DNA from: a virus
Virus record (IMG/VR): IMGVR_UViG_3300036790_000034
Span: 1-64,000 of that record
Length of the DNA stretch: 64,000 nucleotides
Reading direction: 5' to 3' (one strand)
Made by a program: the position numbers and the translations under genes. The notes under the pieces were generated by a model that saw only the letters and a program-made list of their open reading frames with translations, ran no database searches and was not told the DNA's origin. The number at the start of each line of letters is the position of its first letter. The stretch's first letter is position 1. Shown here piece by piece: positions 1 to 64,000 of this stretch.

Positions 1-1
1 C

Positions 2-148
2 ACGATTGCGAACGAAGCGGAGTTTCTCAGCCGTCATCGGCTTCGTGACATCAGCGAATTGGTTGACACCTGATGCGGCCTTCCGCTTGAGCGTCATCAG
101 ATGTGGCTGTTTGTCTTTGCCAGTGACCCGGTGAAGTTTCGGTTTCAT
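2..148 (-). CDS. hypothetical protein, truncated by window edge (MKPKLHRVTGKDKQ...)
   Basis: ATG at 148 overlaps the TGA of the upstream gene (ATGA coupling); frame open to the window edge. Confidence 0.55.
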   Translation of the reverse strand, partial: MKPKLHRVTGKDKQPHLMTLKRKAASGVNQFADVTKPMTAEKLRFVRNR

Positions 149-366
149 ATTTTCTCACCTACTTTCGCGACAGCGTTGTTGAAGCGAACATCGCTTTTGA
201 CGCGGATACGTTCAGTCTCTGCACGGAAGTGTTCGACCATCACTTGTGCGAGGTCGGCACGGAATTTCTTATCGCCCGTGCTGGCTGCGTGCATGATGTT
301 GTTTGCGAACTCCCTTGGCGAGTAGTTCGGGCTTTTGATTTTTTGATTTGCTTTCAGTTTTGGCAT
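145..366 (-). CDS. hypothetical protein (73 aa)
   Basis: AGGAG RBS before ATG; translationally coupled to the next gene. Confidence 0.65.
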   Translation of the reverse strand: MPKLKANQKIKSPNYSPREFANNIMHAASTGDKKFRADLAQVMVEHFRAETERIRVKSDVRFNNAVAKVGEKI

Positions 367-1057
367 TTGTGTCTCCTAGAGTGTTGAGAATTTTCTTGAC
401 TACGATACCACGTTCGAGGATACCTGCTAACTCTTTCTCTGTCAAGCCGGGATGTAACGATTTATTACGCCGAAGAGTTGTAGCACAAGCCCTACAATGA
501 CCTTGTTGTAGGCGTGGTAAATCTGAAGCCCGTAGTTCCGAAATATTACCACAATCACAGAGGACAATAGCCCTTAGTAATTTTAATCTGCCGACAGCCC
601 GTATTTTTAGGACGACCCTCGAACCAAAACGTTGATTCACGGTAACCAGACTTCGATGTGCCTGGCTTGAACAAAGCCTACAAGATTTGCAACATCCCCG
701 GCGTAGCTTTGCACAATCAACCCAAGATATATCGCCGCATACACATACTGTTTTAGCCACCAAACGACCGTCTCGGGGTTTTACAACACGCACTGTGCGG
801 GTTCCGACTATTGTTCCAATCGGCATACTCCTCCGCTGGGTACACAGTTTACAATCTGGGGGCTTATTCCTCAGCATAACACTTGTTTTAAGCCACTGAG
901 TTGCTCCGCAGATACATCCCATTTTTACTTCACTTCCGGGTGTTCTTAAACTCGACGCTCCTATAATTCTTTTTGCTAGAACACGCCGAGACCCTAAGAC
1001 CATTCCGAAAGAGACTTTTTCATTTAGTGAGGGTTTCATGTGTCCCTTTCTACTCAT
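269..1057 (-). CDS. protein with three tandem C-x-CG...CxxC zinc-ribbon repeats (homing-endonuclease-associated DNA-binding type); no nuclease domain seen
   Basis: Repeats GSRRV..CICG..CKLC, GTRTV..CVCG..CRLC, FGSRVV..CDCG..CRAC; locally AT-richer DNA; the start may be ATG 1039. Confidence 0.6.
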   Translation of the reverse strand: MSRKGHMKPSLNEKVSFGMVLGSRRVLAKRIIGASSLRTPGSEVKMGCICGATQWLKTSVMLRNKPPDCKLCTQRRSMPIGTIVGTRTVRVVKPRDGRLVAKTVCVCGDISWVDCAKLRRGCCKSCRLCSSQAHRSLVTVNQRFGSRVVLKIRAVGRLKLLRAIVLCDCGNISELRASDLPRLQQGHCRACATTLRRNKSLHPGLTEKELAGILERGIVVKKILNTLGDTNAKTESKSKNQKPELLAKGVRKQHHARSQHGR

Positions 1058-1072
1058 TAGAATTGTCGGGCG

Positions 1073-1267
1073 TCACACTGGCACGCCCGCGTTTCGTTGG
1101 TGCAAAGTCAGGCAGAGAATCGAGCACATCTTGCACATTGCACAGCAACCCTTCTGCTTGATGAACGCGGCCTGATAGTCTTCATGCGACCAGCCTGTGA
1201 ATCGTTCACGATTACGTCGTGCGGCCTTCTCTTGTTTCCTCGCGAGGTACGCAGCGTTCTTGCTCAT
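1073..1267 (-). pseudogene. truncated endonuclease VII-like homing endonuclease
   Basis: ...GWSHEDYQAAFIKQKGCCAMCK matches the EndoVII N-half seen in intact copies in this window; the DHDH and CxxCN half is absent. Confidence 0.55.
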
Positions 1268-1599
1268 ATCGTGCTCACTCTCATAAACCACCAAGGCCAT
1301 CGCAGACAGAACTCTCTCCACAGCACGCCGGGGACATCAGCATCCCATGCAAACAAGGGCGATTGAAGACGCAGCAGCTTGACCACACGCCATTCCAGTA
1401 GGGACAGGTGATGCTTGTCGCGATTGCAGCCGAGACACGAGTATACGAGGTTGCGATGTATCTGTCCTCCGCATCTCTGCGGGACAATGTGGTCCTTGCT
1501 TCGTTGCGTGACCTTCTCGCGGTCCTCGTCATCCGTCAGCTTCACACCGCAGTACGGGCAGCGACCGTGCCAGTTCATTGCATATCCGCGTACGCTCAT
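1264..1599 (-). CDS. HNH endonuclease
   Basis: CPYCG...KDHIVPQRCGG...NLVYSCLGCNRDK; GGAGG RBS before MSVRG. Confidence 0.85.
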   Translation of the reverse strand: MSVRGYAMNWHGRCPYCGVKLTDDEDREKVTQRSKDHIVPQRCGGQIHRNLVYSCLGCNRDKHHLSLLEWRVVKLLRLQSPLFAWDADVPGVLWREFCLRWPWWFMRVSTI

Positions 1600-1781
1600 C
1601 GTGCCTCCGGTTTGAAGTGCCACAGCGACGGTGGCACGCTGTCATGATACGTGCGGCCCATGCCATAGAGTGCATCGTTGACGGCCTTCGTGTCGCGTCT
1701 CAATTGAGATGCGGTCACACGTTTCGCCAGCAACGCGTCACTCTTGGCAAACTCAGCGGACATGTCCAATTCGGTCTGCAT
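1596..1781 (-). CDS. hypothetical protein (MQTELDMS..., 61 aa)
   Basis: GGAGG RBS; stop overlaps the next start; TGG-TAGACT extended -10 just upstream (1798-1806). Confidence 0.55.
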   Translation of the reverse strand: MQTELDMSAEFAKSDALLAKRVTASQLRRDTKAVNDALYGMGRTYHDSVPPSLWHFKPEAR

Positions 1782-1876
1782 AAATCCTCCAGCGAATAGT
1801 CTACCACAGGTGTCAAGAGAAAATCGAGCCGAGTCACCGAACAGGGACATCTTGGAAAGACACCGAATGGTGACAT

Positions 1877-1905
1877 TTGCATTCTCTTCGCCCATGTGAT
1901 ACGAT
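1877..1905 (+). promoter_or_regulatory. sigma70-like promoter
   Basis: TTGCAT-17 nt-TACGAT with a TG extension, then GGAGG RBS. Confidence 0.5.
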
Positions 1906-1921
1906 AAGAGCGGAGGACTCT

Positions 1922-2440
1922 ATGAAGAGACCAAAGATTAGTTCGTGGCCCTGCACGCTGCATCCCACGAGTCGGCCAACAAATGAACCCAGACCACGCT
2001 GTCGTGGGTGCAAGGCAGCATGGCGTCGTGCATCGTATCTGGATGACCAACAGGACAACCCGAAGGCACGATTCAGAACATGGTGTGCGAACGCTAAGAG
2101 CCGGGGGTTCGACGTTGACATCACATTCAGACAATGGCTCTATATCAAAGCTCAGCCATGCGTCTACCATATAGAAAGTGGCAAATCGGCCATCACAGGC
2201 ATCGACCGCATAAACAACAGACGCGGATATGTCCAACGCAACTGTCAACCATGTTGCGAACGCCACAATCGAATCAAGAGCGATGTGTTTACCCACGCCC
2301 AGATGATGGACCTTGTCCAACGATATAATGTAGAATGTGGAGACAACAAGTCTTCGCTTTCTCTTCGCTCTAAAGCCACGCCCACATCTTCGCCTATTGT
2401 TCGCCCTGTCGATTCGGCCACCAATTCGAGCACACCATAA
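1922..2440 (+). CDS. HNH-type homing endonuclease (GIDRxxN-xx-GY-xxx-NCxPCC family)
   Basis: AKSRGFDVDIT...GIDRINNRRGYVQRNCQPCCERHNRIK; GGAGG RBS before MKRPK. Confidence 0.8.
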   Translation: MKRPKISSWPCTLHPTSRPTNEPRPRCRGCKAAWRRASYLDDQQDNPKARFRTWCANAKSRGFDVDITFRQWLYIKAQPCVYHIESGKSAITGIDRINNRRGYVQRNCQPCCERHNRIKSDVFTHAQMMDLVQRYNVECGDNKSSLSLRSKATPTSSPIVRPVDSATNSSTP

Positions 2441-2615
2441 GACAGCCTATAGAGCAATGAGGGAGGCGTGTGGGTCTGACGTTCTATTGTGTAGAACGTT
2501 GTGTAATCCCTTTCGTATTCTATTCCCTGTTACCATGCAAACAGACGAGTAATAGCGAACAGACCGCGAAAGATTACGCTTTCCATTCGCCGTGGCCACG
2601 CCCGACGCACTCCTG

Positions 2616-2788
2616 TCTCAAAATGAGATTATGACCGATTTGTCCCACTGGTCCCGCTTCGCCTTATTGGGACATACCGCTATCATCGTGTGTTATCATA
2701 GACTTAGCTCGCACCCAGCCTCGTGCCATGTCCCACCAATGGAATCAACGAGATGCGGACTGTCACCCTCGATTGTCTCAAAATGAGA
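2616..2788. repeat. two copies of palindrome TCTCA-AAA-TGAGA (2616-2628, 2776-2788) within a TGTCTCAAAATGAGATTA direct repeat
   Basis: Read directly; a third variant TCTCATATTGAGA lies at 15099-15111. Confidence 0.75.
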
Positions 2789-3029
2789 TTAAGGGGTAGC
2801 AAGTCGTTGATTCGATTGGGGTTAGGGACAGGGGGTCGGTACTTAGCCAAACCGGGGGCGGGTGTCCACCCCACACGGTCGTCGCGGTCGCGGCTGGCTT
2901 GGCCTAGCCAACGCCCTGCTGTCAAAGGGAGGTAACCTCCTCCCGGCCCGCTCATGCCCGCCGCTCATTACTTCGCCCTTTGTTCGCGGGGCTGAGATGC
3001 CCATATAAATTTTTGGGAATTTTTATAGA

Positions 3030-3058
3030 AAATAGAAAAGCCCACCGGGAGGCGGGCT
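3030..3058 (-). terminator. putative intrinsic terminator of the leftward early operon
   Basis: GCCCGCCTCCCGGTGGGC hairpin followed by TTTTCTATTTT on the minus strand. Confidence 0.5.
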
Positions 3059-3454
3059 ATGAGGCAGTCGGGTATCGGTTTCCGTGCGTCGGTCCAGCGG
3101 ACGGGCCGGACGCGGTAGGACTTGCCGGGGAACTGTCGTCGGAGGGTCTTGCAGGCGTTTCTCGCGATGCACTCCGTTCTACAATGTAGATAAAGCTGAT
3201 GAGGAGTCCACGGGTTAGAGTCGGGACACAGCACTCTCGCGACATGCGGCTTCCACCGGGACTCGACATCCCAGCGGTCGGCCACCGACTTCTTCACTTC
3301 CATCGAGATAGATGCTCTGGGTCATAGTGCCTTCTTCAACTCTTCGAGGACGCTCGGCTTCTGCATCAGTCGATAGAGGTCAATAGGAATTTGGCCGGAG
3401 CGTCCTATGAAGCCGCCATGAGGATGTGACAGACTGCGATTGATGCGTGCCATG

Positions 3455-3754
3455 TCAGCCTCGGGGCGGTTGTAGTGACCTCAATCTCAACATGTCAAGC
3501 ATCTTCATCTTGACTTTCTTTCCCGCCGTCCCGTTCCCGGTAAATCCGTGGTAGTGGCTTCCTTGGGGAACGAGCGGCACAGGCGTGGCGATACAGACAG
3601 GATTCATCTCGGGCGGTTTCTCCCGTTCCAATCGTTCGCTTTCGCCGGGGGCTGGTATAAACAGCAGCCCCGTGAATTCGTGTTTGACGCCGTCATGCGT
3701 CTCGTACTTCGGCTCGAAGCCGAGGTCGCTCTGACTAGGCTTTGATTCCGGCAT
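3455..3754 (-). CDS. hypothetical protein (99 aa)
   Basis: ORF overlapping the upstream gene end, in operon context. Confidence 0.5.
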   Translation of the reverse strand: MPESKPSQSDLGFEPKYETHDGVKHEFTGLLFIPAPGESERLEREKPPEMNPVCIATPVPLVPQGSHYHGFTGNGTAGKKVKMKMLDMLRLRSLQPPRG

Positions 3755-4421
3755 CTTTCAACTTTCCGCGATAGTACCGACGGTCAGAACTCGCTCGGTC
3801 GTAGCAACGCTTCGCGAGGAGGGCACGCTTCTGCCACACATCACGTTCGTGGGTCATCTTGCCGTACTCCGCAGCGAGATGATAGAATCGCTTCGCGACG
3901 TATTCAAATTCATGACGGAGTTGCTGGAGGATACTCACTTGTTTCGAGTTCACAATCTTCAGCATGAAGGACTCGAAGTAGGCTCCAAAAGTCTCCTGTG
4001 ACATCTTCGTGATTTTCTCGTCTTTGAAAAAATTCTTGACGAGCAGGTTCTCGATGTTCTCTCGCAGGCGGTCGTTCTGGATGACCAACTCAGCCTCGCG
4101 TGCTTCGAGATACTGATTGACCTGTCTGAGTGCATCGACCTCATTCAGAGCGAGAGCCAACTGATTTGCTTGGTCTTCAATGAGCAGAGTCGTGTTCTCA
4201 ATCGTCGCGGAGTCGCACGGGATGTTGTCGGACTCGGTGATGGCGAGTGCCTTGTCAGCACAATCATCGCAGCCGGGATTACCACAGCCTTTTGTCGTCG
4301 GGGCCATCGCCGCCAGTAGCTCGGGAGCCTTCTGGCATTCTTCACAGACGAACGGCAGGACCACGGAACGACTGGTCACTATTCTCGGTTCGCTGCATTC
4401 GGTACAATTCAGTGTTGTCAT
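3735..4421 (-). CDS. zinc-ribbon plus coiled-coil protein
   Basis: N-terminal CTEC...CEEC, CGNPGCDDC, then heptad-rich helix; GGAGG RBS. Confidence 0.7.
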   Translation of the reverse strand: MTTLNCTECSEPRIVTSRSVVLPFVCEECQKAPELLAAMAPTTKGCGNPGCDDCADKALAITESDNIPCDSATIENTTLLIEDQANQLALALNEVDALRQVNQYLEAREAELVIQNDRLRENIENLLVKNFFKDEKITKMSQETFGAYFESFMLKIVNSKQVSILQQLRHEFEYVAKRFYHLAAEYGKMTHERDVWQKRALLAKRCYDRASSDRRYYRGKLKDAGIKA

Positions 4422-4879
4422 ACGAGTTTCCTCCGCATCAAAAGTCCGCTGCCCTTGGGACCATAGTAGCCATCCAAAACTTTGGTGACTCTGAATCCCT
4501 CTTTCAAGTATAGCCTAATCGCATCGACGTTGTCAACGTTGACAGCCAGGCCGATTCCCTTCGACCACCGCAGTCCGTTCTCACGGACCTCACAGACGGC
4601 CTCATCAATCAGAGCCTTGCCGATGCCCTGACCACGCGATTCCTTGCGGACGGCGACGGCCCAGATGTACGGCTCACCATGCTTGTTCGTCCTGATGAGA
4701 AAGCCGAGAAGCGTCCGGCGACCGTATTCATTCTGGTCTCCGTACATGACGAAGACTTGGCCCGTGTCGTATTGCGTCCGCAGAATCCCACGCGGGGCAC
4801 GCTCAAAATCGTCGAACGATGCGTCGTTCAATTCGACGATGTCCTCGAACACCGTGTTCTCTCGTGTCTTCAGAATCAT
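4418..4879 (-). CDS. GNAT family N-acetyltransferase (RimI-like)
   Basis: YIWAVAVRKESRGQGIGKALI acetyl-CoA motif; NVDAIRLYLKEGF...GYY. Confidence 0.9.
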   Translation of the reverse strand: MILKTRENTVFEDIVELNDASFDDFERAPRGILRTQYDTGQVFVMYGDQNEYGRRTLLGFLIRTNKHGEPYIWAVAVRKESRGQGIGKALIDEAVCEVRENGLRWSKGIGLAVNVDNVDAIRLYLKEGFRVTKVLDGYYGPKGSGLLMRRKLV

Positions 4880-5754
4880 CGGAACCTCCTGCCCTTGTCC
4901 TCAAATACATCAGTCGTCGGAGCCGCTGGCCTCGGAGCCGGGACGTGCTGCACAACAACAGGGACTTGCTTTATCTGAGACTTGGCCCACAGAATCTTGG
5001 CCTGAATCTCTTGGATTTCCAACTGCTTGAGTTGGTCTTTCTTTTCTTGCAACGCCGCGTTCAGCTTCGACGCGTCATCAAATTTCGCTTGCTCAAAAAG
5101 TTCATCGACCTCGCTCTGCATCTGACCAACCATCTCTTGGGCTTTCTTCTTATCACCCAATTGCAGTTCGGCAATTTTCTTCGCGAGTTGATAGTCGGTC
5201 AATTGAGATGCGTCGTACTTCTGCATCTGCTGCTGGATGATGGCCGCGTTCTGTGGCTTCTCGTCTATCATGGACCCCGCTTGTATCGGCAACGGCTTAT
5301 ACGAGGGCAAGTCCTTGAAGTCCACACTCACAGGCTTCATTTGGGCACCGCATCTTGCACAGCGAACCCAGATGTCACCATTCAACATCTGGTGCTTGAT
5401 AAGAGCAGAGCCGCCGTCGTTCTTCTTGTGCGAACACGGGTCGGGATTTGTCACGAGTGCTTTGCAAGTTGTGCCGTGACCACTCGGGCCTGTCAGGGCT
5501 TCGTGGGTCCACACTCCGCACAGTTCGCACTTCCATTTATCACCAGTGTGGGCGTGCAGCTTGACATACTCTTGGACAGCAAAATCAATCGTCTGGTCAT
5601 CAACAGGCTTCGAGCAAGTCATGCCGACGTTGCACACATCACAATGAAGGTGCATCCGATTCGTCAGGAACGCCATTGTAAATCTGACATTGCCCTTCGT
5701 CGCGGTCTTCAGCCATTGTTCCATGTAGGCGTCGATGCCGCCGAGTGACGCCAT
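4876..5754 (-). CDS. multi-zinc-finger/coiled-coil protein with the KHQMxNGDxxVRCxRCG motif
   Basis: CDVC, CELCG, CSHKK..KHQMLNGDIWVRCARCG, C-terminal coiled coil; GGAG RBS before MASL. Confidence 0.7.
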   Translation of the reverse strand: MASLGGIDAYMEQWLKTATKGNVRFTMAFLTNRMHLHCDVCNVGMTCSKPVDDQTIDFAVQEYVKLHAHTGDKWKCELCGVWTHEALTGPSGHGTTCKALVTNPDPCSHKKNDGGSALIKHQMLNGDIWVRCARCGAQMKPVSVDFKDLPSYKPLPIQAGSMIDEKPQNAAIIQQQMQKYDASQLTDYQLAKKIAELQLGDKKKAQEMVGQMQSEVDELFEQAKFDDASKLNAALQEKKDQLKQLEIQEIQAKILWAKSQIKQVPVVVQHVPAPRPAAPTTDVFEDKGRRFR

Positions 5755-5755
5755 G

Positions 5756-5902
5756 CTATCTCCGTAATTCGTCAAGCAACTTCGAGCCGAGGATGTATAT
5801 ACCTATGACGGCTGGGAACAGCGACCAGATGGGACAGTTGACGTAAAGCAGGCCCGCAGCAAATGCCTCGAAGAGAAGTCCGACAACCCATCTCAGGTCC
5901 AT
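5756..5902 (-). CDS. small membrane protein (48 aa)
   Basis: MDLRWVVGLLFEAFAAGLLYVNCPIWSLFPAVIGIYILGSK...; GGGAG RBS; not in the ORF track (below 60 aa). Confidence 0.5.
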   Translation of the reverse strand: MDLRWVVGLLFEAFAAGLLYVNCPIWSLFPAVIGIYILGSKLLDELRR

Positions 5903-5931
5903 GCTACGCTCCCAGTTCAGCCATGATGCTC

Positions 5932-6063
5932 CTAGCTCTGCATCGCCAACGCGAGAACTTGCTTCGCGGCGTTGCGATAGAATTCAGCGAGTGCCGGACG
6001 GGTCTTGACGCGTTCCGCTCGGTCTTCGTACTTGCGAACTAAATTGACGAGTGCTGTGTTCAT
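5932..6063 (-). CDS. small hypothetical protein (MNTALVNLVRKY...)
   Basis: AGGAGG RBS. Confidence 0.55.
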   Translation of the reverse strand: MNTALVNLVRKYEDRAERVKTRPALAEFYRNAAKQVLALAMQS

Positions 6064-6071
6064 GGAGCCTC

Positions 6072-6215
6072 CTAGAAAGTGTAAGCGGTCGTGTTGATAC
6101 AACAGGCGAAGAACCAATACGCCGCGAGTTTCCAGTTCCCGGTCCATGCGAACGCGACACTAGTCGCGAGGCATTCGACCGACATCACTGCGATGACGAC
6201 TTTGGCAAACTTGTT
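6072..6215 (-). CDS. small membrane protein (approximate GTG start)
   Basis: Two hydrophobic segments: VVIAVMSVECLATSVAFAW and LAAYWFFACC. Confidence 0.45.
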   Translation of the reverse strand, partial: NKFAKVVIAVMSVECLATSVAFAWTGNWKLAAYWFFACCINTTAYTF

Positions 6216-6478
6216 CACTTCGCCATCATCTCCGTCAGCTTGTGTGTGTTCTTGACAGTGCAAGTCTGCTCGTAAACAATCCCATCGACGACGACAAACT
6301 GGCGGTCGAACATATTGATGAGAACCGCGTCAATGACGGTCGGATTCTTCAGTAGGAACGCCATATCGAACGGGTGAATAAGTGCGACGTTCTCAGCCGC
6401 GACTGCACGGCGGACTTCGCTGCGTGCCGCTTCGATTCGCTCTTGAACTTGCGGGTCGATTGGTGTTGGTGTGCTCAT
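6215..6478 (-). CDS. hypothetical protein (87 aa)
   Basis: AGGAG RBS, operon context. Confidence 0.6.
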   Translation of the reverse strand: MSTPTPIDPQVQERIEAARSEVRRAVAAENVALIHPFDMAFLLKNPTVIDAVLINMFDRQFVVVDGIVYEQTCTVKNTHKLTEMMAK

Positions 6479-6485
6479 AGGTCTC

Positions 6486-6680
6486 CTAGAATACGTCGAT
6501 GGTGCCCGAGAACTTTACCTCTTTGACCACGGGTCTTTTCAATCCGTCGTTACGCTTCGCGAAGGTGATTGCTTTGCGACCAGCGGCCTCCGCAGTCGAA
6601 GCCAAAATCCACAGGCTCTCGTACGACATGTGCTGCATCGTCACGCTCCACAAATTTCTTGATGTTGCTCGTTTCGGCAT
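6486..6680 (-). CDS. hypothetical protein (64 aa)
   Basis: AGGAGGAG RBS. Confidence 0.6.
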   Translation of the reverse strand: MPKRATSRNLWSVTMQHMSYESLWILASTAEAAGRKAITFAKRNDGLKRPVVKEVKFSGTIDVF

Positions 6681-6695
6681 ATCTCCTCCTAAAGT

Positions 6696-6839
6696 CGGTG
6701 GGCCGCTGAGGGATTGAACCTCCGGCTCCCAGAGATTACTAGGCGTGGCTTGTTCTAGAATTGCCAGCCGTTCAATCAGTCAGGGACTCTCTGTGATGCT
6801 GGCAGGACTTGCGGTCCCGTTGCGAACCAGCGTCGGCCC
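6696..6839 (-). ncRNA. expanded tRNA-like RNA (144 nt)
   Basis: Acceptor GGGCCG/CGGCCC-A-CCG; T-arm GAGG-TTCAATC-CCTC; D-like stem CTGG/CCAG enclosing an extra hairpin; anticodon-position stem CAGAGA/TCTCTG with a loop of about 50 nt. Confidence 0.6.
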
Positions 6840-6844
6840 GTATA

Positions 6845-7435
6845 GAAATTTTGTCCCCGTTCTTTGACACGGTGGGGACCAAGCCGCGTGACTACTACCG
6901 ACCAGCGGCAGCAGCCATTGCACGAGGTTTAGTCGTAGCAAGTATTTTTTCTGATGTCTCGTTGGCGTTCCGACATCGAACGCTCTAACCTGAAAGCGAA
7001 AACACCTTTCAAGTCGGTGAGCCACAGCACCCCGACACGCAAGTTGAAACGCTGACTCATCCCCGTCGAAACCATGACGCCCCCATCAAGCGTGCTCACT
7101 CCACGAGACCAGACCTTTAGAGCCGCACAATCGCGGCGGGCTGTCATACCTTGCCCACTTGCCGACGGTGGAACGTCGAGGGGCGGTCATCGTGAGCACG
7201 CTTGGTGGAGGCGGCGGGAATCGAACCCGCGTCCGAGAACAGCAACGCCAACCCTCAACGTGTGTAAACTTATCGAGCGTGATGCGGTGTTAGGACTCCC
7301 TCGCCCTGCCGTCGCAGTATAGTGGGTGTTGATTCACCGTACCAGTATCCGCACTACTCATCGCACGCTCAATCTTTATCCCGGTCTCGGGCCAAAGCCT
7401 TGTCCGCTGGCAAGCCAGCCACTCGCTACCCATCC
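6845..7435 (-). ncRNA. ssrA: circularly permuted (two-piece) tmRNA; outer boundaries approximate
   Basis: The 3' tRNA-like half GGACGCGGGTTCGATTCCCGCCGCCTCCACCA (CCA end 7203) lies upstream of the 5' half GGGGGCGTCATGGTTTCGACGGGG (start 7084); 7-bp acceptor with G3.U70; helix-2 complementarity between the pieces; tag frame 6939-6895 ATTKPRAMAAAAGR followed by TAG TAG. Confidence 0.85.
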
Positions 7436-7756
7436 CTATTTAGCGACCGGAATCTTCAGAACTGAATTCTCTTCCGTGGTCTCGATGCGGTGACAATTCG
7501 CACACAGCACGTCGCACTTCTTGACCTCGGATTTTATTTTCGAGAGTGCCCATCCCGCAGTAGCGGCTCGGAGCACTCCGAACAATTTCGTCTTACGATT
7601 TCGATGAGCAAAGTCCAAAGCCGCTGGGTGCTCTTTGTAGCCGCATCGTCTACAGCCCCGTTTTAGGCGATAGGAATCCAGCCATGCTTTGGTCTTCGCA
7701 ACTCGTCGTGCTCGACAAGCCTTCCAACTTGCATAAACGTGAGACGGCTTGCCCAT
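7436..7756 (-). CDS. HNH-type homing endonuclease (CxxCG...LDFxH...KCDVLCANCHR family)
   Basis: GCRRCGYKEHPAALDFAH...EVKKCDVLCANCHR. Confidence 0.8.
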   Translation of the reverse strand: MGKPSHVYASWKACRARRVAKTKAWLDSYRLKRGCRRCGYKEHPAALDFAHRNRKTKLFGVLRAATAGWALSKIKSEVKKCDVLCANCHRIETTEENSVLKIPVAK

Positions 7757-7760
7757 TGTT

Positions 7761-8000
7761 TTACAGCTTTTTCGCGAGGTCTTCGACAGCAGTGTGCAGG
7801 TCTTCGACGACTTCGGTATGAGCATCGACAGCAGCCTTCACCGCATCCGTCTTCACCTTCACCGCTTCCAAATTCGCGGTCGCAGACAGGGTGTTGGCTT
7901 CCTTCCCCGCCTTGTTAAACAGTTTTCCAATCTGACCACGGAAGCCGTAGCCAAGAGCCACGCCTGCGAGAATCAGAATTGCATAAACCAGAATATCCAT
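7761..8000 (-). CDS. small membrane-anchored protein
   Basis: N-terminal TM segment MDILVYAILILAGVALGYGF; GGAGG RBS; own promoter. Confidence 0.7.
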   Translation of the reverse strand: MDILVYAILILAGVALGYGFRGQIGKLFNKAGKEANTLSATANLEAVKVKTDAVKAAVDAHTEVVEDLHTAVEDLAKKL

Positions 8001-8037
8001 GTTTCCTCCGTATGCGGCAAAGTCTTCCGCTCTTACA

Positions 8038-8067
8038 ACTCTATCAGACCTTGATTCGCGGTGTCAA
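8038..8067 (-). promoter_or_regulatory. sigma70-like promoter; probably also drives tmRNA expression
   Basis: TTGACA-18 nt-TAGAGT with a TG extension. Confidence 0.6.
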
Positions 8068-8221
8068 GTTTTCTTTCAGAAAAACTTCTTGTGAAAGGGT
8101 CTGTCACAGTGGCCGGGGCGTGCTGTTCTAGTTCAGGCCACTTTCGTCCCGGCTAAACCCACAGCCAATGCTAGGGTTCAAGCCTTCATCTTTGCTCATG
8201 TGTCCTCCAGTGCGTAGTCCC

Positions 8222-8250
8222 AAGGTATCCCAACCCTCGCCCGCTGTCAA
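8222..8250 (-). promoter_or_regulatory. sigma70-like promoter
   Basis: TTGACA-17 nt-TACCTT, then GGAGG and a 23-codon ORF (MSKDEGLNPS...). Confidence 0.55.
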
Positions 8251-8251
8251 G

Positions 8252-10351
8252 CTACTTTCGATAGTACGCACAATCGTATCCTTCAGCCGCGAGAACGAAG
8301 CCCATGCCCTCTGCCCAATCAGGCGTTCGTGTCATCGCGTGCTCCATGTCCTTGTAAGTTAGCTTCGATGTCAGAGGCGATTCCCCGACAACTTCATCGT
8401 GAATCGTCATGATGATGATGAAGCCAATCTTCTCAGCCTCTAACATTCCGTTCAGCAGAATGTCGCGGGCCACAGCTTGAACAACATTCTCACAGATGAG
8501 ACCGCCGTAGAGCCTGTTCTCTTGCAGACCTTTCGCGTCCCATTTGTCAAACAGAACGTTCTCTTGCATCGCACCCCAACTGGTCTCGCTCATCTCGACG
8601 CGAGGATTGAGGTAGTGAAGTGCTCTGCCACTCGGCAACTTAATCTTGAGCATCTTCGGATTGCGACCATCGACCACGACGCCGCTGACGTAAATCGCTA
8701 CGCCGCCCTTCGTCGCTTTGATGACCGCAGCGTTCAATGCTTTCCAGTACGCCGGAATCTCACTGTACTTTTCACGGAATGCAGTGACGTAAGTCTTCGC
8801 TGTTTTCTCATCGAGTGTGACGCCGAACGTCGCAGCGTATTCGATGAACTTCTCCCAGCCCATTCCGAATCCGCAGCCGAGGATGATGACCTTGCCGTTC
8901 GCACGCTCTGCCGACGTGATTGTGTCGTAGGGTTTGTTCAACAGGAAGGACATGATGTCCTTATACAAGTCGAGACCCTTCGCGTACGCGTTAATCATCG
9001 TCTGGCAACCTGCAAGAGCCGCCAGCACACGAGATTCGATTTGAGCCAAGTCACTGACGCTGAGTTTATTTCCCGGCGTAGCAGAGAACGAGGCTCGGAT
9101 TGTTCCTGCGACCGCAGCCATCAGAGTCATTGACTTGATTGGCTTGCGTTCTTTCTTTGGGTCTGTGTTCGTCGCGTTGAACGCCAAACATTCCGTGTTG
9201 TACTCTGTCACCAACCCCGCGACATCGAGCGTGTTGTTTCGGATTGCGTTGACAATTCGCTCACGCAGAGTGCCGACATCTTTGCTCGGCTTGAAAAGGT
9301 TCTGAAGCTGAACTCCTCGTCCGCTCCATCGTCCAGTATGAGCACCGTGGTAGACGAACTGGTCACGCAGCCGACCATCCGCTCCGATGCGGTCCTCAAT
9401 CGTTTGAAGTTTCGTGTAAGCCGACCCGCCGAGTTTTTCTTTCAACTGGAGAACCTGATATGCGACAGGGTCCATCTTCCAGTGAATGAGTCCGACTTTC
9501 AATGCCTCCGCGATGTGAGCCTTGTCGAGCGAGTCGAACTTGTAGCCCTTCGATTGCAGCCACTCGTCTAGCTTACTTAGGCTCTTACCAGACTTCGTGT
9601 ACGCGAGGCCCGTCAACGTCTGCATCGTGACGTTGATTTCTTTAATCTCACCGAGAGCGTATGCCTTCGCATTCTGGACAAAGATTTTATCAATCCACAC
9701 GCCCTGCTCGTTCATCCTCTGGTCGAGAAGCCATGCTTGCGTCTCGCCTTCAGTGATGGGACAGTTCATTGCGACAGCGGCGTACCACACACCCCGCTCC
9801 GCACGAACGTCCTGTAAGCAATATTCTTTGAACGTCTCCCACGCGTCCGGGTCTGAATTCCAATCGCGGTAATAAAATTCCGCAGCACCCGGATTTTTCT
9901 TGAGAAACGTTTTGTTCCGCTTCGACGGCTCGGAGAAAATTTTCGTCGGCTTCTTCTTGCCGAGGATGACCGTCTTCTGCAACTCGATGTTGATGTTCAG
10001 TGCATCGGCTGCACGGTCCAGACCGATTGGCAGCGACATATAAGCACACAGCACACTCGGGTCGAACCACTCTTGCTGCGGGATGGCGTATCCGAGTCGG
10101 TACTGGAAAATATCCTTCTCGAAGTTGTAGTTCCAAGCCATCTTCATGACCGTGGGGTCAATGAGTCCAGCGTGGAGTTCCATCGGCATCGGCTCTCCGA
10201 GGATGGGAAGCCACAGCTTGGGTTCGTCATCATCGAACGCCCACGCCAGCATCAGGACTTCAGTCGTGTCGTCCTTCGAGTACCTGTCGAGACCAAAATC
10301 GGGAAGGTCGATGAACGACCGCGTTTCAAAATCAAGCCACAGCTTTCTCAT
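8252..10351 (-). CDS. DNA polymerase family A with 3'-5' exonuclease domain
   Basis: ExoI LDFET; HTGRWSG; motif A DLAQIESRV; motif B RANGKVIILGCGFG; motif C TIHDEV. Confidence 0.95.
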   Translation of the reverse strand: MRKLWLDFETRSFIDLPDFGLDRYSKDDTTEVLMLAWAFDDDEPKLWLPILGEPMPMELHAGLIDPTVMKMAWNYNFEKDIFQYRLGYAIPQQEWFDPSVLCAYMSLPIGLDRAADALNINIELQKTVILGKKKPTKIFSEPSKRNKTFLKKNPGAAEFYYRDWNSDPDAWETFKEYCLQDVRAERGVWYAAVAMNCPITEGETQAWLLDQRMNEQGVWIDKIFVQNAKAYALGEIKEINVTMQTLTGLAYTKSGKSLSKLDEWLQSKGYKFDSLDKAHIAEALKVGLIHWKMDPVAYQVLQLKEKLGGSAYTKLQTIEDRIGADGRLRDQFVYHGAHTGRWSGRGVQLQNLFKPSKDVGTLRERIVNAIRNNTLDVAGLVTEYNTECLAFNATNTDPKKERKPIKSMTLMAAVAGTIRASFSATPGNKLSVSDLAQIESRVLAALAGCQTMINAYAKGLDLYKDIMSFLLNKPYDTITSAERANGKVIILGCGFGMGWEKFIEYAATFGVTLDEKTAKTYVTAFREKYSEIPAYWKALNAAVIKATKGGVAIYVSGVVVDGRNPKMLKIKLPSGRALHYLNPRVEMSETSWGAMQENVLFDKWDAKGLQENRLYGGLICENVVQAVARDILLNGMLEAEKIGFIIIMTIHDEVVGESPLTSKLTYKDMEHAMTRTPDWAEGMGFVLAAEGYDCAYYRK

Positions 10352-10605
10352 TTCAACTCCCCACTCTTCAACATCTCAAGACGAACTCGGTCTCGCTTTT
10401 CTTTGCTCGACACGAGCCGACGCCGTTTTGTTCCCGGCTTCAACTTCGGCCAGCCGAACGCGTCGAGCAGCTTCAGAATCTCCGGCGTGACTGATTGTCT
10501 GATTTCCTCGCGGGCATCCACCATCTCTTGACGGGCCTCCCCGGACCTCTCAGCCTCTCGCATACTGTCTCTGAGCCATTCTGGTATCATGTCGTTCCCT
10601 TTCAA
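10348..10605 (-). CDS. hypothetical protein
   Basis: Stop overlaps the polymerase start; the real start is probably MIPEW. Confidence 0.55.
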   Translation of the reverse strand: MKGNDMIPEWLRDSMREAERSGEARQEMVDAREEIRQSVTPEILKLLDAFGWPKLKPGTKRRRLVSSKEKRDRVRLEMLKSGELK

Positions 10606-10769
10606 TCACTTACCTCTGCGGCGTGGCGTGTTCACGATTCGTTTTGTTGATAACACAAGAGTTTAGAGCCTGATAAGCCTAATGCGTGGGATTGGTGGGC
10701 TGGCACCCCCCTTGTAAGTATAAGAAAAATAATGTCCTCGTCATAAGGGGGTGCCCCAGCCAACGGAAA

Positions 10770-12872
10770 CTACGCATTAGGATTTCCGAAAATCCACTTC
10801 TGCTTCGTCTTGTTCCACATCGCGTCATCGAACCCGAATTTTTCCTTACCCCGGTCGCTAGTGATTTTTAGGACCACCAACTTGTCGGCCTTCAGAAGAT
10901 TCGTCCACGCTCTGTTCCATGCCTCGTATCCGCCGTCGGCACTCGCCGCATTGGAAAATTTCTGAATGCCGGACTTGGTCATCGGGCCATGTTTCATGAG
11001 AGCGGTGACAATTCGCTTCTCAAACTTTTCGACAGCCCCGCCTTGGTCTACAGGCCACAGTTCCTCTCGCAACATCAGTTGGTGTTTCGCCCACGCCCAC
11101 GATTTTTCGACGAGCGTCTTGGTGATGCGACGTTCGGGAGTCATTACGACACGGATGAGTAAGTCACGCTTGAAGTGGGCCTCGATACGCGAGGCGTACG
11201 ATGAGTCGGGATGGTCCTTCTGAATTCGAGTCTTCTCTTCAACAAGCCATTTCTGGAATTGAGTACGAGCAGCCTTTGCGTCTTCGTCTTCCTCTGGCAC
11301 CCACGCGAAGTCTTTCAGGTCCGCTTTCTTGTTGATGACCCAATTGATGCTCTCTGCGATTCCTGTGATTGCGGTATTGACTTTCTGCGTGTCCATCGGT
11401 TCCCAATCACCCTGATAGATAAGTCCGTCAGAATAATCGAGCACCATACGTGACAAGAAGCCGTCTCCACCAGCACCTTTGCCAGCAACGCAACGGTCGA
11501 AGCCTGCACGCGTGAAGTTCCCCGCCATCGACAGTGATACGTTGGAAAAAGACGACGCATTGTGTGTCAAACTGCCAACGGCTGATGCCTTCTGCTCATA
11601 AAGTTCAAGCAGCTTCGGAAAGAGAGTTGAGCCGGAGCCGTTCCCTTTCTCGAAGAGAGTCTTCATCTCATCGAAGTAGAGAATATGCGACTTACCATCG
11701 TTCTCCGCGAGAACTTTGATGGCGTGTTCACCGCTGGAGAAAAATCCGGCGGGAGGAAACTTGACATCGTGCTTCTTCAACGTCTCCGCAAGTAGAACGA
11801 CGCAACGTTCCCAGCAGACGGACTTGCCGGACTCAGGCCGTGAAGACACTACGCCCGTCCAGTGCCGCATGTGGAGCGTTTCTTCGCCGGGGAACGCGAC
11901 ACTGCCATCGAGCATTGCAGCGACGATGGTTTTGATGTCTGCACGAGCGAATGACGGCGGGATGAATGTCCCACTCGTGATTGCAAGTGCGAGGTCACCG
12001 ACATAATCACCCTCAATCGTTGCGAGAGGGATGTTTGGGATGCCGTTCTCGGCTTCTGGGTCAGGACTTCCGATGGTGACAATGCCGGACTGTTCGACAG
12101 AGTCGCACGCATCGCTCGAAGCCCACTCAGCAAGTGCTTGAATTTTATCGTCAGGATAGTTCGCACCGTTCTCGCAATTCAAATCGCAAAAATTCTTGAG
12201 TGCGGAGTAGATGCCTTCGTATCCGAGTCCGAGATTTTTGAGCACGCCCGCTTTTTGTTGAAGATGTGCCCAACGATTTCCTTCGGGGATAAGATTGCCG
12301 GACCCCGGCTTGAAGTCGGCCATCGACTTCTTTTTGTCCATCGCCATTTTGACGAATTTCTCAGGCAATGGTACGATGTTTACATCACAAACGATGTTAT
12401 ATTTGTTTCCATCTGGGTGAATCGAACCGGGGCCGACAACGTAAGCACCGTTGCCACGCAGTTCTCCCACGACGCCGTCCATGTCGTACGGTGTGGTCGG
12501 CACGGCACCGCTGTAAAATAAATGTGCCCCAAAACCCGTCCGACCCGATTGGACGATGAGTGTTTCCGGCAATCCTTGAATGTCCATCCATGAACGTAGT
12601 GCCTGATAATTTGGTATGCCTTTGTCAACGTCGATGATGGTGATATTTGAAGGTCCGCCCGCGATTCCATAATTTGCTTCATGACCATCGTCCCACGCAG
12701 CAAAGGCGACGTTCGGGTCGCGAGTGGCTGAGTTGATTGCATGAGGGGAGTATTTAGCCCACGGTGCTTTTTCGTGTGGCTCACATGTCAAAATAGCAAA
12801 GCCCCGGTTCACCGCGTTTTGTGCAGCGGCTCTTAGTTCGGATACAATCTTCGGGTCACTCACAATCGGCAT
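10770..12872 (-). CDS. bifunctional primase-polymerase (Prim-Pol) fused to a P-loop helicase-like domain
   Basis: NYGIAGG, IIDVDKG and SGRTGFGAHLFY Prim-Pol motifs; SRPESGKS Walker A-like; LYFDEM Walker B-like. Confidence 0.85.
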   Translation of the reverse strand: MPIVSDPKIVSELRAAAQNAVNRGFAILTCEPHEKAPWAKYSPHAINSATRDPNVAFAAWDDGHEANYGIAGGPSNITIIDVDKGIPNYQALRSWMDIQGLPETLIVQSGRTGFGAHLFYSGAVPTTPYDMDGVVGELRGNGAYVVGPGSIHPDGNKYNIVCDVNIVPLPEKFVKMAMDKKKSMADFKPGSGNLIPEGNRWAHLQQKAGVLKNLGLGYEGIYSALKNFCDLNCENGANYPDDKIQALAEWASSDACDSVEQSGIVTIGSPDPEAENGIPNIPLATIEGDYVGDLALAITSGTFIPPSFARADIKTIVAAMLDGSVAFPGEETLHMRHWTGVVSSRPESGKSVCWERCVVLLAETLKKHDVKFPPAGFFSSGEHAIKVLAENDGKSHILYFDEMKTLFEKGNGSGSTLFPKLLELYEQKASAVGSLTHNASSFSNVSLSMAGNFTRAGFDRCVAGKGAGGDGFLSRMVLDYSDGLIYQGDWEPMDTQKVNTAITGIAESINWVINKKADLKDFAWVPEEDEDAKAARTQFQKWLVEEKTRIQKDHPDSSYASRIEAHFKRDLLIRVVMTPERRITKTLVEKSWAWAKHQLMLREELWPVDQGGAVEKFEKRIVTALMKHGPMTKSGIQKFSNAASADGGYEAWNRAWTNLLKADKLVVLKITSDRGKEKFGFDDAMWNKTKQKWIFGNPNA

Positions 12873-13279
12873 GGTCGGTCTCCACATTCACTCACGGCGG
12901 GAAACAGAGTTACAATCTGTTTCATGTCCTCATAGGAAAACCATCTCCCTTTTATGAGGTTGTGCTTATAACAGCACGGCAAACAATTTTCAACTGAATA
13001 TCCAAGAGAGTTGTCACGGCGGTCTAGGCCGACACGAGTTCCATTCCCATACGCACATGGGTGCGAAACTATCTCGGTGAACTGGTCAAGAGTTAAATCG
13101 AATGGAATGTTTCGGTATCCCGCGAAAGTCCTAGCAGAGAACCATTTGTCTTTTGGGCGATGATTTCGTTTTCGTAGACATGCGAGGCATAGTGGGCCTC
13201 GTCGGTGAAGTTGTCCGGGGCTGAACTCTCCAACAGGGAGTTTTGAGCGGTGTCCGCAACAATACTTGAGTTCCGACAT
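12860..13279 (-). CDS. HNH-type homing endonuclease
   Basis: VGLDRRDNSLGYSVENCLPCCYKHNLIK; same family as 1922-2440; overlaps the primase start. Confidence 0.8.
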   Translation of the reverse strand: MSELKYCCGHRSKLPVGEFSPGQLHRRGPLCLACLRKRNHRPKDKWFSARTFAGYRNIPFDLTLDQFTEIVSHPCAYGNGTRVGLDRRDNSLGYSVENCLPCCYKHNLIKGRWFSYEDMKQIVTLFPAVSECGDRPCRL

Positions 13280-13295
13280 TTATTTCCTTTCCGAA

Positions 13296-13330
13296 CAAAA
13301 AGCACAGCCGGAATCTGGCGACTCCGGCTG
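13296..13330 (-). terminator. intrinsic terminator
   Basis: ACAGCCGGAG...TTCCGGCTGT hairpin followed by GCTTTTTG. Confidence 0.6.
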
Positions 13331-13362
13331 TGGATTCTACGTCCTAGAACGTAGAAGGTGAG

Positions 13363-13761
13363 TTAGAAATTCTCGGCGGGGGCTGAAGCCTTCTTGAGAG
13401 GCAGCACGCTGGCGATGTTGGCGTATGTTTTGCCGTCGCTCTCTTTGTGCTGAATCACGACTTGGCACTTGATGCCGACGATGTCGTTGAGGTCGAATTC
13501 TCCACCGACCTGAACCTTCAGCGTGTTGAGCAGCTTGCCCAACGCGGACTTGGAGTGGAGCGACTTGGTGACGCTCATACGACAATCGACTGCTTTGCCT
13601 TCCTTGTCCTTCTGGTCCGACGCGGTGAAATAAATCGCCGCACGGTCCTTCGTTCCGAATTGCGTTTCCTGCAATCCGAGGTCTTCGATGCGAGTGATGG
13701 TGACGTTGTGAAGCCCTTCCGTCAACTGCTCGAAAACCTTGTCCTTGATTACCAAACTCAT
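13363..13761 (-). CDS. single-stranded DNA-binding-like phage replication protein
   Basis: DLGLQETQF, SLHSKSALGKLL, YANIASV; C-terminal ...AENF tail; first gene of the replication operon. Confidence 0.65.
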   Translation of the reverse strand: MSLVIKDKVFEQLTEGLHNVTITRIEDLGLQETQFGTKDRAAIYFTASDQKDKEGKAVDCRMSVTKSLHSKSALGKLLNTLKVQVGGEFDLNDIVGIKCQVVIQHKESDGKTYANIASVLPLKKASAPAENF

Positions 13762-13833
13762 CTGTCCTGCTTTCTGGCCTCAATAGGCATACTGGTCGTA
13801 CAGGCGGACCCGTGCTCTGGTTCCGCTCTTTCG

Positions 13834-13894
13834 AGTCTATCAAACCCATTACTCTTTGTCAAGTGTTGCTTTCTGATTTGTGATGTGGTATGCT
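13834..13894. promoter_or_regulatory. divergent sigma70-like promoter pair at the main strand switch
   Basis: Minus strand: TTGACA(13862-13857)-17-TAGACT; plus strand: TTGCTT(13866)-17-TATGCT; both have TG extensions. Confidence 0.7.
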
Positions 13895-13920
13895 TTGAGA
13901 GAACGAGAAAGAGGCGGTCT

Positions 13921-14151
13921 ATGCAAACTGCATCCCAGAAAGCGTGGCGTACGAAGGGTTTCGATGGCGATGGATGCCGTGTAGGATTCCACCATCCTAA
14001 CAGATGTCATTGCTATGGGTGTACCCGCGTAGCGACCCGTTTCGTGGGGTCGAAAAAGCGGGGGTGGATTCGCTTTTGTTCTCTTCAAGAGCACAAGAAT
14101 GCGGCCTTTGCGTATAATGAGTATCTTCGCTTACACCCAAACGCGAGGTAG
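13921..14151 (+). CDS. small Cys/His-containing hypothetical protein (MQTASQKAW...)
   Basis: GAGG RBS directly after the rightward promoter; C-terminal part of ORF 13447-14151. Confidence 0.45.
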   Translation: MQTASQKAWRTKGFDGDGCRVGFHHPNRCHCYGCTRVATRFVGSKKRGWIRFCSLQEHKNAAFAYNEYLRLHPNAR

Positions 14152-14166
14152 AAAGAGAGGTAAAGC

Positions 14167-14853
14167 ATGAATTATCTACAGAGCCTTCGGCAACAATGGG
14201 GCAACGAGCTATATGAATACGTCAAGCGGACGATGGCTCGGCCCGTAGTCGAACCCCTAAGATACCAGGCCCCGTCGCCACCAACAGAGCCGCTATCTAA
14301 AAAAGTTTACATGCCACCTAGTGTAGAGAACATAGAAATGAATCGGTCCTACGTGGCCTCGACATTCGGATGTCCCGGCCTAGCTAGAGCATTCCCTGAA
14401 TCACAGGGTGTTAGTTATGGTTGGACTCCCGGCGTTTCTCCCTCCGGGGGTCGGTACGACGCTGCAAATACGCGGGTTCAAGAGTGCAAAATCATGGTGA
14501 CTTACTTTATTTTGTGTGGTGAGACGGGTTTTGTTAAAATCGGAAAATCGAACAGGGTGGGGAAACGATTAGCCTCTCTACAAACCGCCAACCCCCACAA
14601 ATTGGACCTCATCCTCTGTTTGCCGGATGTGTGTGGCTTTACTGAGGAACACCTTCATCAAAGATTTGCAAAACACCGCACGCAGGGAGAGTGGTTCAGC
14701 TACGTTGATGACCTTGTTGATTTCGTTGAAGAAAAAGTATCCCTGCAAGCGGCTGCGATGGATATGACGCTTCGGCCTACAAGAGCCGATATGCAGGCGT
14801 TGAGCAATTGGTATGGTGAGGGGGCGGATAGTGAAGGCGTCGAAAATAAATGA
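14167..14853 (+). CDS. GIY-YIG-like (T5orf172/MUG113-type) nuclease domain protein
   Basis: TYFILCGETGFVKIGKS..RLASLQTANP...EEHLHQRF...GEWF. Confidence 0.85.
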   Translation: MNYLQSLRQQWGNELYEYVKRTMARPVVEPLRYQAPSPPTEPLSKKVYMPPSVENIEMNRSYVASTFGCPGLARAFPESQGVSYGWTPGVSPSGGRYDAANTRVQECKIMVTYFILCGETGFVKIGKSNRVGKRLASLQTANPHKLDLILCLPDVCGFTEEHLHQRFAKHRTQGEWFSYVDDLVDFVEEKVSLQAAAMDMTLRPTRADMQALSNWYGEGADSEGVENK

Positions 14854-15098
14854 ACTAAAAAGATGGAAAAAAGCGGCTGAGGATGCTGCCAAGTTGCAGA
14901 AGAAGTGGGAGGATGTGCTGGCCGAAGAAGGGCTTACGATGAACTGTGGTATCAGCAACAAGTTGTCGTACGCGGGCACTATTGCTGAGTTGGTGGTCAT
15001 TGAGAAGTTGAACTAGTACACAATGAGTAACTAGTAAAAAGCCTTCTGTGGGAAAACGCAGCGACAATATATTTTCTGCGTTTTCAATCACTTGGGTG

Positions 15099-15135
15099 TC
15101 TCATATTGAGAAAATGGCTCTTACCCGTTTAGACT
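15099..15135 (+). promoter_or_regulatory. putative promoter of the GT/morphogenesis operon with a palindromic operator over the -35
   Basis: TCTCATATTGAGA palindrome containing TTGAGA, 18 nt spacer, TAGACT. Confidence 0.5.
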
Positions 15136-15160
15136 GTGGAGAGGGACACAAACAAGTTTT

Positions 15161-15349
15161 AAGGCTGACCGTAGCCACACACAGCAAGGATTCGGGTCCA
15201 TAGCGACCTAAACTCAACCTGTTAGCCTGCGATGAAAGACGGTCAAATTTCTACGACAAACGCCGGAGACCTCCTCCTCGGTGCCCTCAGTGGCATCGAC
15301 TCCGGTGAGATTGAGGCCGACTCTCCTGCCAAGGATTGAGTCAGCCTTC
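15161..15349 (+). ncRNA. structured leader or ncRNA candidate (about 190 nt)
   Basis: Closing helix AAGGCTGAC/GTCAGCCTT; alternative TGACCGT/ACGGTCA; internal CCGGAG/CTCCGG; no credible ORF. Confidence 0.4.
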
Positions 15350-15368
15350 GTTGTTTCTAGGAGGAAAC

Positions 15369-15722
15369 ATGTCTACAGTACGAGACTCACAAGGCAACAT
15401 CTTGAATGCTCCCGGCCCCGGCTGCGGACGTTACACCGACGCGAACTCGACAGAGATTGATTGGTTCGCCACTCACCCGCGTCCGGTCGAAGTCACTCTC
15501 GCCGCGACGGTTGAATTCCACGCGACGAAAAGTCCCGCGACACTTCCACCGAACTCCGGCGACACACTGAAGGTTGTCGAAATGGAATCCGATGACAAGC
15601 TGAAAGTTGTCGAAGTGGAATTGCCGAAGACGGCTGAGATTGAGCCGACGGCTCCGGTCGCTGAAGCACTATCCGCTGGCGTCACGACCTCCGTTCTTCC
15701 ACAGACCGCTGTCATAGCGTGA
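15369..15722 (+). CDS. hypothetical protein (MSTVRDSQGN...)
   Basis: AGGAGG RBS; stop overlaps the GT start. Confidence 0.65.
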   Translation: MSTVRDSQGNILNAPGPGCGRYTDANSTEIDWFATHPRPVEVTLAATVEFHATKSPATLPPNSGDTLKVVEMESDDKLKVVEVELPKTAEIEPTAPVAEALSAGVTTSVLPQTAVIA

Positions 15723-16420
15723 AACTTTTAATCGCGGTGATGACGTGCCACAAGCTGGATTACTTCATCGACGCGGATACGAAGGACTGGCTCGACGGCA
15801 AACGCTGCATGAGTCAATCACGACGCGTGATGACACAGCGTGCGACATGGATTAAGCGACTGCCGCAAGGCGTCGATTACAAATTCTTTTATGGAACGCG
15901 GCTTCGTCCTTCTCTCGATACACGCCGCGACACCATCCAACCCACCATTGACCGAGACCCGCTGTCCGATGAAATCTTCCTGACATGCGGAGACAACTAC
16001 ACAGCTAACCCCGAAAAAATGAAAGCGATTTGCCGCTACGCTCTCGCACGCGGATACGACTATTTGTTGCGTCTGGATGATGACACCTTCATCTTTCCTG
16101 AACGCCTTCTTTGCGAAGACTGGCAGCACGACTACGCCGGAGCGAACAAAGGTTCGTTTCATCCCGGTGGATGTCTCTTTCTGTCCCGGCGTGCGATGGA
16201 GTTGGTTGTTGCGTCCCGGCCCACATCTTATGCAGACGACCTTTGGATTGGACAGGTCATGGCGGACAATCGAATCCCGATGCACGGCATCGCTGCGATT
16301 CACAACGAGTTCGGAAACGGATACAATGTCATTCCTGAATCCCTCCCGATACACCGCCTCGCTTCCTTTCATTCGTGTCAGCCTGCGGTCATGGAATATC
16401 TCGATAAACATGCGGACTAA
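15719..16420 (+). CDS. glycosyltransferase, GT31/galactosyltransferase-like
   Basis: LLIAVMTC, YLLRLDDDTFI (DxD), GGCLFLSRRAM, DDLWIG. Confidence 0.85.
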   Translation: MKLLIAVMTCHKLDYFIDADTKDWLDGKRCMSQSRRVMTQRATWIKRLPQGVDYKFFYGTRLRPSLDTRRDTIQPTIDRDPLSDEIFLTCGDNYTANPEKMKAICRYALARGYDYLLRLDDDTFIFPERLLCEDWQHDYAGANKGSFHPGGCLFLSRRAMELVVASRPTSYADDLWIGQVMADNRIPMHGIAAIHNEFGNGYNVIPESLPIHRLASFHSCQPAVMEYLDKHAD

Positions 16421-16453
16421 TTACCCGCGTGGGGCGGTGCTAACTCACCGCCC
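16410..16453 (+). ncRNA. orphan copy of the TAATTAC double-hairpin element
   Basis: ATGCGG-ACTAATTAC-CCGCGT then GGGCGGTG-CTAACT-CACCGCCC; no downstream loop complement. Confidence 0.6.
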
Positions 16454-16491
16454 ATCTTGAAAGCCATGATTGATTACCTTGGGAGGCATTC

Positions 16492-17454
16492 ATGAGTTTG
16501 GACGCGACGAACGATGTCATTGTAGGCACAGCCAAAGGATACGGCTGGAAAGACCTAGAAAATTACGCAGTCAGTCTCGCAGCGTCCGGCTTTCGAGGCC
16601 GCAAGGTGATGTTCATCAACACGCTGACGCAAGCCGCGAAAGACACGCTGACCAAGCTGGGCTTTGAACTGGTCGAGTACACTTCGACGGCGGGTAACAC
16701 CGTTTACGAACGGTTCAGAGTTCTCCGTGACTGGCTGAACAAGGAAATCTTCAACATCCGCTACATCATTCATTGCGACGTTCGTGATGTTGTTATCCAG
16801 ACCGACCCGTCGGCGTGGATGGAGAAACAGACCACGAGATTGTTCGGGGCGAGTGAGTTCATTCTCTACCGCAACGAAATGTGCAACCCTGAGTGGGTCA
16901 AGAAACTTTACGGCGACCAGACGCTTGCATCTCTCGCCAATGAAGAAGTCATCTGTGCAGGCACCATCGCGGGAGAGGCGAAAGCAGTCCTCCAACTTGT
17001 CACTGAGATTTACGGCAGTTGCACAGACCGCTTTGGCGATGACCAAGCCGCGTTGAACGTTCTACTCCGCAACGAGTTCAAGAATGAGATGCGGATTCCG
17101 ACATGGGACGAAGGTTTCATCCTGACCGCAGGCTGGTGGTTGATTGGCCGCGTCAATGGAAATCCCGACCAACTCATCGGACAGAAGTCGCACCTTGGGA
17201 TGAACCCGCCGCAATTGAAAGATGGTGTGGCGTATCCTTACGGAAGCGACAAGCCCTACTGCATCGTCCACCAGTACGAACGCGGTAATGAATGGGCACC
17301 ACTGATTTCCAAGCACTATCACGCGATGGCTCCAGCGGTCGCAGACGACACTGCTCAAACAACGGCTGCTGTCCGGCGACGGAGAGCGGGTCCGCTGAAG
17401 TACGCGAAAGACGGATTGACGCTCGACTGGTTCGACATGCACGACGTGGGGTAA
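16492..17454 (+). CDS. GT-A fold glycosyltransferase-like protein
   Basis: YIIHCDVRDVVIQTDP, ICAGTIAG, DDQAALN, IVHQYER. Confidence 0.75.
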   Translation: MSLDATNDVIVGTAKGYGWKDLENYAVSLAASGFRGRKVMFINTLTQAAKDTLTKLGFELVEYTSTAGNTVYERFRVLRDWLNKEIFNIRYIIHCDVRDVVIQTDPSAWMEKQTTRLFGASEFILYRNEMCNPEWVKKLYGDQTLASLANEEVICAGTIAGEAKAVLQLVTEIYGSCTDRFGDDQAALNVLLRNEFKNEMRIPTWDEGFILTAGWWLIGRVNGNPDQLIGQKSHLGMNPPQLKDGVAYPYGSDKPYCIVHQYERGNEWAPLISKHYHAMAPAVADDTAQTTAAVRRRRAGPLKYAKDGLTLDWFDMHDVG

Positions 17455-17455
17455 C

Positions 17456-18124
17456 ATGCGATACAGCCTCCTGACGCCGACACTTTGTCGGTCAACACTC
17501 AAGCGGTTGTGCGATTCGATTGACGCCCAGACTTCACCGAGTTGGGAACACATAGTCATTGTTGACTGTGACCCGACTCCCGAACAGGGGGTCATTCTTG
17601 AATCAATCAAGCATCCCCAGCGTCGAATCGTGCGATGCTCGAAGCAACACAAAATGGATTACGGCAACACCGCCCGCCGCGAGGGGTTCGACATTGCTCA
17701 AGGGGATTACATACTCCAGATTGATGACGACGATTACTACGCGGACAACGAAGTCTTCACGACGCTCGAACGCGTCACGAAGCCGTGGGCTGCGTTCCCG
17801 GTTCTTGCACGCGGCATTCGATGCCACAACAAGCCGCCAGCCCTTCATCTGACTGGCTCCGCGATGTTCATGTATCGCCGCGACACGGGATTGAAGTTTC
17901 CTGATAACGCGGATTACTCTGCCGACGGCCAACTCGTCGAGGAGTTGAAGAAGCGATTTCCATACGAAACGTTGGACGACTGTCGGGAACTGGTTATCTA
18001 CCCGAAAGCGAATCACGGCAGGACACAGGCTGAAATTGATGCGTGGCGTCCGACCCTGAAGGCAATTAAGTACGCGGCTGACGGTTGCACCATTGATTGG
18101 CACGACCAACGCACACGCGGCTAA
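17456..18124 (+). CDS. glycosyltransferase family 2
   Basis: SLLTPTL..SIDAQT..WEHIVIVD, ARREG..AQGDYILQIDDDD. Confidence 0.9.
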   Translation: MRYSLLTPTLCRSTLKRLCDSIDAQTSPSWEHIVIVDCDPTPEQGVILESIKHPQRRIVRCSKQHKMDYGNTARREGFDIAQGDYILQIDDDDYYADNEVFTTLERVTKPWAAFPVLARGIRCHNKPPALHLTGSAMFMYRRDTGLKFPDNADYSADGQLVEELKKRFPYETLDDCRELVIYPKANHGRTQAEIDAWRPTLKAIKYAADGCTIDWHDQRTRG

Positions 18125-18136
18125 AAGGAAAAACAC

Positions 18137-18481
18137 ATGGCAGCAGTTCTTGAACCCGCTGGCTCCGGCGTAGCGGGCACGCAGACACAGGGCGTGACAA
18201 AGCAGTATCAGGCATCTGGCACGGGAAGTTCGGCCTCCACTCTGGAGACCATCACTCCGTACGACAGCGGCACTATCCTTGGCACCGTTCCTCCCGGCAA
18301 AGCTGGGCTGAAGCTGGTCGATGGCACAGTGCAGCGTGCATCGCAGTTGCTTGCAGACAGCACCCCCGGTGCGGTAGGCAACGCTCTCGTGCCGACGTTC
18401 TCAACATTGAATACGGACCCGACGCCGCCGTCTGGTTCACAGCCCGCCGACGGATTGTCACAGGCACCGAACCGCGAGTAA
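18137..18481 (+). CDS. hypothetical Ser/Thr/Gly-rich protein, possibly virion
   Basis: AAGGA RBS; low-complexity composition. Confidence 0.6.
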   Translation: MAAVLEPAGSGVAGTQTQGVTKQYQASGTGSSASTLETITPYDSGTILGTVPPGKAGLKLVDGTVQRASQLLADSTPGAVGNALVPTFSTLNTDPTPPSGSQPADGLSQAPNRE

Positions 18482-18494
18482 TAGGGAGGGAGCC

Positions 18495-18845
18495 ATGCGT
18501 TCCGATAAGACGTTACGACGCTGGTATCTCCTCATCAACAAGAAATTCTTCTACGGCGAGTTGCCCACGAATGTCATTATTCGATGGGCACTCCCCGGTG
18601 AAGAGAAAGACATCGCGTGTACGGAACGTTTGCTCGAAGGCAAATACTGCTACGAGGTTCTTCTCAATCGCGACAAGAACAAAACCAATTCGCAGAAGTT
18701 GAGTTCGCTCCTTCACGAGATGGTTCACATCGCTACCCACTACAAAGATAATCACGGTCCTCTCTTCAGTGATTGGCATGACAAACTCGTCGAGCGTGGG
18801 GCATTCAAGAAGGGAGCCTTGCTGGTAGGAATCAGCCTGTTCTGA
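18495..18845 (+). CDS. SprT-like zinc metalloprotease
   Basis: LINKKFF...LLHEMVHI...NHGPLF (HExxH plus HG). Confidence 0.8.
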   Translation: MRSDKTLRRWYLLINKKFFYGELPTNVIIRWALPGEEKDIACTERLLEGKYCYEVLLNRDKNKTNSQKLSSLLHEMVHIATHYKDNHGPLFSDWHDKLVERGAFKKGALLVGISLF

Positions 18846-18854
18846 GGAGGGCAG

Positions 18855-19133
18855 ATGCCGAGAAAATCGGAACATATCGTGTTCGCGATGAACACTGCCG
18901 CAGCAATTGCGAGAGATAAGAAATGTCCGCACGCCACACGCCTTCGTGCGTTAGACCGATTCTGCGTGTTGGCGAAACTGTACGACATCAAGATGCAGGA
19001 CAACGACCCGCGAAACGACGGTCGGAAGCCAGAAGAGTTGCCCGTCACGCCAGACTCAGCGGATGCGGAATTGGATAGGTTAGTCGCAGAGCGAGTCAAG
19101 AAGTACAAACCAGAGGGGAACAATGGGCGTTAA
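18855..19133 (+). CDS. hypothetical protein, possible terminase small subunit
   Basis: Small helical protein upstream of terL; GAGGAGG RBS; function is inference only. Confidence 0.45.
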   Translation: MPRKSEHIVFAMNTAAAIARDKKCPHATRLRALDRFCVLAKLYDIKMQDNDPRNDGRKPEELPVTPDSADAELDRLVAERVKKYKPEGNNGR

Positions 19134-19404
19134 CTATCCGACAGTGAAAGAGTCCGACATCGACGGCTTTGCCCGCGTGTGGGACCATCGCGGCCTCAAG
19201 CTGATTATGGACGCGACTTCAAAGCGATTCGCGGTTGATTTCGCGAACGTTGTACTTCGGTCGTATATCGACGACCTTCGGGCCAAGGCTGCTCTAGCTC
19301 TCAAGGCAAAGCAGGCAGCGACGACCCCGGCACCCGCCGAGGCGTTGCCCGCCCCGGTTCCTGCCCCGGAACCTGTCAAGTCCACCATCATCCTCACGGA
19401 CTAG
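19123..19404 (+). CDS. hypothetical protein with Pro/Ala-rich tail
   Basis: GAGGGG RBS; overlaps its neighbours. Confidence 0.6.
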   Translation: MGVNYPTVKESDIDGFARVWDHRGLKLIMDATSKRFAVDFANVVLRSYIDDLRAKAALALKAKQAATTPAPAEALPAPVPAPEPVKSTIILTD

Positions 19405-19820
19405 TGATGGAAAAGTCCTGTAGGTACTGTGGAGATTCTTACACTCCGACTCGGAGTCTGCGAGTTTACTGTTCGGAACAGTGTGGTAAGAACGCCCGCA
19501 ACAAGAAATGGCGTGATGCGAAGGATATGGGGGCATACTTTCGCGGATACCGATATGGTTTTATCCCCGGTGAATTTGAACGACGTATCAAAGACCAGAA
19601 TGGTCTGTGCTTGGCTTGTGGTCAACCTTTCGGGGACGAAACTCCCTGCGTAGACCATGACCATTCCTGCTGTGCCAAGGCCGCTCCAACGTGCGGTAAA
19701 TGTACCAGAGGGTTGCTTCACCAAACATGCAATAGGATTCTTGGTCAAGCGAAGGATGATTCTACTCTCCTAGCATCCTTGGTTTCTTATCTTCGGGAGG
19801 CACCGTGGAAGAAATCATAA
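19404..19820 (+). CDS. endonuclease VII-like homing endonuclease
   Basis: QNGLCLACG...CVDHDH...RGLLHQTCNRILG. Confidence 0.85.
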   Translation: MMEKSCRYCGDSYTPTRSLRVYCSEQCGKNARNKKWRDAKDMGAYFRGYRYGFIPGEFERRIKDQNGLCLACGQPFGDETPCVDHDHSCCAKAAPTCGKCTRGLLHQTCNRILGQAKDDSTLLASLVSYLREAPWKKS

Positions 19821-20299
19821 AAGGATTGTGGCTTGGCAGCGACGAAGATGTCCCCAAGGCGAAGGAGCGAGGGTGGGCACGTTTATGTGCCTGCAAAGAC
19901 GGGATTGATTCGCATCGTTCGATGCTTGAATACGAGACTCGCGGTGCTCCTGACGGAAAAGATTATTACTTCGCCCGCAAAGGCGATGTGCTGGCACTCA
20001 ATTTGATTGACAGCGAAGACCCTGAGATGATTCCTGATAAGGTCATCGACGCGGGCCTGAAGTTCATCAAGGAGATGCAGGACAAACACCGCATCCTTCT
20101 TGTTCACTGCAACGCGGGTCACTCGCGGTCTCCGATTATCACGCTGATGTATCTTCATGCAGTCGGAGAGTTACCGCAGAATTACATCACCGCGTCTAAG
20201 CGGTTCAAGTACCTGTACGATAAGTTCGACCCCGGCGTCGGCATGGAAAGTCACGCAAGGGAAAGATGGAAAGCGTTGCCACAATTTTTCAACAAATAG
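19805..20299 (+). CDS. dual-specificity/tyrosine protein phosphatase
   Basis: EIIKGLWLGS; catalytic CX5R loop VHCNAGHSRS. Confidence 0.9.
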   Translation: MEEIIKGLWLGSDEDVPKAKERGWARLCACKDGIDSHRSMLEYETRGAPDGKDYYFARKGDVLALNLIDSEDPEMIPDKVIDAGLKFIKEMQDKHRILLVHCNAGHSRSPIITLMYLHAVGELPQNYITASKRFKYLYDKFDPGVGMESHARERWKALPQFFNK

Positions 20300-20360
20300 A
20301 CGGCTTAATTACCCGTCTAGGGCGGTTGCTGATACCAGCCGCCCATTCTTGTATCAGGAG
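20297..20360 (+). ncRNA. TAATTAC hairpin plus RBS-pairing pseudoknot element
   Basis: TAGACGG-CTTAATTAC-CCGTCTA; GGGCGGTTG-CTGATAC-CAGCCGCCC; the loop pairs with GTATCAG(GAG). Confidence 0.7.
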
Positions 20361-20365
20361 AAAAC

Positions 20366-20728
20366 ATGAACAAAACAAAGTACGACAAACAGTATTACCT
20401 CGACCACAGAGAAGAGTTTCTTGCCCGGGCTTCAGTGTCTTATGCTTCGCCTGAAGGCAAGCGTCGAAATCTAGCCAATCGCCTTCGACGAGAGTTTGAT
20501 ATGACTCTCGAAGAATACGAAAGGAAAGATACAGAGCAAGCGGGGCTTTGTAAGATTTGTGGACACTCGCAGCATGGTGGTAAGCGGTTAGCCGTTGACC
20601 ATGACCACGATACGAAGGAAAATCGAGATTTACTTTGCGACCTCTGCAATCGTGCATTGGGGTTGTTCAAAGACAACCTTGATACACTTCGTAATGCTGT
20701 CGCGTATCTAGAAAAGTGGAAGAAATAA
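20366..20728 (+). CDS. endonuclease VII-like homing endonuclease
   Basis: QAGLCKICG...LAVDHDH..RDLLCDLCNRALG. Confidence 0.9.
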   Translation: MNKTKYDKQYYLDHREEFLARASVSYASPEGKRRNLANRLRREFDMTLEEYERKDTEQAGLCKICGHSQHGGKRLAVDHDHDTKENRDLLCDLCNRALGLFKDNLDTLRNAVAYLEKWKK

Positions 20729-20729
20729 C

Positions 20730-21407
20730 ATGGGCATTCTCGATAACCCGATTGTCAAAGGTCTTGTAGACAAGGCCAAAAATACAGCAGCCGCAGTTAA
20801 GACGGGCAATCAGGAAACTGAGGGTCTCGGCAATGAGCTCGCAGCCAAGAGCGACATGATTAAGGCTGCACGCGGTGAGACGAATGAACCCGCACCCAAG
20901 GCTCCAGTAAAACGTGAGCCTTCGACGTGGGAGAAAGTTCACCCCATGCCTTACGGCTCCCGCCCCGGCGAGAAACGTATCGACGTGACCGATGCTTTGA
21001 AGCCTCTCGGTTCGTACAAGAAAGGAACACCCTACGTCCCTAAGACTGGAGTCTACAAACTCCACGAGGGAGAGGCGGTCGTCCCAAAGGAAAAGAACAC
21101 CATGAATGCAGCAGACGCGATGGCGGGCATCACAGGCAAAGCCAAGCCGCCCAAAGAAATCAAAGAAATGGTGCATACGAAGACTCACAATAATAAGCAC
21201 ATTGTGACTCATCGACACCATCACCCGGAGCATCACCCTGATGAAACTCATGCTTTCGATAACATGAGTGACGTTCACTCTCATATGGAAGACCACGCGG
21301 GTGTTCCTAATGCGGGAGAGGCTGCTCCTACTGGTGCTGAGGCACCTTCGCCGTTGACCGCAGCCCCCTCTCCGGCCCCCACTCCAACCCCGACGCCGGG
21401 AATGTAA
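20730..21407 (+). CDS. hypothetical His-rich protein
   Basis: GTPYVPKTGVYKLHEGEAVVP motif; HRHHHPEHHP tract; Pro-rich tail. Confidence 0.7.
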   Translation: MGILDNPIVKGLVDKAKNTAAAVKTGNQETEGLGNELAAKSDMIKAARGETNEPAPKAPVKREPSTWEKVHPMPYGSRPGEKRIDVTDALKPLGSYKKGTPYVPKTGVYKLHEGEAVVPKEKNTMNAADAMAGITGKAKPPKEIKEMVHTKTHNNKHIVTHRHHHPEHHPDETHAFDNMSDVHSHMEDHAGVPNAGEAAPTGAEAPSPLTAAPSPAPTPTPTPGM

Positions 21408-21418
21408 AGGATAATTCA

Positions 21419-21631
21419 ATGGAACATTCACCCGAAGAAAAATCACATTTTTCCCGCTCTATGCATAAGCTGCATGGTGGGGCACTTCATCGGCATTTCG
21501 ATATACCGGAAGACCAGCCGATTCCGATGGAGAAGAAACAAGAAGCCGCAAACTCTGACAATCCGCACGTTGCCGCGATGGGACGTATGGCGGTAGCGAT
21601 GCACGGTTGGAAACATCCGGGTAAGAAATAA
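21419..21631 (+). CDS. small His-rich hypothetical protein
   Basis: HKLHGGALHRHFDIPEDQPIP; RBS present. Confidence 0.6.
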   Translation: MEHSPEEKSHFSRSMHKLHGGALHRHFDIPEDQPIPMEKKQEAANSDNPHVAAMGRMAVAMHGWKHPGKK

Positions 21632-21703
21632 CGAAATGTGAGGAGACCGTTCGTGTGGCATCGGCCATCTTGGAGTCTGCTTTATGATATTTGAGGGGGA
21701 GTA

Positions 21704-23698
21704 ATGACGCCCGAGACACTGGCTGAACTGGTACACAAGCACAAATCGGACAAGAACTACCAACACCGCGACATGTCGTGGGAGGAGTTCGACGCGAAGG
21801 CTGAAACGTCGTTCAAGCGAATGACGGCTGAACGCATCGCGAAAGTGCTCAAGGTGTGCTTCAAGTTCCAGTTGACTGATGAGAACCTCATCAAGCGGGC
21901 ACGCTTCATGGCCCAGACCAATTTGTTCTTTCTCTGCAAACTCCTTGAACTTTATAAGGACATGAGCGACCAAGAATATACTTGGATTGACGGCACGGTC
22001 CACAACACTCACGAAGAAATTTGCAACGAGTTCTTCGTTCGCAAAGACCCGACGTACAAGAACTTCAAAGAGTTCTCGTCCATCAAGAATTACATCGACA
22101 AGAAGGAACGTCTCCTGCTCGTCCCCCGTGGTGGATTCAAATCCACAATGAACATGGCGGACTGTGTGCAGTGGACAATCGCATTCCCCGAGATTACGAT
22201 TCTCGTGCTCTCCGGCGTGCTTTCCCTTGCGAATAAGTTCGTTGGCGAAATCAAAGGTCACTTCACGCTCGAAGAGGGCGGGGCTGACTACGCGGGTCTG
22301 TTCGTTGAAAAGAAGAATTATCGTCCACGCACTATGGACGACGGCACATCGTTCTTGTTCCAAGCATTGTTCGCGGAGCATTGCATTCCGCTGGATGACG
22401 GCAAGGCGAGTGAGTTTCAAACTCCCGCTGTCTCCAATCGACAGAAAGAGCCGACGGTATTTTCGGCGTCTATCGAACAGTCCTTGACAGGTTTCCACGT
22501 CTGCATCCTCAAACTGGATGACGTGGTCACCAACGAGAACTCGCTGACGGTCGAACGCTTGAAGGCAGTCAATAAGCAAGTCTCCATCAACCAAGCTATG
22601 TTGCACCCTTACGGGTTCTACGACAAGATTGGAACGTGGTACGACTCTGAAGACACCTACGGCCAAGACATCAAAGCCATCAAGATGTATGAGGAAGAGG
22701 GCGAAATAAGCCCGATGAAACTTTATCTGCGTCCGGCGTGGTGGCCCAACGAGGCTGCACGCAAAGCAGGTAAAATCGAAGAAGAGATGACGAAGGCCGA
22801 TTACGACTTGTGGTTCAACGTCGAGGGCCAACTCACCTACGAATTCCTCTATCACAAAAAGAAGACCGACCCGTACTTCGCAATCAAGTACTTGAATGAC
22901 CCGACACAGATGCACGTCATCAAGTTCCCTCGTGAGATGCTCATCCGTAAAACGGTGAACGCCGTCGAGGTTCCCGGCACCGGGATGATTGTGACTTGCG
23001 TGGACACCGCGTACTCGACTAAGTCGTGGGCGGATTACACGGTCATCATCACAGCACTTATTAGTCAGGGACGATTCTACATCATAGACATGTCGCGAGG
23101 CCGTTACGACGAGTACACTCTCCCGGCCATGATTGCGGCAACGGCTCTCAAGTGGAAACCCAAACGGGTTTGCATCGAAGAGACGGGAGCTATGAAGTAT
23201 ATTCAGCGTGAAGTCTATCGCGAGATGGATAAGCTGAAGTGTCGTGCCCCGATTGAGTTGGTTCCGCTCGGCCAAGGCTCGAAGAAGAACTCGAAGCAGA
23301 TGAAGGCCGGACCAGTCCTCCGATTCCTCGGAGATGACCGACTGAAGTTTGTCAACACCTGCCCCAGCCTCGAAGACTTGTACGATGAGTTGTCGAAGTT
23401 CGGCACGGCAGCAAGCACGCACGACGACATCGTTGATGCTCTGTCAATTCTCGTGAATACCTTTGCGAGTTACGCAGACATCGAAGCCAAGATACAGGCC
23501 GCTTCGCTAGAATACTCGCCGGACCCCAAAGGGAAGTCGTTCTATGACCAAGTCTACGGACTCGGGAAGTACGACAAATACAACGCACTCAACGCTGCGT
23601 TGGAATTCCCAGAACAGGCACCGGACACACTCGCGAAGCAAGCTGCGGAAGATGCCGTGTATGCGGCTCAAGACCCGCTCAACGATTTGTTCGGCTAG
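21704..23698 (+). CDS. terL: terminase large subunit
   Basis: LLVPRGGFKST Walker A; ILKLDDVV Walker B; IGTWY; RNase H-like VDTAYS...DYT...HDDIVDA. Confidence 0.9.
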   Translation: MTPETLAELVHKHKSDKNYQHRDMSWEEFDAKAETSFKRMTAERIAKVLKVCFKFQLTDENLIKRARFMAQTNLFFLCKLLELYKDMSDQEYTWIDGTVHNTHEEICNEFFVRKDPTYKNFKEFSSIKNYIDKKERLLLVPRGGFKSTMNMADCVQWTIAFPEITILVLSGVLSLANKFVGEIKGHFTLEEGGADYAGLFVEKKNYRPRTMDDGTSFLFQALFAEHCIPLDDGKASEFQTPAVSNRQKEPTVFSASIEQSLTGFHVCILKLDDVVTNENSLTVERLKAVNKQVSINQAMLHPYGFYDKIGTWYDSEDTYGQDIKAIKMYEEEGEISPMKLYLRPAWWPNEAARKAGKIEEEMTKADYDLWFNVEGQLTYEFLYHKKKTDPYFAIKYLNDPTQMHVIKFPREMLIRKTVNAVEVPGTGMIVTCVDTAYSTKSWADYTVIITALISQGRFYIIDMSRGRYDEYTLPAMIAATALKWKPKRVCIEETGAMKYIQREVYREMDKLKCRAPIELVPLGQGSKKNSKQMKAGPVLRFLGDDRLKFVNTCPSLEDLYDELSKFGTAASTHDDIVDALSILVNTFASYADIEAKIQAASLEYSPDPKGKSFYDQVYGLGKYDKYNALNAALEFPEQAPDTLAKQAAEDAVYAAQDPLNDLFG

Positions 23699-23711
23699 AG
23701 AGGATTGCTAG

Positions 23712-25844
23712 ATGGAAGCGACACAAGTTGCAGCACCACAGCCTGACGGCAATCCGAATGCGGTCCTGACAGGTCAAGACTTCAAGAATGACGGCACACT
23801 GAAGACAGTGAGTAATGAACTTGCTCTCGTCGTCCAGAGTGCCGCTCAAGCTAAGGCTTTTATTGCAAACCGCCAGTGGACACTACTCTGGCGAGACGCG
23901 GACCTCCTGTACCAATCTCCTCGGCCAATGACGGTCTACGAGAACACTTACGTTCTCGAACCGAACGTCCAGAGATTCACGGTTGCAAAGGTTGTCAACT
24001 CGGTTGTTCCGCAACTTTACAAGGGTCTGTTCTATGATGACCCACCGATGCTCATGCGGCCACGTCCCGGCACAAGTCAGGAAGTGGTTGATGCGAAGAC
24101 GGCACTGTTCTCCTTCATCATGGACAACTGCGAATTCAAAACGCAGACCAAGTGGGGACTCGAACAGATGGCCTTCCTCGGCACGGGCATCTTCAAGTGG
24201 GGCTACGATTGGAAGGACATCGTAACCTACAAGCGTAAGGCGACCGTACACGAAATTAACAGCGGTGAGCCGGGAGCGGAAGCGACCATTCGCATTCCGT
24301 CAGATGTTCCTCCCGACATCACTGAAGAAATCATGACCGTCCCGATGCCATTCTTCCAATGGCGTCCGATTGACAAAGTGCTCGTAGACCCGCAATTGTG
24401 GGTCAGCGACATCCGACGTGCAGCATGGGTAGTCGATGTCCAGTACATGGACTTCTACCAACTCAATGCTCTCCGTACGGCAATCGAAAATGCAATCAAG
24501 GACGGCGAGAACGGCGAAGCAATCAAGGGATGGTCGTTCCCCTCAGAGGCAGAGTTGAAAGCCCTGTGGGAGACTCCCGGCAACATTAAATCCCAGACGC
24601 TTGAATCTGAACAGGCGACGTACATCGAAGGCGTGGTTCATCACGCTGAGAAGATGAACATCAAAGCCTCTCCCGACCCTCTTCGCACAAAGCTGGAGAT
24701 TCTGGAGTATTGGGACAAGGAACGAAAAATCCTTGTGCTCAACCAGTCGAACGTCATTTGCTCGACGAAGAACGAGTTCAAACGGATTCCGTTCCTGTCT
24801 GCGAACTGGTGGAACCGTCCGCGTGCATTCTACGGCATGGGCCTTGGCCTCATTGTCGGACAGAATCAACGCGTTGACCAAGGCACCATCAACGCCATCC
24901 TCAAAATTTTGAGCTACGGCGTCAACCCGATTTACCTCCGTAACCGCGAGGACAATGCTCCGACCCAAACGATTCGTACGGGCCTCGGCAAGATTCTGAG
25001 CGTCACGGACACTGAGAAGTCGTACCGTCTGATGGAGACTCCGAAAGTCCCCGGCGACATCTGGGCTGCATTGAAAGAGAGTGAACAGGCAACTGAGTCA
25101 TCCTCTGGAGCAGACCAAACGCTCGTCCAAGGTTCTTCGGCTGGCCCACGCTCTGGCATGGGACGCTCCGCAGCGGGTGCGAACATTATGGCAGGGGCTT
25201 CGGCCACTCGTCTTGATGGTCCGCTCGACAACTTCATCGAACAAGTCTTCAAGCCGTTCCTTGGCGTCATCGACATGCTCGTCTTTAACGTCATGTCTGA
25301 TGCGGCCATCTTGCACATCCTCGGCAACGAGATGGGCACGGACTTCCTGAAGGGCTTTAGCATCCAGTCCTTCCACGACTCGCAGATTGAATACGAAGTA
25401 CTCGCTGGGTCCAGTCTCGCTGCAAAGCGGACGATGGCACAGTCGATGGTCATGCTCACGCAGATTCTCGACAACCCACAGATTCAGCAGTCACTCGCTG
25501 ACATCAACCAAGAGTACATCGACTTCAAGCCAATCATCAGCATGTGGCTCGAAGCGTCGGAATGGAAGAACAAGAACGACATCATCAAGAAGATGTCGCC
25601 CGCAATGATTCAGCAACGCCAGCAGAACTCGAAGGCGGCGTTGATGCAGCAACAGATTCAGGCGAAGCAACAGTCAGAGTCGCAGAAATTCCAACAGAAG
25701 CAACAGTTGGAAGACCAAGCCTCTGACAACCGAATCAAACGCGACATCACTCGCGAGGCCGCGAAAGAGTCCGGTATGAGTGAAGCGGTTGAGGGTGTGC
25801 CAAGTCCGAGTGGGTTGCAAGGGCAGCTTCCACAAGTTGCGTAA
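23712..25844 (+). CDS. portal protein
   Basis: 710 aa directly after terL; FYGMGLG, IPFLSANW and Gln-rich C-terminal coil typical of podovirus-type portals. Confidence 0.85.
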   Translation: MEATQVAAPQPDGNPNAVLTGQDFKNDGTLKTVSNELALVVQSAAQAKAFIANRQWTLLWRDADLLYQSPRPMTVYENTYVLEPNVQRFTVAKVVNSVVPQLYKGLFYDDPPMLMRPRPGTSQEVVDAKTALFSFIMDNCEFKTQTKWGLEQMAFLGTGIFKWGYDWKDIVTYKRKATVHEINSGEPGAEATIRIPSDVPPDITEEIMTVPMPFFQWRPIDKVLVDPQLWVSDIRRAAWVVDVQYMDFYQLNALRTAIENAIKDGENGEAIKGWSFPSEAELKALWETPGNIKSQTLESEQATYIEGVVHHAEKMNIKASPDPLRTKLEILEYWDKERKILVLNQSNVICSTKNEFKRIPFLSANWWNRPRAFYGMGLGLIVGQNQRVDQGTINAILKILSYGVNPIYLRNREDNAPTQTIRTGLGKILSVTDTEKSYRLMETPKVPGDIWAALKESEQATESSSGADQTLVQGSSAGPRSGMGRSAAGANIMAGASATRLDGPLDNFIEQVFKPFLGVIDMLVFNVMSDAAILHILGNEMGTDFLKGFSIQSFHDSQIEYEVLAGSSLAAKRTMAQSMVMLTQILDNPQIQQSLADINQEYIDFKPIISMWLEASEWKNKNDIIKKMSPAMIQQRQQNSKAALMQQQIQAKQQSESQKFQQKQQLEDQASDNRIKRDITREAAKESGMSEAVEGVPSPSGLQGQLPQVA

Positions 25845-25904
25845 CAATGATGTGAGGCAGGGATTGTCATTGGTCCCTGCCTCGTAGGGTTACTCGGGGG
25901 AGAT

Positions 25905-26276
25905 ATGCTGAAAATCACGGACGACATCAAAGGTCTCGACATGACCTTCGAGTTGACTGAGCGACAGGTTGCGATTCTCGCAGCCGCTTGTAAGCAAGAA
26001 TGGTTCGACATCATTCAGAAGATGATGGAGAACGAAGTCAAGATGCTCAACGTCAGACTCATCAACACTGAGACCGCGAACCCGAACGAGATTCTGGCAA
26101 ACCACGCGATGGCAAAGGGTGCCGGAATGTTCTATGTCGGATTCATCCAACGGCTGCAACACTTGCTGCAAGTGGAAGCGTACAACGCTCAAGCCATTGG
26201 GACGCCGGAGAACCCGGAGCAGCCGCCATACCAGCCGGAATTCGCCGGACAGGCGTTCGCAGATGAAGTTGGTTAA
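25905..26276 (+). CDS. small head-associated protein between portal and scaffold
   Basis: Position; EWFDIIQKM helix; GGGGGAG RBS. Confidence 0.6.
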   Translation: MLKITDDIKGLDMTFELTERQVAILAAACKQEWFDIIQKMMENEVKMLNVRLINTETANPNEILANHAMAKGAGMFYVGFIQRLQHLLQVEAYNAQAIGTPENPEQPPYQPEFAGQAFADEVG

Positions 26277-26297
26277 GAAAATTCGGAGGAGAATTTT

Positions 26298-27410
26298 ATG
26301 GCTTTGACATTGCTCGACATCGAGAATCTGTCTTCGGCGGAATACGCCAAGAAGTTGAAAACGGACCCCGCATTTGCTGCGGAGGTCAATGCGTTGCTGG
26401 CGAATCCGCCACGCAACCCCGTAGCACCTGTTGTGCCCGTTGAGGAAGTTGCTCCGGCACCAGTACCCGCTCCCGCAGCCCCGGTCGAACTACCGGAACT
26501 GCGATACGAGTGGCAACCGACCGATGAGAACGACCGTCCTATCGGTGGTCGTCAGGTCATCAAATATCGCACAGAGGAAGAGAAGTTCGCCAAGGTTATC
26601 GAAGCGAACAACCTCCTAATCCGTCAGCTTCGCAAAGTGAATCGCGACAAGGCGGTAGGTTCGGCGGAAGAGATTCCGTCCGACGCAGAAAGATTCCAGA
26701 ACGTCACGGAGTTCAAACCCCGCGTCTTGACATCGGATGAACGATTCAAGCTGGCACAGGGGTTGACGAACCCAGAGACGTTCGATGAATCGCGTGACGC
26801 GTTGATTGAGTCAGCGTTTGGGGTCAAACCCGCAGTGCTGGCCTCAACCTTGAATGACACGCAACGATTCATCATTCAGCAACGTGCTGTCGAGAATTAC
26901 ATCGACTTCGTCAATACGACGGGCGTCTATGACAGCATGAACAATCGACAAGTCCTGACAGGTTGGCTGGGCAAGCGAAATCTCGCTCCGACCGTCGCAA
27001 ACTTTAACATTGCCCTATCTCAGTGTCGTCAATCTGGATTGATTGAAGATGCTCCTGTTGTGCAGCAGGTAACTCCGGCCCCGGCACCCGCTCCAGTAGC
27101 GGTGCCCGTCGTGCCCGTGGTAACGGAACCGAATCCGCAGGTTCCAGCAGCAGCCGCCCCCGGATTGGGGAATGAGCCGCAGCCGCAAGCAAAGCGTCAT
27201 AGTCACGTACCATCCGGTCTGAATGCCACAGTTGCTTCAGCAGCGGGACCAATCGTCCCTGTGGATGGAAATTCGGTGACTCTTGAGATGATTGATAAGA
27301 TGTCAGCCGCACAGTTCAAGGAATGGGCGAAAGTCCCCGCGAACCGTGCGTTGAACGAACGTCTTGAGCAGGAAGCTGCCCAGCGTCGTCGTGCTCGACA
27401 GAATCAATAA
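26298..27410 (+). CDS. capsid scaffolding protein
   Basis: Immediately upstream of the MCP; Pro/Ala linkers; terminal IDKMSAAQF-type helix. Confidence 0.7.
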   Translation: MALTLLDIENLSSAEYAKKLKTDPAFAAEVNALLANPPRNPVAPVVPVEEVAPAPVPAPAAPVELPELRYEWQPTDENDRPIGGRQVIKYRTEEEKFAKVIEANNLLIRQLRKVNRDKAVGSAEEIPSDAERFQNVTEFKPRVLTSDERFKLAQGLTNPETFDESRDALIESAFGVKPAVLASTLNDTQRFIIQQRAVENYIDFVNTTGVYDSMNNRQVLTGWLGKRNLAPTVANFNIALSQCRQSGLIEDAPVVQQVTPAPAPAPVAVPVVPVVTEPNPQVPAAAAPGLGNEPQPQAKRHSHVPSGLNATVASAAGPIVPVDGNSVTLEMIDKMSAAQFKEWAKVPANRALNERLEQEAAQRRRARQNQ

Positions 27411-27434
27411 TCAAACAACTAAGGTAGAACCACT

Positions 27435-28466
27435 ATGAGTTTTTCTCCGGCTGGCAATCAGCTTTCTAACCTGCCTCAGTCCACGGTGAAGCATTACGAC
27501 AAGAAGTTCCGTGAGAACCTGAAGGCCAACACCCCGTTCGTCCGTTGTGCAGAGCGTCTCGACCTGCCCATGAAGTCCGGTAACCAGTACGAAATGTTCA
27601 TGTACGTGCCTCTGGCAGCGAACACGAACCAGACGACTGAAGGAACCGTGGGTTCGTCCCTGAGCGTCAGCGTGCTGACCACGACTGCGACCATCGGTGA
27701 GTACGCCGACTACGCGAACTTCTCGTCTCTGTCGCTGGCAACCTCCATTGACCAGACTGTCGAGAACGTCGCGAAGGAAATGTCGTATCGCCTTGGCGAG
27801 TCCCTCTCGGCTCTCGTCCGTGCAACCGCCGACGGTGCGTCGAGCATTGATGCCAGCGTCCTCGTGCAGCTTGCTGCGTCGAGCACGTCCAGCTTCACCG
27901 CTCTGTCTCTGAGCCAGATTCGTAACAGCGTTCAATCGCTGGCGGGTCGCTCCGTCCGTCCGTTCGACGAGGCAAGCAAGGCATTTATTGGCGTCATCCA
28001 CCCGTTCGCCCTTGGCGACGTGCTGGCTGACAACAGCAACGATTCTCCAATCGACATCCTGAAGCATACCCCTGTGGGTCAGGCCAAGATGGATGAACTC
28101 GTGAGTGTTGACCTTGAGGAAGTAATCGAACTGCCGTCCACTGGCGTTCACTTCTTCCAGACCAACCTCGTGACCAAGACCTCGAACTACAAGGGCGTCA
28201 CGGGCCTCACTGCTCTCCGTACCTACATTTTCGGTAAGGACGGCATCTTCGCTATCAACCTCGGTGCCCAGAACGACACCAACTTCGGTGATGGCGACTG
28301 GCGTAACATCAAGTGCAACATCGTTCAGAACGCTGAACCGACCGTTGCCGACCCCGAAGGTTTGATTCCGGGGTGGACGAGCTACCGTGTTCACTTCACG
28401 ACCTCGCTCGGTCCTGACACCACGATTCGTATGCGGCAGATTGACGCCGCTTCCGCAATCAGCTAA
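27435..28466 (+). CDS. major capsid protein (HK97 fold, N4-gp56-like)
   Basis: 343 aa; TEGTVG, IGEYADY, FIGVIHP, GVHFFQTN, ADPEG motifs; strong codon bias; downstream hairpin. Confidence 0.85.
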   Translation: MSFSPAGNQLSNLPQSTVKHYDKKFRENLKANTPFVRCAERLDLPMKSGNQYEMFMYVPLAANTNQTTEGTVGSSLSVSVLTTTATIGEYADYANFSSLSLATSIDQTVENVAKEMSYRLGESLSALVRATADGASSIDASVLVQLAASSTSSFTALSLSQIRNSVQSLAGRSVRPFDEASKAFIGVIHPFALGDVLADNSNDSPIDILKHTPVGQAKMDELVSVDLEEVIELPSTGVHFFQTNLVTKTSNYKGVTGLTALRTYIFGKDGIFAINLGAQNDTNFGDGDWRNIKCNIVQNAEPTVADPEGLIPGWTSYRVHFTTSLGPDTTIRMRQIDAASAIS

Positions 28467-28478
28467 TCGACGAAGCGA

Positions 28479-28500
28479 AGGGGTGGGCCATCCCACCCCT
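28479..28500 (+). terminator. GC-rich hairpin after the MCP (terminator or stability element)
   Basis: AGGGGTGGG-CCAT-CCCACCCCT; weak U tract. Confidence 0.45.
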
Positions 28501-28557
28501 AAGTCGAAATAGTGTCGCACGCTGGAATGTACAGCGTGCCTAGATAGGAAGATTCGC

Positions 28558-29148
28558 ATGGCAAATCCCAATCCACAGCACACTCCGACCGACGGTCTGG
28601 GCGTAGCTGCATACGTGACCCTCAGCGGGTCCAGCGGGAGTTCGGTTATCACCAACTCCAGCGGCGGGGCGGACAAGTCGCAGGGTTCCAACGGTCAGGG
28701 TATCGGCCCCGGCACCGCAGCGTCAGGTTCTTTCCCGGTCGCACAGTACGCTCTGACATTGAGCGTGTCCGCAGCGGGCGGATATGCGAGTTCCCTCGCA
28801 GTGACCGCAGCACTGACGGATGTGCAGAACAACGCATACACTCCAGTCGGGTCCATCGAGGCGAAGTCGTACAACAACCCATCGGCGGGTTCACCGTCGT
28901 GGTATCGCCCAAGCAACTTCGCGGGTTACTCTGCGGACGTTGCGTCCGTCACGGACACTTCAGCATCGGCTGGTAACGAAGTCTTTACCATCACCGCTCT
29001 GAACCCCGGACAGGCTATCGTTGAGTGCCTCTTTCCCACTTTCGATAACACTTTGGGGAATCAAGCATCCGCGACAACTCCCAACACAGAATCGTTCAAT
29101 CCGACAATGGCGATATATGTGCAGGTAGTTGTGACCGTAATTCCTTAG
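28558..29148 (+). CDS. putative capsid decoration/Ig-like virion protein
   Basis: Ser/Thr/Ala-rich beta protein after the MCP; FTITALNPGQAIV. Confidence 0.6.
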   Translation: MANPNPQHTPTDGLGVAAYVTLSGSSGSSVITNSSGGADKSQGSNGQGIGPGTAASGSFPVAQYALTLSVSAAGGYASSLAVTAALTDVQNNAYTPVGSIEAKSYNNPSAGSPSWYRPSNFAGYSADVASVTDTSASAGNEVFTITALNPGQAIVECLFPTFDNTLGNQASATTPNTESFNPTMAIYVQVVVTVIP

Positions 29149-29212
29149 GCTTAGCGGCCTATGGCTAGATGGCGGGATGCCTAGAACATCCCGCTGTCGC
29201 TCTTTCTAGGAG
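29146..29212 (+). ncRNA. variant hairpin plus RBS-pairing pseudoknot element
   Basis: TAGGC-TTAGCG-GCCTA; GATGGCGGGATG-CCTAGAA-CATCCCGCTGTC; the loop pairs with TTCTAGG(AG). Confidence 0.65.
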
Positions 29213-29217
29213 ATGAG

Positions 29218-29634
29218 ATGGCGTACAAAGATTTAGAAAATCGGCGTGCTGCGGGTCGTAAAGCCTCGCAACGATTCCGCGATATCCACGGTGCGGAATC
29301 AAAGAAGTACCAACGTGAGTGGGCAAGGAATCTGAGTCCCGAGAAAAAGAAACTCCGGGCGAAGAAGGGTAATCGTCGTCGATATGGTTTGACGATTGAA
29401 AAGTATGATGCGAAGTTGGCATCCCAAAATAATTTGTGTGCGTTGTGCCACAAGCCCTTCAATTCAAAAATCGAACGAGAGCGTCCCGTTTTAGACCATA
29501 ATCATCGGACGAAAGTTTTACGAGATTTTATCCATAGCCAGTGTAATATCGGCATCGGAAATCTATTGGATGATGCTGCGATTTGTCGTCTCGCGGCGGA
29601 ATATTTAGAACGACACAAACAGGAGGAAGCATGA
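29218..29634 (+). CDS. endonuclease VII-like homing endonuclease
   Basis: YGLTIEKY..QNNLCALC...VLDHNH..RDFIHSQCNIGIG. Confidence 0.85.
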   Translation: MAYKDLENRRAAGRKASQRFRDIHGAESKKYQREWARNLSPEKKKLRAKKGNRRRYGLTIEKYDAKLASQNNLCALCHKPFNSKIERERPVLDHNHRTKVLRDFIHSQCNIGIGNLLDDAAICRLAAEYLERHKQEEA

Positions 29635-30086
29635 GTTGGGATACGGATTGGTCAACAGGAGTTTCGGAAACTATAACCGAGATACAAAGCATTGCTGCGA
29701 ATCAAGCTACTGATGAAGCGGACATCGCTGCTTTGCAAGCAGCCGCACTATATGTAGTGCAAACGACGGGAACTTCACTGACGGTAAGTTCTTCTGGACA
29801 AGGGAAGTTTCTGAAAGTCTATGCTGCGGGGGTTGTGGCGGGTAACGCTTCTACGACTGTCAGTGCGTCGATAGGCGGCGGTTTGGTGGTAGCGACCCCG
29901 TTCAATACGAATTCTTCAGGGTTGTTTATCCTTGAATTCGATATGTATTTCGACGGAAGCCATCTCTTCGTTCTGAAACCGGGGAGCAATCCTCAGGTGG
30001 CATCTTCATCGTCAACATCCTTCGGCGTATCACTCAGTAGCGGCGGGGGAGCCATCACGATTAGCAATTTCGTCGTGGAAGGCTAA
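29631..30086 (+). CDS. putative virion fibre/structural protein (MSWDTDWSTG...)
   Basis: AGGAGG RBS inside the HEG end; short coiled coil then beta-rich domain. Confidence 0.6.
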   Translation: MSWDTDWSTGVSETITEIQSIAANQATDEADIAALQAAALYVVQTTGTSLTVSSSGQGKFLKVYAAGVVAGNASTTVSASIGGGLVVATPFNTNSSGLFILEFDMYFDGSHLFVLKPGSNPQVASSSSTSFGVSLSSGGGAITISNFVVEG

Positions 30087-30093
30087 AGATTCA

Positions 30094-30136
30094 GAGGCCG
30101 CTTGACAGTTAACGCTGTACGAGCGGCCTTCTTTTT
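30094..30136 (+). terminator. intrinsic terminator
   Basis: GAGGCCGCTT...GAGCGGCCTT followed by CTTTTT. Confidence 0.6.
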
Positions 30137-30153
30137 CATCTCTAGGAGGAGAT

Positions 30154-30438
30154 ATGTCGGAGGAGCTAGATAAGGACCAAATCATCGCGTCCTTGATGGA
30201 ATCAGTAGAGAATCTGCGAGGCGAGTTAGCACAGCTTCGCAACAACAACCGCATTCTGCGTAGAGTGCATAGTGCCCTTCGTTCTGCCAACCAGTCCTTG
30301 CAGAACCGAGTGGCGATTGCCCAGCAGAACGACGAGTTGTTCAAAGAATTATGCACGAGCGACTTTGGTGCCAAGGTCACGAGTCCCGAGGATGGTGGAT
30401 TACCGGAGCCGGGAACACAGGTGGAAGCGTCGGTCTAG
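30154..30438 (+). CDS. coiled-coil hypothetical protein
   Basis: AGGAGGAG RBS; heptad repeats. Confidence 0.65.
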   Translation: MSEELDKDQIIASLMESVENLRGELAQLRNNNRILRRVHSALRSANQSLQNRVAIAQQNDELFKELCTSDFGAKVTSPEDGGLPEPGTQVEASV

Positions 30439-30583
30439 AACGGCGTGGATACGTCAATGCTCATCGCGGCTTGCTACCGTGACAGAGATTGATATACAGC
30501 ACTGAAGTGAAGGCTTCTCCCTGCGTGGGTAAGCCGTCCGTGAAGCCGCACCGGAGAAGCCTTTACATTTCTTGGAGGAGAAA

Positions 30584-31096
30584 ATGAAAAGTTTGAATTT
30601 GTTTTTGCGTGACCTGTTTTACAATCTCTACCTGCGATACGCAGGGCAGTTCCGAACCCAGCAGCAGGTTGCTGAAGCGAAGATGCACGGCAACGTGCTT
30701 GAAGGATTTGAGAGAGCAATTATCAAATCTCAGATGAAGTGTAACCATCACAAAGGTGGGACCATCTTCCGTGTTGTGGGTGAGTCAACTAGCCCCGCGA
30801 AGATTGCGGAGTGCTTACAAAATGGCACGGGCAACCAGTACAGCGTCATGAAGCACCAGATGATGAATGGTGATTGGCGTGTCCGCTGCACACGATGCGG
30901 TAAGACTTGGACCGCACCGATTCGTCAGGAGTATCGGAATGACCGCGAGTTCTGGGCGGCGATTGAGGATTACGAACGAGCCAAGAAGTTCGAGACGAAC
31001 AACCACACGAGCACGTCACTTCAGTTCCAGTGGCGGTATCGTGATGGCAGCGACGGCTCTGAGGTTCCTCGCAAAGCAATGGCAGCGAGGGTCTAA
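30584..31096 (+). CDS. KHQMxNGD zinc-finger family protein
   Basis: CNHHKGG...KHQMMNGDWRVRCTRCGKTW...FETNNHTSTS; paralog of 31819-32511. Confidence 0.75.
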   Translation: MKSLNLFLRDLFYNLYLRYAGQFRTQQQVAEAKMHGNVLEGFERAIIKSQMKCNHHKGGTIFRVVGESTSPAKIAECLQNGTGNQYSVMKHQMMNGDWRVRCTRCGKTWTAPIRQEYRNDREFWAAIEDYERAKKFETNNHTSTSLQFQWRYRDGSDGSEVPRKAMAARV

Positions 31097-31809
31097 TGCC
31101 AACGAACGAGGAATATCTCCAACGCTGGGAAGACGCTGCCCCGACGCCAGTCGCAACTGACTTGACGCCGGAAGAGATTGCCAAGATGCAGGGGACGCGT
31201 AACAGCGACAAACCCTCTTGGCAGACGTACGACGAAGAGATGATGGGTGATGTTGAAGACGCCGTTCTCCTCGAAGCGATGGCAGAGTACGCCAGTCGCG
31301 GGCCCAGCGGGGCTGAAGCAACCACCCAGACAAAAGAAGAACTGGCTCGGTTGAAAGAAGCATCCGCAGAACAGGTCAAAGAATATCAGTGGCTTTCGCC
31401 GGAAGAGTACAAGGACGAGAAAGAACGCATCGGTCACATCATGCACTCTGTCGTTTTCTTGAACAAACTCCAGAAGGCCGGGGTGAATTGCTGGTATCGA
31501 AGTCACCCGCAAGCCGGAAAAATCACGCTCATCGTCCAGCGTGCTGCATTGCCGCCTGAAGTTGGATGCTGGTGCCAAGAAGGATTCGCACCTGAACTTT
31601 CAATCATGCGGTTTGATGACCACGGCATTCCCCTCGCGGAGAAGTATCGCGGGTGGAGAACGCCACTCTTACAGTTGATTCTCAAGGGAGTCATCAGTGA
31701 GAAAAAGGCCGACGAGATTTTCGGGAAGCCTAAGACGACTCCCGCGTTCCATCGGTACAACTCGACCCTACGGAGATTCCGTGATGCGGGTTCGAGGTTA
31801 GAAAACTAG
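31096..31809 (+). CDS. hypothetical protein (237 aa)
   Basis: Coupled start (TAATG); ...KYRGWRTPLLQLI. Confidence 0.7.
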   Translation: MPTNEEYLQRWEDAAPTPVATDLTPEEIAKMQGTRNSDKPSWQTYDEEMMGDVEDAVLLEAMAEYASRGPSGAEATTQTKEELARLKEASAEQVKEYQWLSPEEYKDEKERIGHIMHSVVFLNKLQKAGVNCWYRSHPQAGKITLIVQRAALPPEVGCWCQEGFAPELSIMRFDDHGIPLAEKYRGWRTPLLQLILKGVISEKKADEIFGKPKTTPAFHRYNSTLRRFRDAGSRLEN

Positions 31810-31818
31810 GAGGAAGTT

Positions 31819-32511
31819 ATGAGCAAAGAAACTACGAAGCCGACGGGATTCCCCGAGGTTGACCCCACAGCGTCCGTTGAAGACCAGATTAAGCAGGCTG
31901 AACTCGCTGCGAAGCTGATGGAACTGGAAATCAAGCGTCAGGAACTCGAAGCCAAAGGGCTTGAGATTCAGGAACGCAAGTACCACATCCAAGACCTCAA
32001 AGCGAAGCTGGCCGACCGCGAAATCAGCGAGAAGCAGGCGAAGGAAGACCGTGAGCAGCAAGGTAAGACCATCGCCCAGCAGGAAGCAACCGACAAGTAT
32101 CGGTTCAGCGTTTGCACTCACCGCAAGGGTGGACTTGTTTCGCCCCGCGACCAGCGAGTGCTTTCGACGGGAGGCAACGCTAACCAGCGTGCAGTCCTGA
32201 AGCACCAGATGATTAACGGTGACATCTGGGTTCGCTGTCTCCGTTGCGGTAAGACTTGGGCACCCCCGGTCATGAACAACTTCTTCTTCGACGCAAAGGG
32301 CCGTAATGTGGCTCCGGTCGATGGGGAGTTCAACAAAGAGAAGTTCGAGAAGTCCGTCGCAGAGTACAAGGAAGCGACGATGTTCGAGACGAACAACTCG
32401 ATGTCCACTTCGGTCCAGTGTCGCTTCAGCACGGTCGATGCAGAGACGGGCAAAGTGATTGACGCGTCAGACCTCTACCGCGAGAATCTAGGCTCGACGA
32501 CTCTGCGATAA
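31819..32511 (+). CDS. coiled-coil plus KHQMxNGD zinc-finger family protein
   Basis: CTHRKGG...KHQMINGDIWVRCLRCGKTW...FETNNSMSTS. Confidence 0.75.
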   Translation: MSKETTKPTGFPEVDPTASVEDQIKQAELAAKLMELEIKRQELEAKGLEIQERKYHIQDLKAKLADREISEKQAKEDREQQGKTIAQQEATDKYRFSVCTHRKGGLVSPRDQRVLSTGGNANQRAVLKHQMINGDIWVRCLRCGKTWAPPVMNNFFFDAKGRNVAPVDGEFNKEKFEKSVAEYKEATMFETNNSMSTSVQCRFSTVDAETGKVIDASDLYRENLGSTTLR

Positions 32512-32526
32512 GTTGCAATTGCAAAT

Positions 32527-32592
32527 CTCATGGTCTAATTACCCATGAGCGGGGCGTGCTAGTAACACGCCCCAAACTCTTTTACTAGGAGA
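32527..32592 (+). ncRNA. TAATTAC hairpin plus RBS-pairing pseudoknot element
   Basis: CTCATGG-TCTAATTAC-CCATGAG; GGGGCGTG-CTAGTAA-CACGCCCC; the loop pairs with TTACTAG(GAG). Confidence 0.7.
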
Positions 32593-32596
32593 GAAC

Positions 32597-32983
32597 ATGA
32601 AACGTAAGACGTATTGTGTGCGAGGGCATCTTCGCACACCTGAAAATCTCATTCGCAACAATTGTAAGTTGTGTATGAAACAGTGGAACGTAGAACACCC
32701 GGAAGAACGCAAGAAAATCGCTCGTGAATATTCCCGACGATACAGAATGCGGAAACTTTACAACCTGACTGAAGAACAATATCAAGAATTGTTCCAGAAA
32801 CAAAGAGGGTTGTGTGTTCTCCCATCCTGCGGTGAACCCGCTACGGATATCGACCACTGTCACGTCCGCAGCAAGACGCGTGGGTTGATGTGCAATCGGC
32901 ACAACCTCGCCCTTGGATTATTCGGTAACAGCCCGATTCTGCTTCGTGAAGCCGCTGTATATCTGGAGACTTTCAATGGGTAA
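32597..32983 (+). CDS. endonuclease VII-like homing endonuclease with N-terminal CxxGH domain
   Basis: CVRGH..PENL; QRGLC; DIDHCH..RGLMCNRHN. Confidence 0.85.
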   Translation: MKRKTYCVRGHLRTPENLIRNNCKLCMKQWNVEHPEERKKIAREYSRRYRMRKLYNLTEEQYQELFQKQRGLCVLPSCGEPATDIDHCHVRSKTRGLMCNRHNLALGLFGNSPILLREAAVYLETFNG

Positions 32984-34043
32984 CAGTTCCTTTACGCTCC
33001 AAAATCTGGTTGACATCGCACGAGCGATGGGTGACCTCGCACCAACACTGCCCACGGGTGGTTCGTACGAAACTATTGCTCTGTCTGCCATCAATGACGC
33101 GATGACCGCGATGTTGGCAGGCAGTTCAAAAGGTTCGCAGTTCAACTTCAAGTTCAACCGCATTGACATTCCGCCATTTTTCATCAACTCATATCAGCAG
33201 GACTATGCGTCCTCTGTTGTGAATCTGGGCTGGCTGGAAAGTTGCGGTGCGTACAACACGAGTTCAACGCAGCAACCAAAGCCGTATCGAGTCATCGAAG
33301 TCAAGCGTGACGTGCTCATCACGAACGCTCAGACTGGCAACCTCGCGAAAATTGCTTGGATGCAAAACGACACTCTCCAGTACGGCGTGTGGGGACAGGT
33401 AGCAACGGTCTCTCTCACAGGTCTCTCAAATCCCGGCCCCGGCGTCAAGTACACGGACCCGACAGGTCTGACTGCACTTCCGGCCAATCCTGTGACACAA
33501 GTCAAGGATGCGTTCGGCAACCTCTGGATTGTCACGGTCTATGGGACGTGCGGCAACACAAATCCTTTCATCACCAATCTCAATCCTGTCTTCCCGTCAC
33601 TCGCGAATCCGACGCAAGTCGCGACGACCGCGACCGACGGCGGCGTCACATGGACCGCAGTCAACCCCAAGGGGCAAGGCTTCCGGCTCAACCCGATGCC
33701 AACCCAGACCGGACCAGTGTGGCAGGTTGCACCTGTGGGCCAAGCCCGCATTGCACAGTTCACTACGCTTGACCAGTTCCTTGAACCAGTCCCCGACGAC
33801 TACTTCTCGTATCTCAAGACTGGTTTCTTCGCACAGTGCTATCGCTTCCATCCCGACCCAAAACAACGAGGGAAGTTTCAGACAGAGTTCACTCTGTGGA
33901 TGCAGGCACTCGACAACGCAGTTCGTCAAGGTTCTCGTGAAGAGGACGATTGGAGTTTCGTGCCATCATCGAATGTGCTCGATACAGGTTGGGCCTTTAA
34001 TCCAGTAAATCCCGCGATGCCCTATGGTCCTTGGGCCGGTTAG
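32976..34043 (+). CDS. head-tail adaptor-like structural protein (MGNSSFTLQNL...)
   Basis: TLQNLVDIAR..ALSAINDA N-terminus; position in the tail module. Confidence 0.6.
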   Translation: MGNSSFTLQNLVDIARAMGDLAPTLPTGGSYETIALSAINDAMTAMLAGSSKGSQFNFKFNRIDIPPFFINSYQQDYASSVVNLGWLESCGAYNTSSTQQPKPYRVIEVKRDVLITNAQTGNLAKIAWMQNDTLQYGVWGQVATVSLTGLSNPGPGVKYTDPTGLTALPANPVTQVKDAFGNLWIVTVYGTCGNTNPFITNLNPVFPSLANPTQVATTATDGGVTWTAVNPKGQGFRLNPMPTQTGPVWQVAPVGQARIAQFTTLDQFLEPVPDDYFSYLKTGFFAQCYRFHPDPKQRGKFQTEFTLWMQALDNAVRQGSREEDDWSFVPSSNVLDTGWAFNPVNPAMPYGPWAG

Positions 34044-34097
34044 AATAAACAACTTACGGGGATTATCGAAAATAATTGAGGCGAATAGAAATAGAAC

Positions 34098-34126
34098 TTG
34101 CTACGGGGTGGATTCTGTGTTATGAT
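34098..34126 (+). promoter_or_regulatory. sigma70-like promoter of HEG 34144
   Basis: TTGCTA-17-TATGAT with TG; IHF-like box at 34044-34056. Confidence 0.55.
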
Positions 34127-34143
34127 GAGGGTTAGGAGGAACT

Positions 34144-34581
34144 ATGCCTTCAGAAGTAACACAATTCAAATCGGGTTCGGCTCACCATTTTGGTCAAAGG
34201 GACCGCTGTTCTAGTGGTCATCTATACCTTGAGGGTTCGTTCAAAATTGTTGATAAGGACGGGTACTCATACCGACATTGTCGAGTGTGTAGTCGTCTCG
34301 CGACAAAACGTGCTCATCAGATGAGGTACTACGGTATCACACAAGAACAGCGGGACGATATTTTCGTCAAGCAAGGCTCTTGTTGTGCTATCTGTAAGTC
34401 GAAGTATCACGGCGGACGAGGTTGGCATACCGACCACGACCACGTAACGAAGAAGGTGCGGGGCATTCTTTGCCATCCGTGCAATCTCGCATTGGGGAAC
34501 GTTAAGGACAATGTAGAGATTCTACAGGCACTCATCGAGTACCTGCGTGGAACAGAGGGCCGTGAACAACGGGCCACGTAA
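34144..34581 (+). CDS. endonuclease VII-like homing endonuclease
   Basis: CSSGH; YYGITQEQ..QGSCCAIC..WHTDHDH..VRGILCHPCNLALG. Confidence 0.9.
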   Translation: MPSEVTQFKSGSAHHFGQRDRCSSGHLYLEGSFKIVDKDGYSYRHCRVCSRLATKRAHQMRYYGITQEQRDDIFVKQGSCCAICKSKYHGGRGWHTDHDHVTKKVRGILCHPCNLALGNVKDNVEILQALIEYLRGTEGREQRAT

Positions 34582-34605
34582 TATGGATGCTCTGTCGGAT
34601 AAGCC

Positions 34606-35022
34606 ATGTTGAATTTCTTTCGTAAAACCGCCCTATGGATTGTCGCTATCCCGATGCTTTGTTTTTTCCTCGGTGCCGCGTCGAATCAAGCCGTCCTTGT
34701 TGCTAATCATGACAAATTTCCCGTCATGTGGAATGACGCCAAGGTCAACCTCTACCGACTCGAAGCGACCAAAGCCGCCGAAGCTGGAAATGAAGATGCC
34801 GAAATTGCTCTCGCCCTCTTGGAGCATGGCTACCTCGACGATACACATTGTTTGATGACAAAAGAGACGCATCTCAATTTTCTCGCAGACTGGATTGACT
34901 TGAAGTCCGCGACATACAGCCTCGGAGACCTCCTACTTGAATTAGGTGAGCGAGGAATGGGATACTCCTCGGTCGCATGGGTGGTTGTTGTCCTCGGAGG
35001 ACTCCGCAAGAAAGAAGAATAA
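34606..35022 (+). CDS. membrane protein, DUF5317-like
   Basis: GAASNQAVLVANHDKFPV...H...THLNFLADWI...YSLGDLL; terminal TM segments. Confidence 0.6.
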   Translation: MLNFFRKTALWIVAIPMLCFFLGAASNQAVLVANHDKFPVMWNDAKVNLYRLEATKAAEAGNEDAEIALALLEHGYLDDTHCLMTKETHLNFLADWIDLKSATYSLGDLLLELGERGMGYSSVAWVVVVLGGLRKKEE

Positions 35023-35026
35023 AGAC

Positions 35027-35404
35027 ATGGCATTGGCAACTTGTAGAAACGGACATTATCGTACTTCCTCGAATTCCAGAACCCGCTCGAATGGTGATGT
35101 TCGTTGTCTACAATGCGAACGTGAGAACAAACGTTTTCATAGATACGGCTTATCCGGCAAAGAATGGGAGGAGTTGTTTGATTCGCAAGGTCGATGTTGT
35201 GCTGTTTGTAAACGCACAGAAACTAAGGGTTGGGATTGGCATACCGACCACAGTCATACAACCAGCATAGTTCGTGGCATCTTGTGTGATGGATGTAATC
35301 GTGCTCTTGGAGCCGTCGATGATAATATCGACATTCTGCTGGCTCTTGTTGAATATCTTAAACGGAGTTCTTATGGCGTTGGCAACGTATACGATTGCAA
35401 ATAG
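35027..35404 (+). CDS. endonuclease VII-like homing endonuclease (MALATCRNGH...)
   Basis: YGLSGKEW..QGRCCAVC..WHTDHSH..VRGILCDGCNRALG. Confidence 0.85.
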   Translation: MALATCRNGHYRTSSNSRTRSNGDVRCLQCERENKRFHRYGLSGKEWEELFDSQGRCCAVCKRTETKGWDWHTDHSHTTSIVRGILCDGCNRALGAVDDNIDILLALVEYLKRSSYGVGNVYDCK

Positions 35405-36317
35405 TATTGAGTGGGCAAAGAAGTTTGCATTTGCACGCGGAATGGTTTTGGGAAATTCGTTGGAGCCTGCTCTTACGAGTGCGTATTTGGTTACTCAAAC
35501 GATACTCAGCCCCCCTTTCGAGTGGTGGTGGAACAATGAGGAGTTGGTGTTCACTTGCAATCCGACACCGAACTCCGCGACGAGCACTGCAATCAGCATC
35601 TCTGCGGGTATCGTCACTGTGACAGCGGCGAACACCTTCGCTGTCGGCAATCTCTTGATGCCCTCGCTCATCGCGGGCGGCTCAATCGCACTCAACGGTC
35701 AAATCATCGAAGTGCTGACTGCGACAGGCTCCAGCTTCACGGCCGAAATCAATCTGCCGAATTCGACAGATACTGTCGGCACCTTTACGAACCTGACCAC
35801 TCAGGATTACACGATTCCGACGCCGGAATTTTCGCACATCGAACACGCAAGTGTCCTCGACCTAGATGCGACGGGCAATCCGATTAAGTGGTACGAACTC
35901 ACGGTCAAGAACATGCTGAGTCTCGAAACCTCAAAAGGCCGTCCTGAGTTCATCTCTCCGCACACGGAAGATGGAGCAGGAAACACGACCTTCCGCGTCT
36001 CGGCAGCACCTTCCAAGAAATTCCCTGTCTCTGTTCACATTCAGAAAGTCGCACCACTTTACACGAGCATTAACCAAGTGTGGGCCGTGCCGGATTTCAT
36101 GATGAACATTTACAATTGGGGATTCCTATCCTTGATGTGGCAGTTCGCTGATGATCCGCGTGCTGCATTCGCCAATAACCAGTTCAAGGCGGCTCTGCTC
36201 GGTCGGGCCGAAGGTTTGACAGAGGAACAGAAGAACATCTTCCTCAACAATTGGCAGGACTTGCAAATGGGCTTCATGGCAAAGATGCAGCAAGGCATAG
36301 CAGCACGAGGCCAGTAG
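35373..36317 (+). CDS. tail/adaptor structural protein (MALATYTIANSIEW...)
   Basis: GGAG RBS inside the HEG; inserted beta-rich domain; resembles 32976-34043 in layout. Confidence 0.65.
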   Translation: MALATYTIANSIEWAKKFAFARGMVLGNSLEPALTSAYLVTQTILSPPFEWWWNNEELVFTCNPTPNSATSTAISISAGIVTVTAANTFAVGNLLMPSLIAGGSIALNGQIIEVLTATGSSFTAEINLPNSTDTVGTFTNLTTQDYTIPTPEFSHIEHASVLDLDATGNPIKWYELTVKNMLSLETSKGRPEFISPHTEDGAGNTTFRVSAAPSKKFPVSVHIQKVAPLYTSINQVWAVPDFMMNIYNWGFLSLMWQFADDPRAAFANNQFKAALLGRAEGLTEEQKNIFLNNWQDLQMGFMAKMQQGIAARGQ

Positions 36318-36326
36318 GAGTTTTGG

Positions 36327-36620
36327 ATGTCCGCACCCACTAAGCAGTCAGTCACCTTCAATTTTCAAGACCCTGCTGGACGCCCTCTTGCTTTAGGGTC
36401 AGTGACTTTTCGTCTTCAAGTAGATATTTCAACTTTTTCTGATAGCGGACCCCAGATATCTGCTGGGCGGCTGGTGACGGCCTCTCTTGATTCAAGCGGT
36501 TCTTGCACTGTCCTGCTCTGGCCCAATAATCTTCTTGCCCCTGCCTCGATTTATTTCGTGGTGGCGTATACCGCTCAAGGGCAACCCGCGTGGCGGGGAG
36601 AATTGACCGTCACTGAATAG
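36327..36620 (+). CDS. stand-alone copy of a tail-fibre N-terminal domain
   Basis: Aligns with residues 1-105 of the next gene (FQD..G, FRL..D, LD..G, LW.N..L.P, YT..GQPAW). Confidence 0.65.
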   Translation: MSAPTKQSVTFNFQDPAGRPLALGSVTFRLQVDISTFSDSGPQISAGRLVTASLDSSGSCTVLLWPNNLLAPASIYFVVAYTAQGQPAWRGELTVTE

Positions 36621-36626
36621 AGGTTT

Positions 36627-37787
36627 ATGCCTTCCAAAGTACAACTTATCGGTGGTGCCTTTCAGGATAGCGAAGGCAACATTCTCACTAACGGCCAGCT
36701 TAAATTTCGACTCTCCCAAGACGCTTCGGTGTCCGGGGTAGGAAATATATGTTCCGGGGTAGAGGTTATCATCCAGCTTGACGCAGATGGCAACGTGGTC
36801 AGTTCTCCGGCCCAATACCTTTGGGGGAATGACAGCCTTCTCCCTATTAACACTTACTATCGTGTGACGGGATATACCTTCGCTGGCCAGCCCGCGTGGG
36901 GGCCGAATAATCAACAAGTCGAGGGTTCGGGGACTTTTGATCTCGGAACGTGGGTGCCTAACAGTGTGATTAGCTGGCTGCCTGTCGTAAACCAGCCTCT
37001 CGTGCTGAAGAATAACGGCGTGCTGAATAGCAGCCAAGCACTTCTCAATTTGGAATCCTCTGACTCCAGCGTGACTATTACCGACGAGGGTGGAGGAAAT
37101 ATCAATCTTCAAGCGGGTGGTGGAACATTCCAAAACACCATCGGCAGTACGGCGGCTGGGGTAGTGGGTAATTCTTTCAGTCAAGGTTCCAACATCGGCA
37201 TGGCTCTTACCCCCATCGGAAATTCTGCACTAGGGATCAGTAGTGGCCCGTCCGCAACCGAGGGCTGCTTCGTCCCGCTACAGGGCTCTTCCAGCGATCA
37301 AGTAGGAGCGTTGATTGATGTGACTTTCAATATCTCATTGGGGATTTTGAAAGACTGGTTTTGCAAAGTCACCTTAGTGGGTACAACGTCTTCTCGATAT
37401 TGGATGGGAATTTCGGATACCACATCATCGAATGTCGGCAACGTATTATTTTCTGATACACCCGCCGCGAACTTCGTTGGATTCTTGTGGTCCAGTAGCG
37501 TCGGGGGTGGGGGAAACTACAACGCTGTCTGCCAGACAGATGCAACTCATCAAACGCTGGTAGACACCGGAGTATCCCTTGGCGTTGGGGATAAATTGGA
37601 ATTCAAATCATCTGGTAGCTCCGTGTTGTTCTACATCAACGGCTCCCTCGTTGCGACGATTAGCACCAATGTTCCTTCGACATCTCTAGGACTATCTTCT
37701 GTGCTTACCAACGACTGCGATGGAAATGTTGAGGCGTCAAACTACCAGATGAACTGGTATTACGTCTACGCTATCCTGAATTATTAA
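36627..37787 (+). CDS. putative tail fibre/receptor-binding protein
   Basis: Anchor domain plus a beta-sandwich-like C-terminus (VLFYINGSLVATISTNVP). Confidence 0.65.
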   Translation: MPSKVQLIGGAFQDSEGNILTNGQLKFRLSQDASVSGVGNICSGVEVIIQLDADGNVVSSPAQYLWGNDSLLPINTYYRVTGYTFAGQPAWGPNNQQVEGSGTFDLGTWVPNSVISWLPVVNQPLVLKNNGVLNSSQALLNLESSDSSVTITDEGGGNINLQAGGGTFQNTIGSTAAGVVGNSFSQGSNIGMALTPIGNSALGISSGPSATEGCFVPLQGSSSDQVGALIDVTFNISLGILKDWFCKVTLVGTTSSRYWMGISDTTSSNVGNVLFSDTPAANFVGFLWSSSVGGGGNYNAVCQTDATHQTLVDTGVSLGVGDKLEFKSSGSSVLFYINGSLVATISTNVPSTSLGLSSVLTNDCDGNVEASNYQMNWYYVYAILNY

Positions 37788-37799
37788 CGAAAGGCCACT

Positions 37800-40700
37800 A
37801 TGAGTCAGCTTGCAGCGAACGGCGGACAGCCGCAAAAAGCACCGAAGTACGCTCCAATCTATCAGGGACGTTTCTTCAACGGCATCAACACAAATCGTTC
37901 CCCGTTGCGTGCAGCCAGTGCAAGCCACATCGCTGAGAAGTTCTACTCGGATAACTCCGGCGATGCGATGATTGCAGGGTCTAACATCGAAGTTACTAAC
38001 CGTCTGACTCTCGGTCGGCGTCCCGGTAACCCGATTTTCGATTTGGCCCATCAGTACAATGACCCGGATGCGTTCGATGAATTCCGCGTCAATAAAGCAC
38101 AGAGCGATGTGTTCGGTACGACTATCGAACAGATTTTTACGATGATTGACGAAACGGGTTCGGGGAATTTCCTCTACTCTTTCGACGCATCGAGTGGCAA
38201 ACGTGGCGGTGATTCAGCTTACAAATATGGACTGAAATTCCAGAAAGCCTCTGGAGCCGGACAAACGTTCATGCAGGAAGTGGGCAACTCGCTCTATCTC
38301 GCGAACGGCGTCCAGAACAAGAAGTGGTTGACCAGTCTCTTCGTTCGTAATTCCGCAGGAAACAATCAGTTCCTCCAAGGTTCTGACGGTCTCGCTGGGA
38401 CGTATCCTTTTGGCACTTATCTTATCGACCCTGCCACGGGGAATATCCAGCAATTCATCGGCATTAGCATCGGCAACGTCACCAACGTCAACGTCTCGAA
38501 CAACATCTTGACGTTGACCATCACTGTCACGGACGACACTCGCGACTACCCAATCGGAACATCCTTCCAGTTGTGGGGTATGACAAGTAATCCGTGGCTC
38601 AATGGTGCGACCATCACGCTGACCTCGGAGTATGACCATACGCTTTTCGGTCGAACATTCGTCGGAACAACGACGCACGCGAATACGAACACGCCGGAGT
38701 CCGGTCAAGCGTTCGTCATTCAGACAGGCACTCAAGGCGGCGGCAGCACGATTTACGTCGCTGAGACGGGCAACAGTGTTCCGACATGGGGCACGACTCT
38801 CCCCGCTATCTCGAATGACTTCCAAGGAAGTTTGACCGAAGATGGCAACACCATCTGGCTCAATCGTGGCGTTAACTACCCGAATGAGTCTCCTGTCCAG
38901 CAGCCTAGCGTCATGAATTGGGGAATTAAAGCCCCGAAGACGGCTCCAGCTTTCACATCTTCAGGTGCAGCGGTCTCGTGGCAGACCAACACGTATTATT
39001 CTCCGGTCTCAGTCTTCATTGACCCTACGTTCGGAAACCTCTGGCAGATTACAACGCCGGGAACGACGGGGTCCGCACAACCGACATGGCCCGCGTCACC
39101 CGTGCATCAGCAGAAGGTCATCATCACTGGCCTCTATGCCGATGGCACGAACATCTTCGTTAAGACGGACACACAGTCCCCAGCTCTTGTAGCGGGCGAC
39201 ACGGTCGTCTTCCAGAACATGTGTACCTTCGCCAACGGTCAAGGTTCATTCCCTGACCTCGAAGGCGTATCCGTGACGGTGTCCGCGACTGGTCTCACCA
39301 CGACGGCCTTCCAAGCACCTTACACTGCGAACGTCATCGGCTCCGGCTCACCTATCGCGGAGTACGGACAAGCAATTAAGACCGCCGGAACGAACCCTCC
39401 GACTACAGTGTCGGAATCAGGTCACGGTGGAACTGCGGTGTGGACGAGCATTCAGTTGGCTGCATCACTGACATGGCAGGCTCACACGCACTACAACGTC
39501 GGAGACTTCATCGTCTCTCCGACCAAGTTCTTGTTCCAGCTTGGCCGCAAGACACAACCTTTCATCAACACAGCACTCGGGCTGCATATCAATATGAACT
39601 CTCTGAACGAGCCACAATCTCTTCAGAACAGTGCGTATCAAGGTGCGTTCCCGTATTTCAACTCTGGTGACCCAGCTATCAGCGGACTCCCTAATTGGCA
39701 AGCTGAGTCAGGCTTCTACACCAATCAGAATTTGTCATCCGTCTGGTTACAGCGTACTCAACCGCCGGGGAGTGGAAGTTCAAGCACTCCATATGGTGAG
39801 AACGCTGTCAACGGTGCTGGAGAAGTTGGTGCGAACTCATCACTGGCCGCAGTGTCTTCAAGCTGGGTCGGCGTCATCAAGTGCTATGTCTTTATTCCTC
39901 GACCGGGAACGTACACCTTCACTTGTCAACACAACGATGGTGCGATTTTCTGTTTCGATTCACAAGGTATTGACACAGGCACCGTTGCTCCGGGTGCGTT
40001 CAAAGCATCTGGTGGAACGGACAACGTATCCCAAACAATCTCTCCCGGCTTCGGCTTCGGTCGTCCCGGTGGGGTTGACCTCTGTGGCACGAACACCAGT
40101 GACCGCACAGGTCCGGGTCCATTCGCACAATCGGCAACAAAACCCGCAGACTCCGCGACGTGGAACTTCCCGCAAGCGGGAAATTATGCGTTGGAAATTG
40201 ACTACGCAAAGTGGTATCACTCCGGTGGTTACATGGTCTTTATGTGCCCCGGCTCAGGTGGTGCCCCGGCCCAGACTCTCGCAGTAGGACGCGATGAGTC
40301 AGGTACGTCCGCTCCGTCGTGGCCCGCGTTCACCAAAACAGGTGCAGGGTTCGACACAACGAATGAAGTAATCATTTGGGGTGGAAACGTAGTTGAGGTC
40401 TCGACTGCTGGACAGCAGTACCTTTGGAACAACGTCGGACCCAAGAGTGACTTCGTGTGGGTCGCGGGGAAGAATTACACCCTCCCCGGAACAGTCATCA
40501 TCGACACGAACAGCAATCAGCAAGGTGCCTACGAAACAGGCATCACCGGGACGGTTCAACCGACGTGGTCAAACACGACGGTCGGTTCGATTCTCGCAGA
40601 CCCTAACCCACCGCTTCAGTGGATTAACGAAGGGTCGGTGCCCAATTCCTCGACGCAAGGCAACACCATCACGGCGTTGTCTCAACAGGGTTGGCTCTAC

Positions 40701-42125
40701 TGGATTGCACTGGTCAACACGCTTGACCAGACAGTGTCCAACGTCAGTCCGGTTTCTCTGCCGACTGGCCCAATCAGCAAGGGTCAAATCACCTTCCCTG
40801 CTGGCTCGGGCTTGGATGTGACGCAGATTGACCCACAGGCTGATTACGTTGCGATTTTCCGTTCAGCAGATGGCTTCAGTACGCCGCTGCTCATTCCGGG
40901 GTTTGTCAACTCGCCGTACACGGTTCCGCTGGCACAATATCTGGCATACGGATATGTGGACACGGTGCCGGACGCGGAGTTGAACAACCTCGAACAAGGT
41001 GCTCAGGCTGGCGAGAACACGCCTCCTGCCACTGGTGCAAAGAATCTGTCTTACCATCTGTCCCAAATCTGGTACAGTATCGGTAACACGGTTTACTATA
41101 CGACAGGCCCGCTGGCTCCCATCGGCAACGGAACTGACGGCACTGCACCGGGGAACTTCGCAGAGTGCTCATCCCAAGTTCGACGACTCGTGCCGACGGC
41201 AATCGGCATGTTGGTCTTCACGGTGAGCGATGTCTATATCATTGCTGGGAATGGAACGTCCACGAGTCCAATCCTTCCCGCGATTCCGTACCTCACAGGC
41301 ATCGGTCTCGCAAACTACAACGCCCTCGACATCAATGGCGGCCTTATCGGGTTCTTCACGACCGACAAGCAGTTCGTCATCTTTGATCCGAGTGCAGGAC
41401 TTAGCTACGTGGGCTTCAACATCGGCGACCAGTTCCGTCTCAACAACGGACAACCAGGGCAGAGTTGGAACACTTCGACGGTTTACGTCACTTGGTATGT
41501 GAACGGCGAAGACGCAGCATGGTACGTAGCTGACGGCGTGAACGGATGGTTCAAGTGCATCGCAACTCCTGCCCCCGAACAGGGCAGTGTTGCGTGGTCA
41601 CCGTTTGCGACAATCGTTGGTGGTGCAGGTGCGATTAGGAGTGTCGAGACTACTCCCGGCGTTCACACGTTGCTCGTCGGACAAACAACATCGACAAGCA
41701 ATTTGCTTTACCGTAACTTGTCCGCGACCACGGACAACGGAACAGGTAACTCGAACGGTTCGACGTATAGTGCATACGGCGTCATCGGCTCAATCGTCCT
41801 AGCTCAACCGGGCCAGATTGCGAAACTCGCATTCATCACGACCGATAGCGTCAACGTTGGTTCCCCACTCATCCTTGGGGTCATTCTCGACGAAGCCCTG
41901 CCGTATTACACGGGTTCGTTTGATATCCTCAAGGACTGGAAGACCGACCCCACGAACATGCCACAGAGCACTTCAATCCTTTCGCAAAGGTTCTATCTTG
42001 CGGAAAATACTGAAGACTCCGCGTACTGCAAGCACTTGCAGATTATGTGCCAGTGGCCTCCCGAAGCTGCGATGAACGAATTGCAGACTTTGACCGTGTT
42101 CGGGGCCTACGAAATTGAGCAATAG
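37800..42125 (+). CDS. large tail protein (nozzle-like) with inserted carbohydrate-binding-like repeats and a PA14-like domain
   Basis: 1441 aa; WQTNTYY, WQAHTHYNVGD and WVAGKNY repeats; YVFIPRPGTYTFTCQHNDG...GNYALEIDY. Confidence 0.7.
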   Translation: MSQLAANGGQPQKAPKYAPIYQGRFFNGINTNRSPLRAASASHIAEKFYSDNSGDAMIAGSNIEVTNRLTLGRRPGNPIFDLAHQYNDPDAFDEFRVNKAQSDVFGTTIEQIFTMIDETGSGNFLYSFDASSGKRGGDSAYKYGLKFQKASGAGQTFMQEVGNSLYLANGVQNKKWLTSLFVRNSAGNNQFLQGSDGLAGTYPFGTYLIDPATGNIQQFIGISIGNVTNVNVSNNILTLTITVTDDTRDYPIGTSFQLWGMTSNPWLNGATITLTSEYDHTLFGRTFVGTTTHANTNTPESGQAFVIQTGTQGGGSTIYVAETGNSVPTWGTTLPAISNDFQGSLTEDGNTIWLNRGVNYPNESPVQQPSVMNWGIKAPKTAPAFTSSGAAVSWQTNTYYSPVSVFIDPTFGNLWQITTPGTTGSAQPTWPASPVHQQKVIITGLYADGTNIFVKTDTQSPALVAGDTVVFQNMCTFANGQGSFPDLEGVSVTVSATGLTTTAFQAPYTANVIGSGSPIAEYGQAIKTAGTNPPTTVSESGHGGTAVWTSIQLAASLTWQAHTHYNVGDFIVSPTKFLFQLGRKTQPFINTALGLHINMNSLNEPQSLQNSAYQGAFPYFNSGDPAISGLPNWQAESGFYTNQNLSSVWLQRTQPPGSGSSSTPYGENAVNGAGEVGANSSLAAVSSSWVGVIKCYVFIPRPGTYTFTCQHNDGAIFCFDSQGIDTGTVAPGAFKASGGTDNVSQTISPGFGFGRPGGVDLCGTNTSDRTGPGPFAQSATKPADSATWNFPQAGNYALEIDYAKWYHSGGYMVFMCPGSGGAPAQTLAVGRDESGTSAPSWPAFTKTGAGFDTTNEVIIWGGNVVEVSTAGQQYLWNNVGPKSDFVWVAGKNYTLPGTVIIDTNSNQQGAYETGITGTVQPTWSNTTVGSILADPNPPLQWINEGSVPNSSTQGNTITALSQQGWLYWIALVNTLDQTVSNVSPVSLPTGPISKGQITFPAGSGLDVTQIDPQADYVAIFRSADGFSTPLLIPGFVNSPYTVPLAQYLAYGYVDTVPDAELNNLEQGAQAGENTPPATGAKNLSYHLSQIWYSIGNTVYYTTGPLAPIGNGTDGTAPGNFAECSSQVRRLVPTAIGMLVFTVSDVYIIAGNGTSTSPILPAIPYLTGIGLANYNALDINGGLIGFFTTDKQFVIFDPSAGLSYVGFNIGDQFRLNNGQPGQSWNTSTVYVTWYVNGEDAAWYVADGVNGWFKCIATPAPEQGSVAWSPFATIVGGAGAIRSVETTPGVHTLLVGQTTSTSNLLYRNLSATTDNGTGNSNGSTYSAYGVIGSIVLAQPGQIAKLAFITTDSVNVGSPLILGVILDEALPYYTGSFDILKDWKTDPTNMPQSTSILSQRFYLAENTEDSAYCKHLQIMCQWPPEAAMNELQTLTVFGAYEIEQ

Positions 42126-42157
42126 AATCAACAACTTACGAGTTTGAATTATGCTCC

Positions 42158-42186
42158 TTGACTTTCTTGTCGCAACATGAGATACT
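42158..42186 (+). promoter_or_regulatory. sigma70-like promoter of HEG 42203
   Basis: TTGACT-17-GATACT; exact IHF-consensus box AATCAACAACTTA at 42126-42138. Confidence 0.45.
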
Positions 42187-42202
42187 GGCGATGGGAGAAG
42201 AT

Positions 42203-42820
42203 ATGGAGAAAAGATACAAACTTGAAGGTCATGAACAAGACGTTGTTGATGCGTATCAGAGTGGACAACCGACCACTCTGATAGCTCGAACATTCGGGGT
42301 GTCTGCGACCTCAGTTAATCAACTGCTAAGAAAACTCGGGGTGCCTCGTCGTGATATGAAGACGAGTCACCCTCAAAAATCGCACTGTCGGTATGGGCAC
42401 CCCCTATTCGGGGATAACCTCTATACGACGCAACGTGGGACTCGGGGATGTCGAGCATGTCGTAAGGCGTGGTTCGAGAAACATACACAGACGGAAGAAC
42501 AGAAAAATCGTAGTCGTGATTGGGGGCGACGAAAGCGAGAGAGCGACCCCGAATATCAGCGTAATGCGGATTTGTGGTCTTACTATCGTTTACGTCGGCC
42601 TGAGTACGACCAGAAACTTCAGATTCAAAAACATCAATGTGCCGTGTGTAAGCAGTTGATGGAAAAACCTTGCGTTGACCACGACCACACTACGTTTCAA
42701 GTGCGAGATTTAGTTTGTCGAAATTGTAATCTCGCTATCGGCCACGTAAGGGAAAGTCTCGAAATCGCAGAGGCTCTCGTCGCTTACCTCAAGAAATGGA
42801 GCACTCATGCCGCCTCTTAG
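42203..42820 (+). CDS. endonuclease VII-like homing endonuclease with HTH and CxxGH domains
   Basis: IARTFGVSATSV HTH; CRYGH..DNLY..GCRAC; CVDHDH..RDLVCRNCN. Confidence 0.85.
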   Translation: MEKRYKLEGHEQDVVDAYQSGQPTTLIARTFGVSATSVNQLLRKLGVPRRDMKTSHPQKSHCRYGHPLFGDNLYTTQRGTRGCRACRKAWFEKHTQTEEQKNRSRDWGRRKRESDPEYQRNADLWSYYRLRRPEYDQKLQIQKHQCAVCKQLMEKPCVDHDHTTFQVRDLVCRNCNLAIGHVRESLEIAEALVAYLKKWSTHAAS

Positions 42821-43517
42821 TCATATGATTCGTAGTTCAAGCCCGAAAGGGTTCGAGGCTGTAGAAAATAAACCTGAAGCACCCCCGGTCGTTCAACCGG
42901 GGCGTGCTCAAGGCGGAAATCCCTACATCCGTTGTCCTCTCCCACCCTTCAATGCGACCGTCGATACAATGCGACAGTTCAATGAAGAAGGAAAGGTTCC
43001 GACACGTCGAGTTATCCCTATCCCTGTTCTACTCTCAGGCGGGGGTGGAACGACTGTAACTAAGACTTCTGTCATCAATCAAGGTGGTGGAGGTTCGGGC
43101 GGTGGCTCAACCGTAGTACCTACTAAGTTGGTCTCGGCAACAGTTACTCTGAAGGTACCTGCTTTGACTCCCGGCGGAATCTTCACGGCCACGGTGACAA
43201 TGGCAAAGTCATTCCAGCTTTTGCAATTGACATCTTCGGCACCACTTGAGATTCGCGTATACGGAGATGCACTTACTCAAGGTTCAGACGTACCGCGTTC
43301 GACGGACACCGCTGTCCCTTTTGAGACAGTTCCCGGCGTCATTACGGATGTGGTCTTCGACACCGCCCCGTTTATTTGGTCCTGGCAAAATAGGGTCGGA
43401 GCGAATGCCGATTCACCGATATCGACAAGCATCTATATCACGGTAATAAACCCTTCGCAAATCGTGGGTTCCTCTGCGGCTATTCTTTCTTTTTCGTATC
43501 TTCCTTTGGAGTCTTAG
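42807..43517 (+). CDS. tail structural protein
   Basis: Gly-rich linker plus beta domain; RBS inside the HEG. Confidence 0.6.
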   Translation: MPPLSHMIRSSSPKGFEAVENKPEAPPVVQPGRAQGGNPYIRCPLPPFNATVDTMRQFNEEGKVPTRRVIPIPVLLSGGGGTTVTKTSVINQGGGGSGGGSTVVPTKLVSATVTLKVPALTPGGIFTATVTMAKSFQLLQLTSSAPLEIRVYGDALTQGSDVPRSTDTAVPFETVPGVITDVVFDTAPFIWSWQNRVGANADSPISTSIYITVINPSQIVGSSAAILSFSYLPLES

Positions 43518-43526
43518 GAGTCTTTT

Positions 43527-43889
43527 ATGAACAGGGAGACTTTCCCTTCGTCACAATCACCACTGACAGGCGACATCAGCGGTGCGGCTGGGCAAACGAA
43601 CGTCACCGTTGTCGGCCTCCAGACAATTCCAATCGACCCCACACCGCCGACAGCGGAAGAGGAACTTTATTATGATGTGGGTCTGCTCGAATGGTCTCCG
43701 CGATTGGACGCGAACCGCAGTATCACACTCGGAACATTCGCGACTGACAGCGGGGATATTATTTCACGCGGCCAAAAGCTGAGTGATGATTACGATTTTC
43801 TCGTCAACTGCGTCGGCCTTGAAGTTCTTGTAGGCTGGACGTACGGGTTTAGTTTTCAAGTATTTTGCAACGGCACGGGGGTCGCATAA
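43527..43889 (+). CDS. putative tail protein
   Basis: LTGDISG...TVVGLQTIPI fibre-like motif; AGGAG RBS. Confidence 0.55.
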   Translation: MNRETFPSSQSPLTGDISGAAGQTNVTVVGLQTIPIDPTPPTAEEELYYDVGLLEWSPRLDANRSITLGTFATDSGDIISRGQKLSDDYDFLVNCVGLEVLVGWTYGFSFQVFCNGTGVA

Positions 43890-43891
43890 CT

Positions 43892-44374
43892 ATGTCAATC
43901 AATTTAAGCAATACTACACCTGCTGCACCTTCCGGCGGTACGAACATCCTCTGGCAGAGTGATGGTTCCGGGAATGTCTCTGGCTATGTCCAATCCGCTG
44001 TTGAACTCGTCGGTGATGGCGTTGACCTCACTGCCCAGACAGCCGACATCGGCCCGAACACTCTGGTCACTACGCCGAACGGCTACTATCGCATTTCGGC
44101 CTACCTCATCGTGACAACCGTGGATGGTGCGTCCTCGACGCTCCCGAAGCTGACAATCACATGGAATGACCTCGACAACGGACAAACCCAGACCTTTGAT
44201 TTGACACCAACTATATCGGGGGCGGGTTCCAACCTGTTGACCACGTTTGAGCAATCTGATATGATTGTTTCAGCAGGAAGTTCCGCCACTCTCGACTACG
44301 CGACCTCTGGGTATGCTTCTGGCACGCCCGCGACCATGCAGTACGCGATTCACATCCGAGTCGAACAACTGTAA
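43892..44374 (+). CDS. putative tail protein (MSINLSNTTP...)
   Basis: Beta-rich, Thr-rich protein in the tail module. Confidence 0.6.
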   Translation: MSINLSNTTPAAPSGGTNILWQSDGSGNVSGYVQSAVELVGDGVDLTAQTADIGPNTLVTTPNGYYRISAYLIVTTVDGASSTLPKLTITWNDLDNGQTQTFDLTPTISGAGSNLLTTFEQSDMIVSAGSSATLDYATSGYASGTPATMQYAIHIRVEQL

Positions 44375-44398
44375 TTCTATCAAATAGAATGGAGGAGC

Positions 44399-44815
44399 AT
44401 GGGCATCGAAATTCGTCCGTTCTCAGAAACGGACATCCCATCGTTGCAGGCTGCTATCGACCGCGACACAATCCATCCCGGCGAGTGGAGCGTCAGACAC
44501 TTCTATGACGACCCCGAAGACCCGGATGCACTCAACATTCCTAAAGAAGTGACCACGATGTCGGACCAACACGGCCCGATTGCTTTCGTGCGTTACACGA
44601 AATCGCTCCGCATTTCTTGCATTTGGGATGACGAAAAAGATGTTCATAGAAATGCTCGGGCAATTGTCGCCGGCATTCTTGACGCAGTACAAAAAGCTAG
44701 AGCCAGTGGTTTTACGGAGATAGTCATCCAAACACAAAGTGAGAAACTTGCTATCTTTTTCGAGAAAGTTCTAAGAATGAAGCGTAGCCGGGAAGAATTT
44801 TTGCTGCAAGTATAG
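44399..44815 (+). CDS. GNAT-like protein preceding the ejection genes
   Basis: MGIEIRPFSETD N-terminus; F.EKVL.M C-terminus; position analogous to T7 gp13-like proteins. Confidence 0.55.
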   Translation: MGIEIRPFSETDIPSLQAAIDRDTIHPGEWSVRHFYDDPEDPDALNIPKEVTTMSDQHGPIAFVRYTKSLRISCIWDDEKDVHRNARAIVAGILDAVQKARASGFTEIVIQTQSEKLAIFFEKVLRMKRSREEFLLQV

Positions 44816-44825
44816 AAAGGCTCTC

Positions 44826-45239
44826 GTGAAGAAATCGAAATGTAGCCGAGGGCATCTCCTAACAAAAGACAACCTCATCATTAACCGAAAAGGTCGCCAA
44901 TGTAAGAAATGTCATCGAGTTACTCAGCAGAGGTATCGTAAAACCCAGCAAGGTGTTTGGACTTCTAAATCGCGAGAAATCCGGGATTCTGGGTGGACAT
45001 TAGAAAGATACCAAGACTTTTTGCGTGTCCAAGATAATGCTTGTGCTATCTGCAAAACTCCGTTTGAGCAATTTACAAGAAATCCTTCTTGCGACCACGA
45101 CCACGCGTGCATGACCCCGCGAGGGTTGTTGTGTGATGCTTGCAATCTGGGAATCGGAAAGTTCAAAGAGAACCCTCTGCTCTTAGAACTTGCGGCTCAA
45201 TATTTGAAGAAGTGGAAGGTATACGATGTGCGGACCTAG
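44826..45239 (+). CDS. endonuclease VII-like homing endonuclease
   Basis: CSRGH..DNL; QDNACAIC..SCDHDH..RGLLCDACNLGIG. Confidence 0.9.
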   Translation: MKKSKCSRGHLLTKDNLIINRKGRQCKKCHRVTQQRYRKTQQGVWTSKSREIRDSGWTLERYQDFLRVQDNACAICKTPFEQFTRNPSCDHDHACMTPRGLLCDACNLGIGKFKENPLLLELAAQYLKKWKVYDVRT

Positions 45240-46242
45240 TTCAGCCCTGAAAGCTGTCAATACTCAGATACAGAATCTCGCCACGACCGTCGGTGACGAG
45301 GGCCAACAAATCTTCGGTGATGCCAGCACGGTATTCAATAAGATTACAGGTGCTCTTAACGGCATCATCAGCGGTGGACCCGGCCAGAATGGATGGAGTG
45401 CTTCGGAGAACGCGGCACGTACCGCAGCAACAGTTCAGGCGGGGGCTACGGAAGCACGTAACCTCAAAGGTGCAGCGGCCTCGTCGGTCGCGGCCATTGG
45501 TGGCGGTAACACAGTCGCTCCCGCAGGCAGCACCCAGCAGATTGTCCAGAATGCCAACATTCAAGCGGCGTCTGATACCGCAGCGGGCCTCAACCAAAAT
45601 CAAATCGCCAACGCTGAAGCAGGACGTTCGGAATTTAATACCGCCGTCCAGCAAGAAGAAGGTGCGACCCAGATGTTCAATCCGGCGACTTCGGCAAATC
45701 AAGTATCTGTCGGTGCCAACCAGTCAGCATTCCAGTCTCAATCCCAGATGGATACCCAAAGTAATTGGGCGATGAACGACATCATGAAACTCGGTGTCGC
45801 GGGCGTTCAAGGTCTCGGAACCGCGATGTGTCCGGCTGAGGGTAGCAAGTATCTCATGGCCGACTACATGGAACTCCCGGTCGAAACGCTCAACGTTGGC
45901 GACCGCATTCTCGGTATCGACGGTCTGCCAGAAACGATTCTGGAAATCCAGTCTTCGCTCATGCCGATTGTTCGAGTCGAAACGGAAGACGGTCATGTCT
46001 CGCGAAGTTCGAGGGTTCACGCCTTTGCACTTCCTCATGGCGGATTCGTTGTCGCAACGGACTCGATGAGCAAGACGATTCGTACCTCGCTCGGCAAGAG
46101 CAAGGTCATCAACATCAAGTTTGACGGCATGGCACGCGTATTCAACGTCATCACTGACGGGTCACACACTTATCGGGCTGACGGAATTTGGGCCTTGGGT
46201 GTGGGCGAAGCCGAACGTAAGACGATGGCACAGGGAGCATAA
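45226..46242 (+). CDS. internal virion (ejection) protein with C-terminal Hint domain
   Basis: Ala/Gln/Asn-rich N-half; Hint from CPAEGSKYLMAD..PVETLNVGD to VFNVITDGSHTYRADGI. Confidence 0.8.
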   Translation: MCGPSSALKAVNTQIQNLATTVGDEGQQIFGDASTVFNKITGALNGIISGGPGQNGWSASENAARTAATVQAGATEARNLKGAAASSVAAIGGGNTVAPAGSTQQIVQNANIQAASDTAAGLNQNQIANAEAGRSEFNTAVQQEEGATQMFNPATSANQVSVGANQSAFQSQSQMDTQSNWAMNDIMKLGVAGVQGLGTAMCPAEGSKYLMADYMELPVETLNVGDRILGIDGLPETILEIQSSLMPIVRVETEDGHVSRSSRVHAFALPHGGFVVATDSMSKTIRTSLGKSKVINIKFDGMARVFNVITDGSHTYRADGIWALGVGEAERKTMAQGA

Positions 46243-46243
46243 G

Positions 46244-48562
46244 ATGACTGTCGAACAAAACGCACCACAGCAGCCAAACGCAATGGGCGGGGCATCGACC
46301 ACAACGTCGGATGTCAACGACCAACTACAGCCACGCACGCCTGACCAGTTGACTGCCGGGACATCCCCCGACCAGAAGACAGCGGGCACTCCCGACGTAA
46401 CGCAGGCTGCTGCGGTCAAGCAGAATCAGACTGACGGTGGGAAGAATCTTCCTCCGGCAGCCGCTCCTACGCAGGACAAACCACATCCGGTCAGCCGCAT
46501 CTTCGACAGCATTCTGAAGACGATGACAGGCGGGCCTGTGATGTACACGGCTCCCGATGGCTCCCGCAAGGAAGCCCCTCAGAGTCGCGGAGCGATGGGC
46601 AAGGCGATTGTCGCCGCTGCTCTCGCGGGACTTTTCACGCCGACGCAATATCGCGAAGGTGCATTCGGTTCCAAGGTCGAAGATTTCGGTGCGACCGCAG
46701 CCGGAGCAGCCGGAGCGGGCAAAGGCGTGATGCAGGAGTTCCGCAACAAGCCTCAGCAGATTTCTGATGAGCAGCAAGCGAAGCATCTCCAGACTGTGCT
46801 CAACACGACTAACCTCGCGACCACGATGGCCGCAAGTACGATTCAGAAACACAACGCTTTGGATGCGATGGTCAAGAGTTCGACTCCTCTGCTCGACAGC
46901 ATCCGAGATTATGAGAAGACTCGCGTTGACAATCAGCCACAGGCTTTGATTCAAGGTGACATGACCCACGAGGAAGCCCTCGCGAAGTTGAAGGGTCACA
47001 CAGGCGAGTGGACCGCAGTTCTTTCGGGAACTAAGGCTACTCTCAATCCTGAGACGGGTGAGACTGAAGAACACCCTGTCTACTCAGTCGTCAACCCGCA
47101 CGTCAAGGTTCCTTTGAACGAGGAAGCTGTCAAGTTGTATTCGACAGTCAATCCGACTTACAAAGGTGCGTGGGAAGCGACGAATGGGAAGGTTGAAGTT
47201 CCGTTGAACATGGCTGTGTCCGCACAGAACCTTGTCAATGAATCTCACGTTCTCCAAGCGTTCGCTAACAGCGACGAAATGAAGTCCGCATTCCCGAAGG
47301 TGAAGCCTGCGAACATCGCGGCTGTCATGAGCGGGCCGGACGGCAAACGCGTTGCTCAAGCACTCGACACGACTCGCGATGCTATCGCAGCGGGTGCCCC
47401 GGCGTACCAGACGTTGAACGCATTACAGCAGGCTCCCGGTGGACGCACGCTGATGCAGGCTCTCGGACTCGACCCCGGTCAAGTCAACGAGTACGTCAAA
47501 GACCAAACGAACAAAGCCATTCGCGAACAAGCACTCGCGAAAGAAGGCGGCGTAGGCGACAAGGCTCCAGTGTCCGCAGCACAGCAACAGACCCTCCAGT
47601 CGGCCATCAACAAAGTTGAAGACCCGACAGAGCATCAGACACTCTCGGCTCTTATCCCGCCCGACCGTCCGTTGACGATGGGCGAGTTCCAAAAGGTCGG
47701 AAACGAATTGCGTCAGACAGTCCAACGTCTGCACGAAGATAAATTGAAGACGGGTGACCCAGCGGTCCTCCAGTCTGAAGCTGATAGCATGTTGAATGGC
47801 AATGTGTCGAATCCAAAAGACCTCGCAACAATCCGGTCTGGCGGAGCACGTACGCTGATTGACAGCTTGCTCCAGAAGGGTGCTGAAGCACGCGGCCTGA
47901 ATCCTGTGAACCATACGTTCGCAACTCAGGAAGCAAAGGCTCGGGCCTTCGCAGAGTACAGTGACCCACAGAGCAAGATTGGTGCTCAGTTGAGTTCGTT
48001 CGATACCCTGATGCGACACACCGCAGAAGGTCTTGACGCGAACGAGAATTGGGTCCGGTCGGGTTCTCCTCTCATCAACGAGAAGTTGAACTGGCTGGCA
48101 GAGAACGCGACGAACGACCAAGACTATCAGACGTTCCGCGACACCATCATCGCTCCGGCGAAAGAGTACATGAACTTCCTGAATCAGAATCGTGCAGAAC
48201 ACGATTCTGACATCAAGGCAATGGACGGTATTCTCGGACCTAACGCAACTGCAAAGTCCGCACTCACGGCACTTCGGGTCATCACACAAACCGCTGATGC
48301 TCGTGCAGCGGGTCTCGGTCAAAAGTATCTCAACACGGTCAAGAACAACTACGAAGGACTCATCTCTCCGGTCGCTCTGCAAGTCATGCAGAAGTTCGGA
48401 ATCAAGAGTCAATCGGGTCCGTTGTCCGTGCAGTTGCCGCGTGGCTGGCAGGGCAACTCAGCATCGCCTCTTACGCCCCAAGCGTTGGATTCGTTCTGGG
48501 AAGCATCTGGTCACAACAAGCAATACGCGATGGACCTCGCAAAAGAAAACGGCTGGCGATAA
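46244..48562 (+). CDS. internal virion/DNA ejection protein (MTVEQNAP...)
   Basis: Large helical Ala/Gln-rich protein in the ejection module; GGGAG RBS. Confidence 0.7.
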   Translation: MTVEQNAPQQPNAMGGASTTTSDVNDQLQPRTPDQLTAGTSPDQKTAGTPDVTQAAAVKQNQTDGGKNLPPAAAPTQDKPHPVSRIFDSILKTMTGGPVMYTAPDGSRKEAPQSRGAMGKAIVAAALAGLFTPTQYREGAFGSKVEDFGATAAGAAGAGKGVMQEFRNKPQQISDEQQAKHLQTVLNTTNLATTMAASTIQKHNALDAMVKSSTPLLDSIRDYEKTRVDNQPQALIQGDMTHEEALAKLKGHTGEWTAVLSGTKATLNPETGETEEHPVYSVVNPHVKVPLNEEAVKLYSTVNPTYKGAWEATNGKVEVPLNMAVSAQNLVNESHVLQAFANSDEMKSAFPKVKPANIAAVMSGPDGKRVAQALDTTRDAIAAGAPAYQTLNALQQAPGGRTLMQALGLDPGQVNEYVKDQTNKAIREQALAKEGGVGDKAPVSAAQQQTLQSAINKVEDPTEHQTLSALIPPDRPLTMGEFQKVGNELRQTVQRLHEDKLKTGDPAVLQSEADSMLNGNVSNPKDLATIRSGGARTLIDSLLQKGAEARGLNPVNHTFATQEAKARAFAEYSDPQSKIGAQLSSFDTLMRHTAEGLDANENWVRSGSPLINEKLNWLAENATNDQDYQTFRDTIIAPAKEYMNFLNQNRAEHDSDIKAMDGILGPNATAKSALTALRVITQTADARAAGLGQKYLNTVKNNYEGLISPVALQVMQKFGIKSQSGPLSVQLPRGWQGNSASPLTPQALDSFWEASGHNKQYAMDLAKENGWR

Positions 48563-48577
48563 CAGAAAGGGTAGCAC

Positions 48578-51500
48578 ATGGAAAGCATGTTCCAACAGAA
48601 GGAAGACCAGAGCAAGCAACCACCAACTCAACCCAATGCTACCCCTGCTCCGGCCCCAACTCCGGCTGCGGCGGCTCCTGCTGCCCAGCCTAATCCTGCC
48701 GCTGGCGGGATGGACGCCATGTTTAGCCAGAAGGAAAAATCTGAGAACCCGCCTGCTGTAGCTGCGGGTGCAACTCAGCACACCGCGAACGAGGACAACT
48801 CCGCAGCGGCGAAAGAACTCGCAAGCAAACAGGGTGCCGCAAAACACGGCATCCTTGCTCGTGCATGGGATTGGGTCAACGAACCTATTCTCGACAACGT
48901 TCTTCCTGAAGGTGTGAAGACCGCTGACATCATCAAGGGTGCAGCGTTTGAGAAGATGTACAACGAAGCGTACATCCCCGGCGTCAACGATTTCAACACG
49001 AAGGCAGCAACTCACTTCGAGCCTGCTGAGAAGGCTCTGTCGGCTCTCGGGCCACAGGAGAAAGACGGAGCAATCAAACGAAACATTCGCCAGTTTCTCA
49101 TCGACCACGCGTCTTCACTCGACGCGGCTGCGAACGCAGGCAATACGTTCGTTGCTGGTGCGACACGAGATACGGCGGACATGGGAGCGGGATTCACTTC
49201 GCCTCTATCTCTTGGTACACTCGGACTCGGTAAGGCGGGACGTGTTGGCAAGGTGCTGGCTCCGCTCGTCGGAACCGCATTCGGCCTGCAAGGTCTCGGT
49301 CAAGCGGGTGAGGGTGCCCAGAAACTCGCACGTACAACGACGTGGGAGAATTTGAAGCACGGATACCTCGACCCAGATGCAGTTCAAGAAATGCTCGGTG
49401 GGGCTGGACAAGCGGCATTGGCAGGTACGGCTCCTGTTCATGGGGCTGGCGACCTCGTCGATTTCGCTAAAGGGAAAGCACGTCCGGTCATGTCTACGGT
49501 CGGCGGACAAGAAGTCCCTGTTCGTGCATCCGGCACTGTTGCGGAAGCAGTTCAGAAAGGCGTGTCGCCGGAAGTCAATCAGGCCGCGACTGCGAAGACA
49601 CAAGCCGCAGTTCAGGAGGGTGTTGGCAACGTCGTTGGTGAAGGCGTCGGTTCTAAAGCCCCGACGAAGATTGCAGGACAAGACCGTCTCGGCATTCGTG
49701 CTCACGCAGCCGACCTCAAAGAAGCTGCGACTGACGCGATGGATGAACTCAATCGTCTCAGCAACGGTGATTACGAAGACGCTAAGGACATGATGGAGAA
49801 GTCGAAACGCGACTTCACTACCAAGGGTCGTGAGGACTTCACCACTGCACAAGGACTCCACGACGACATCATCGACCAACATCGCGAAGCAATGGCGAAC
49901 GCTGGGTACGATGTCGATGAGATGAAGGCAAATTATCGCAAAGCTATTGCTCTCGAAAAGATTGCCTCTCGCATGGACACAGCCACAGGTCCGTTGGAAG
50001 GTGGGACAGGATATGAAGTCAAGGGTGAACGTCTTGCGAAAATTATCGACGACATGCGACGGGTTCCCGGCAACGAAAATCCCTCGCTCTCGAAGAACCT
50101 CTTCGAGCGTGCTGGGCTGACCGAGGACCACATCAACGCGTTGGCTGACCTCGCGGATACTCTCCGTGACCAGCAAGAGATTCCGAAGTTCGGGTCTCTG
50201 ACCAAGTTGGCTGCGAAGGCAATCTCTATCGCGGCGACGACACACATCGCCGGAGCCTCCGGCTTGTCTGGACTCTTCGAGGGTCTTGCGGGCGAGAAGG
50301 CGGGCGAGGTTGTCGGCAGCAAGGTCATGACCAAACTGTTCGGTGACGCTCTGACCTCAGAGCCGTTGGCGAAGGAACTCAACCAGAAATTGAAAGGCGG
50401 TGTCGCGGCCTTGAGCACTTGGGATAAATTCCAGAGTGCCGTGAAGGACGCGTACGCAAAAGCCAAGAGCGTAGACCTCGGCGGTGAAGAAGGTGCCGTA
50501 GGTGCCAACGTCACACGTCGGAATGTCGGTGAGCCACAGACGGGGAAATTCTCCCGTGGTGCCCAGCCCGTCAATGACACGCCGATGAAGGACATGGAAG
50601 TTAAGAAACGCGAGAACGGCGATTGGGAATTCAATCACCCGAATGGCACAAGCCAGATGGTGTTGCACCCAGAGCCGGACACGCGACCGGGATATGAAGG
50701 TAAGACTCAGCTTCGCCAGACGGGAATCTCCGCTGTCGATGCTCCCGGTGCAGGTCAACAGATGATGGACGATGCCGTTGCTCGGATGAAGAATCTCGAC
50801 AACGTCAGTCGCGTCGTCTCGGACCACCCTGACCTCCGGTCGCCGGAGAACGAAGGGCATTGGTCAAAACTCGCTCGACGCGGTCACAACGTCGAAACAG
50901 AGCCAGCGATGGATAGCGACGGCAAGCCGTTCACTGGTCCGAATGGAGAAGAGGGTAAAGCCTACTCCATCTCGAACGAGGACAACGGAGCCAGTCAAGT
51001 CGCGGCTCACGAAGAAAAGGGTGGTTCGACGTTCGACTCTAAAGGTCGCAACCTCGATGGCTCGGACAAGTATACCGTAGCTACACACCCCGAACGCACT
51101 CAGGTAGTCGATGGGAAGTTGACGCCCGAACGTCTTCGTCAATTTAAGACTTTGAATGCGGACCTTCTGAATCAGGAAGGCTACGGCATCGGGACTTGGG
51201 ATGATACGGACTCAGGCAAAACGACTCTCGACATCGTGAAGTTGTTCGACGACCGTAAGGACGCGGTTCAAGCTGGAAAGTCAGCGAACCAGAAAGCAAT
51301 TTATCATCTCGGTGGTGAAGGTGAAATTCCGACGGGCGGAACGGATAAGGTTCCCGGCTCGGTCGCGGATGCTGGAGCACGTTATAACAAATCAGTCGGC
51401 AAGAACCCAGAGATTGACAACACGAAAGTGGGTGTTGACTCTCGGGCGAATGCTATCGCTGACGCGTATGACGCGTTGAAGCACAACCCTAACGACCCCA

Positions 51501-53368
51501 AGGTGAAGGCAGCATACGACGCACTCATCAAAGAGACGAAGGCTCAGTGGAACGCGTTGAAAGACGCGGGTTATAAGTTGGAGCCGACGGCCCAAGACCC
51601 TTACAAGGGTTATGAAGAGATGCGTGATGACATCAACCAGAACAAGCGAATCAAGGTGTGGACGGGCGGACAACCTCCGGCTGACCATCCTCTGTCGGCG
51701 GTAGACCCGGAGACGGGCCTGACGCACAACACGCTGTTCCGTGCGGTTCATGACATCATGGGTCACGTCGCGGGAGACAACGACTTCTCGCAAGCCGGAG
51801 AAGAGAATGCCTATCAGCGTCACGCACAGTCTTACAGCAAAGAAGCACTCCCGGCTCTGACTACAGAGACCAAGGGTCAAACCTCGAACTTCTTCAACAG
51901 TAGTAAGGTTCGTTCGGGTGCGGCCCCGGATTTCGCAGAACAGAAAGCTGGACTGCTCCCCGATAAGTTCAACGGGCCTCAGCAATCTGCGACGGCTGAG
52001 AGTAGTGAAATCGCAACGCGTCGTCCGACATCAAAGAAAACTGATGTGACGAACGCTCCCGGCCAACACGCAGATATGGCCGGAGTAGAAGCCGCGACCA
52101 AGGCCAACCCCGGTGGGGGTGGGAAACTTGGATACGCGGAGAAGTTGGCACGAACTGTCGCGAAGTACACAGGGATTGAATTCTCGGAAGAAGACCTCCA
52201 GAATCCGCAGAAGGTGATGGAGAAATTCATCAACCACATGACGGACAATCTCGTGTCGCTGCACGATTCGATGCCGGAGCCAATGCGTCAGCTTGCTCGT
52301 CAGTGGTACGATACTGCGAACACGATGGCAAAGCAGATGGCTCAGAAGCACGGGGTCACACCTGAGCAGTCAGCCGGAGTCTTGGCAGCGTTGTCCCCAC
52401 AGAACGCGTGGGACAACAACGTCGCACTGGCCGACCGCGTCATGGACACCTACAAGAATCGCCAGAACTTTGAGTACTCTCCGAAGATGGAAGCCCAAGC
52501 AGCGAAGATTAAGCAAGGGCAACTGTCGCGGGCGGCTCAAGGGATGTTGAAAGACATCCACGGCAAGACGCTGAGTGAGATTGATGCCCAGCAGATGCCG
52601 GAGCGATTCGCAAAGAAATGGGGTGATGAAGCGGACCAAAAGTGGGCGAACGTCAAAAAGGCTCAACAGGCGATGTGGGTTCGGTTGTACGACGAAGCAC
52701 ACAATTCTCCTCAGAACCCGATGTTCCACCCGAACGGCGACATAGTTGGAATGTCACCCAACTCTCGTTCGTGGATTGGTCTCGACCGCGTAGCGAAGTC
52801 TCTCCGCATCCTTGACAATGGCAGCGTCGATAACATCAACGCAGTCATGGGGGACGGAAACAAGATTCGCAACTTCTACAACAACATCATCAATCCCGAT
52901 TCACCCAACGGGCACACGACGATTGATACGCCCGCAGTTGGTGCGGCTCACTTCCAGCCGTTCTCCGGCGACGATGCTGAAGTTCAACACAACTTCGGCA
53001 ACTCTCCAAAAGGAATCGCTGGTGCCCCGAAGCACGCAGGAACAGGAATGCGTGGGACGTATCCGCTTTATGCGGAGGCGTACAAGCGTGCGGCTGCGAA
53101 GCTGGGCCTCCAGCCCCGCGAATTGCAGTCAATCACTTGGGAAGGGATTCGGTCGCTGATGGGCGACGAGAAAAAGACTCCAGCGTTGAAAGCCTTCGCC
53201 CGCGAAACGTGGGATAAGGTTCAAACAAAAGAGTTGACACCGCAGCAGGCTCGTGATTTAATTATCGAGAAGGCTGGCGGATTCTCAAAACCGTCTTGGA
53301 TGACCGATGAGCAATGGGATGAGGCTATGGGTACAGGCTTCAACCCAGAGGAGTTCAACCATGAGTAA
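48578..53368 (+). CDS. large polyvalent ejection protein (GNAT-like, zincin-like and glycosylase-like modules)
   Basis: 1596 aa; GAGQQMM..SD..RSPE..HWSKL; FRAVHDIMGH..F...GEENA; QWYD..AALSPQNAW..KIRNFYNN..TIDT..PRELQSITW. Confidence 0.75.
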   Translation: MESMFQQKEDQSKQPPTQPNATPAPAPTPAAAAPAAQPNPAAGGMDAMFSQKEKSENPPAVAAGATQHTANEDNSAAAKELASKQGAAKHGILARAWDWVNEPILDNVLPEGVKTADIIKGAAFEKMYNEAYIPGVNDFNTKAATHFEPAEKALSALGPQEKDGAIKRNIRQFLIDHASSLDAAANAGNTFVAGATRDTADMGAGFTSPLSLGTLGLGKAGRVGKVLAPLVGTAFGLQGLGQAGEGAQKLARTTTWENLKHGYLDPDAVQEMLGGAGQAALAGTAPVHGAGDLVDFAKGKARPVMSTVGGQEVPVRASGTVAEAVQKGVSPEVNQAATAKTQAAVQEGVGNVVGEGVGSKAPTKIAGQDRLGIRAHAADLKEAATDAMDELNRLSNGDYEDAKDMMEKSKRDFTTKGREDFTTAQGLHDDIIDQHREAMANAGYDVDEMKANYRKAIALEKIASRMDTATGPLEGGTGYEVKGERLAKIIDDMRRVPGNENPSLSKNLFERAGLTEDHINALADLADTLRDQQEIPKFGSLTKLAAKAISIAATTHIAGASGLSGLFEGLAGEKAGEVVGSKVMTKLFGDALTSEPLAKELNQKLKGGVAALSTWDKFQSAVKDAYAKAKSVDLGGEEGAVGANVTRRNVGEPQTGKFSRGAQPVNDTPMKDMEVKKRENGDWEFNHPNGTSQMVLHPEPDTRPGYEGKTQLRQTGISAVDAPGAGQQMMDDAVARMKNLDNVSRVVSDHPDLRSPENEGHWSKLARRGHNVETEPAMDSDGKPFTGPNGEEGKAYSISNEDNGASQVAAHEEKGGSTFDSKGRNLDGSDKYTVATHPERTQVVDGKLTPERLRQFKTLNADLLNQEGYGIGTWDDTDSGKTTLDIVKLFDDRKDAVQAGKSANQKAIYHLGGEGEIPTGGTDKVPGSVADAGARYNKSVGKNPEIDNTKVGVDSRANAIADAYDALKHNPNDPKVKAAYDALIKETKAQWNALKDAGYKLEPTAQDPYKGYEEMRDDINQNKRIKVWTGGQPPADHPLSAVDPETGLTHNTLFRAVHDIMGHVAGDNDFSQAGEENAYQRHAQSYSKEALPALTTETKGQTSNFFNSSKVRSGAAPDFAEQKAGLLPDKFNGPQQSATAESSEIATRRPTSKKTDVTNAPGQHADMAGVEAATKANPGGGGKLGYAEKLARTVAKYTGIEFSEEDLQNPQKVMEKFINHMTDNLVSLHDSMPEPMRQLARQWYDTANTMAKQMAQKHGVTPEQSAGVLAALSPQNAWDNNVALADRVMDTYKNRQNFEYSPKMEAQAAKIKQGQLSRAAQGMLKDIHGKTLSEIDAQQMPERFAKKWGDEADQKWANVKKAQQAMWVRLYDEAHNSPQNPMFHPNGDIVGMSPNSRSWIGLDRVAKSLRILDNGSVDNINAVMGDGNKIRNFYNNIINPDSPNGHTTIDTPAVGAAHFQPFSGDDAEVQHNFGNSPKGIAGAPKHAGTGMRGTYPLYAEAYKRAAAKLGLQPRELQSITWEGIRSLMGDEKKTPALKAFARETWDKVQTKELTPQQARDLIIEKAGGFSKPSWMTDEQWDEAMGTGFNPEEFNHE

Positions 53369-53576
53369 CGCGATTCTCGATGTCATGGATTATTACGGTG
53401 ATGCCATGACCCGCGACAACTATCTGAAGACAGCCTACCCCGGCAAACCGCCGAGTAAGCTGGACAACGAGAGCGAAGCGGAACTCCCACAGGACGACAT
53501 CCGGTTCATGGCCCACCGACCCGTGACCCACGAGGAAGAAGTTGCCGAAGCAGCGGCAAAGACCTCGAAGAAATAG
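53361..53576 (+). CDS. small acidic protein coupled to the polyvalent protein
   Basis: GAGGAG RBS; start overlaps the upstream stop; MTRDNYLKTAY..EAELP. Confidence 0.65.
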   Translation: MSNAILDVMDYYGDAMTRDNYLKTAYPGKPPSKLDNESEAELPQDDIRFMAHRPVTHEEEVAEAAAKTSKK

Positions 53577-53583
53577 CGAAGGG

Positions 53584-53613
53584 TTGACATCCGTCAGCCC
53601 TTCGTGGTAGACT
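53584..53613 (+). promoter_or_regulatory. sigma70-like promoter
   Basis: TTGACA-18-TAGACT with TG. Confidence 0.6.
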
Positions 53614-53634
53614 TGTCAAAGAGGACTCCCAGAC

Positions 53635-54099
53635 ATGTTGAAGCAAGACGACTACATCAAGGGTCGTCTGGTTGAGATGGGTTGGCGTTTCGGTCAATCA
53701 TACACCGGAGCAGCCGGACACATCGCAGGCCAGATGATTATGCAGACTCTCGCCAATCGCGTGCGTGCGGGTTGGGCGTCATGGCTACAGGTCATCGACC
53801 GCATCCCGAATCACATGGCAGAGAACGAAATGCCGCCTCTTGTGCATCCACCGATTCATGAGCCGACCTTCGTCAAGCTGCTTCAAGCTGTTGACGGCGT
53901 CTTCGATGGTGCCATCAACGACTTGTCGAAGGGTTCTCTCTATTGGGGCGACCTCGCGAAGATTGAACGCGAATGGTTCCGTGACAAAATCATCCACGCA
54001 AAGAAGCACATCAACATCAGCGACGGCGGATTAGAGCTAGTCGAAGTTCCGGCACACCAACGTGTCGCGAACATGAACGGTCTGACGTTCTGGAACTAA
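53635..54099 (+). CDS. SleB/cell-wall-hydrolase-2-like protein, catalytic Glu not evident
   Basis: TLANRV..W, DLSKGSLYW and C-terminal NGLTFW pattern. Confidence 0.5.
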   Translation: MLKQDDYIKGRLVEMGWRFGQSYTGAAGHIAGQMIMQTLANRVRAGWASWLQVIDRIPNHMAENEMPPLVHPPIHEPTFVKLLQAVDGVFDGAINDLSKGSLYWGDLAKIEREWFRDKIIHAKKHINISDGGLELVEVPAHQRVANMNGLTFWN

Positions 54100-54124
54100 G
54101 AAGTAGCCGGAGGAGAGAATTGAG

Positions 54125-54400
54125 ATGGGTATGGAGACTGTGATAGCTGGTCTCAAGAAAATGGTCAGCGACAAAACACTGTCTGACCTGAAGGACTATC
54201 ATCTGCCAATCATGATTTTTATGTTTCTTGGCGGCGGGGTTCTGGCTTGGTTCGGCAAAATGACGTACGCATTCGTTGCCTTCACGGGAACGATTGTTGG
54301 GGGAATTACGGGCCACGCTTTCTCCCCGGCCCAACGAGACAAGGACGACTCCGATGTTGCATCTTCCTCTGGCAGCACTGATTCAGGTAGTAGCAAGTAA
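54125..54400 (+). CDS. putative holin (2 TM)
   Basis: Two hydrophobic helices; hydrophilic C-tail. Confidence 0.5.
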   Translation: MGMETVIAGLKKMVSDKTLSDLKDYHLPIMIFMFLGGGVLAWFGKMTYAFVAFTGTIVGGITGHAFSPAQRDKDDSDVASSSGSTDSGSSK

Positions 54401-54662
54401 CCCCACACCTTTTGAGTGGGCATCCCAACATATTCATCTCATCGCGTGGCCGACCATCGTATTCTTCGTTGCCAAGGCAGCGTGGTACGCCGCGAAATTT
54501 TTCACTGAGACAAAACAGCAGGTTGACAAGACCATCGGGCAAATCAACACGATGGCGACCAACCACTTCCCCCACATGGAGAAGAGTCTCATCAACATGG
54601 ACAAGAACGTCACTCGCCTCGTGATGCACCAGACAGGCGATGCAAGCGTAGTCGAAAACTAA
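54354..54662 (+). CDS. membrane protein, holin/antiholin-like (1 TM plus coiled coil)
   Basis: IAWPTIVFFVAKAAW followed by a helix ending TNHFPHME. Confidence 0.5.
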   Translation: MLHLPLAALIQVVASNPTPFEWASQHIHLIAWPTIVFFVAKAAWYAAKFFTETKQQVDKTIGQINTMATNHFPHMEKSLINMDKNVTRLVMHQTGDASVVEN

Positions 54663-54674
54663 GACGGAGGACTC

Positions 54675-56306
54675 GTGGCAAAGACGAAGGACCAGTGGGT
54701 AACAACTGAGTTGGTTTCCGAGGAGTTTGTGAAGCAGGGTGGGAACCAGTCAGCAACGGCTCGTGCGTTGGGCATTCATCGTCGCACTGTAGACCGACAC
54801 CTGAGACAGACGGGTCTTCTGAAGAAGCCTCTCGCGGGCGGCAAACGCCATGCTGAGGGACTCAAAACAAATCTCCCGGCCAAGGGAACCATCAAACGTT
54901 TCATCCTGACATCGGCACAGAACAACACCCACGTCCACAAGGCGTTCTGGGCGAATCTGACTGCGATGGCAGACCACTATGATGCGAAGATTCTGGTCGG
55001 CACGTTTTCGTACAACCAGAACAATTTCGGTCGCCTCGCTGTCAAGCAAGGCACGAAGAAAGCATACGAAAGCACGCTGTGGTTCGACCCAGCGGTCAAG
55101 CCGTACATCGCGGACGAGAAAATTGAACTCGCTCCGGGGTTGACATGGTGCGGCAACATGAACATTCTCCCGACGATGGACAATCCCATCAGCGGGCTAG
55201 AGACCTATGAAGGCTCTAATAGCACAATCTTCCCGCACACGAAGATTGAGATGCGGTCCATCGCGACAACGCCAGACCTCCCGACGAAGATGATTTACAC
55301 CACGGGAGCCTGCACGCTGATGAACTACATCCAGAAGAAGGAAGGCATCAAAGCAGAGCATCACCACCGTTACGCGTTCCTGCTCGTCGAAGTTGACGAC
55401 AAGGGCAACTGGTGGGCACGACAGGTCGCGGCCCGTAAGAGCGGACGAGTCATCCAAGATTTGAATGTCATCGTCGAAGGCGGTGAGGTCATCACTGACG
55501 ACGCGAAGGTCGATGCGATTACGTGGGGCGATTTGCACGGCACGCTGGCCCAGCCGGAAGTTGTCGATGCTTCACAAATCATGCTCGATGAATTGAAGCC
55601 GCGTTACCAGTTCATTCACGACATCTTTGAGGGCATCTCGGTCAATCCGCACCTTCGGAAGTACAAAGCGATTCACGAGAAATTCTCCGCATGGAAGCGG
55701 GGTCTGCATCGTGTCGAAGAGGAGTTGAAACAGACGCGGCCAGTGCTTGAACGCTATCTGCGTCCGTGGTGTAAGACAGTTTGCCCCGATGCAAATCACG
55801 ACCGTGCATGGTTTAAGAAGTGGCTTCGCGAGTACGACTATCGCCCGGACCCACCGAACACTCAAATTTTCCTGCGGATGCAGGACTTCATGTACTCCCA
55901 ATTGGATAAGGGAGTTCTGGCAAAGAACGTCAATTTGACGAAGTTCGTGCTGGAGAGAGAAGCTGGTTTGAAAGAAGGGGCTATCAAGTTCCTTCTGCCG
56001 GACGAGCCGTATCAGGTTGAAGAGGTCGAGTGCGGAATGCACGGACACCTTGGGCCGAACGGAGCGTTTGGTTCGCCATCGAACCTTGCGAAGATTGGAA
56101 AGAAGGCATCGACCGCACACACGCACTCATGCGGCATCTATCACGGGCTGTATGTCGCAGGAACGTCGTCGAAGCTGACGACCGAGTGGGATTATACTAG
56201 CGGCCCGACATCATGGTCTCACAGCCACGTCGTGCAGTATCCGAACGGCCAGCGTGCCATCGTGACAATGAAAATTGTTGACGGGGTCGCGAAATGGCGG
56301 GCATAG
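54675..56306 (+). CDS. T5 A1-like metallophosphoesterase-fold nuclease with N-terminal HTH
   Basis: KRFILTSAQNNT, NILPT..PISG, NYIQKKEGIKAEHHH, WGDLH, QFIHD, ANHD, MHGHLGPNG, AHTHS, YPNGQR; pattern recalled from T5 A1. Confidence 0.8.
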   Translation: MAKTKDQWVTTELVSEEFVKQGGNQSATARALGIHRRTVDRHLRQTGLLKKPLAGGKRHAEGLKTNLPAKGTIKRFILTSAQNNTHVHKAFWANLTAMADHYDAKILVGTFSYNQNNFGRLAVKQGTKKAYESTLWFDPAVKPYIADEKIELAPGLTWCGNMNILPTMDNPISGLETYEGSNSTIFPHTKIEMRSIATTPDLPTKMIYTTGACTLMNYIQKKEGIKAEHHHRYAFLLVEVDDKGNWWARQVAARKSGRVIQDLNVIVEGGEVITDDAKVDAITWGDLHGTLAQPEVVDASQIMLDELKPRYQFIHDIFEGISVNPHLRKYKAIHEKFSAWKRGLHRVEEELKQTRPVLERYLRPWCKTVCPDANHDRAWFKKWLREYDYRPDPPNTQIFLRMQDFMYSQLDKGVLAKNVNLTKFVLEREAGLKEGAIKFLLPDEPYQVEEVECGMHGHLGPNGAFGSPSNLAKIGKKASTAHTHSCGIYHGLYVAGTSSKLTTEWDYTSGPTSWSHSHVVQYPNGQRAIVTMKIVDGVAKWRA

Positions 56307-56363
56307 GCTGGGAGTCAGGGAAGTTCTACAACATATAACGTCCGGCATCTCTGGGAGGAGAAC

Positions 56364-56630
56364 ATGGCAGACGAACAGCAAGGACAGCAGCAGGGGTTCA
56401 TTCAAATCCGGCTCGACGGCTCTTACGGCCCCGGCCCGATGGCTGAACTAACAATCACAACCAAGACCGAGACTGGTGGGGAAACGTCCGTACAGTTCAC
56501 GATTCCCTACCTTCTCATTGACATGAAACGTCTTCAGTACATGAGCGACATCAATCTCATTGTGGGGTACGGCGTCAAGAAACAGCCAGAGGCTCGGCTG
56601 GCCGGACTACGGGAATTGGGGCTGGGCTAA
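56364..56630 (+). CDS. hypothetical protein (88 aa)
   Basis: GGAGGAG RBS; coupled to the next gene. Confidence 0.6.
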   Translation: MADEQQGQQQGFIQIRLDGSYGPGPMAELTITTKTETGGETSVQFTIPYLLIDMKRLQYMSDINLIVGYGVKKQPEARLAGLRELGLG

Positions 56631-57256
56631 TGGCACAGGCTAAAATCAATTTCCTGAAAGACCACAAGAAGGTTGTCGGTTGCGACCTTGACGATGTCCT
56701 TGCTAACTTCATCCAGAAGTTCATGGACATTGCTCATGAGTTGCATGGCGTGGACCCGACCATCCGTCCTTCCGATTGGGAGTGGACAGGTCTCGGCAAG
56801 ACGCCCGAGGAGACAATCAAAATTACAGAAGACGTGTGGGCGGCAATCATCGCTGACCCGTATTTCTGGACAACCCTCGAAGTCGAGCCGGGGGCCAGCG
56901 TGGACCTTGTCCAACGTCTGGAGTCGAAGACGAAGCTGTATTTTCCGACGGCTCGTGCAGTCACAACAGGCGGCGTTGATGTCGGCTTCCAGTCGGCACG
57001 ATGGCTGCTCAACAAATTCGGAATCCCTTTCCCGACGGTCATCGTTGGCGACCAGAAGGGTCCGTTGGCGAACGCCCTGAAGTACGACTACTTCGTGGAC
57101 GACCGTCCGAAAAACTGTGTGGAAGTCAAAGCAGCCCGTCCTGAGTGTCAGGTGTTCATTAAGACCGCCTCGCACAACACGACGATTGTGCTGCCGGGAG
57201 TGCAACGCGTCGAAAACTTTGACGAGTTCGCCCGTATCGTGTTAGCTGAAGCATAG
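56630..57256 (+). CDS. 5'(3')-deoxyribonucleotidase (HAD, NT5C-like)
   Basis: VGCDLDDVLANF, FWTTLE..PGA, TAR, YFVDDRPKN. Confidence 0.85.
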   Translation: MAQAKINFLKDHKKVVGCDLDDVLANFIQKFMDIAHELHGVDPTIRPSDWEWTGLGKTPEETIKITEDVWAAIIADPYFWTTLEVEPGASVDLVQRLESKTKLYFPTARAVTTGGVDVGFQSARWLLNKFGIPFPTVIVGDQKGPLANALKYDYFVDDRPKNCVEVKAARPECQVFIKTASHNTTIVLPGVQRVENFDEFARIVLAEA

Positions 57257-57265
57257 GAGGAAGCA

Positions 57266-57745
57266 TTGTCCGAGAACGAGAAGGTTGCCCCGAAGTCGAA
57301 AGCACTCGGCAGCAACCCAAAGGATTTGCTGGGCAGCAAGAAGCCCTCACTCACCAAGATTCCCAGCATCGCTCTTTTGTGGGAATCTCTCGCAATGATG
57401 GACGGCGGTGGTAAGTACGGGCCGTATAATTGGCGGGCGAACAAAGTCATCGCAAGCATCTACATCGACGCGTGCAAGCGACATCTCGACGCATGGTTCG
57501 AGGGTCAACAGTTCGCGGAAGATTCCGGCTGTCATCACCTTGGTCACGCTAGAGCGTGTCTCGGGATTCTGCTCGACGCGGAAGCGACGGGCAATTTGAT
57601 TGACGACCGCCCTACAACCGACGGGTCCACTGAAGCGTATCAGCGGACGATGGACGCCGTCATCGCAAAAATCCCAGCAATGACGGAACGGCACAAGAAG
57701 TTCCATGCTGAGAAATCCGCGAAAGAAGCGGCAAAGACGACATAA
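57266..57745 (+). CDS. dATP/dGTP diphosphohydrolase-like (DUF5664) protein
   Basis: NPKD..GSKKP, GKYGPYNWR, YIDACKRHL.AW.EG, DSGCHHLGHA.AC. Confidence 0.85.
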   Translation: MSENEKVAPKSKALGSNPKDLLGSKKPSLTKIPSIALLWESLAMMDGGGKYGPYNWRANKVIASIYIDACKRHLDAWFEGQQFAEDSGCHHLGHARACLGILLDAEATGNLIDDRPTTDGSTEAYQRTMDAVIAKIPAMTERHKKFHAEKSAKEAAKTT

Positions 57746-57871
57746 CCCTCGTGCTCCCGGCGACCCCGGTTTGAGCGAGGGCAGCGTGACTCCCCACCAG
57801 TTAGAGACAAAGCGGGAGCGGTGGACGGGTAGACCGGAAGCGTGAGCCGAACTGCCCGACAAATTCTATGA

Positions 57872-57952
57872 CCCCGTGAAGATGAGAAATGTGGTCAGCA
57901 TCGCTCATTCGAGAGCGAGGAACGAAGGGCACACCACCTTCCACGGGGACCA
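57872..57952 (+). ncRNA. non-canonical tRNA-like element
   Basis: 7-bp CCCCGTG/CACGGGG plus A-CCA; GATG/CATC; GCTC-ATTCGA-GAGC; GAAGG/CCTTC with an atypical loop. Confidence 0.5.
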
Positions 57953-58033
57953 GTTTAAGCGTTCCGAGACGTAAACTCGGTGGGGTGACACAGCACAGAG
58001 CCGCGACCTATCGTCACAAGATAGGAGTTCTTC

Positions 58034-58330
58034 GTGGGCTACAAAAGTAAGTTGGATAAACAGGCTTGGGACAAACGCCGCATGGCGGATACCAAGCAAC
58101 GAATTGAGCAGTATCTCCGTGAACATCCCTGCGTGGATTGCGGAAATGATGACATAAATGTGTTAGAGTTCGACCATGTACGAGGATGTAAGTCTTATAA
58201 CGTGGGTCGATTCGGAACGCTTCGCTTTGAAACTCTATTGAAAGAAATTGCGAAGTGTGATGTTCGATGTGCGAACTGTCATCGTAAGAGACATAGACTT
58301 TGTGGTGCGTACCGTCCGATGACGGCGTGA
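58034..58330 (+). CDS. HNH-type homing endonuclease
   Basis: PCVDCG..VLEFDHVRG..EIAKCDVRCANCHR; RBS inside hairpin CCTATC/GATAGG. Confidence 0.8.
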   Translation: MGYKSKLDKQAWDKRRMADTKQRIEQYLREHPCVDCGNDDINVLEFDHVRGCKSYNVGRFGTLRFETLLKEIAKCDVRCANCHRKRHRLCGAYRPMTA

Positions 58331-58377
58331 GCCTGTGATGCTCATCGAAAAGGGTTTGACTCCCTGCGTACCCTCCA
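58303..58377 (+). tRNA. non-canonical/degenerate tRNA-like gene, anticodon GTG (His)
   Basis: TGGTGCG/CGTACCC-T-CCA; CCGTC/GACGG with a 4-nt loop; 6-bp GTGAGC/GCTCAT around CT-GTG-AT; AGGG-TTTGACT-CCCT. Confidence 0.5.
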
Positions 58378-58388
58378 ATCGAGGAAGC

Positions 58389-58586
58389 ATGAAAGCACCA
58401 TCCATTGGTCCGCAAGACGGAGCACGGTTCAACATCGCAGTTCAACGACCGACCGTCAACATCAAAGAAGCTGAGAACGTTGGTGAACAGGCTCAAGCAG
58501 CCGCCCATGTGACTCCGCGAGTATCATTCTCCAAGCACGCGACCTTCGGCCCGAAGGCCGTGACGCATCCGGGTTTGGAGAGTTAG
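58389..58586 (+). CDS. hypothetical protein (MKAPSIGPQDG...)
   Basis: GAGGA RBS. Confidence 0.55.
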   Translation: MKAPSIGPQDGARFNIAVQRPTVNIKEAENVGEQAQAAAHVTPRVSFSKHATFGPKAVTHPGLES

Positions 58587-58955
58587 ATGCCTAAGGGTGT
58601 TTATAAGCATCGGAAAGGGCGTAAGTCGCCCAACTGGAAAGGCGGGGTCTACTTGTCGAACCCGCAACGATACCAGAAATCCTATCGCCAGTCTCACTAT
58701 ACCAGCACTTATAAACGTGACCGTTATCGTGTATTCAAGGCGATGTGGGTCGCGTACAAAGGTGGGAAATGCGAAGATTGCGGTGGGACTTTCCCCAACT
58801 GTGTATTCCAGTTTCATCATCGTAACCCCGAAGAGAAGAAGTTTACTATCGGGAGCGGGGCACACAAGGCTTATGAGGTAGTGAAGGCCGAAGTTGATAA
58901 GTGTGATTTGCTTTGTGCGAACTGTCATTTCATCCGAGAGTATGAAGATGATTAA
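58587..58955 (+). CDS. HNH-type homing endonuclease
   Basis: SPNWKGG; YKGGKCEDCG..FQFHHRNP.EKKF..KCDLLCANCH. Confidence 0.85.
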   Translation: MPKGVYKHRKGRKSPNWKGGVYLSNPQRYQKSYRQSHYTSTYKRDRYRVFKAMWVAYKGGKCEDCGGTFPNCVFQFHHRNPEEKKFTIGSGAHKAYEVVKAEVDKCDLLCANCHFIREYEDD

Positions 58956-59430
58956 CATCAAATTCACGAAAGAACAGGTCGGGTTTGAATCCCCGGCCAA
59001 AGGGCCTCATCATTGTGGAGAGTGCCGCTATTTTCTAGGCGGTCGATGTGCTATCGTCTTCGGAGTTGTCACTTCTGGAGACTGGTGTGAAAAATTCCAA
59101 GAGAAGGAAAATATGAACGCGAAGAGTCCCGCAGAGTTGAACAAGGCCGAGGCGTGCGAAGCACGTTGCGGTGAAAAGAAGGCCGACGAGAGGTCCAACC
59201 ATCCCGGCCAAGGTATCAAAGAGCATGGTTTGAAAATCAAAAGCCGGACAACCGGACGTGTCGTTGATGTGGGTTTCGGTCCACAAGGCGGCGGTCTTGT
59301 CCCGAAGAATCCGTTCGCGTCCCTCGCACAAGAGGGCTATCTGCACGCACATCCTGAGAAGCTGGGTGCGAAGAAGCTGGCCGAGTTCGATGCGGCGACG
59401 AAGGGGAAGAAACTTCCCAAGAAGAAATAG
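58948..59430 (+). CDS. protein with N-terminal HiPIP-like four-Cys domain and basic C-terminal module
   Basis: CGECRYF..RCAIVFGVVTSGDWCEKF; possible internal start at 59113; PFASLAQ...KGKKLPKKK. Confidence 0.55.
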   Translation: MINIKFTKEQVGFESPAKGPHHCGECRYFLGGRCAIVFGVVTSGDWCEKFQEKENMNAKSPAELNKAEACEARCGEKKADERSNHPGQGIKEHGLKIKSRTTGRVVDVGFGPQGGGLVPKNPFASLAQEGYLHAHPEKLGAKKLAEFDAATKGKKLPKKK

Positions 59431-59440
59431 TGGAGGAGCA

Positions 59441-60190
59441 ATGAGTACACCGACAGTGACACCAGAAACTCCCGTGGCAGGGGTCTCAGCACAGACTTGG
59501 TTTCAGAAGCATGAGCGGATTGTCATCGCTCTCTTTGCTCTGACACTCGGCGTGTGGGGATTCAACAAGTGGGTGGATGTTTCCGCGAACAACGCGAAGA
59601 CTCAAGCAGCCGTCTCGGAGCAAGCACGAGTCGCACAAGACACGACCGTCAAGCAGTTGCAGGCTCAGATGGCAACACAGGCTCAACAGTTCTCCCAGAG
59701 CCAAGCAGAGATGAAGGCAGAGGTTCTTTCCCTTGTCTCCGCAATCGCTCAACGGGATGCGAAAGCTGCCCAACAGATTCAGATTGTGACCGCTCCGAAG
59801 ACGCCGACACAAGCTGTCGCGGATTTGACGACGGCCTATCCGAAACTACCGGATGCTCCAGTTGTCACCGATGGTGGTGCGACGGTCTCGACCGCCGATG
59901 TTCAGCAGTTCACAGTCGCTAAGATTGAAGGCGACACGGCGAAGGCGGACCTCGACGACACGAAGACTGAATTGACCAAGACGAACACGACGCTGTCGCA
60001 AGCAGTCTCGCTCCTCGGAACGAAGGACACTGTCATCGCTGGATTACAGTTGGATGTCACGAAGCACGACAAAGCGTGCGAAGACTCGAAGACGGAATTG
60101 AAGAGAGAAGCACGCAAGGACAAGTGGCACGCGTTCCTCGCTGGTGCAGGCACCGTCGCCGTCATCGCAATGAAGTTCATGAAATTCTGA
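59441..60190 (+). CDS. membrane-anchored coiled-coil protein (spanin-like)
   Basis: N-terminal TM IVIALFALTLGVW; long coiled coil; C-terminal hydrophobic segment; GGAGGAG RBS. Confidence 0.55.
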   Translation: MSTPTVTPETPVAGVSAQTWFQKHERIVIALFALTLGVWGFNKWVDVSANNAKTQAAVSEQARVAQDTTVKQLQAQMATQAQQFSQSQAEMKAEVLSLVSAIAQRDAKAAQQIQIVTAPKTPTQAVADLTTAYPKLPDAPVVTDGGATVSTADVQQFTVAKIEGDTAKADLDDTKTELTKTNTTLSQAVSLLGTKDTVIAGLQLDVTKHDKACEDSKTELKREARKDKWHAFLAGAGTVAVIAMKFMKF

Positions 60191-60264
60191 GCGGGTGTGG
60201 GCCATTGGTAGGCTAGTTGGCTTCCACCCAACTTATGGGAGTTCAATCCTCTCCACCCGCTCCA
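60191..60264 (+). tRNA. tRNA-Gly(TCC)
   Basis: GCGGGTG/CACCCGC-T-CCA; GTTGG-CT TCC AC-CCAAC; TTCAATC T-loop. Confidence 0.9.
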
Positions 60265-60327
60265 TCGACGTAAAGCAAGCATACCCCGGTGATGCCGATT
60301 AAAAGGATTCGCCGGGGATTGTGATGT

Positions 60328-60414
60328 TGGCATGTAAACCGTAACTGGTAGCGGGCTGCACTGTTAATGCAGTAGCTCACGCTTCTGTAGGTTCGAGTCC
60401 TACCTTGCCAGCCA
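60328..60414 (+). tRNA. tRNA-Asn(GTT) with long variable arm
   Basis: CTGCA-CT GTT AA-TGCAG; 14-nt variable region; GTAGG-TTCGAGT-CCTAC; G-CCA. Confidence 0.85.
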
Positions 60415-60419
60415 ATTTG

Positions 60420-60774
60420 TCTGCCTCTGTTGAAACAGGCTTGCCCCGGATTCAGGGTAACGAACGCCCACGCGACACAGATGGCGTGGTGATGGTCTGC
60501 TGCTCGGTGAAACTCCGGGCGTATCCGAGATGACGAGAAGGATTACGCACGACGCGTGCTGGCGTTGCATCGTGTGACTTCGCTCGTCGGTTCCACCAGC
60601 AAAGACTTGCCGTAGAAGACCCCTGAACTCGTCGAAGGCGTTGCAGCCGAGAGTTCATGCCTCTACGCCCCACCTTTCCGGCCCGATGCAACTAAGGCTA
60701 GTGAGGTTGCGTGCAACGGGGAACTCGCTAGGTCCGTCGAGTGGGCATTTTATAGATGCCTGTTACGGACCCAC
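60420..60774 (+). ncRNA. structured ncRNA candidate (about 350 nt) inside the tRNA cluster
   Basis: Nested helices and a T-loop-like GCTCGG-TGAAACT-CCGGGC; no credible ORF. Confidence 0.45.
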
Positions 60775-60849
60775 GGGCCTTTATTTCAATTGGCAGAATC
60801 CCTCCCTTGCACGGAGGAGATGGGGGTTCGAGTCCCTCAAGGTCCACCA
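60775..60849 (+). tRNA. tRNA-Ala(TGC)
   Basis: GGGCCTT/AAGGTCC with G3.U70; CCTCC-CT TGC AC-GGAGG; A-CCA. Confidence 0.92.
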
Positions 60850-60887
60850 TTCTTTTTGTCCGTTACTAATGGACACGCAACGAACAC

Positions 60888-60963
60888 GGACAGATAGCTC
60901 CAATGGTAGAGCGTCGGTTTGAAACTCCGAAGGTTCGTGGTTCAACCCCACGGCTGTCCACCA
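60888..60963 (+). tRNA. tRNA-Phe(GAA)
   Basis: GGACAG/CTGTCC-A-CCA; GCTC/GAGC D-stem; TT GAA AC loop; CGTGG-TTCAACC-CCACG. Confidence 0.85.
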
Positions 60964-60981
60964 TCTTCCCGAAAGGTAATC

Positions 60982-62781
60982 ATGCCACGAGGACTCAATC
61001 GCAGCGGTGACTTCCGCAACGGCTCACCCGTAACAACTCCAATCGACTTCGGTACAGACATCACTCTGCCACATGACTTCGGGAATGACGTGACGTGGCC
61101 GACTCCTGACCCAACTCACTTCGGCAACGCGGTCACTTGGCTCCCAGACCCCGCACACTTCGGCAACAAGATTCAACCACCGTTTCCGGCTCCGACGTTC
61201 ACGAGTGCAACTCCGAACAATGGACCGACGACAGGTGGAACGCCCATTGCCATCGTAGGCTCGGGCTTCACAGCGACAGGTCTCGAAGTTCTCATTGGTG
61301 GAGTACCGTGTACGAGTGTCGTCGCAAGCGATGACAACAATCTGACGTGCGACTCTCCGGCGGGTTCCGCTGGGTTGACCGACATAGAAATTATCACGGA
61401 TGGCGGCAGCGTCGATGTACCGAATGCATGGACGTACAACGTCCCGGCCATCGCAATCGTCGCTCACACGATTCAGACGGGCGTTACATTCACTCCCGGC
61501 ATCACGACTTCAGCCATCAATTCATCTGGGGCATCGTTGCTGTTTCTCGCGGTCAACGGCTACCCAGCCGTCAATGCTCAAACGAGTAACTCTATCGTCA
61601 TCACGGACTCAAAGGGTAACACATTCCGTCCGGTTCCGAACGGGAACACGGCACCATCTCCCGGCATCGTTCTCTTTTATTGTTCCGAACCTGTGACTGG
61701 CTCCGGCCACACAGTCAAGGTAGCATTCGGTGATTCAGGTGCGGGCGGTTACATTGCGTTTTCTGCATGGTCGAGCACACACAATCTTGTTCCGCAAGGC
61801 CAGGTTGTCAACTCGGGCACGACGAATCATGCGGCTCCATTCCAAGGCGGTTCACTCAACAGCAACACGGGCGACCTCATTCTGTCGGTCATCGGTGGAT
61901 ACAACGGCTTCAGCACGAGCACGGGTCTCCCAGCAACAGTTGACACGGGCTTCACCATTCTTGATAGTGCCTTTGACTTGACGCCCGGTGCTGGCAGCGG
62001 TTGCGGTGGACTATCATACGGATATCTATTAGCACCGAATGCAACGCCCGTCAACCCGACGTGGACAATGCAGGCATCTGTTACTGCTGCGATGGTGGTC
62101 AATGTCGTCTTCGCGAAGGCTTCTACGGCGACGGTTCAACTCATTGTACAGGCAAAAGCTACTTCTGCGAATGCGACAACAACGACTCCGGCGGTCAATA
62201 CGACAGGAGCCAACTTCCTCATCGCATCCGTTCAGAAGTTCTCAGATACGGGTGGTCCTGCGGGCATCACGGACAGTTTCGGCAATACGTGGCACAATGT
62301 CGCGTGGAGTCAATCTCAGAGCAACGGCAAACCTGCATTCTACTACGCGTTCAACGCAACGGTAGGAGCAGGGCATACGTTCACAGTGACAGATAGCGAT
62401 GGAGCTATTTGTGTCATGGCCTTCTCCGGTGTCCAGTCTAATGCTGACCCGTTGGAGTCCGGTAATGACATCGCGGCTCTATCCGGGTCCGCGACATATC
62501 AAGCGGCATCACCAATTACTCCGGCGTCGGCGGGTGACCTAGTTGTCACGGCTCTCGGCAACATCTTCGCTACGACTCCTCTGACGACCTTCCTCAGTGT
62601 TGACCAGACCAATCTGTCTGGTGGTTTGACTTCACCGAACAGCAACGATTGTGCTGGAGCTATCGCGTTTAGCATCGCACAGGACAATACGACTCCACTT
62701 CAACCGACGTGGACCGGATTGACCAGTGGTGCAGACTTCAACCGAGGTTACAACATCTTCGCCGTGTTCAAGCACGCATAA
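60982..62781 (+). CDS. IPT/TIG-domain virion or surface protein with tandem C-terminal beta domains
   Basis: PTFTSATPNNGPTTGGTPIAIVGSGF (IPT/TIG); N-terminal (D/H)FG(N/T) repeats; two ITDS.GNT domains. Confidence 0.75.
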   Translation: MPRGLNRSGDFRNGSPVTTPIDFGTDITLPHDFGNDVTWPTPDPTHFGNAVTWLPDPAHFGNKIQPPFPAPTFTSATPNNGPTTGGTPIAIVGSGFTATGLEVLIGGVPCTSVVASDDNNLTCDSPAGSAGLTDIEIITDGGSVDVPNAWTYNVPAIAIVAHTIQTGVTFTPGITTSAINSSGASLLFLAVNGYPAVNAQTSNSIVITDSKGNTFRPVPNGNTAPSPGIVLFYCSEPVTGSGHTVKVAFGDSGAGGYIAFSAWSSTHNLVPQGQVVNSGTTNHAAPFQGGSLNSNTGDLILSVIGGYNGFSTSTGLPATVDTGFTILDSAFDLTPGAGSGCGGLSYGYLLAPNATPVNPTWTMQASVTAAMVVNVVFAKASTATVQLIVQAKATSANATTTTPAVNTTGANFLIASVQKFSDTGGPAGITDSFGNTWHNVAWSQSQSNGKPAFYYAFNATVGAGHTFTVTDSDGAICVMAFSGVQSNADPLESGNDIAALSGSATYQAASPITPASAGDLVVTALGNIFATTPLTTFLSVDQTNLSGGLTSPNSNDCAGAIAFSIAQDNTTPLQPTWTGLTSGADFNRGYNIFAVFKHA

Positions 62782-62784
62782 CAC

Positions 62785-62843
62785 AAAGGCCCGCTGTCAA
62801 CATGGTTCCATTACGGAACTATATTGACAGCGGGCCTTTTTCT
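62785..62843. terminator. long bidirectional terminator hairpin between convergent arms
   Basis: AAAGGCCCGCTGTCAA...TTGACAGCGGGCCTTT with inner GTTCC/GGAAC; T tract on the plus strand. Confidence 0.75.
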
Positions 62844-62845
62844 TT

Positions 62846-62922
62846 TGGTGGCTAGGGGACGATTTGAACGTCCGACGGCGGGCTTATGAGGCCCGTGCTC
62901 TACCAGACTGAGCTACCCAGCC
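62846..62922 (-). tRNA. tRNA with CAT anticodon (elongator Met most likely; Ile2 not excluded)
   Basis: GGCTGGG/CCTAGCC-A-CCA; CGGGC-CT CAT AA-GCCCG; GGACG-TTCAAAT-CGTCC. Confidence 0.9.
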
Positions 62923-62925
62923 ATG

Positions 62926-63426
62926 TCAGTAGCCGAGGTCGATGAGGACCGATTGGTCATGATTCATTCTCCTCTTCCTGACGTTCTCCGTATGAATGTC
63001 TTGACATCGAATCCTGACGACTGCGAAGATGAGCCGCTGAATCATCTGGCCCATCGCATCTGCTTGGTCTTCAAAGCTGTCGTACTTCGGATACTTCCGC
63101 ATGACAATAATCCCTCGGGCCTTGTCGTAGTAGAAGACCTCTGGTAGATGTGGGAGCATGACGCGATGCTTCTTCAGTCGTTTCAATCGTGCCATCTCCG
63201 TCGCCGTGTGGCGTCGGCCTGACACGTACTTCTTGCGTGACAGTGGAAACTTGACGACGAGGTCACAGTTCAAAATCTCACAGCACTCGCGGAAAGCCCC
63301 GGTGCCAATCCAACGGAGCGGAAGTCCGATGGCCTTGAAGTCCTTATGCGTTTGCGGTTTCGCCGCCCGAATCTTCTTGAGTGCTCGGGCGATTGGGATT
63401 TTGCTGCGACTTCGGCGTTTGCTCAT
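62926..63426 (-). CDS. minimal protein-kinase-like protein
   Basis: IGTGAFR Gly-loop; VVKFP; helix-C Glu (TEM); DIHTENV catalytic loop; LIDLG. Confidence 0.75.
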   Translation of the reverse strand: MSKRRSRSKIPIARALKKIRAAKPQTHKDFKAIGLPLRWIGTGAFRECCEILNCDLVVKFPLSRKKYVSGRRHTATEMARLKRLKKHRVMLPHLPEVFYYDKARGIIVMRKYPKYDSFEDQADAMGQMIQRLIFAVVRIRCQDIHTENVRKRRMNHDQSVLIDLGY

Positions 63427-63727
63427 TCGGACTCTCTGCGGTCAACTGCGGTGTGCGGTGCGGCTGGATGCGGTCTATTTCGCGTCCGAAGTCGCTGTAC
63501 TGCGATGCCTCCGTCGAATAGCTGACGAGGTATGCCAGCCTCTTCTCAATCATGCCGACCGTCGTTGTCAGGTCCGCCTTCATCTTCTTGTCAGTGTCGC
63601 TGACATACGACTGGTTCATCCGGTCGATGACATCAATGCCAAGCAGGAAGACTTCCTTCAATTCCATGTAATGACTGTAGCGAGTCCCCGTCTCCATGAG
63701 ATTTAGTTTGGATGCGACAGAATCCAT
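63344..63727 (-). CDS. hypothetical protein (MDSVASKL...)
   Basis: AGGAGG RBS. Confidence 0.55.
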   Translation of the reverse strand: MDSVASKLNLMETGTRYSHYMELKEVFLLGIDVIDRMNQSYVSDTDKKMKADLTTTVGMIEKRLAYLVSYSTEASQYSDFGREIDRIQPHRTPQLTAESPNEQTPKSQQNPNRPSTQEDSGGETANA

Positions 63728-63735
63728 CGTCCCTC

Positions 63736-64000
63736 CTAGACCCATTGCTGGGTCGCCATCTGTTGAACCAATCGTTTTGCCCTGTCACCAACCTGAGTAT
63801 ACCAGAGCGATGCCCTCATGTCGGCAGCGGCTTGAACGTAGTTCCCGGCCTGTACGTCCGCCAGCATGTGGTGGAACGTTTCTTCCCCGGCCACACCCAT
63901 GTTGAACGCCATGTTGACAAGGACGCCTTGGATGACGAGCGGGAGCCGCTGTATCCACGGGAGGTCTTTGAACAATTTCATCTGAATGCGGGCCACATCA
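63736..64000 (-). CDS. T4-lysozyme-like endolysin (GH24), 5' end outside the window
   Basis: VLVNMAFNMGV...F..ML...NY..AA..M..SLWYTQVGDRAKRL. Confidence 0.85.
   Translation of the reverse strand, partial: DVARIQMKLFKDLPWIQRLPLVIQGVLVNMAFNMGVAGEETFHHMLADVQAGNYVQAAADMRASLWYTQVGDRAKRLVQQMATQQWV

Follow-up and report, generated by a model that had tools for sequence, protein, structure and literature searches.

What is the 144-nt tRNA-shaped RNA gene that lies between a permuted tmRNA and a small open reading frame in a phage of soil metagenomes, and what might it do for the phage? The stretch analysed here, hereafter the window, comprises the opening 64,000 nucleotides of a phage genome that is complete at 97.5 kb, carries direct terminal repeats and is present in soil metagenomes. 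On its minus strand, a family-A DNA polymerase is followed by a 79-aa ORF, an HNH endonuclease, the permuted tmRNA, the element and small ORFs (Table 1). An initial annotation of the element had offered three explanations, namely an RNase P punctuation signal that makes the 3' end of the tmRNA coding piece, a decoy for tRNA-targeting defences, or a tRNA with insertions. The reading preferred here, at a probability of roughly 0.6, is that of a non-decoding, tRNA-framed small RNA whose frame would give processing and stability and whose conserved, extended arm would bind a partner.

Table 1. Features of the element and its surroundings in the window; element positions follow the index n = 6840 - coordinate.
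Feature	Position	Strand	Detail
Family-A DNA polymerase	8252-10351	(-)	
Promoter-like site	8038..8067	(-)	TTGACA, 18 nt, TAGAGT with TG; consensus match only
Permuted two-piece tmRNA gene	6853..7295	(-)	ARAGORN; Rfam RF04321 at 62 bits
tmRNA acceptor piece, end	7203	(-)	CCA
tmRNA coding piece, start	7084	(-)	GGGGGCG
tmRNA tag	6939->6892	(-)	ATTKPRAMAAAAGR, then two stops
tmRNA terminal hairpin	6879->6853	(-)	
Spacer, tmRNA terminal hairpin to element	6840..6852	(-)	13 nt
tRNA-shaped RNA gene (element)	6696..6839	(-)	144 nt
Acceptor 5' strand and A7	6833..6839	(-)	GGGCCG + A7; pairs with 6700-6705
D-arm	6798..6831	(-)	stem GCUGG/CCAGC (5 bp), 24-nt loop
D-loop hairpin	6803-6819	(-)	CGGGAC-CGCAA-GUCCUG; direct reading
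Anticodon-like stem, 5' strand (C45-A52)	6788..6795	(-)	pairs with 6728-6735
58-nt block identical to L002	6733..6790	(-)	spans the insert
Insert in anticodon-loop position	6736..6787	(-)	52 nt; direct reading, folds, L024 comparison
Insert mini-hairpin	6779-6787	(-)	GUC-CCU-GAC; then linker UGAU
Insert UGAAC strand	6770-6774	(-)	
Insert main hairpin	6742-6769	(-)	
Insert UAGUAA strand	6736-6741	(-)	
Anticodon-like stem, 3' strand	6728..6735	(-)	
T-arm	6707..6723	(-)	GGAGG-UUCAAUC-CCUCA; 4 Watson-Crick pairs (GAGG/CCUC) + G117.A133 mismatch
G134, acceptor 3' strand, discriminator, end	6696..6706	(-)	G134, CGGCCC, A (6699), CCG (6696-6698); direct reading
RBS	6683-6690	(-)	AGGAGGAG; directly downstream of element
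64-aa ORF (ORF64)	6486-6680	(-)	directly downstream of element; RBS and ORF span 6486..6690

The frame of the element is that of a tRNA. Six Watson-Crick pairs, G1-C140 to G6-C135, form the acceptor stem and are followed by an A7.G134 mismatch, the acceptor and T-arm together stack in 12 layers, the variable region counts 4-5 nt, and the anticodon-like stem CAGAGA/UCUCUG, which can be extended to eight layers, encloses 52 nt. The claimed extra D-loop hairpin, GGGAC-CGCAA-GTCCT, was confirmed by reading the minus strand, and the CCG end is real, since contigs of two further studies cover 6689/6694 onwards with zero differences. The acceptor stem and T-arm had been called intact; the frame is indeed there, but both arms carry a mismatch at their junction. 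Moreover, position 8 is C rather than U, and the D-loop has GC in place of GG. With such an imperfect core (C8, the D-loop GC, and the mismatches A.G and G.A where acceptor and T-arm meet), neither folding into an L-shape nor efficient RNase P cleavage is guaranteed. The minimum free energy of the element has a z of -2.8, and one of 200 shuffles folds as well.

A polymerase search retrieved three close relatives of the phage, L002, L003 and L004. L002 is a complete genome with 75% identity in the polymerase, and it carries a homologue of the element at L002:9696-9842, which is 147 nt long, ends in CCA and also lies directly ahead of an RBS. The order in L002 is tmRNA, an 88-aa membrane ORF (L002:9469-9735), the element and a homologue of the window's 87-aa ORF (ORF87); the 88-aa ORF is very hydrophobic, and its final 13 codons overlap the acceptor and D-arm of the element. 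In L003, the ORF87 homologue follows the tmRNA directly, with no element in between, and none was found anywhere in the 43% of the L003 genome examined; in L004, a contig end cuts the locus. A degenerate pattern describing the T-arm and the acceptor 3' strand led to a third member, at L024:6855-7033 (179 nt, CCA end), in L024, a jumbo phage of 332 kb that is unrelated to the other two. There the element is part of a tRNA array packed tightly with 8-10-nt spacers, and the permuted tmRNA of the jumbo phage itself lies about 4 kb away. Such an array, with short spacers and an encoded CCA, is the context of a tRNA-processed RNA. A covariance model built from the window and L002 elements gave 181 bits for L002 and 62.9 bits (E 1.5e-13) for L024, with one copy per genome.

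In addition to these members, contigs with 0-1 differences to the element occur in runs from three further studies, and a 15-kb contig from one of them holds the whole 841-nt stretch with eight differences, none of which is listed inside the element. Among the runs listed as containing the stretch, none is on record as RNA. A 693-nt contig of a close relative, found in run X5, still has the ORF64 gene (83% identity) and the two ends of the element, while the middle 86 nt of the element are replaced by 89 unlike letters, as known from the match coordinates; the insert is thus not universally conserved, and the cargo differs among close relatives. When the insert core was sought as an exact pattern in viral, genome and metagenome collections, L002 alone was found, and no meaningful match to the element came from GenBank phages, plasmids or E. 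coli genomes. Within the window, the stretches 57746-58377 and 60415-60774 of the genome's tRNA cluster have no sequence similarity to it.

The tRNA array of L024 holds further unusual RNAs. Two other oversized tRNA-shaped units lie at L024:6484-6643 (about 160 nt, with a long D-loop insert) and 6722-6846 (about 125 nt), and a 38-nt CCA-ended minihelix lies at L024:7195-7232; ARAGORN and Rfam made no call for any of these three stretches. L024:7297-7583 encodes three tRNAs with a CUA anticodon (amber suppressors), and in one of them (7403-7503, 101 nt) the variable arm forms another anticodon-like hairpin, with UUA; these tRNAs, as read from their sequences, may point to stop-codon recoding in the jumbo phage. 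As well, an AT-rich 62-kb phage encodes a 92-nt CCA-ended RNA (L025:3908-3998) that was missed by ARAGORN and Rfam and has an 8-bp acceptor, a 4-bp T-stem, a Tyr-type loop CUGUAAA and no D-arm. Its T-arm and acceptor 3' strand fit the family pattern applied in this analysis. The RNA was not taken as a family member, having only the acceptor and T-arm in common (31 bits) and an anticodon-type hairpin of its own. Rfam at E<=1 gave no match for either the L024 or the L025 element.

Conserved structure in homologues, on which the initial annotation had in part staked its proposal, is present. When the three members are aligned under the guidance of the model, 97.5% of the 80 stem cells form standard pairs, compared with 37-45% for slid 3' partners, and six pairs, two of them acceptor pairs and four belonging to the anticodon-type stem, have changed on both sides, values that none of 500 shuffles reached; an alignment fitted to the model leans slightly towards structure, and with three sequences the signal is modest but consistent. 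The compensations between window and L002 can be read directly in an ordinary MAFFT alignment. In L002 and L024, both partners of acceptor pairs 5 and 6 are changed, the D- and T-stems are invariant across the three members, and the T-loop varies among them (UUCAAUC, UUCGACU, UUCGAUU). The D-loop hairpin has a different sequence and 7 bp in L002, and the D-loop extends to about 53 nt in L024. Judged by these sequence comparisons, the element is a real, selected RNA gene. Two alternative pairings were discarded. The insert GAUUGAAC (window 6767-6776 (-)) is exactly complementary to the window T-loop GUUCAAUC (6712-6719 (-)), so that the minimum-free-energy fold of the window element opens the T-arm; this pairing is specific to the window and is lost in L002. 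Another anticodon stem, CCCUGA/UCUGGG, is broken in L002, where CAGAGA/UCUCUG is compensated.

ARAGORN draws the permuted tmRNA at 7295->6804, which overlaps the element by 36 nt, and in L002 and L003 too its 3' limit falls inside ORFs, in protein-coding sequence. The 3' limit at 6804 is unreliable, and the true end of the coding piece is probably at or shortly past the terminal hairpin. For annotators, this means that the permuted-tmRNA 3' limit of ARAGORN can swallow a neighbouring gene. The element had been placed about 12 nt past the tmRNA hairpin; its position stands, and the exact spacer is one nucleotide longer. The base preceding G1 is C in all three members. The tags of the three related-phage tmRNAs (window 6892-6939 (-), L002:9360-9404, L003:9164-9211) end in AAAGR and not in the usual Ala-Ala, and GCUGCCGCUGGUCGGUA is invariant among them at the nucleotide level, while the tag of jumbo phage L024 is ANAPKAMAAHA. 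An early protein of the window (4876-5775) has a C-terminal GRRFR, and its L002 homologue ends in GRKIR. Scans with tmRNA patterns found nothing beyond the three known relatives.

Downstream, ORF64 has 22 homologues in soil and other metagenomes at 68-98% identity, no Pfam or PHROG match, and no relatives in viral or genome collections or by tblastn against GenBank phages. It is missing from the complete L002 genome and was therefore rejected as an obligatory partner of the element. All three element-bearing phages also encode an RNA ligase-family protein (PF09414; window genome G000, L034, L033/L036), and that of the window genome (G000:65311-65823, beyond the window) has 403 aa, with PF09414 and a PHA02142 OB-fold domain.

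To which class of RNA does the element belong? Rfam, at gathering thresholds and at E<=10, gave no tRNA, tmRNA, YrlA, intron or ribozyme match on it, RF00005 had no match in 6500-7400 at E<=10, and ARAGORN in its default mode made no call. Like a canonical tRNA (RF00005), the element has an acceptor, D-stem, anticodon-type stem and T-arm in the usual order, a discriminator A73, and a terminal CCG in the window or CCA in L002 and L024, and it would likely be a substrate of RNase P and the CCA enzyme. Unlike a canonical tRNA, it has 52 nt between the stem strands instead of a 7-nt anticodon loop with U33, C8 instead of U8, and the two purine mismatches at the acceptor/T junction. A decoding tRNA was rejected on these grounds, so that the earlier description as a tRNA with insertions holds for the anatomy but not for the function. 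A hammerhead was rejected as well: the window has CUGAUUGA and GUAA, and L024 CUGAAAA, against the CUGANGA and GAAA strands of the hammerhead three-way junction, the essential G8 is not kept, and Rfam has no match. The 5' and 3' ends of YrlA lie in its Ro-binding stem, not in an acceptor stem. YrlA Y RNAs resemble the element in being 100-150-nt tRNA mimics that also occur in phages (RF02553; PMC4201824); this class was dismissed, as the element has no RF02553 match and the complete phage genome no Ro60 (TROVE, PF05731) gene.

The phage tRNA-like stable RNAs are a closer comparison. Such RNAs (T4 species 1 and 2, T5 RNA1) have been known since the 1970s, and to our knowledge no function has been assigned to them. 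Like them, the element lies in a tRNA/tmRNA cluster, has tRNA-like ends, falls within 120-180 nt and lacks a decoding loop. T5 RNA1 (AY543070 30501-30644) is annotated as 'tRNA-like stable RNA with unknown functions' and folds into an acceptor-like stem, D-arm, expanded anticodon arm, variable arm and T-arm. It matches the element in its 144 nt, its place in a phage tRNA region, the retained acceptor-like stem, D-arm and T-arm, and an anticodon arm enlarged by an insert of about 45 nt; it differs in its Leu-type frame with a long variable arm, whereas in the element the variable region is short, the D-loop bears an extra hairpin and the insert is of the junction type. The T4 species 1 and 2 (rnaC, rnaD; AF158101 70908-71171) are likewise stable RNAs, of 119-139 nt, at the end of a phage tRNA cluster, and rnaC (139 nt) has a canonical T-arm; unlike the element, they have a different internal architecture and no tmRNA neighbour. 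T4 RNAC and RNAD still figure in the literature as RNAs of unknown function (PMC9697503). Model R1 scored T5 RNA1 at 15.6 bits and the T4 RNAs at about 6 bits, no better than ordinary tRNAs. By analogy, the element is of the same kind as T4 species 1/rnaC and T5 RNA1, the T4 RNAs being expressed. Lacking homology to T5 RNA1 or T4 rnaC/rnaD, it represents a separate family of that kind, which on the present comparisons is new and small (three phages).

The most distinctive part of the element is its insert. What had been described as a loop of about 50 nt does enclose 52 nt, but it is not a loop, since it folds as a mini-hairpin and a main hairpin with conserved joining strands. The 58-nt block that spans it is the longest exact match between window and L002 in 14 kb of synteny, followed by matches of 32 nt (PolA) and 29 nt (tmRNA). 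The stems right beside this block have drifted and been compensated between the two phages, and identity amid drifting stems indicates that selection is strongest on the insert. Read from two distinct sequences within the three-member family, the inserts of the window and L024 appear to have a plan in common, not a sequence: a mini-hairpin, a UGA..AAC linker, a main hairpin, a (C)[U/A]AGUAA tail and the returning stem strand. The 3-bp mini-hairpin is GUC-CCU-GAC in the window and, with a changed pair, GCC-AAGUAC-GGC in L024, while the main hairpin is GGC-U-GGC...GCC-AC-GCC in the former and CGCGG...CCGCG in the latter.

In the insert, UAGUAA stands opposite UGAAC in the window, and AAGUAA opposite UGAAAA in L024. 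In the loop-E/sarcin-ricin bulged-G motif (S-turn), an AGUA strand is set against a GAA strand between two helices. Because the strands of the insert fit this consensus, UGAA(C) and (U)AGUAA might form a bulged-G motif of the loop-E/sarcin-ricin type, closed by a U-A pair. Moreover, the apical loop holds an 8-nt palindrome in either insert, UUCUAGAA for the window and ACCAUGGU for L024, through which loop-loop dimerisation might be possible. A further likeness was noticed in L002, where CCUAGUA...GGACCGGAG of the element (L002:9795-9818) matches the sarcin-ricin loop of E. coli 23S rRNA (L040:3292-3312), with an 8-nt spacer against 5. The window counterpart of GGACCGGAG (6720-6743 (-)) is GGAGCCGGAG, and the second block is not kept in L024; in this match, the AGUA strand alone is likely to be meaningful.

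From these features we infer how the element might work, from its transcription, processing sites and stability to the S-turn and the existence of a partner. The promoter-like site (8067->8038) lies upstream of the run of 79-aa ORF, HNH, tmRNA, element and ORFs, and no terminator-like site was found in 5700-8300, so that the element is probably part of a single leftward transcript. This early transcript would start from the site at 8067, run through the 79-aa ORF, HNH, tmRNA, element and ORF64, and be cut by the tRNA machinery. The 12-layer acceptor/T stack and the A-CC 3' end would direct RNase P to cut just ahead of G6839, and the 3' end would be trimmed to A6699 and completed to CCA by a host enzyme, the phage encoding none. 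The tRNA frame would in this way provide excision, defined ends and stability. Engineered tRNA scaffolds likewise hold a foreign RNA in the anticodon stem of a tRNA, which is processed and stabilised by the cell (PMC3753655); those are man-made, and the element would be a natural design. The working part would be the extended 'anticodon' arm, that is, the long stem, the junction, and the mini-hairpin and main hairpin, in which the UGAA/AGUAA strands would most likely form an S-turn platform for binding a protein or an RNA that probably belongs to the translation or tRNA machinery. Searches for a partner by complementarity gave nothing above shuffles against the phage tmRNA, the phage genome or E. 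coli. Excision of the element would also part the tmRNA from the downstream mRNA as a by-product: the RNase P cut would leave the tmRNA coding piece with a 13-nt tail, and 3' trimming would leave an mRNA starting a few bases ahead of the ORF64 RBS.

Could this by-product be the whole purpose? The element would then be a tRNA-like processing signal only, by which the tmRNA coding piece and the mRNA behind the element are set free, and the RNA cut out between them would be functionless; this would be a pure form of the punctuation proposed initially. The position is suitable, the element lying between the tmRNA and an RBS 5 nt downstream in a stretch in which no terminator-like site was found, and the L002 element likewise directly precedes an RBS; in addition, the acceptor/T stack and the A-CC end, on which such processing would draw, are the best-kept parts of the frame. 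Mitochondrial tRNA punctuation and plant mitochondrial t-elements offer a parallel, being tRNA-like folds between cistrons that could direct RNase P and 3' processing (PMC1920247), but they need no conserved cargo, while in the present element the insert is the most conserved part. An acceptor/T minihelix would suffice for punctuation, which would leave the identical 58-nt insert and the motifs shared with L024 superfluous. Moreover, the L024 element belongs to a tRNA array and is not flanked by mRNA at all, and the L003 tmRNA manages without an element before its ORF87 homologue. Since adjacency to the tmRNA is not conserved in L002, L003 and L024 and the insert is conserved, punctuation is at most a side effect, and we regard it as unlikely to be the sole role.

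The decoy proposed initially is also improbable. The element would then act as a decoy or sponge for a host factor recognising the tRNA body or the CCA end, such as acceptor-targeting toxins or nucleases, nucleotidyltransferase toxins or tRNA-binding defence sensors, and the extended arm would add affinity or block turnover. A gene set of tRNA, tmRNA and RNA ligase is often tied to tRNA-directed conflicts. All three genomes carry tRNAs, a tmRNA and the PF09414 ligase-family gene, the element keeps the acceptor, T-arm and CCA while its decoding parts are gone, and the X5 relative has a different middle part, as might be expected in an arms race. However, no target was identified, the best-known tRNA-directed defences, the anticodon nucleases, would have nothing to cut where no anticodon loop exists, and a letter-perfect insert between diverged phages is the pattern of purifying rather than diversifying selection.

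It is very unlikely that the element is the precursor of a working tRNA, from which the D-loop hairpin and about 45 nt of the insert would be removed to give a CUAGUAA loop with the anticodon AGU. This explanation was retained because these final 7 nt of the insert resemble an anticodon loop, CUAGUAA fitting Y32-U33-NNN-R37-A38, and L024 retains AGUAA; when introns were permitted and the threshold was lowered, ARAGORN proposed Thr(AGU) for the window and L002. For L024, however, it gave Gly(ACC) with different stems, and position 33 there is A rather than U. The insert would lie between positions 31 and 32, where we know of no intron class in tRNAs. A tRNA bearing a group I intron was rejected, the insert having 52 nt against the at least 200 nt needed and no Rfam intron or ribozyme match at E<=10. 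Furthermore, none of the three phages encodes RtcB, and the D-loop insert would have to be removed as well.

A relation to tmRNA, either as a tag-less competitor of host tmRNA with a tRNA-like domain, as reported for phage DS6A, or as a stop-only mini rescue RNA, is highly improbable. In its favour, the element adjoins the phage tmRNA, a permuted tmRNA is present in each of the three phages that have the element, UGACUGAUUGA offers a UGA stop in every frame, and CDS-less tmRNA forms exist (PMC11915505). Yet the third acceptor pair is G3-C70 in all three members and not the alanine pair G3.U70, whose absence from the window element the initial annotation had noted, and a full D-stem and anticodon-like stem occupy the place of SmpB. 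Neither Rfam (RF00023, RF04321) nor ARAGORN (-m) found a tmRNA in the element, the latter in any of the three members, the three-frame UGA stops are lost in L024, and complementarity to the tmRNA does not exceed shuffles; tmRNA and tag-less tmRNA were rejected accordingly as classes. Finally, a decaying tRNA gene or a DNA-level element without RNA function (an attP-like tRNA fragment or a protein-binding palindrome) might be suspected from the non-canonical core and the apical-loop palindromes, but it is hardly credible given compensatory changes in two stems, the retention of both acceptor halves and conservation across unrelated phages.

The reading of a processed, non-decoding RNA with a partner-binding arm can be taken one step further, tentatively and with some doubt: the tRNA frame might be a natural display scaffold for exchangeable arm modules, one common to the window and L002, another in L024 and a third represented by the unlike middle of the X5 relative, which might act in trans as effectors docking via the S-turn onto a host translation or defence factor. 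If this were true, the 58-nt module would be an effector locked onto an invariant host target. The split between frame and cargo is unusually clear in this family, the stems drifting and compensating while 58 nt stay identical, and the recurrence of the frame in an unrelated jumbo phage with a remodelled insert points to the arm, with its UGAA/AGUAA junction and palindromic loop, as the place to seek the partner.

Follow-up and report, generated by a model that had tools for sequence, protein, structure and literature searches.

We find that a phage genome encodes a permuted (two-piece) tmRNA whose peptide tag, ATTKPRAMAAAAGR followed by TAG TAG (6892-6939, minus strand; ARAGORN), lacks the free C-terminal Ala-Ala of an SsrA-type degron and ends in ...AAAA-Gly-Arg. 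The textbook tmRNA tag ends in Ala-Ala and routes its product to ClpXP; the viral tags described here form a natural, conserved family that breaks this rule. Judged from codon usage across ten related genomes, the Gly-Arg cap is real and under selection at the peptide level. That the RNA is a functional tmRNA, and that its selected cap uncouples ribosome rescue from proteolysis by host ClpXP, is the explanation we favor, with about even confidence.

The window analyzed is a stretch of 64,000 nucleotides, the first 64 kb of a complete 97,491-bp (97.5-kb) IMG/VR phage genome with direct terminal repeats. ARAGORN places the tmRNA gene at 6804-7295 on the minus strand, and the Rfam model RF04321 (tmRNA_permuted) matches it with 62 bits (gathering score, 47; Table 1). 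As required for a two-piece tmRNA, the acceptor half, which ends in CCA, precedes the 5' half. Together, the halves provide a 7-bp acceptor stem, GGGGGCG (7084-7078) with CGCCUCC (7213-7207), that includes the G3:U70 alanine identity pair, and cofolding of both pieces yields the acceptor stem, the T arm, and helix 2. The coding piece alone, in a plain minimum-free-energy fold that models neither pseudoknots nor the second piece, scores no better than its shuffles (z = -1.14). The segment between the pieces, which differs in length between aligned relatives, is presumably removed by tRNA-processing enzymes. Scans for sigma-70 promoters and intrinsic terminators around the gene returned no site, and among public sequencing runs no RNA run containing the stretch was listed. 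An HNH endonuclease gene lies directly upstream (window 7436-7825, minus strand), and more HNH-like ORFs are dispersed over the phage genome.

Table 1. Positions of the tmRNA features in the 64,000-nucleotide window.
Feature	Positions	Strand	Content	Basis or remark
Acceptor piece	7203..7295	-	3' strand of helix 2, T arm, CGCCUCC, discriminator A, encoded CCA ending at 7203	ARAGORN, Rfam RF04321, sequence
T arm	7214..7230	-	GCGGG-UUCGAUU-CCCGC	Rfam alignment
Intervening segment	7085..7202	-	118 nt, from CCA to the 5' end of the coding piece	Gene order
Coding piece	6804..7084	-	GGGGGCG, GGUUUCGAC D-loop analogue, helix 2 5' strand, tag frame, downstream hairpins	
A-rich upstream context	6940..6950	-	AAAAAAUACUU; sets the resume frame	Conserved in relatives
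Tag reading frame	6898..6939	-	14 codons, ATTKPRAMAAAAGR	ARAGORN; homologous tag family
Cap codons	6898..6903	-	GGT CGG (Gly-Arg)	Gly-Arg kept in 7 genomes
Tandem stops	6892..6897	-	TAG TAG	Relatives: TAG or TAA right after the cap
Hairpin over the tag end (helix 5 equivalent)	6890..6916	-		Local fold

The tag-coding part corresponds to gene positions 357-404 (window 6939-6892). A preliminary description of this DNA had chosen the resume codon by eye and read an AAAAGR ending from GCT (6939-6937) through GGT CGG (6903-6898) to TAG TAG (6897-6892), and ARAGORN returns exactly this frame and these coordinates. The resume codon GCT follows AAAAAAUACUU, which resembles the host tmRNA context ACAAAACUAUAAGU, and all relatives keep an A-rich context ending in ..AYWWT ahead of a GCN codon. 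Neither of the other two frames offers a tag-like reading, as one is closed by a stop after two codons and the other lacks an early stop. The choice of resume codon is thus backed by the program, by the conserved context, and by the poor alternatives, while the unusual ending is confirmed by the ARAGORN tag, the RF04321 match, and its conservation in relatives. We take the complete tag to include also the alanine charged on the tmRNA, giving (A)ATTKPRAMAAAAGR. In the hairpin over the tag end, the Ala codons pair with CGG-UAG-UAG-UC; the loop CUGGU contains the Gly codon, and the 3' strand contains the Arg and stop codons. Recoding of TAG was considered and rejected, as the genome has no suppressor tRNA and uses all three stops normally, and relatives use TAA. 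A near-identical contig in two soil runs of a different study leaves the tag region unchanged. This near-identical strain shows three clustered base differences at window 6969-6972, within a hairpin upstream of the tag, which preserve stem pairing by means of a G-U pair.

The phage origin of the tmRNA, as the preliminary description had it, is borne out by the complete genome, in which terminase, portal, capsid, DNA polymerase, and primase genes are called (PHROGs). By TerL, the closest cultured phage is Tunturiibacter phage Tunturi_3 (45% identity), a 97.6-kb podovirus of Acidobacteriota (PMC11924767). A 22-nt pattern from the tmRNA 5' end occurs mostly in Acidobacteriaceae/Terriglobales (Acidobacteriota) genomes among the matches listed, and this soil phage probably has an acidobacterial host. 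When compared to the tmRNA of Tunturiibacter lichenicola, the phage tRNA-like domain matches at 22/26 positions at the 5' end and 31/34 at the 3' end, with an identical acceptor stem, and two of the three differences in the 3' 34 nt are compensatory, pairing with each other in the T stem. The exact 24-nt 5' end of the tRNA-like domain had no match in IMG/VR, and a degenerate pattern was used instead for that search. Among the matches listed by one pattern scan of a metagenome set and one of genomes, most were one-piece host tmRNAs, and both scans serve here as host background only. Because the tRNA-like domain appears to mimic that of Acidobacteriaceae hosts, host AlaRS, SmpB, and EF-Tu would be expected to load the phage tmRNA onto stalled ribosomes. 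The phage genome encodes no SmpB, and use of the host protein is therefore assumed; for both SmpB and AlaRS, we infer that those of the host serve the phage RNA.

Two cultured Tunturiibacter phages also carry permuted tmRNAs that had escaped annotation. In Tunturi_3 (PP885686.1, about 88.0-88.4 kb; L051:1150-1800), the gene scores 63 bits in Rfam and its tag ends in ...MLAA, while that of Tunturi_4 (PP885687.1; L048:1065-1599) scores 79 bits, with a tag ending in ...RYAVAA. The paper describing these phages makes no mention of tmRNA and reports only tRNAs, of "unknown" type (PMC11924767). In Tunturi_4, gp53 (L048:1570-1917), an RF-1-domain protein of ~115 aa that is ArfB-like in size, directly adjoins the tmRNA, and this phage may carry two adjacent ribosome-rescue devices.

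A permuted tmRNA is present in all near-complete relatives found through TerL, and the homologous tag family comprises about 25 phage contigs. At six loci (L035, L051, L325, L406, L407, and L408), ARAGORN missed the tmRNA, and the tags were read by eye or script from the Rfam matches. The survey of homologous tag ends that the preliminary description had proposed gives ...AAAGR in seven phage genomes (this phage included), ...GA in two, and ...GC in one, together with uncapped sisters. The seven Gly-Arg tags are ATTKPRAMAAAAGR (this phage), AKTNTLAMGAAAGR (G004), AETEKPRAFAAAAGR (G030), AETKPLAMAAAAGR (G037), ATPKRAFAAAAGR (G019), ANDNIVSAPMKAMGAAAGR (G035), and ANDGVIVTAPKAKAMGAAAGR (G036). 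Across their last five codons (A-A-A-G-R), they differ only at third positions, and every difference is synonymous: Gly is encoded by GGT, GGA, or GGC, Arg by CGG or CGC, and the stop is TAG or TAA. The Gly-Ala caps are found in G056 and G040, and the Gly-Cys cap, one transition away from CGC, in G050. Gly is thus invariant in 10/10 capped tags, which between them use all four Gly codons. The degenerate pattern A-[MF..]-[AG]-A-A-A-G-R-stop matched only six IMG/VR contigs, all six inside tmRNA genes, which argues that the Gly-Arg ending is not a chance match.

The cap is also kept where its RNA surroundings differ. In the window, the Arg codon sits in a hairpin stem, and RNA structure therefore contributes to its conservation there. 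In G019, the local fold instead forms another hairpin, whose 5' strand contains the Gly-Arg codons and whose loop contains the stop, and with the cap present in two hairpin layouts, RNA structure alone fails to explain its conservation. G036 has the same tag end despite a different acceptor stem and T arm. Phages whose structural and replication modules are unrelated also have capped tags: the terminase, portal, capsid, polymerase, and primase of this phage are all missing from G035 and G036, which have ~40 accessory ORFs in common with it.

The uncapped sisters (...AFAAAA in G013 and G039, ...AFAAHA in G007) bear on whether the cap has any function. These relatives carry TAA exactly where capped tags have GGN, with the stop codon in the hairpin loop, and G013 reads TAA CGG at the cap position. 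Such an arrangement is what would be expected if a loop stop had simply mutated to Gly so that two codons are read into the stem, with ribosome release the only thing that matters and the tag end functionless. The cap state also flips in close relatives, as in G019 and G007, which are sisters with 100/100 support in the TerL tree, and in G037 and G039, and this alternation suggests that the cap is dispensable or easily swapped; its last residue, moreover, varies between R, A, and C. We nevertheless regard a neutral by-product as improbable. The exact Gly-X-stop recurs in ten genomes without Gly ever being replaced, five codons of the seven Gly-Arg tags have accumulated only synonymous changes, and the cap persists through the changes of hairpin layout and of acceptor stem and T arm described above. 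The same coding-type conservation sits poorly with a decoy, in which the RNA would mainly soak up host SmpB or compete with host tmRNA and the tag would seldom be translated. Tag-less phage tmRNAs do inhibit host tmRNA, and a decoy role has been proposed for the tRNA-like-domain-only tmRNA of mycobacteriophage DS6A (PMC4131195, PMC11915505), and the absence of a phage SmpB would suit such a role. Here, however, a complete frame, its resume context, and its stops are conserved with a coding-type substitution pattern, and we consider the decoy very improbable.

The favored explanation, in which the cap uncouples rescue from host ClpXP, depends on how hosts read their own tags. The tmRNAs of Acidobacteriaceae are one-piece and encode tags such as AEPQFALAA, ANNNLALAA, and ANQQMAYAA, and of the one-piece host tags with the 22-nt pattern, 198/200 among the matches listed end in AA (LAA or YAA) and none has a charged last residue. 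In E. coli, ClpX chiefly reads the terminal Ala-Ala-COO-, which is contacted by Tyr153/Val154 (pore-1 loop), Thr199/Val202 (pore-2 loop), and Arg228/His230 (RKH loop), and a change in either of the last two ssrA residues raises KM (PMC7652416). T. lichenicola, which has a clpP-clpX operon, retains all six tag-reading residues in ClpX (AGYVG, SITRDVSG, and GGRKH; T199/V202, R228/H230). An Ala run followed by Gly-Arg leaves the phage tag without the signal that such a ClpX is built to read, and because the host enzyme keeps all six residues, it is plausible, by analogy with E. coli, that host ClpXP no longer reads the capped tag in the normal way. Charged tag ends are otherwise rare, being confined to Carsonella in a survey of 710 distinct tags (PMC4131195). 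The preliminary description had attributed the block to the charged terminus. The phage tag does end in a charged Gly-Arg, while charge as the sole reason does not hold, since sister tags are capped with Gly-Ala or Gly-Cys and only Gly is invariant. According to the favored mechanism, the tmRNA would append (A)ATTKPRAMAAAAGR to stalled products, the cap would displace the Ala-rich stretch from the free C-terminus, and host ClpXP would no longer recognize the rescued products normally. Rescue would then be insulated from default host proteolysis, and the fate of a tagged protein would be decided by something else.

One candidate for that something else is encoded outside the window, in the form of a 357-aa one-ring Clp ATPase (G000:73947-75020, minus strand) with AAA_2 (PF07724, E 3e-34) and ClpB_D2-small (PF10431, E 3e-9) domains. 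The protein is closest to the D2 ring of ClpC, ClpB, or ClpA, and its best PDB match is S. aureus ClpC (6em8, E 6e-56). Its motifs are intact (Walker A/B GPTGTGKT and DEIEKA, sensor-1 TSNVG, pore loop GYLG), and an IGF tripeptide aligns with the AGF ClpP-docking loop of ClpC. A hydrophobic-Gly-Phe tripeptide occupies this position in 51/53 ATPase homologues. The AAA module begins at about residue 50 with no other Pfam domain, and no N-terminal substrate or adaptor domain (ClpX zinc finger, ClpA/ClpC N domain) was found. No ClpP is encoded by the phage genome; the host has one. Two genes upstream of the ATPase lies a gene for a 182-aa Cpn10 (GroES-like) domain protein (G000:75797-76345, minus strand; L310:2988-3536), also outside the window. 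A full phage chaperone set (GroEL/DnaK) among the genes that this phage shares with G035 and G036 was considered and rejected, as the Pfam assignments of these genes are helicase, RNA ligase, RecA, DNA ligase, and an HTH protein.

The ATPase follows the tag family. Of the capped-tag phages with a completeness of 75% or more, 6/6 encode it, as do two jumbo phages whose tags, ANAPKAMAAHA and ATAPKALAMAAAA, belong to the family but are uncapped. It is absent from 5/5 complete phages with other permuted-tmRNA tags (...LVMA, ...SVAA, ...MLAA, ...AVAA), and neither Tunturi_3 nor Tunturi_4, both with uncapped tags, encodes it. A reciprocal search recovered the ATPase from 58 IMG/VR contigs; 13/46 new records also have a permuted tmRNA, and in 13/13 of these the tag is again of the A[MF]-Ala-rich family. 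In five contigs (G064/65/66, G071, G075), the tmRNA, a cell-wall hydrolase, and the ATPase form a same-strand cassette, with the ATPase one gene downstream of the tmRNA. In the ATPase tree, capped tags are confined to two well-supported clades, and none is found in the other 13 rows. As related genomes share labels, the co-occurrence counts are not independent.

The preliminary description had offered, as its second option, that the cap reroutes products to another protease. With a one-ring Clp ATPase co-occurring with the tag family, sometimes nearly adjacent to the tmRNA, this option gains weight, and the link to the ATPase makes it a serious rival to the favored explanation. In its specific form, which is the strongest rival, the Ala-rich tag, capped or not, would be a private degron read by the phage ATPase, whose hydrophobic-Gly-Phe loop would dock it on host ClpP. 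The cap would serve to stop ClpX from competing, and tagged proteins would be destroyed or unfolded on the phage's terms. The intact ATPase motifs, the near-universal tripeptide at the docking position, a ClpP supplied by the host only, and the whole distribution just described are consistent with this. Several points weigh in the other direction. The co-occurrence may in part be due to a mosaic module inherited from a common ancestor, a tmRNA is missing from four complete phages that encode the ATPase, and ~30 kb separate the two genes in the genome studied here; furthermore, the ATPase is without a substrate or adaptor domain, and an IGF-like tripeptide alone is no proof of ClpP docking. On balance, we view a private degron as possible, though unlikely. 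We are equally hesitant about a portable module, doubtful at present, in which a private Ala-rich tag (often Gly-X capped) is paired with a one-ring unfoldase that plugs into host ClpP while the cap hides the tag from ClpX. Were this true, the phage motor alone would pick which rescued, mostly host-derived, fragments are destroyed, in what would amount to a viral takeover of a bacterial quality-control protease. A point against the favored uncoupling of rescue from host proteolysis is that upstream parts of the tag may be read by other proteases (Lon, FtsH, ClpAP).

The link drawn in the preliminary description between the tag and tRNA- or mRNA-cleaving host defences is speculation. The phage encodes an RNA ligase of 403 aa (PF09414 with a PHA02142 OB fold; G000:65284-66495, minus strand; L341:1284-2495), outside the window, which could repair cleaved tRNA and would fit a translation-damage toolkit. 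This ligase has counterparts in G035 and G036, and its presence proves nothing about anti-defence. The window itself contains a tRNA cluster at 60191-60963 (Gly-TCC, Asn-GTT, Ala-TGC, Phe-GAA) and, on the opposite strand, a tRNA-Met at 62846-62922. With a length of 87 nt and an Rfam score of only 34 bits, the tRNA-Asn call may hold an insertion. G031, a 332-kb jumbo phage with an uncapped tag of the same family, has two tRNAs with CUA anticodons (L041:7297-7583; "Pyl" in ARAGORN), that is, amber suppressors, and may recode TAG.

The capped tag is a rule-breaker that sits beside rule-keeping hosts and travels with a viral unfoldase seemingly built for ClpP docking. If the cap blocks or redirects degradation, evolution can uncouple rescue from proteolysis, phages can tune host protein quality control, and the tag and ATPase would represent natural parts for an orthogonal degron and unfoldase. 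The cultured Tunturiibacter phages and their hosts provide a nearby experimental system.

Two-piece phage tmRNAs as such are known. They have been published for the OM43 phage Melnitz and for pelagimyophages (PMC9004378), and a 2025 tmRNA database holds 79 phage entries (PMC11915505). In the literature on phage or viral tmRNA, we found no description of capped tags, and it is the Gly-X-capped tag that is new. Like the Melnitz and pelagimyophage tmRNAs, the RNA described here is circularly permuted and phage-borne, with an alanine-identity tRNA-like domain, its own tag frame, and no phage SmpB. Most of those phages are aquatic, and the origin of the Melnitz gene lies in Alphaproteobacteria, whose own tmRNAs are two-piece (PMC9004378). 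In our case, by contrast, the likely hosts have one-piece tmRNAs, the tag has a Gly-Arg end, and the gene is accompanied by a phage Clp ATPase.

At the level of the tag, the phage peptide shares with E. coli SsrA (AANDENYALAA; PMC7652416) and with Acidobacteriaceae tags a GCN resume codon, a short length, and an Ala-rich C-terminal part. It differs from SsrA in its two extra residues, which remove the free Ala-Ala-COO-, and in its upstream part, which has basic residues (K, R) in place of polar or acidic ones. Engineered stable ssrA variants, such as those ending in ...LDD, are laboratory substitutions that are expected to escape ClpXP while rescue continues. The phage tag resembles them in that its last two residues are not Ala-Ala, whereas its cap is a natural two-residue extension, maintained by selection, with an invariant Gly. 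A charged last residue is shared with the tag of Carsonella ruddii, which ends in Lys (PMC4131195). Carsonella, however, is a degenerate endosymbiont in which smpB and ssrA are decaying, and reversion to a hydrophobic end is seen in some strains (PMC4131195), while the phage RNA is intact and its tag end conserved across phage lineages. Finally, the ATPase resembles the D2 ring of ClpC, ClpA, and ClpB in its AAA_2 and ClpB_D2-small domains and its GYxG pore loop, and it carries a hydrophobic-Gly-Phe tripeptide at the site by which ClpC and ClpA dock on ClpP. Unlike these proteins, it is phage-encoded and consists of a single ring of 357 aa without the N domain, D1 ring, or middle domain.

Follow-up and report, generated by a model that had tools for sequence, protein, structure and literature searches.

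A portable three-hairpin RNA leader predicted to restrain the translation of homing endonuclease genes in uncultured soil phages

Homing endonucleases are common selfish genes of phages. What keeps their expression from doing harm is understood for only a few cases of the T4 family. The locus studied here raises the question of what a hairpin element is doing when it recurs directly in front of such genes in a phage of another group. The DNA analyzed (the window, 64,000 nucleotides) comprises the first 64 kb of a complete contig of 97.5 kb (97,491 bp) from an uncultured soil phage, whose clade probably has Acidobacteria as its host group. The genome carries 14 EndoVII-type nuclease genes. A preliminary description of the window had proposed that some of them are preceded by a recurrent, covarying RNA element in which a hairpin loop is complementary to the bases leading into the ribosome-binding site, as part of a mobile cassette of homing endonuclease gene (HEG) and riboregulator.

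We found four copies in the window, all of them on the + strand. In leader 2, the first hairpin (H1, 20297..20319) has a 7-bp stem, TAGACGG/CCGTCTA, and the 9-nt loop CTTAATTAC; its TAG at 20297-20299 terminates the reading frame of the phosphatase-like gene upstream. The second hairpin (H2, 20320..20344) has a GC-rich 9-bp stem and the loop CTGATAC at 20329-20335. It is followed by the region of a third hairpin (H3) and the Shine-Dalgarno (SD) sequence (20345..20365), comprising a pyrimidine strand at 20346-20350, the loop or partner GTATCAG at 20351-20357 and the SD strand GAGAA at 20358-20362. The gene that follows, 20366..20728, encodes an EndoVII-family HEG of 120 aa (Pfam PF02945, E = 1.4e-20). 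Leader 4 (32527..32596) has the same parts, with H1 at 32527-32549 (7-bp stem, 9-nt loop TCTAATTAC), H2 at 32551-32573 (loop CTAGTAA at 32559-32565) and H3 at 32577-32593 (pyrimidine strand 32577-32581, loop or partner TTACTAG 32582-32588, SD strand GAGAG 32589-32593), ahead of an EndoVII-family HEG of 128 aa at 32597..32983 (PF02945, E = 3.8e-15). Leader 3 (29144..29217) is a variant whose first hairpin, H1' (29144-29165), has a loop of the TTAGCG type, unlike the other H1 loops of the window. Its H2 (29168-29198, loop CCTAGAA at 29180-29186) is followed by a linker at 29199-29203 and the partner TTCTAGG at 29204-29210; H3 is weak here, with a 3-bp stem between 29201-29203 and 29211-29213. 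The gene downstream (29218..29634) is again an EndoVII-family HEG, of 138 aa (PF02945, E = 7e-14). Regarding the fourth copy, a solo leader (16395..16453; 36.7 bits with covariance model R1), it consists of an A/T-rich 5' flank at 16395-16408, H1 at 16409-16431 (7-bp stem, 9-nt loop ACTAATTAC) and H2 at 16432-16453 (loop CTAACT). The upstream gene 15719-16420 uses the TAA in this H1 loop as its stop codon, and the gene on the 3' side of the leader, 16492-17454, is not a nuclease gene. As the preliminary description had stated, this copy has both hairpins and lacks a loop partner and an HEG; it also lacks H3.

The H1 stems at 16409, 20297 and 32527 are three different sequences, each of which pairs over 7 bp around the loop motif NYTAATTAC, and the orthologue of leader 4 in a related genome, G010, differs again in its H1 stem. 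TAATTAC occurs three times in the entire 97,491-bp genome, always on the + strand and always inside an H1 loop. The H2 stems of the window are GC-rich and 8-12 bp long, and the three loop/partner pairs (CTGATAC/GTATCAG, CTAGTAA/TTACTAG and CCTAGAA/TTCTAGG) are exact across the full 7-nt H2 loop, with every partner leading into GGAG 6-8 nt 5' of the ATG in an Endonuclease_7 gene confirmed by Pfam. All the elements that the preliminary description had placed in the window, the variant with its TTAGCG-type first loop included, were confirmed here. The layout had been read as hairpins followed by a tail, and this part needs revision: the pairing of the H2 loop with its partner is real, but a third hairpin had been overlooked. 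Because the pyrimidine 'linker' pairs with the SD and spacer, the 'partner' is the loop of H3.

From 5' to 3', the consensus leader consists of an A/T-rich flank, in which the upstream gene often has its stop codon, then H1, H2, about one unpaired nucleotide and H3, with the start codon 6-9 nt further on. H1 has a stem of 7-8 bp and a 9-nt loop, usually NN-TAATTA-C/A; H2 has a very stable GC-rich stem, mostly of 8-9 bp, and a 6-8-nt loop starting with C-Y. In H3, a stem of 4-7 bp (3 bp in leader 3) joins a pyrimidine strand to the purine SD/spacer strand, and the loop is exactly complementary to that of H2. The SD spans the junction where the H3 loop, at its 3' end, passes into the top of the 3' strand; its 5' half (the first 2-3 bases) is covered by the pairing with the H2 loop and its 3' half (the GAGA core) by the H3 stem. 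Both masking helices are short, with loop-loop duplex energies of -4.5 to -9 kcal/mol. We also considered a closing stem that would make a three-way junction, and ruled it out: the best duplex between the 25 nt 5' of H1 and the SD tail was no better with the real flank (mean -3.2 kcal/mol) than with a shuffled one (-3.9 kcal/mol).

The proposal that the element covaries was borne out in H2, in the loop-loop pairing and in H3. In an alignment of 23 distinct rows, double-sided changes were found at 9 of 9 H2 pairs, 6 of 7 loop-loop pairs and 6 of 6 H3 pairs, and a separate count for H1 and H2 gave double changes at 12 of 15 pairs. Across the 23 rows, 94% of cells were paired, versus around 50% after sliding by 1-3 columns. 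None of 500 shuffles reached the observed covariation score, and all slid controls fell below it as well. The alignments of H1, H2 and H3 were fitted to models, which biases them toward those stems; the loop-loop pairs were left out of the model used to build the alignment, and 92.5% of their cells were paired. The compensatory variants of H3 include TGTTCA/TGAACA, CCTTTT/AAAGGG, TTCCCT/AGGGAA and GTCTCT/AGAGAC, and G-U pairs occur in the leader stems. In order to contextualize these values, we ran a sequence-blind scan for stems of 7 bp or more with a loop that is complementary throughout its length to a site 3-14 nt downstream. Over 1.17 Mb of the phage group, it returned 23 distinct strong matches, versus about one in Markov-1 random sequence.

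Searching the relatives with covariance models R1 and R2 and with the sequence-blind scan recovered the element in 28 distinct leader-gene units. Their loops and partners make up 19 different pairs, all of them fully complementary. In every unit (28 of 28), the downstream gene was counted as a nuclease. The preliminary description had tied the element to EndoVII genes; the tie to nucleases holds, but it extends to several families, GIY-YIG and HNH-type genes included. Endonuclease_7 accounts for 19 of the 28 and GIY-YIG for three, and five others, among them one of three HTH-containing proteins, have PHROG matches to endonuclease VII, HNH or homing-endonuclease families. Additional copies from a DNA pattern search also head GIY-YIG, EndoVII and HNH genes, and every leader copy immediately precedes its gene on the coding strand. 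The two commonest H1 loop classes carry the palindromic hexamers TAATTA and TTATAA, set 2+6+1 in the 9-nt loop, which differ by a symmetric double change that keeps self-complementarity. Part of the leaders have a non-palindromic H1 loop or no H1; the TTAGCG class of leader 3, for instance, recurs in L086 and L090. The model search detected no leader in the farther members of the clade (G003-G007, G011 and G019-G021). The Tunturiibacter phage Tunturi_3, the sole and distant relative in INPHARED, gave no R2 match, so no cultured phage with the leader was found.

Comparison with close relatives at three sites showed hairpins and HEG to be either both there or both missing, as expected for mobile intergenic nuclease genes. 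Opposite the leaders at 20297 and 29146, the sites of close relatives are empty and carry no hairpin. At the first of these, G010 lacks both the leader and the EndoVII gene 20366..20728; at the second, it lacks the leader, the EndoVII gene 29218..29634 and the ORF 29631-30086. Conversely, G010 carries a leader and a GIY-YIG gene 3' of its portal gene, where the window has neither, and in L002 a leader with a GIY-YIG gene occupies the site after the portal gene that is taken in the window by a native, unrelated GC hairpin. For the solo leader, the close relatives were too diverged at the nucleotide level, and the junction was compared through G001, G002 and G020; the leader is absent from the homologous junction in all three. 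The proposed cassette thus stands as regards joint presence and absence, but not as a fixed unit. Leader and gene copied together are ruled out by the three leader-bearing HEGs of the window, which share just 28-35% pairwise identity and each have nearer paralogues without a leader. In addition, the leaders of L002 and L086 are identical at 92 of 93 positions while their GIY-YIG ORFs cannot be aligned from the ATG on; a near-identical leader common to two unrelated genes makes the leader a portable module. Besides, it precedes just three of the 14 EndoVII genes of the genome (starts 20366, 29218 and 32597), and is therefore not needed for their carriage.

No leader matched Rfam, either at gathering thresholds in the window or at E<=5 in 16000-33000, C4-like antisense and ctRNA motifs included, which agrees with the earlier impression that this is no named motif. 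A literature search returned no description of such a leader. The closest known systems are the RNA structures that sequester the ribosome-binding site and repress I-TevI, I-TevII, I-TevIII, segB and Aeh1 mobE (PMC3014915, PMC2988022). As in these T-even hairpins, the leader of a phage HEG is predicted, here from pairing and covariation, to enclose the SD in a helix; in both, the genes lie in polycistronic host-phage transcripts and the presumed aim is low nuclease synthesis. The two are unrelated in sequence, however, and the SD hairpin of the soil phages is short, has a loop matched base for base by that of H2 and comes with the extra H1; the leader as a whole is common to several nuclease families and behaves as a movable module. 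The seg43 gene of Aeromonas phage 25 (seg43(25)) has a very stable hairpin just 5' of the ribosome-binding site which does not sequester it (PMC2988022). Here too a stable GC-rich hairpin stands directly 5' of the ribosome-binding site of a free-standing HEG, with the site outside the stem, but a loop complementary to that region, as in the soil phages, has not been described for seg43(25).

Loops of 6-7 nt fully complementary to another loop or tail are a feature of kissing-loop and pseudoknot RNAs such as ColE1 RNA I/RNA II, HIV-1 TAR-TAR* and DIS, the enterovirus 3'UTR X-Y and the T4 gene 32 leader, and the 9-nt loop of the HIV-1 DIS, with a 6-nt palindrome set 2+6+1, resembles that of H1. 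By its loop, complementary to a downstream loop or tail with compensatory changes, the leader is predicted to form a contact of the kissing-loop or H-type pseudoknot kind. In contrast to those RNAs, it is the mRNA leader of mobile nuclease genes, and its matching loops sit on adjacent hairpins about 1 nt apart.

Taken together, we consider it likely that the leader is a portable 5' RNA of free-standing HEGs in this clade of uncultured soil phages, which holds down nuclease translation in cis. Judging from the sequence, its pairings would repress translation by lowering 30S binding at the nuclease gene, and nuclease output would thereby be kept low on the abundant late structural transcripts that embed the HEGs. 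With just about 1 nt between H2 and H3, the two hairpins and the loop-loop helix appear mutually exclusive in cis: judged from A-form geometry, a full H2, a full H3 and a 7-bp loop-loop helix would not co-exist in one molecule. For this reason, the leader most likely alternates between an H-type pseudoknot, in which the H2 loop pairs with the partner and the linker crosses H2, and the H3 hairpin; the SD would be occluded in both. We found no route of de-repression for the leader. Inside the leaders we detected neither a promoter-like site nor an embedded late promoter of the T4 type, using a sigma-70-like consensus that may not correspond to the late promoters of this phage. Reading TAATTA and the H2 loop as -35 and -10 boxes gives a poor consensus fit, and the H1 motif is unlikely to be a general phage promoter, with its three genomic copies all in leaders and no sigma-70-like site there.

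One could argue that H1 and H2 chiefly serve the upstream host gene, with H2 as an intrinsic terminator or 3' stabiliser brought along by the cassette so that insertion after a structural gene stays harmless, and that control of the HEG is secondary or absent. Indeed, no terminator-like site in 15-34.9 kb is stronger than the three H2 hairpins, the ORFs upstream of the leaders end 4-72 nt 5' of H2, often within H1, and the leader of L002 takes the place of the native hairpin after the portal gene. Yet the H2 tails are of the A(A)UUCUU type, with a U-tract that is interrupted, mostly begins after 1-3 A and doubles as the H3 strand; structural genes 3' of the HEG still need transcription; and neither the covariation of the whole loop with the pre-SD bases nor the pairing of tail and SD is explained. 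We therefore regard this as unlikely, although H2 with its U/C-rich tail may double as a weak terminator or 3' stabiliser under the translational control that we favor. A DNA-level role, in which the inverted repeats form a cruciform or a hairpin in single-stranded DNA and thereby signal recombination or insertion of nuclease cassettes, would fit leaders that behave as recombination modules, near-identical before different nuclease ORFs and inserted relative to empty sites. Its probability is nonetheless minimal: each copy immediately precedes a gene on its coding strand, one partner is the SD with its fixed spacing to the start codon, which is sensible in RNA only, G-U pairs are tolerated and the leader is common to unrelated nuclease families.

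The matching loops could also act between molecules, H2 of one transcript kissing H3 of another and H1 making a third contact, so that mRNA is silenced or sequestered as dimers or multimers. In this way, H2, H3 and the loop-loop pairing could all covary without fitting one monomer, a misfit deduced geometrically from the ~1-nt junction; a side-by-side antiparallel dimer would permit all three, and the palindromic H1 hexamers with their symmetric double change could pair between molecules. Two alternating folds in cis explain the same data more simply, though; bacteria offer no established case of such mRNA dimerisation, a kissing contact of six A-U pairs would be weak, and some H1 loops are non-palindromic (TTAGCG and others) or missing. 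We thus find it quite doubtful, and there is a similarly small chance that the leader is an RNA-RNA association device which chains transcripts through the H2/H3 loops and palindromic H1, for dose-dependent silencing or group handling; if true, this would be a bacterial-virus counterpart of the retroviral DIS or of bicoid mRNA dimerisation. Alternatively, loop pairing might activate, with H3 repressing the SD until the H2 loop captures the H3 loop and exposes the core GGAG, setting a low-to-moderate expression. This would accord with a loop-loop pairing that spans the first 2-3 SD bases only while H3 spans the GAGA core, and with two pairings that seem mutually exclusive in cis. But the pseudoknot would still occupy part of the SD and of the standby region, no trigger that depends on conditions is apparent, and a constitutively stable H2 would leave H3 pointless, all of which makes activation very improbable.

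The principle of controlling HEGs by RNA structure is known from phage T4; this three-hairpin fold is uncatalogued and makes the leader a candidate new RNA family for Rfam. The leader comes with 19 loop pairs, three helices that covary and sites both occupied and empty, a natural data set on how loop pairing to the ribosome-binding site tunes initiation, and with a matching loop pair that is apparently freely reprogrammable, it would offer a compact design for synthetic biology. If our reading of the leader holds, EndoVII, GIY-YIG and HNH-type genes of a distant phage group have one portable control module, and this sharing would suggest that homing endonucleases have a general and transferable need for RNA structures that brake their translation.

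The window covers bases 1–64,000 of an IMG/VR phage contig of 97,491 bp, which carries direct terminal repeats and which we judge to be complete. Its sole relative in the cultured-phage collection was Tunturiibacter phage Tunturi_3, an Acidobacteria phage from Finnish soil, with 73% nucleotide identity over the terminase and portal. The structural module occupies 13.4–57 kb on the + strand and contains, on that same strand, the genes for the terminase (21704–23698), the portal (23712–25844) and the major head protein (27435–28466). Mobile nucleases crowd the genome, with 14 Endonuclease_7 (PF02945) genes and three HNH matches over the cut-off in the whole 97.5 kb. Tandem Endonuclease_7/HNH nuclease genes are found at 34144 and 35027, and at 69636 and 69934. 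Rfam also identified a permuted tmRNA and five tRNA genes at 7060–7239 (−), 60191–60960 (+) and 62849–62922 (−) of the window.

The leader, an RNA element 5' of homing endonuclease genes (HEGs), is present at three of the 14 EndoVII genes: copies at 20297, 29146 and 32527 precede the genes starting at 20366, 29218 and 32597, respectively. A fourth copy, at 16410, stands alone. Each of the four copies bore out its preliminary description, in hairpins H1 and H2 and in the presence or absence of a loop partner. The H1 stem is 7 bp long, with closing G-C pairs and most positions differing among copies, and carries a 9-nt loop of the form N-Y-TAATTA-C. The heptamer TAATTAC occurs three times in the entire genome, each time inside an H1 loop. 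The H2 stem is GC-rich, with 8–9 bp that can extend to 12 bp at 29168. Where an EndoVII gene follows (three copies), all 7 nt of the H2 loop are reverse-complementary to the 7 nt entering GGAG (the partner), and this complementarity ends exactly at the loop boundaries in every case. At 16410, H1 and H2 lack a partner, and the gene that follows encodes a 320-aa protein other than a nuclease. Immediately 5' of H1 lies a conserved A/T-rich stretch, AATWTYTCRAYAAAY (16395–16408 and 20283–20296 in the window; 891–905 and 8553–8567 in the related loci L009 and L007), which occupies differing reading frames of differing upstream genes. This stretch bounds the inserted module on its left and is often the source of the upstream stop codon. 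The upstream ORF stops 4–72 nt 5' of H2, in some cases at the TAA within the H1 loop.

To survey relatives, we retrieved 29 and 80 related IMG/VR loci with terminase and capsid queries and read 12 larger records in full. Covariance models built from two window copies (R1) and from ten copies (R2) were used beside a structural scan blind to sequence, and the three converged on one element class: a GC-rich stem with a loop starting C-Y, its exact complement 5–12 nt downstream, then (G)GAGA and a start codon 6–9 nt later. The structural scan gave 23 distinct strong matches in 1.17 Mb, compared with about one in Markov-1 random sequence. Removal of duplicates left 28 units of leader plus gene, among which 19 distinct loop/partner pairs occur. 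Searching the whole of IMG/VR with a DNA pattern for one H1 variant brought the new pairs CCAAGAT/ATCTTGG, CCACGAA/TTCGTGG and CCATATA/TATATGG, as well as further contigs. The distribution is patchy, with four copies in the phage's own genome, one to four in some relatives and none in the other relatives searched, Tunturi_3 among them.

The preliminary layout stood as regards H1, H2 and the loop/partner match but missed a third hairpin, H3. A pyrimidine-rich linker separates H2 from the partner and pairs with the purine Shine-Dalgarno (SD)/spacer just 3' of the partner, so that the partner is the loop of H3. The H3 pairing is more than anti-SD-like composition, since linkers facing tails other than GAGAA change along with them (TGTTCA/TGAACA, CCTTTT/AAAGGG, TTCCCT/AGGGAA, GTCTCT/AGAGAC and TTCTTC/GAAGAA). 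No stem closing the entire leader was found, and the leader is therefore three tandem hairpins without a junction. In the alignment produced by a model of H2 and H3 (R3; 31 matches, 23 distinct), double-sided changes were observed at 9/9 pairs of H2, 6/7 loop-loop pairs and 6/6 pairs of H3. Paired cells amounted to 94%, versus around 50% with partners slid by 1–3 columns, and none of 500 shuffles matched the observed covariation score. Model-based alignment favours stems, unlike the loop-loop pairs, which are absent from R3 and therefore not favoured by the method. An earlier alignment of H1 and H2 had double changes at 12 of 15 pairs. Double-sided changes in the H1 and H2 stems and in the loop-loop pairing thus uphold the claim of a recurrent covarying RNA element.

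The association with HEGs extends beyond the window to the relatives. Endonuclease_7 matches account for 19 of the 28 downstream genes and GIY-YIG matches for three (one with NUMOD3). Separate checks of five other downstream genes (one of three 206–209-aa HTH-containing proteins, two Endonuclease_7 matches and two without a Pfam match) gave matches to PHROGs of endonuclease VII, HNH or homing endonucleases in every case. Non-nuclease genes follow copies with H1 only, H2 only or H1 and H2 only. By these matches, the loop/RBS match goes with mobile nuclease genes, which come from several unrelated families. On other IMG/VR contigs, an H1-type hairpin, GGTTGG-ACTAATTAC-CCAACC, with a matching A/T-rich 5' flank CAATTTTTGAAAC (L185:406–445 and L207:13883–13922), occurs without H2 or H3; downstream lie a small hairpin of another kind and genes that do not encode nucleases.

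Comparison with L002, a close relative whose terminase is 92% identical, revealed empty sites. The leader and HEG at 20297–20728 are an insertion relative to L002, which has a plain stop/start junction there without a hairpin. Likewise, at the 29146 site L002 is without a hairpin and lacks both the HEG (29218–29634) and a further ORF (29631–30086), so the latter seems, from this comparison, to have arrived together with the nuclease gene. This 151-aa ORF overlaps the HEG stop (ATGA). Just 3' of the insertion site, a hairpin conserved with L002, AGGCCGCTTG...CAAGCGGCCT (30090–30130), is probably a native terminator; it gives a weak sub-threshold match to Rfam ctRNA_pGA1 (22 bits vs a gathering score of 45). 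Conversely, L002 carries H1, H2, H3 and a GIY-YIG gene directly after the portal stop codon, where the window has an unrelated native 10-bp GC hairpin, GAGGCAGGGA...TCCCTGCCTC (25846–25890, 3' of the portal gene). The L002 major head protein gene is split after ...TTATIGE by an insert of ~630 nt (reverse strand, ~11568–12199, opposite window 27703/27704) with flanking stop codons and an ORF containing a LAGLIDADG-type motif, YLAGFMDGEGSF. This insert looks like an intron with its own homing endonuclease; the window's head gene is uninterrupted.

A mobile HEG-plus-riboregulator cassette had been proposed, and leader and HEG are indeed present or absent together relative to L002, but they do not make a fixed unit. 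The leaders of L002 and a second related locus, L086, are identical at 92 of 93 positions, a higher conservation than that of the adjoining end of the portal gene, while alignment of their GIY-YIG ORFs fails from the ATG on. Sequence comparison thus indicates that leader and nuclease are separable, the leader being a common module where nuclease ORFs get exchanged. The three window HEGs share only 28–35% identity, and leaderless paralogues are closer to each. The solo leader at 16410 is missing at the homologous gene junction in three related genomes (G001, G002 and G020) and is most plausibly a remnant whose nuclease gene has been lost.

H2 is the top-scoring terminator-like site of the region. 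It may also act on the upstream message, as an attenuator or a stabiliser. Palindromes form the two commonest H1 loop cores, TAATTA and TTATAA, which are one symmetric double change apart and arranged as 2+6+1 in the 9-nt loop. Such cores could be a self-kissing or dimeric protein site; other leaders, however, have TTAGCG or an unrelated H1 loop.

Masking of the ribosome site is a known means of translational control in HEGs, unlike the fold seen here. No Rfam family matched the leader, for which the preliminary description had recognised no named motif, and its fold is not described in the literature searched. As an RNA element the leader is real and well supported; its function we infer.

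The SD lies partly in the end of the H3 loop and partly in the top of that hairpin's 3' strand and is masked by pairing, the loop-loop interaction covering its first 2–3 bases and the H3 stem the remainder. The H2–H3 junction is about 1 nt and both loops are fully consumed by pairing; by geometry, a coaxial H2/loop-loop/H3 stack would leave the stem bases ~20 bp apart. Contact of the H2 and H3 loops between molecules would answer so short a junction with fully consumed loops, but we favour an alternation within the leader between an H-type pseudoknot and the H3 hairpin. In the pseudoknot, loop position 1 would form the short crossing loop, positions 2–7 would be paired and the 5–12-nt linker would run across H2. 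The hairpins at the ribosome site of T-even HEGs provide the analogue for reduced initiation (PMC2988022, PMC3014915). By this analogy, the leader pairings would lower translation initiation of the nuclease gene, which is likely the leader's effect. Low initiation would be fitting for nuclease genes that lie within late operons under heavy transcription.
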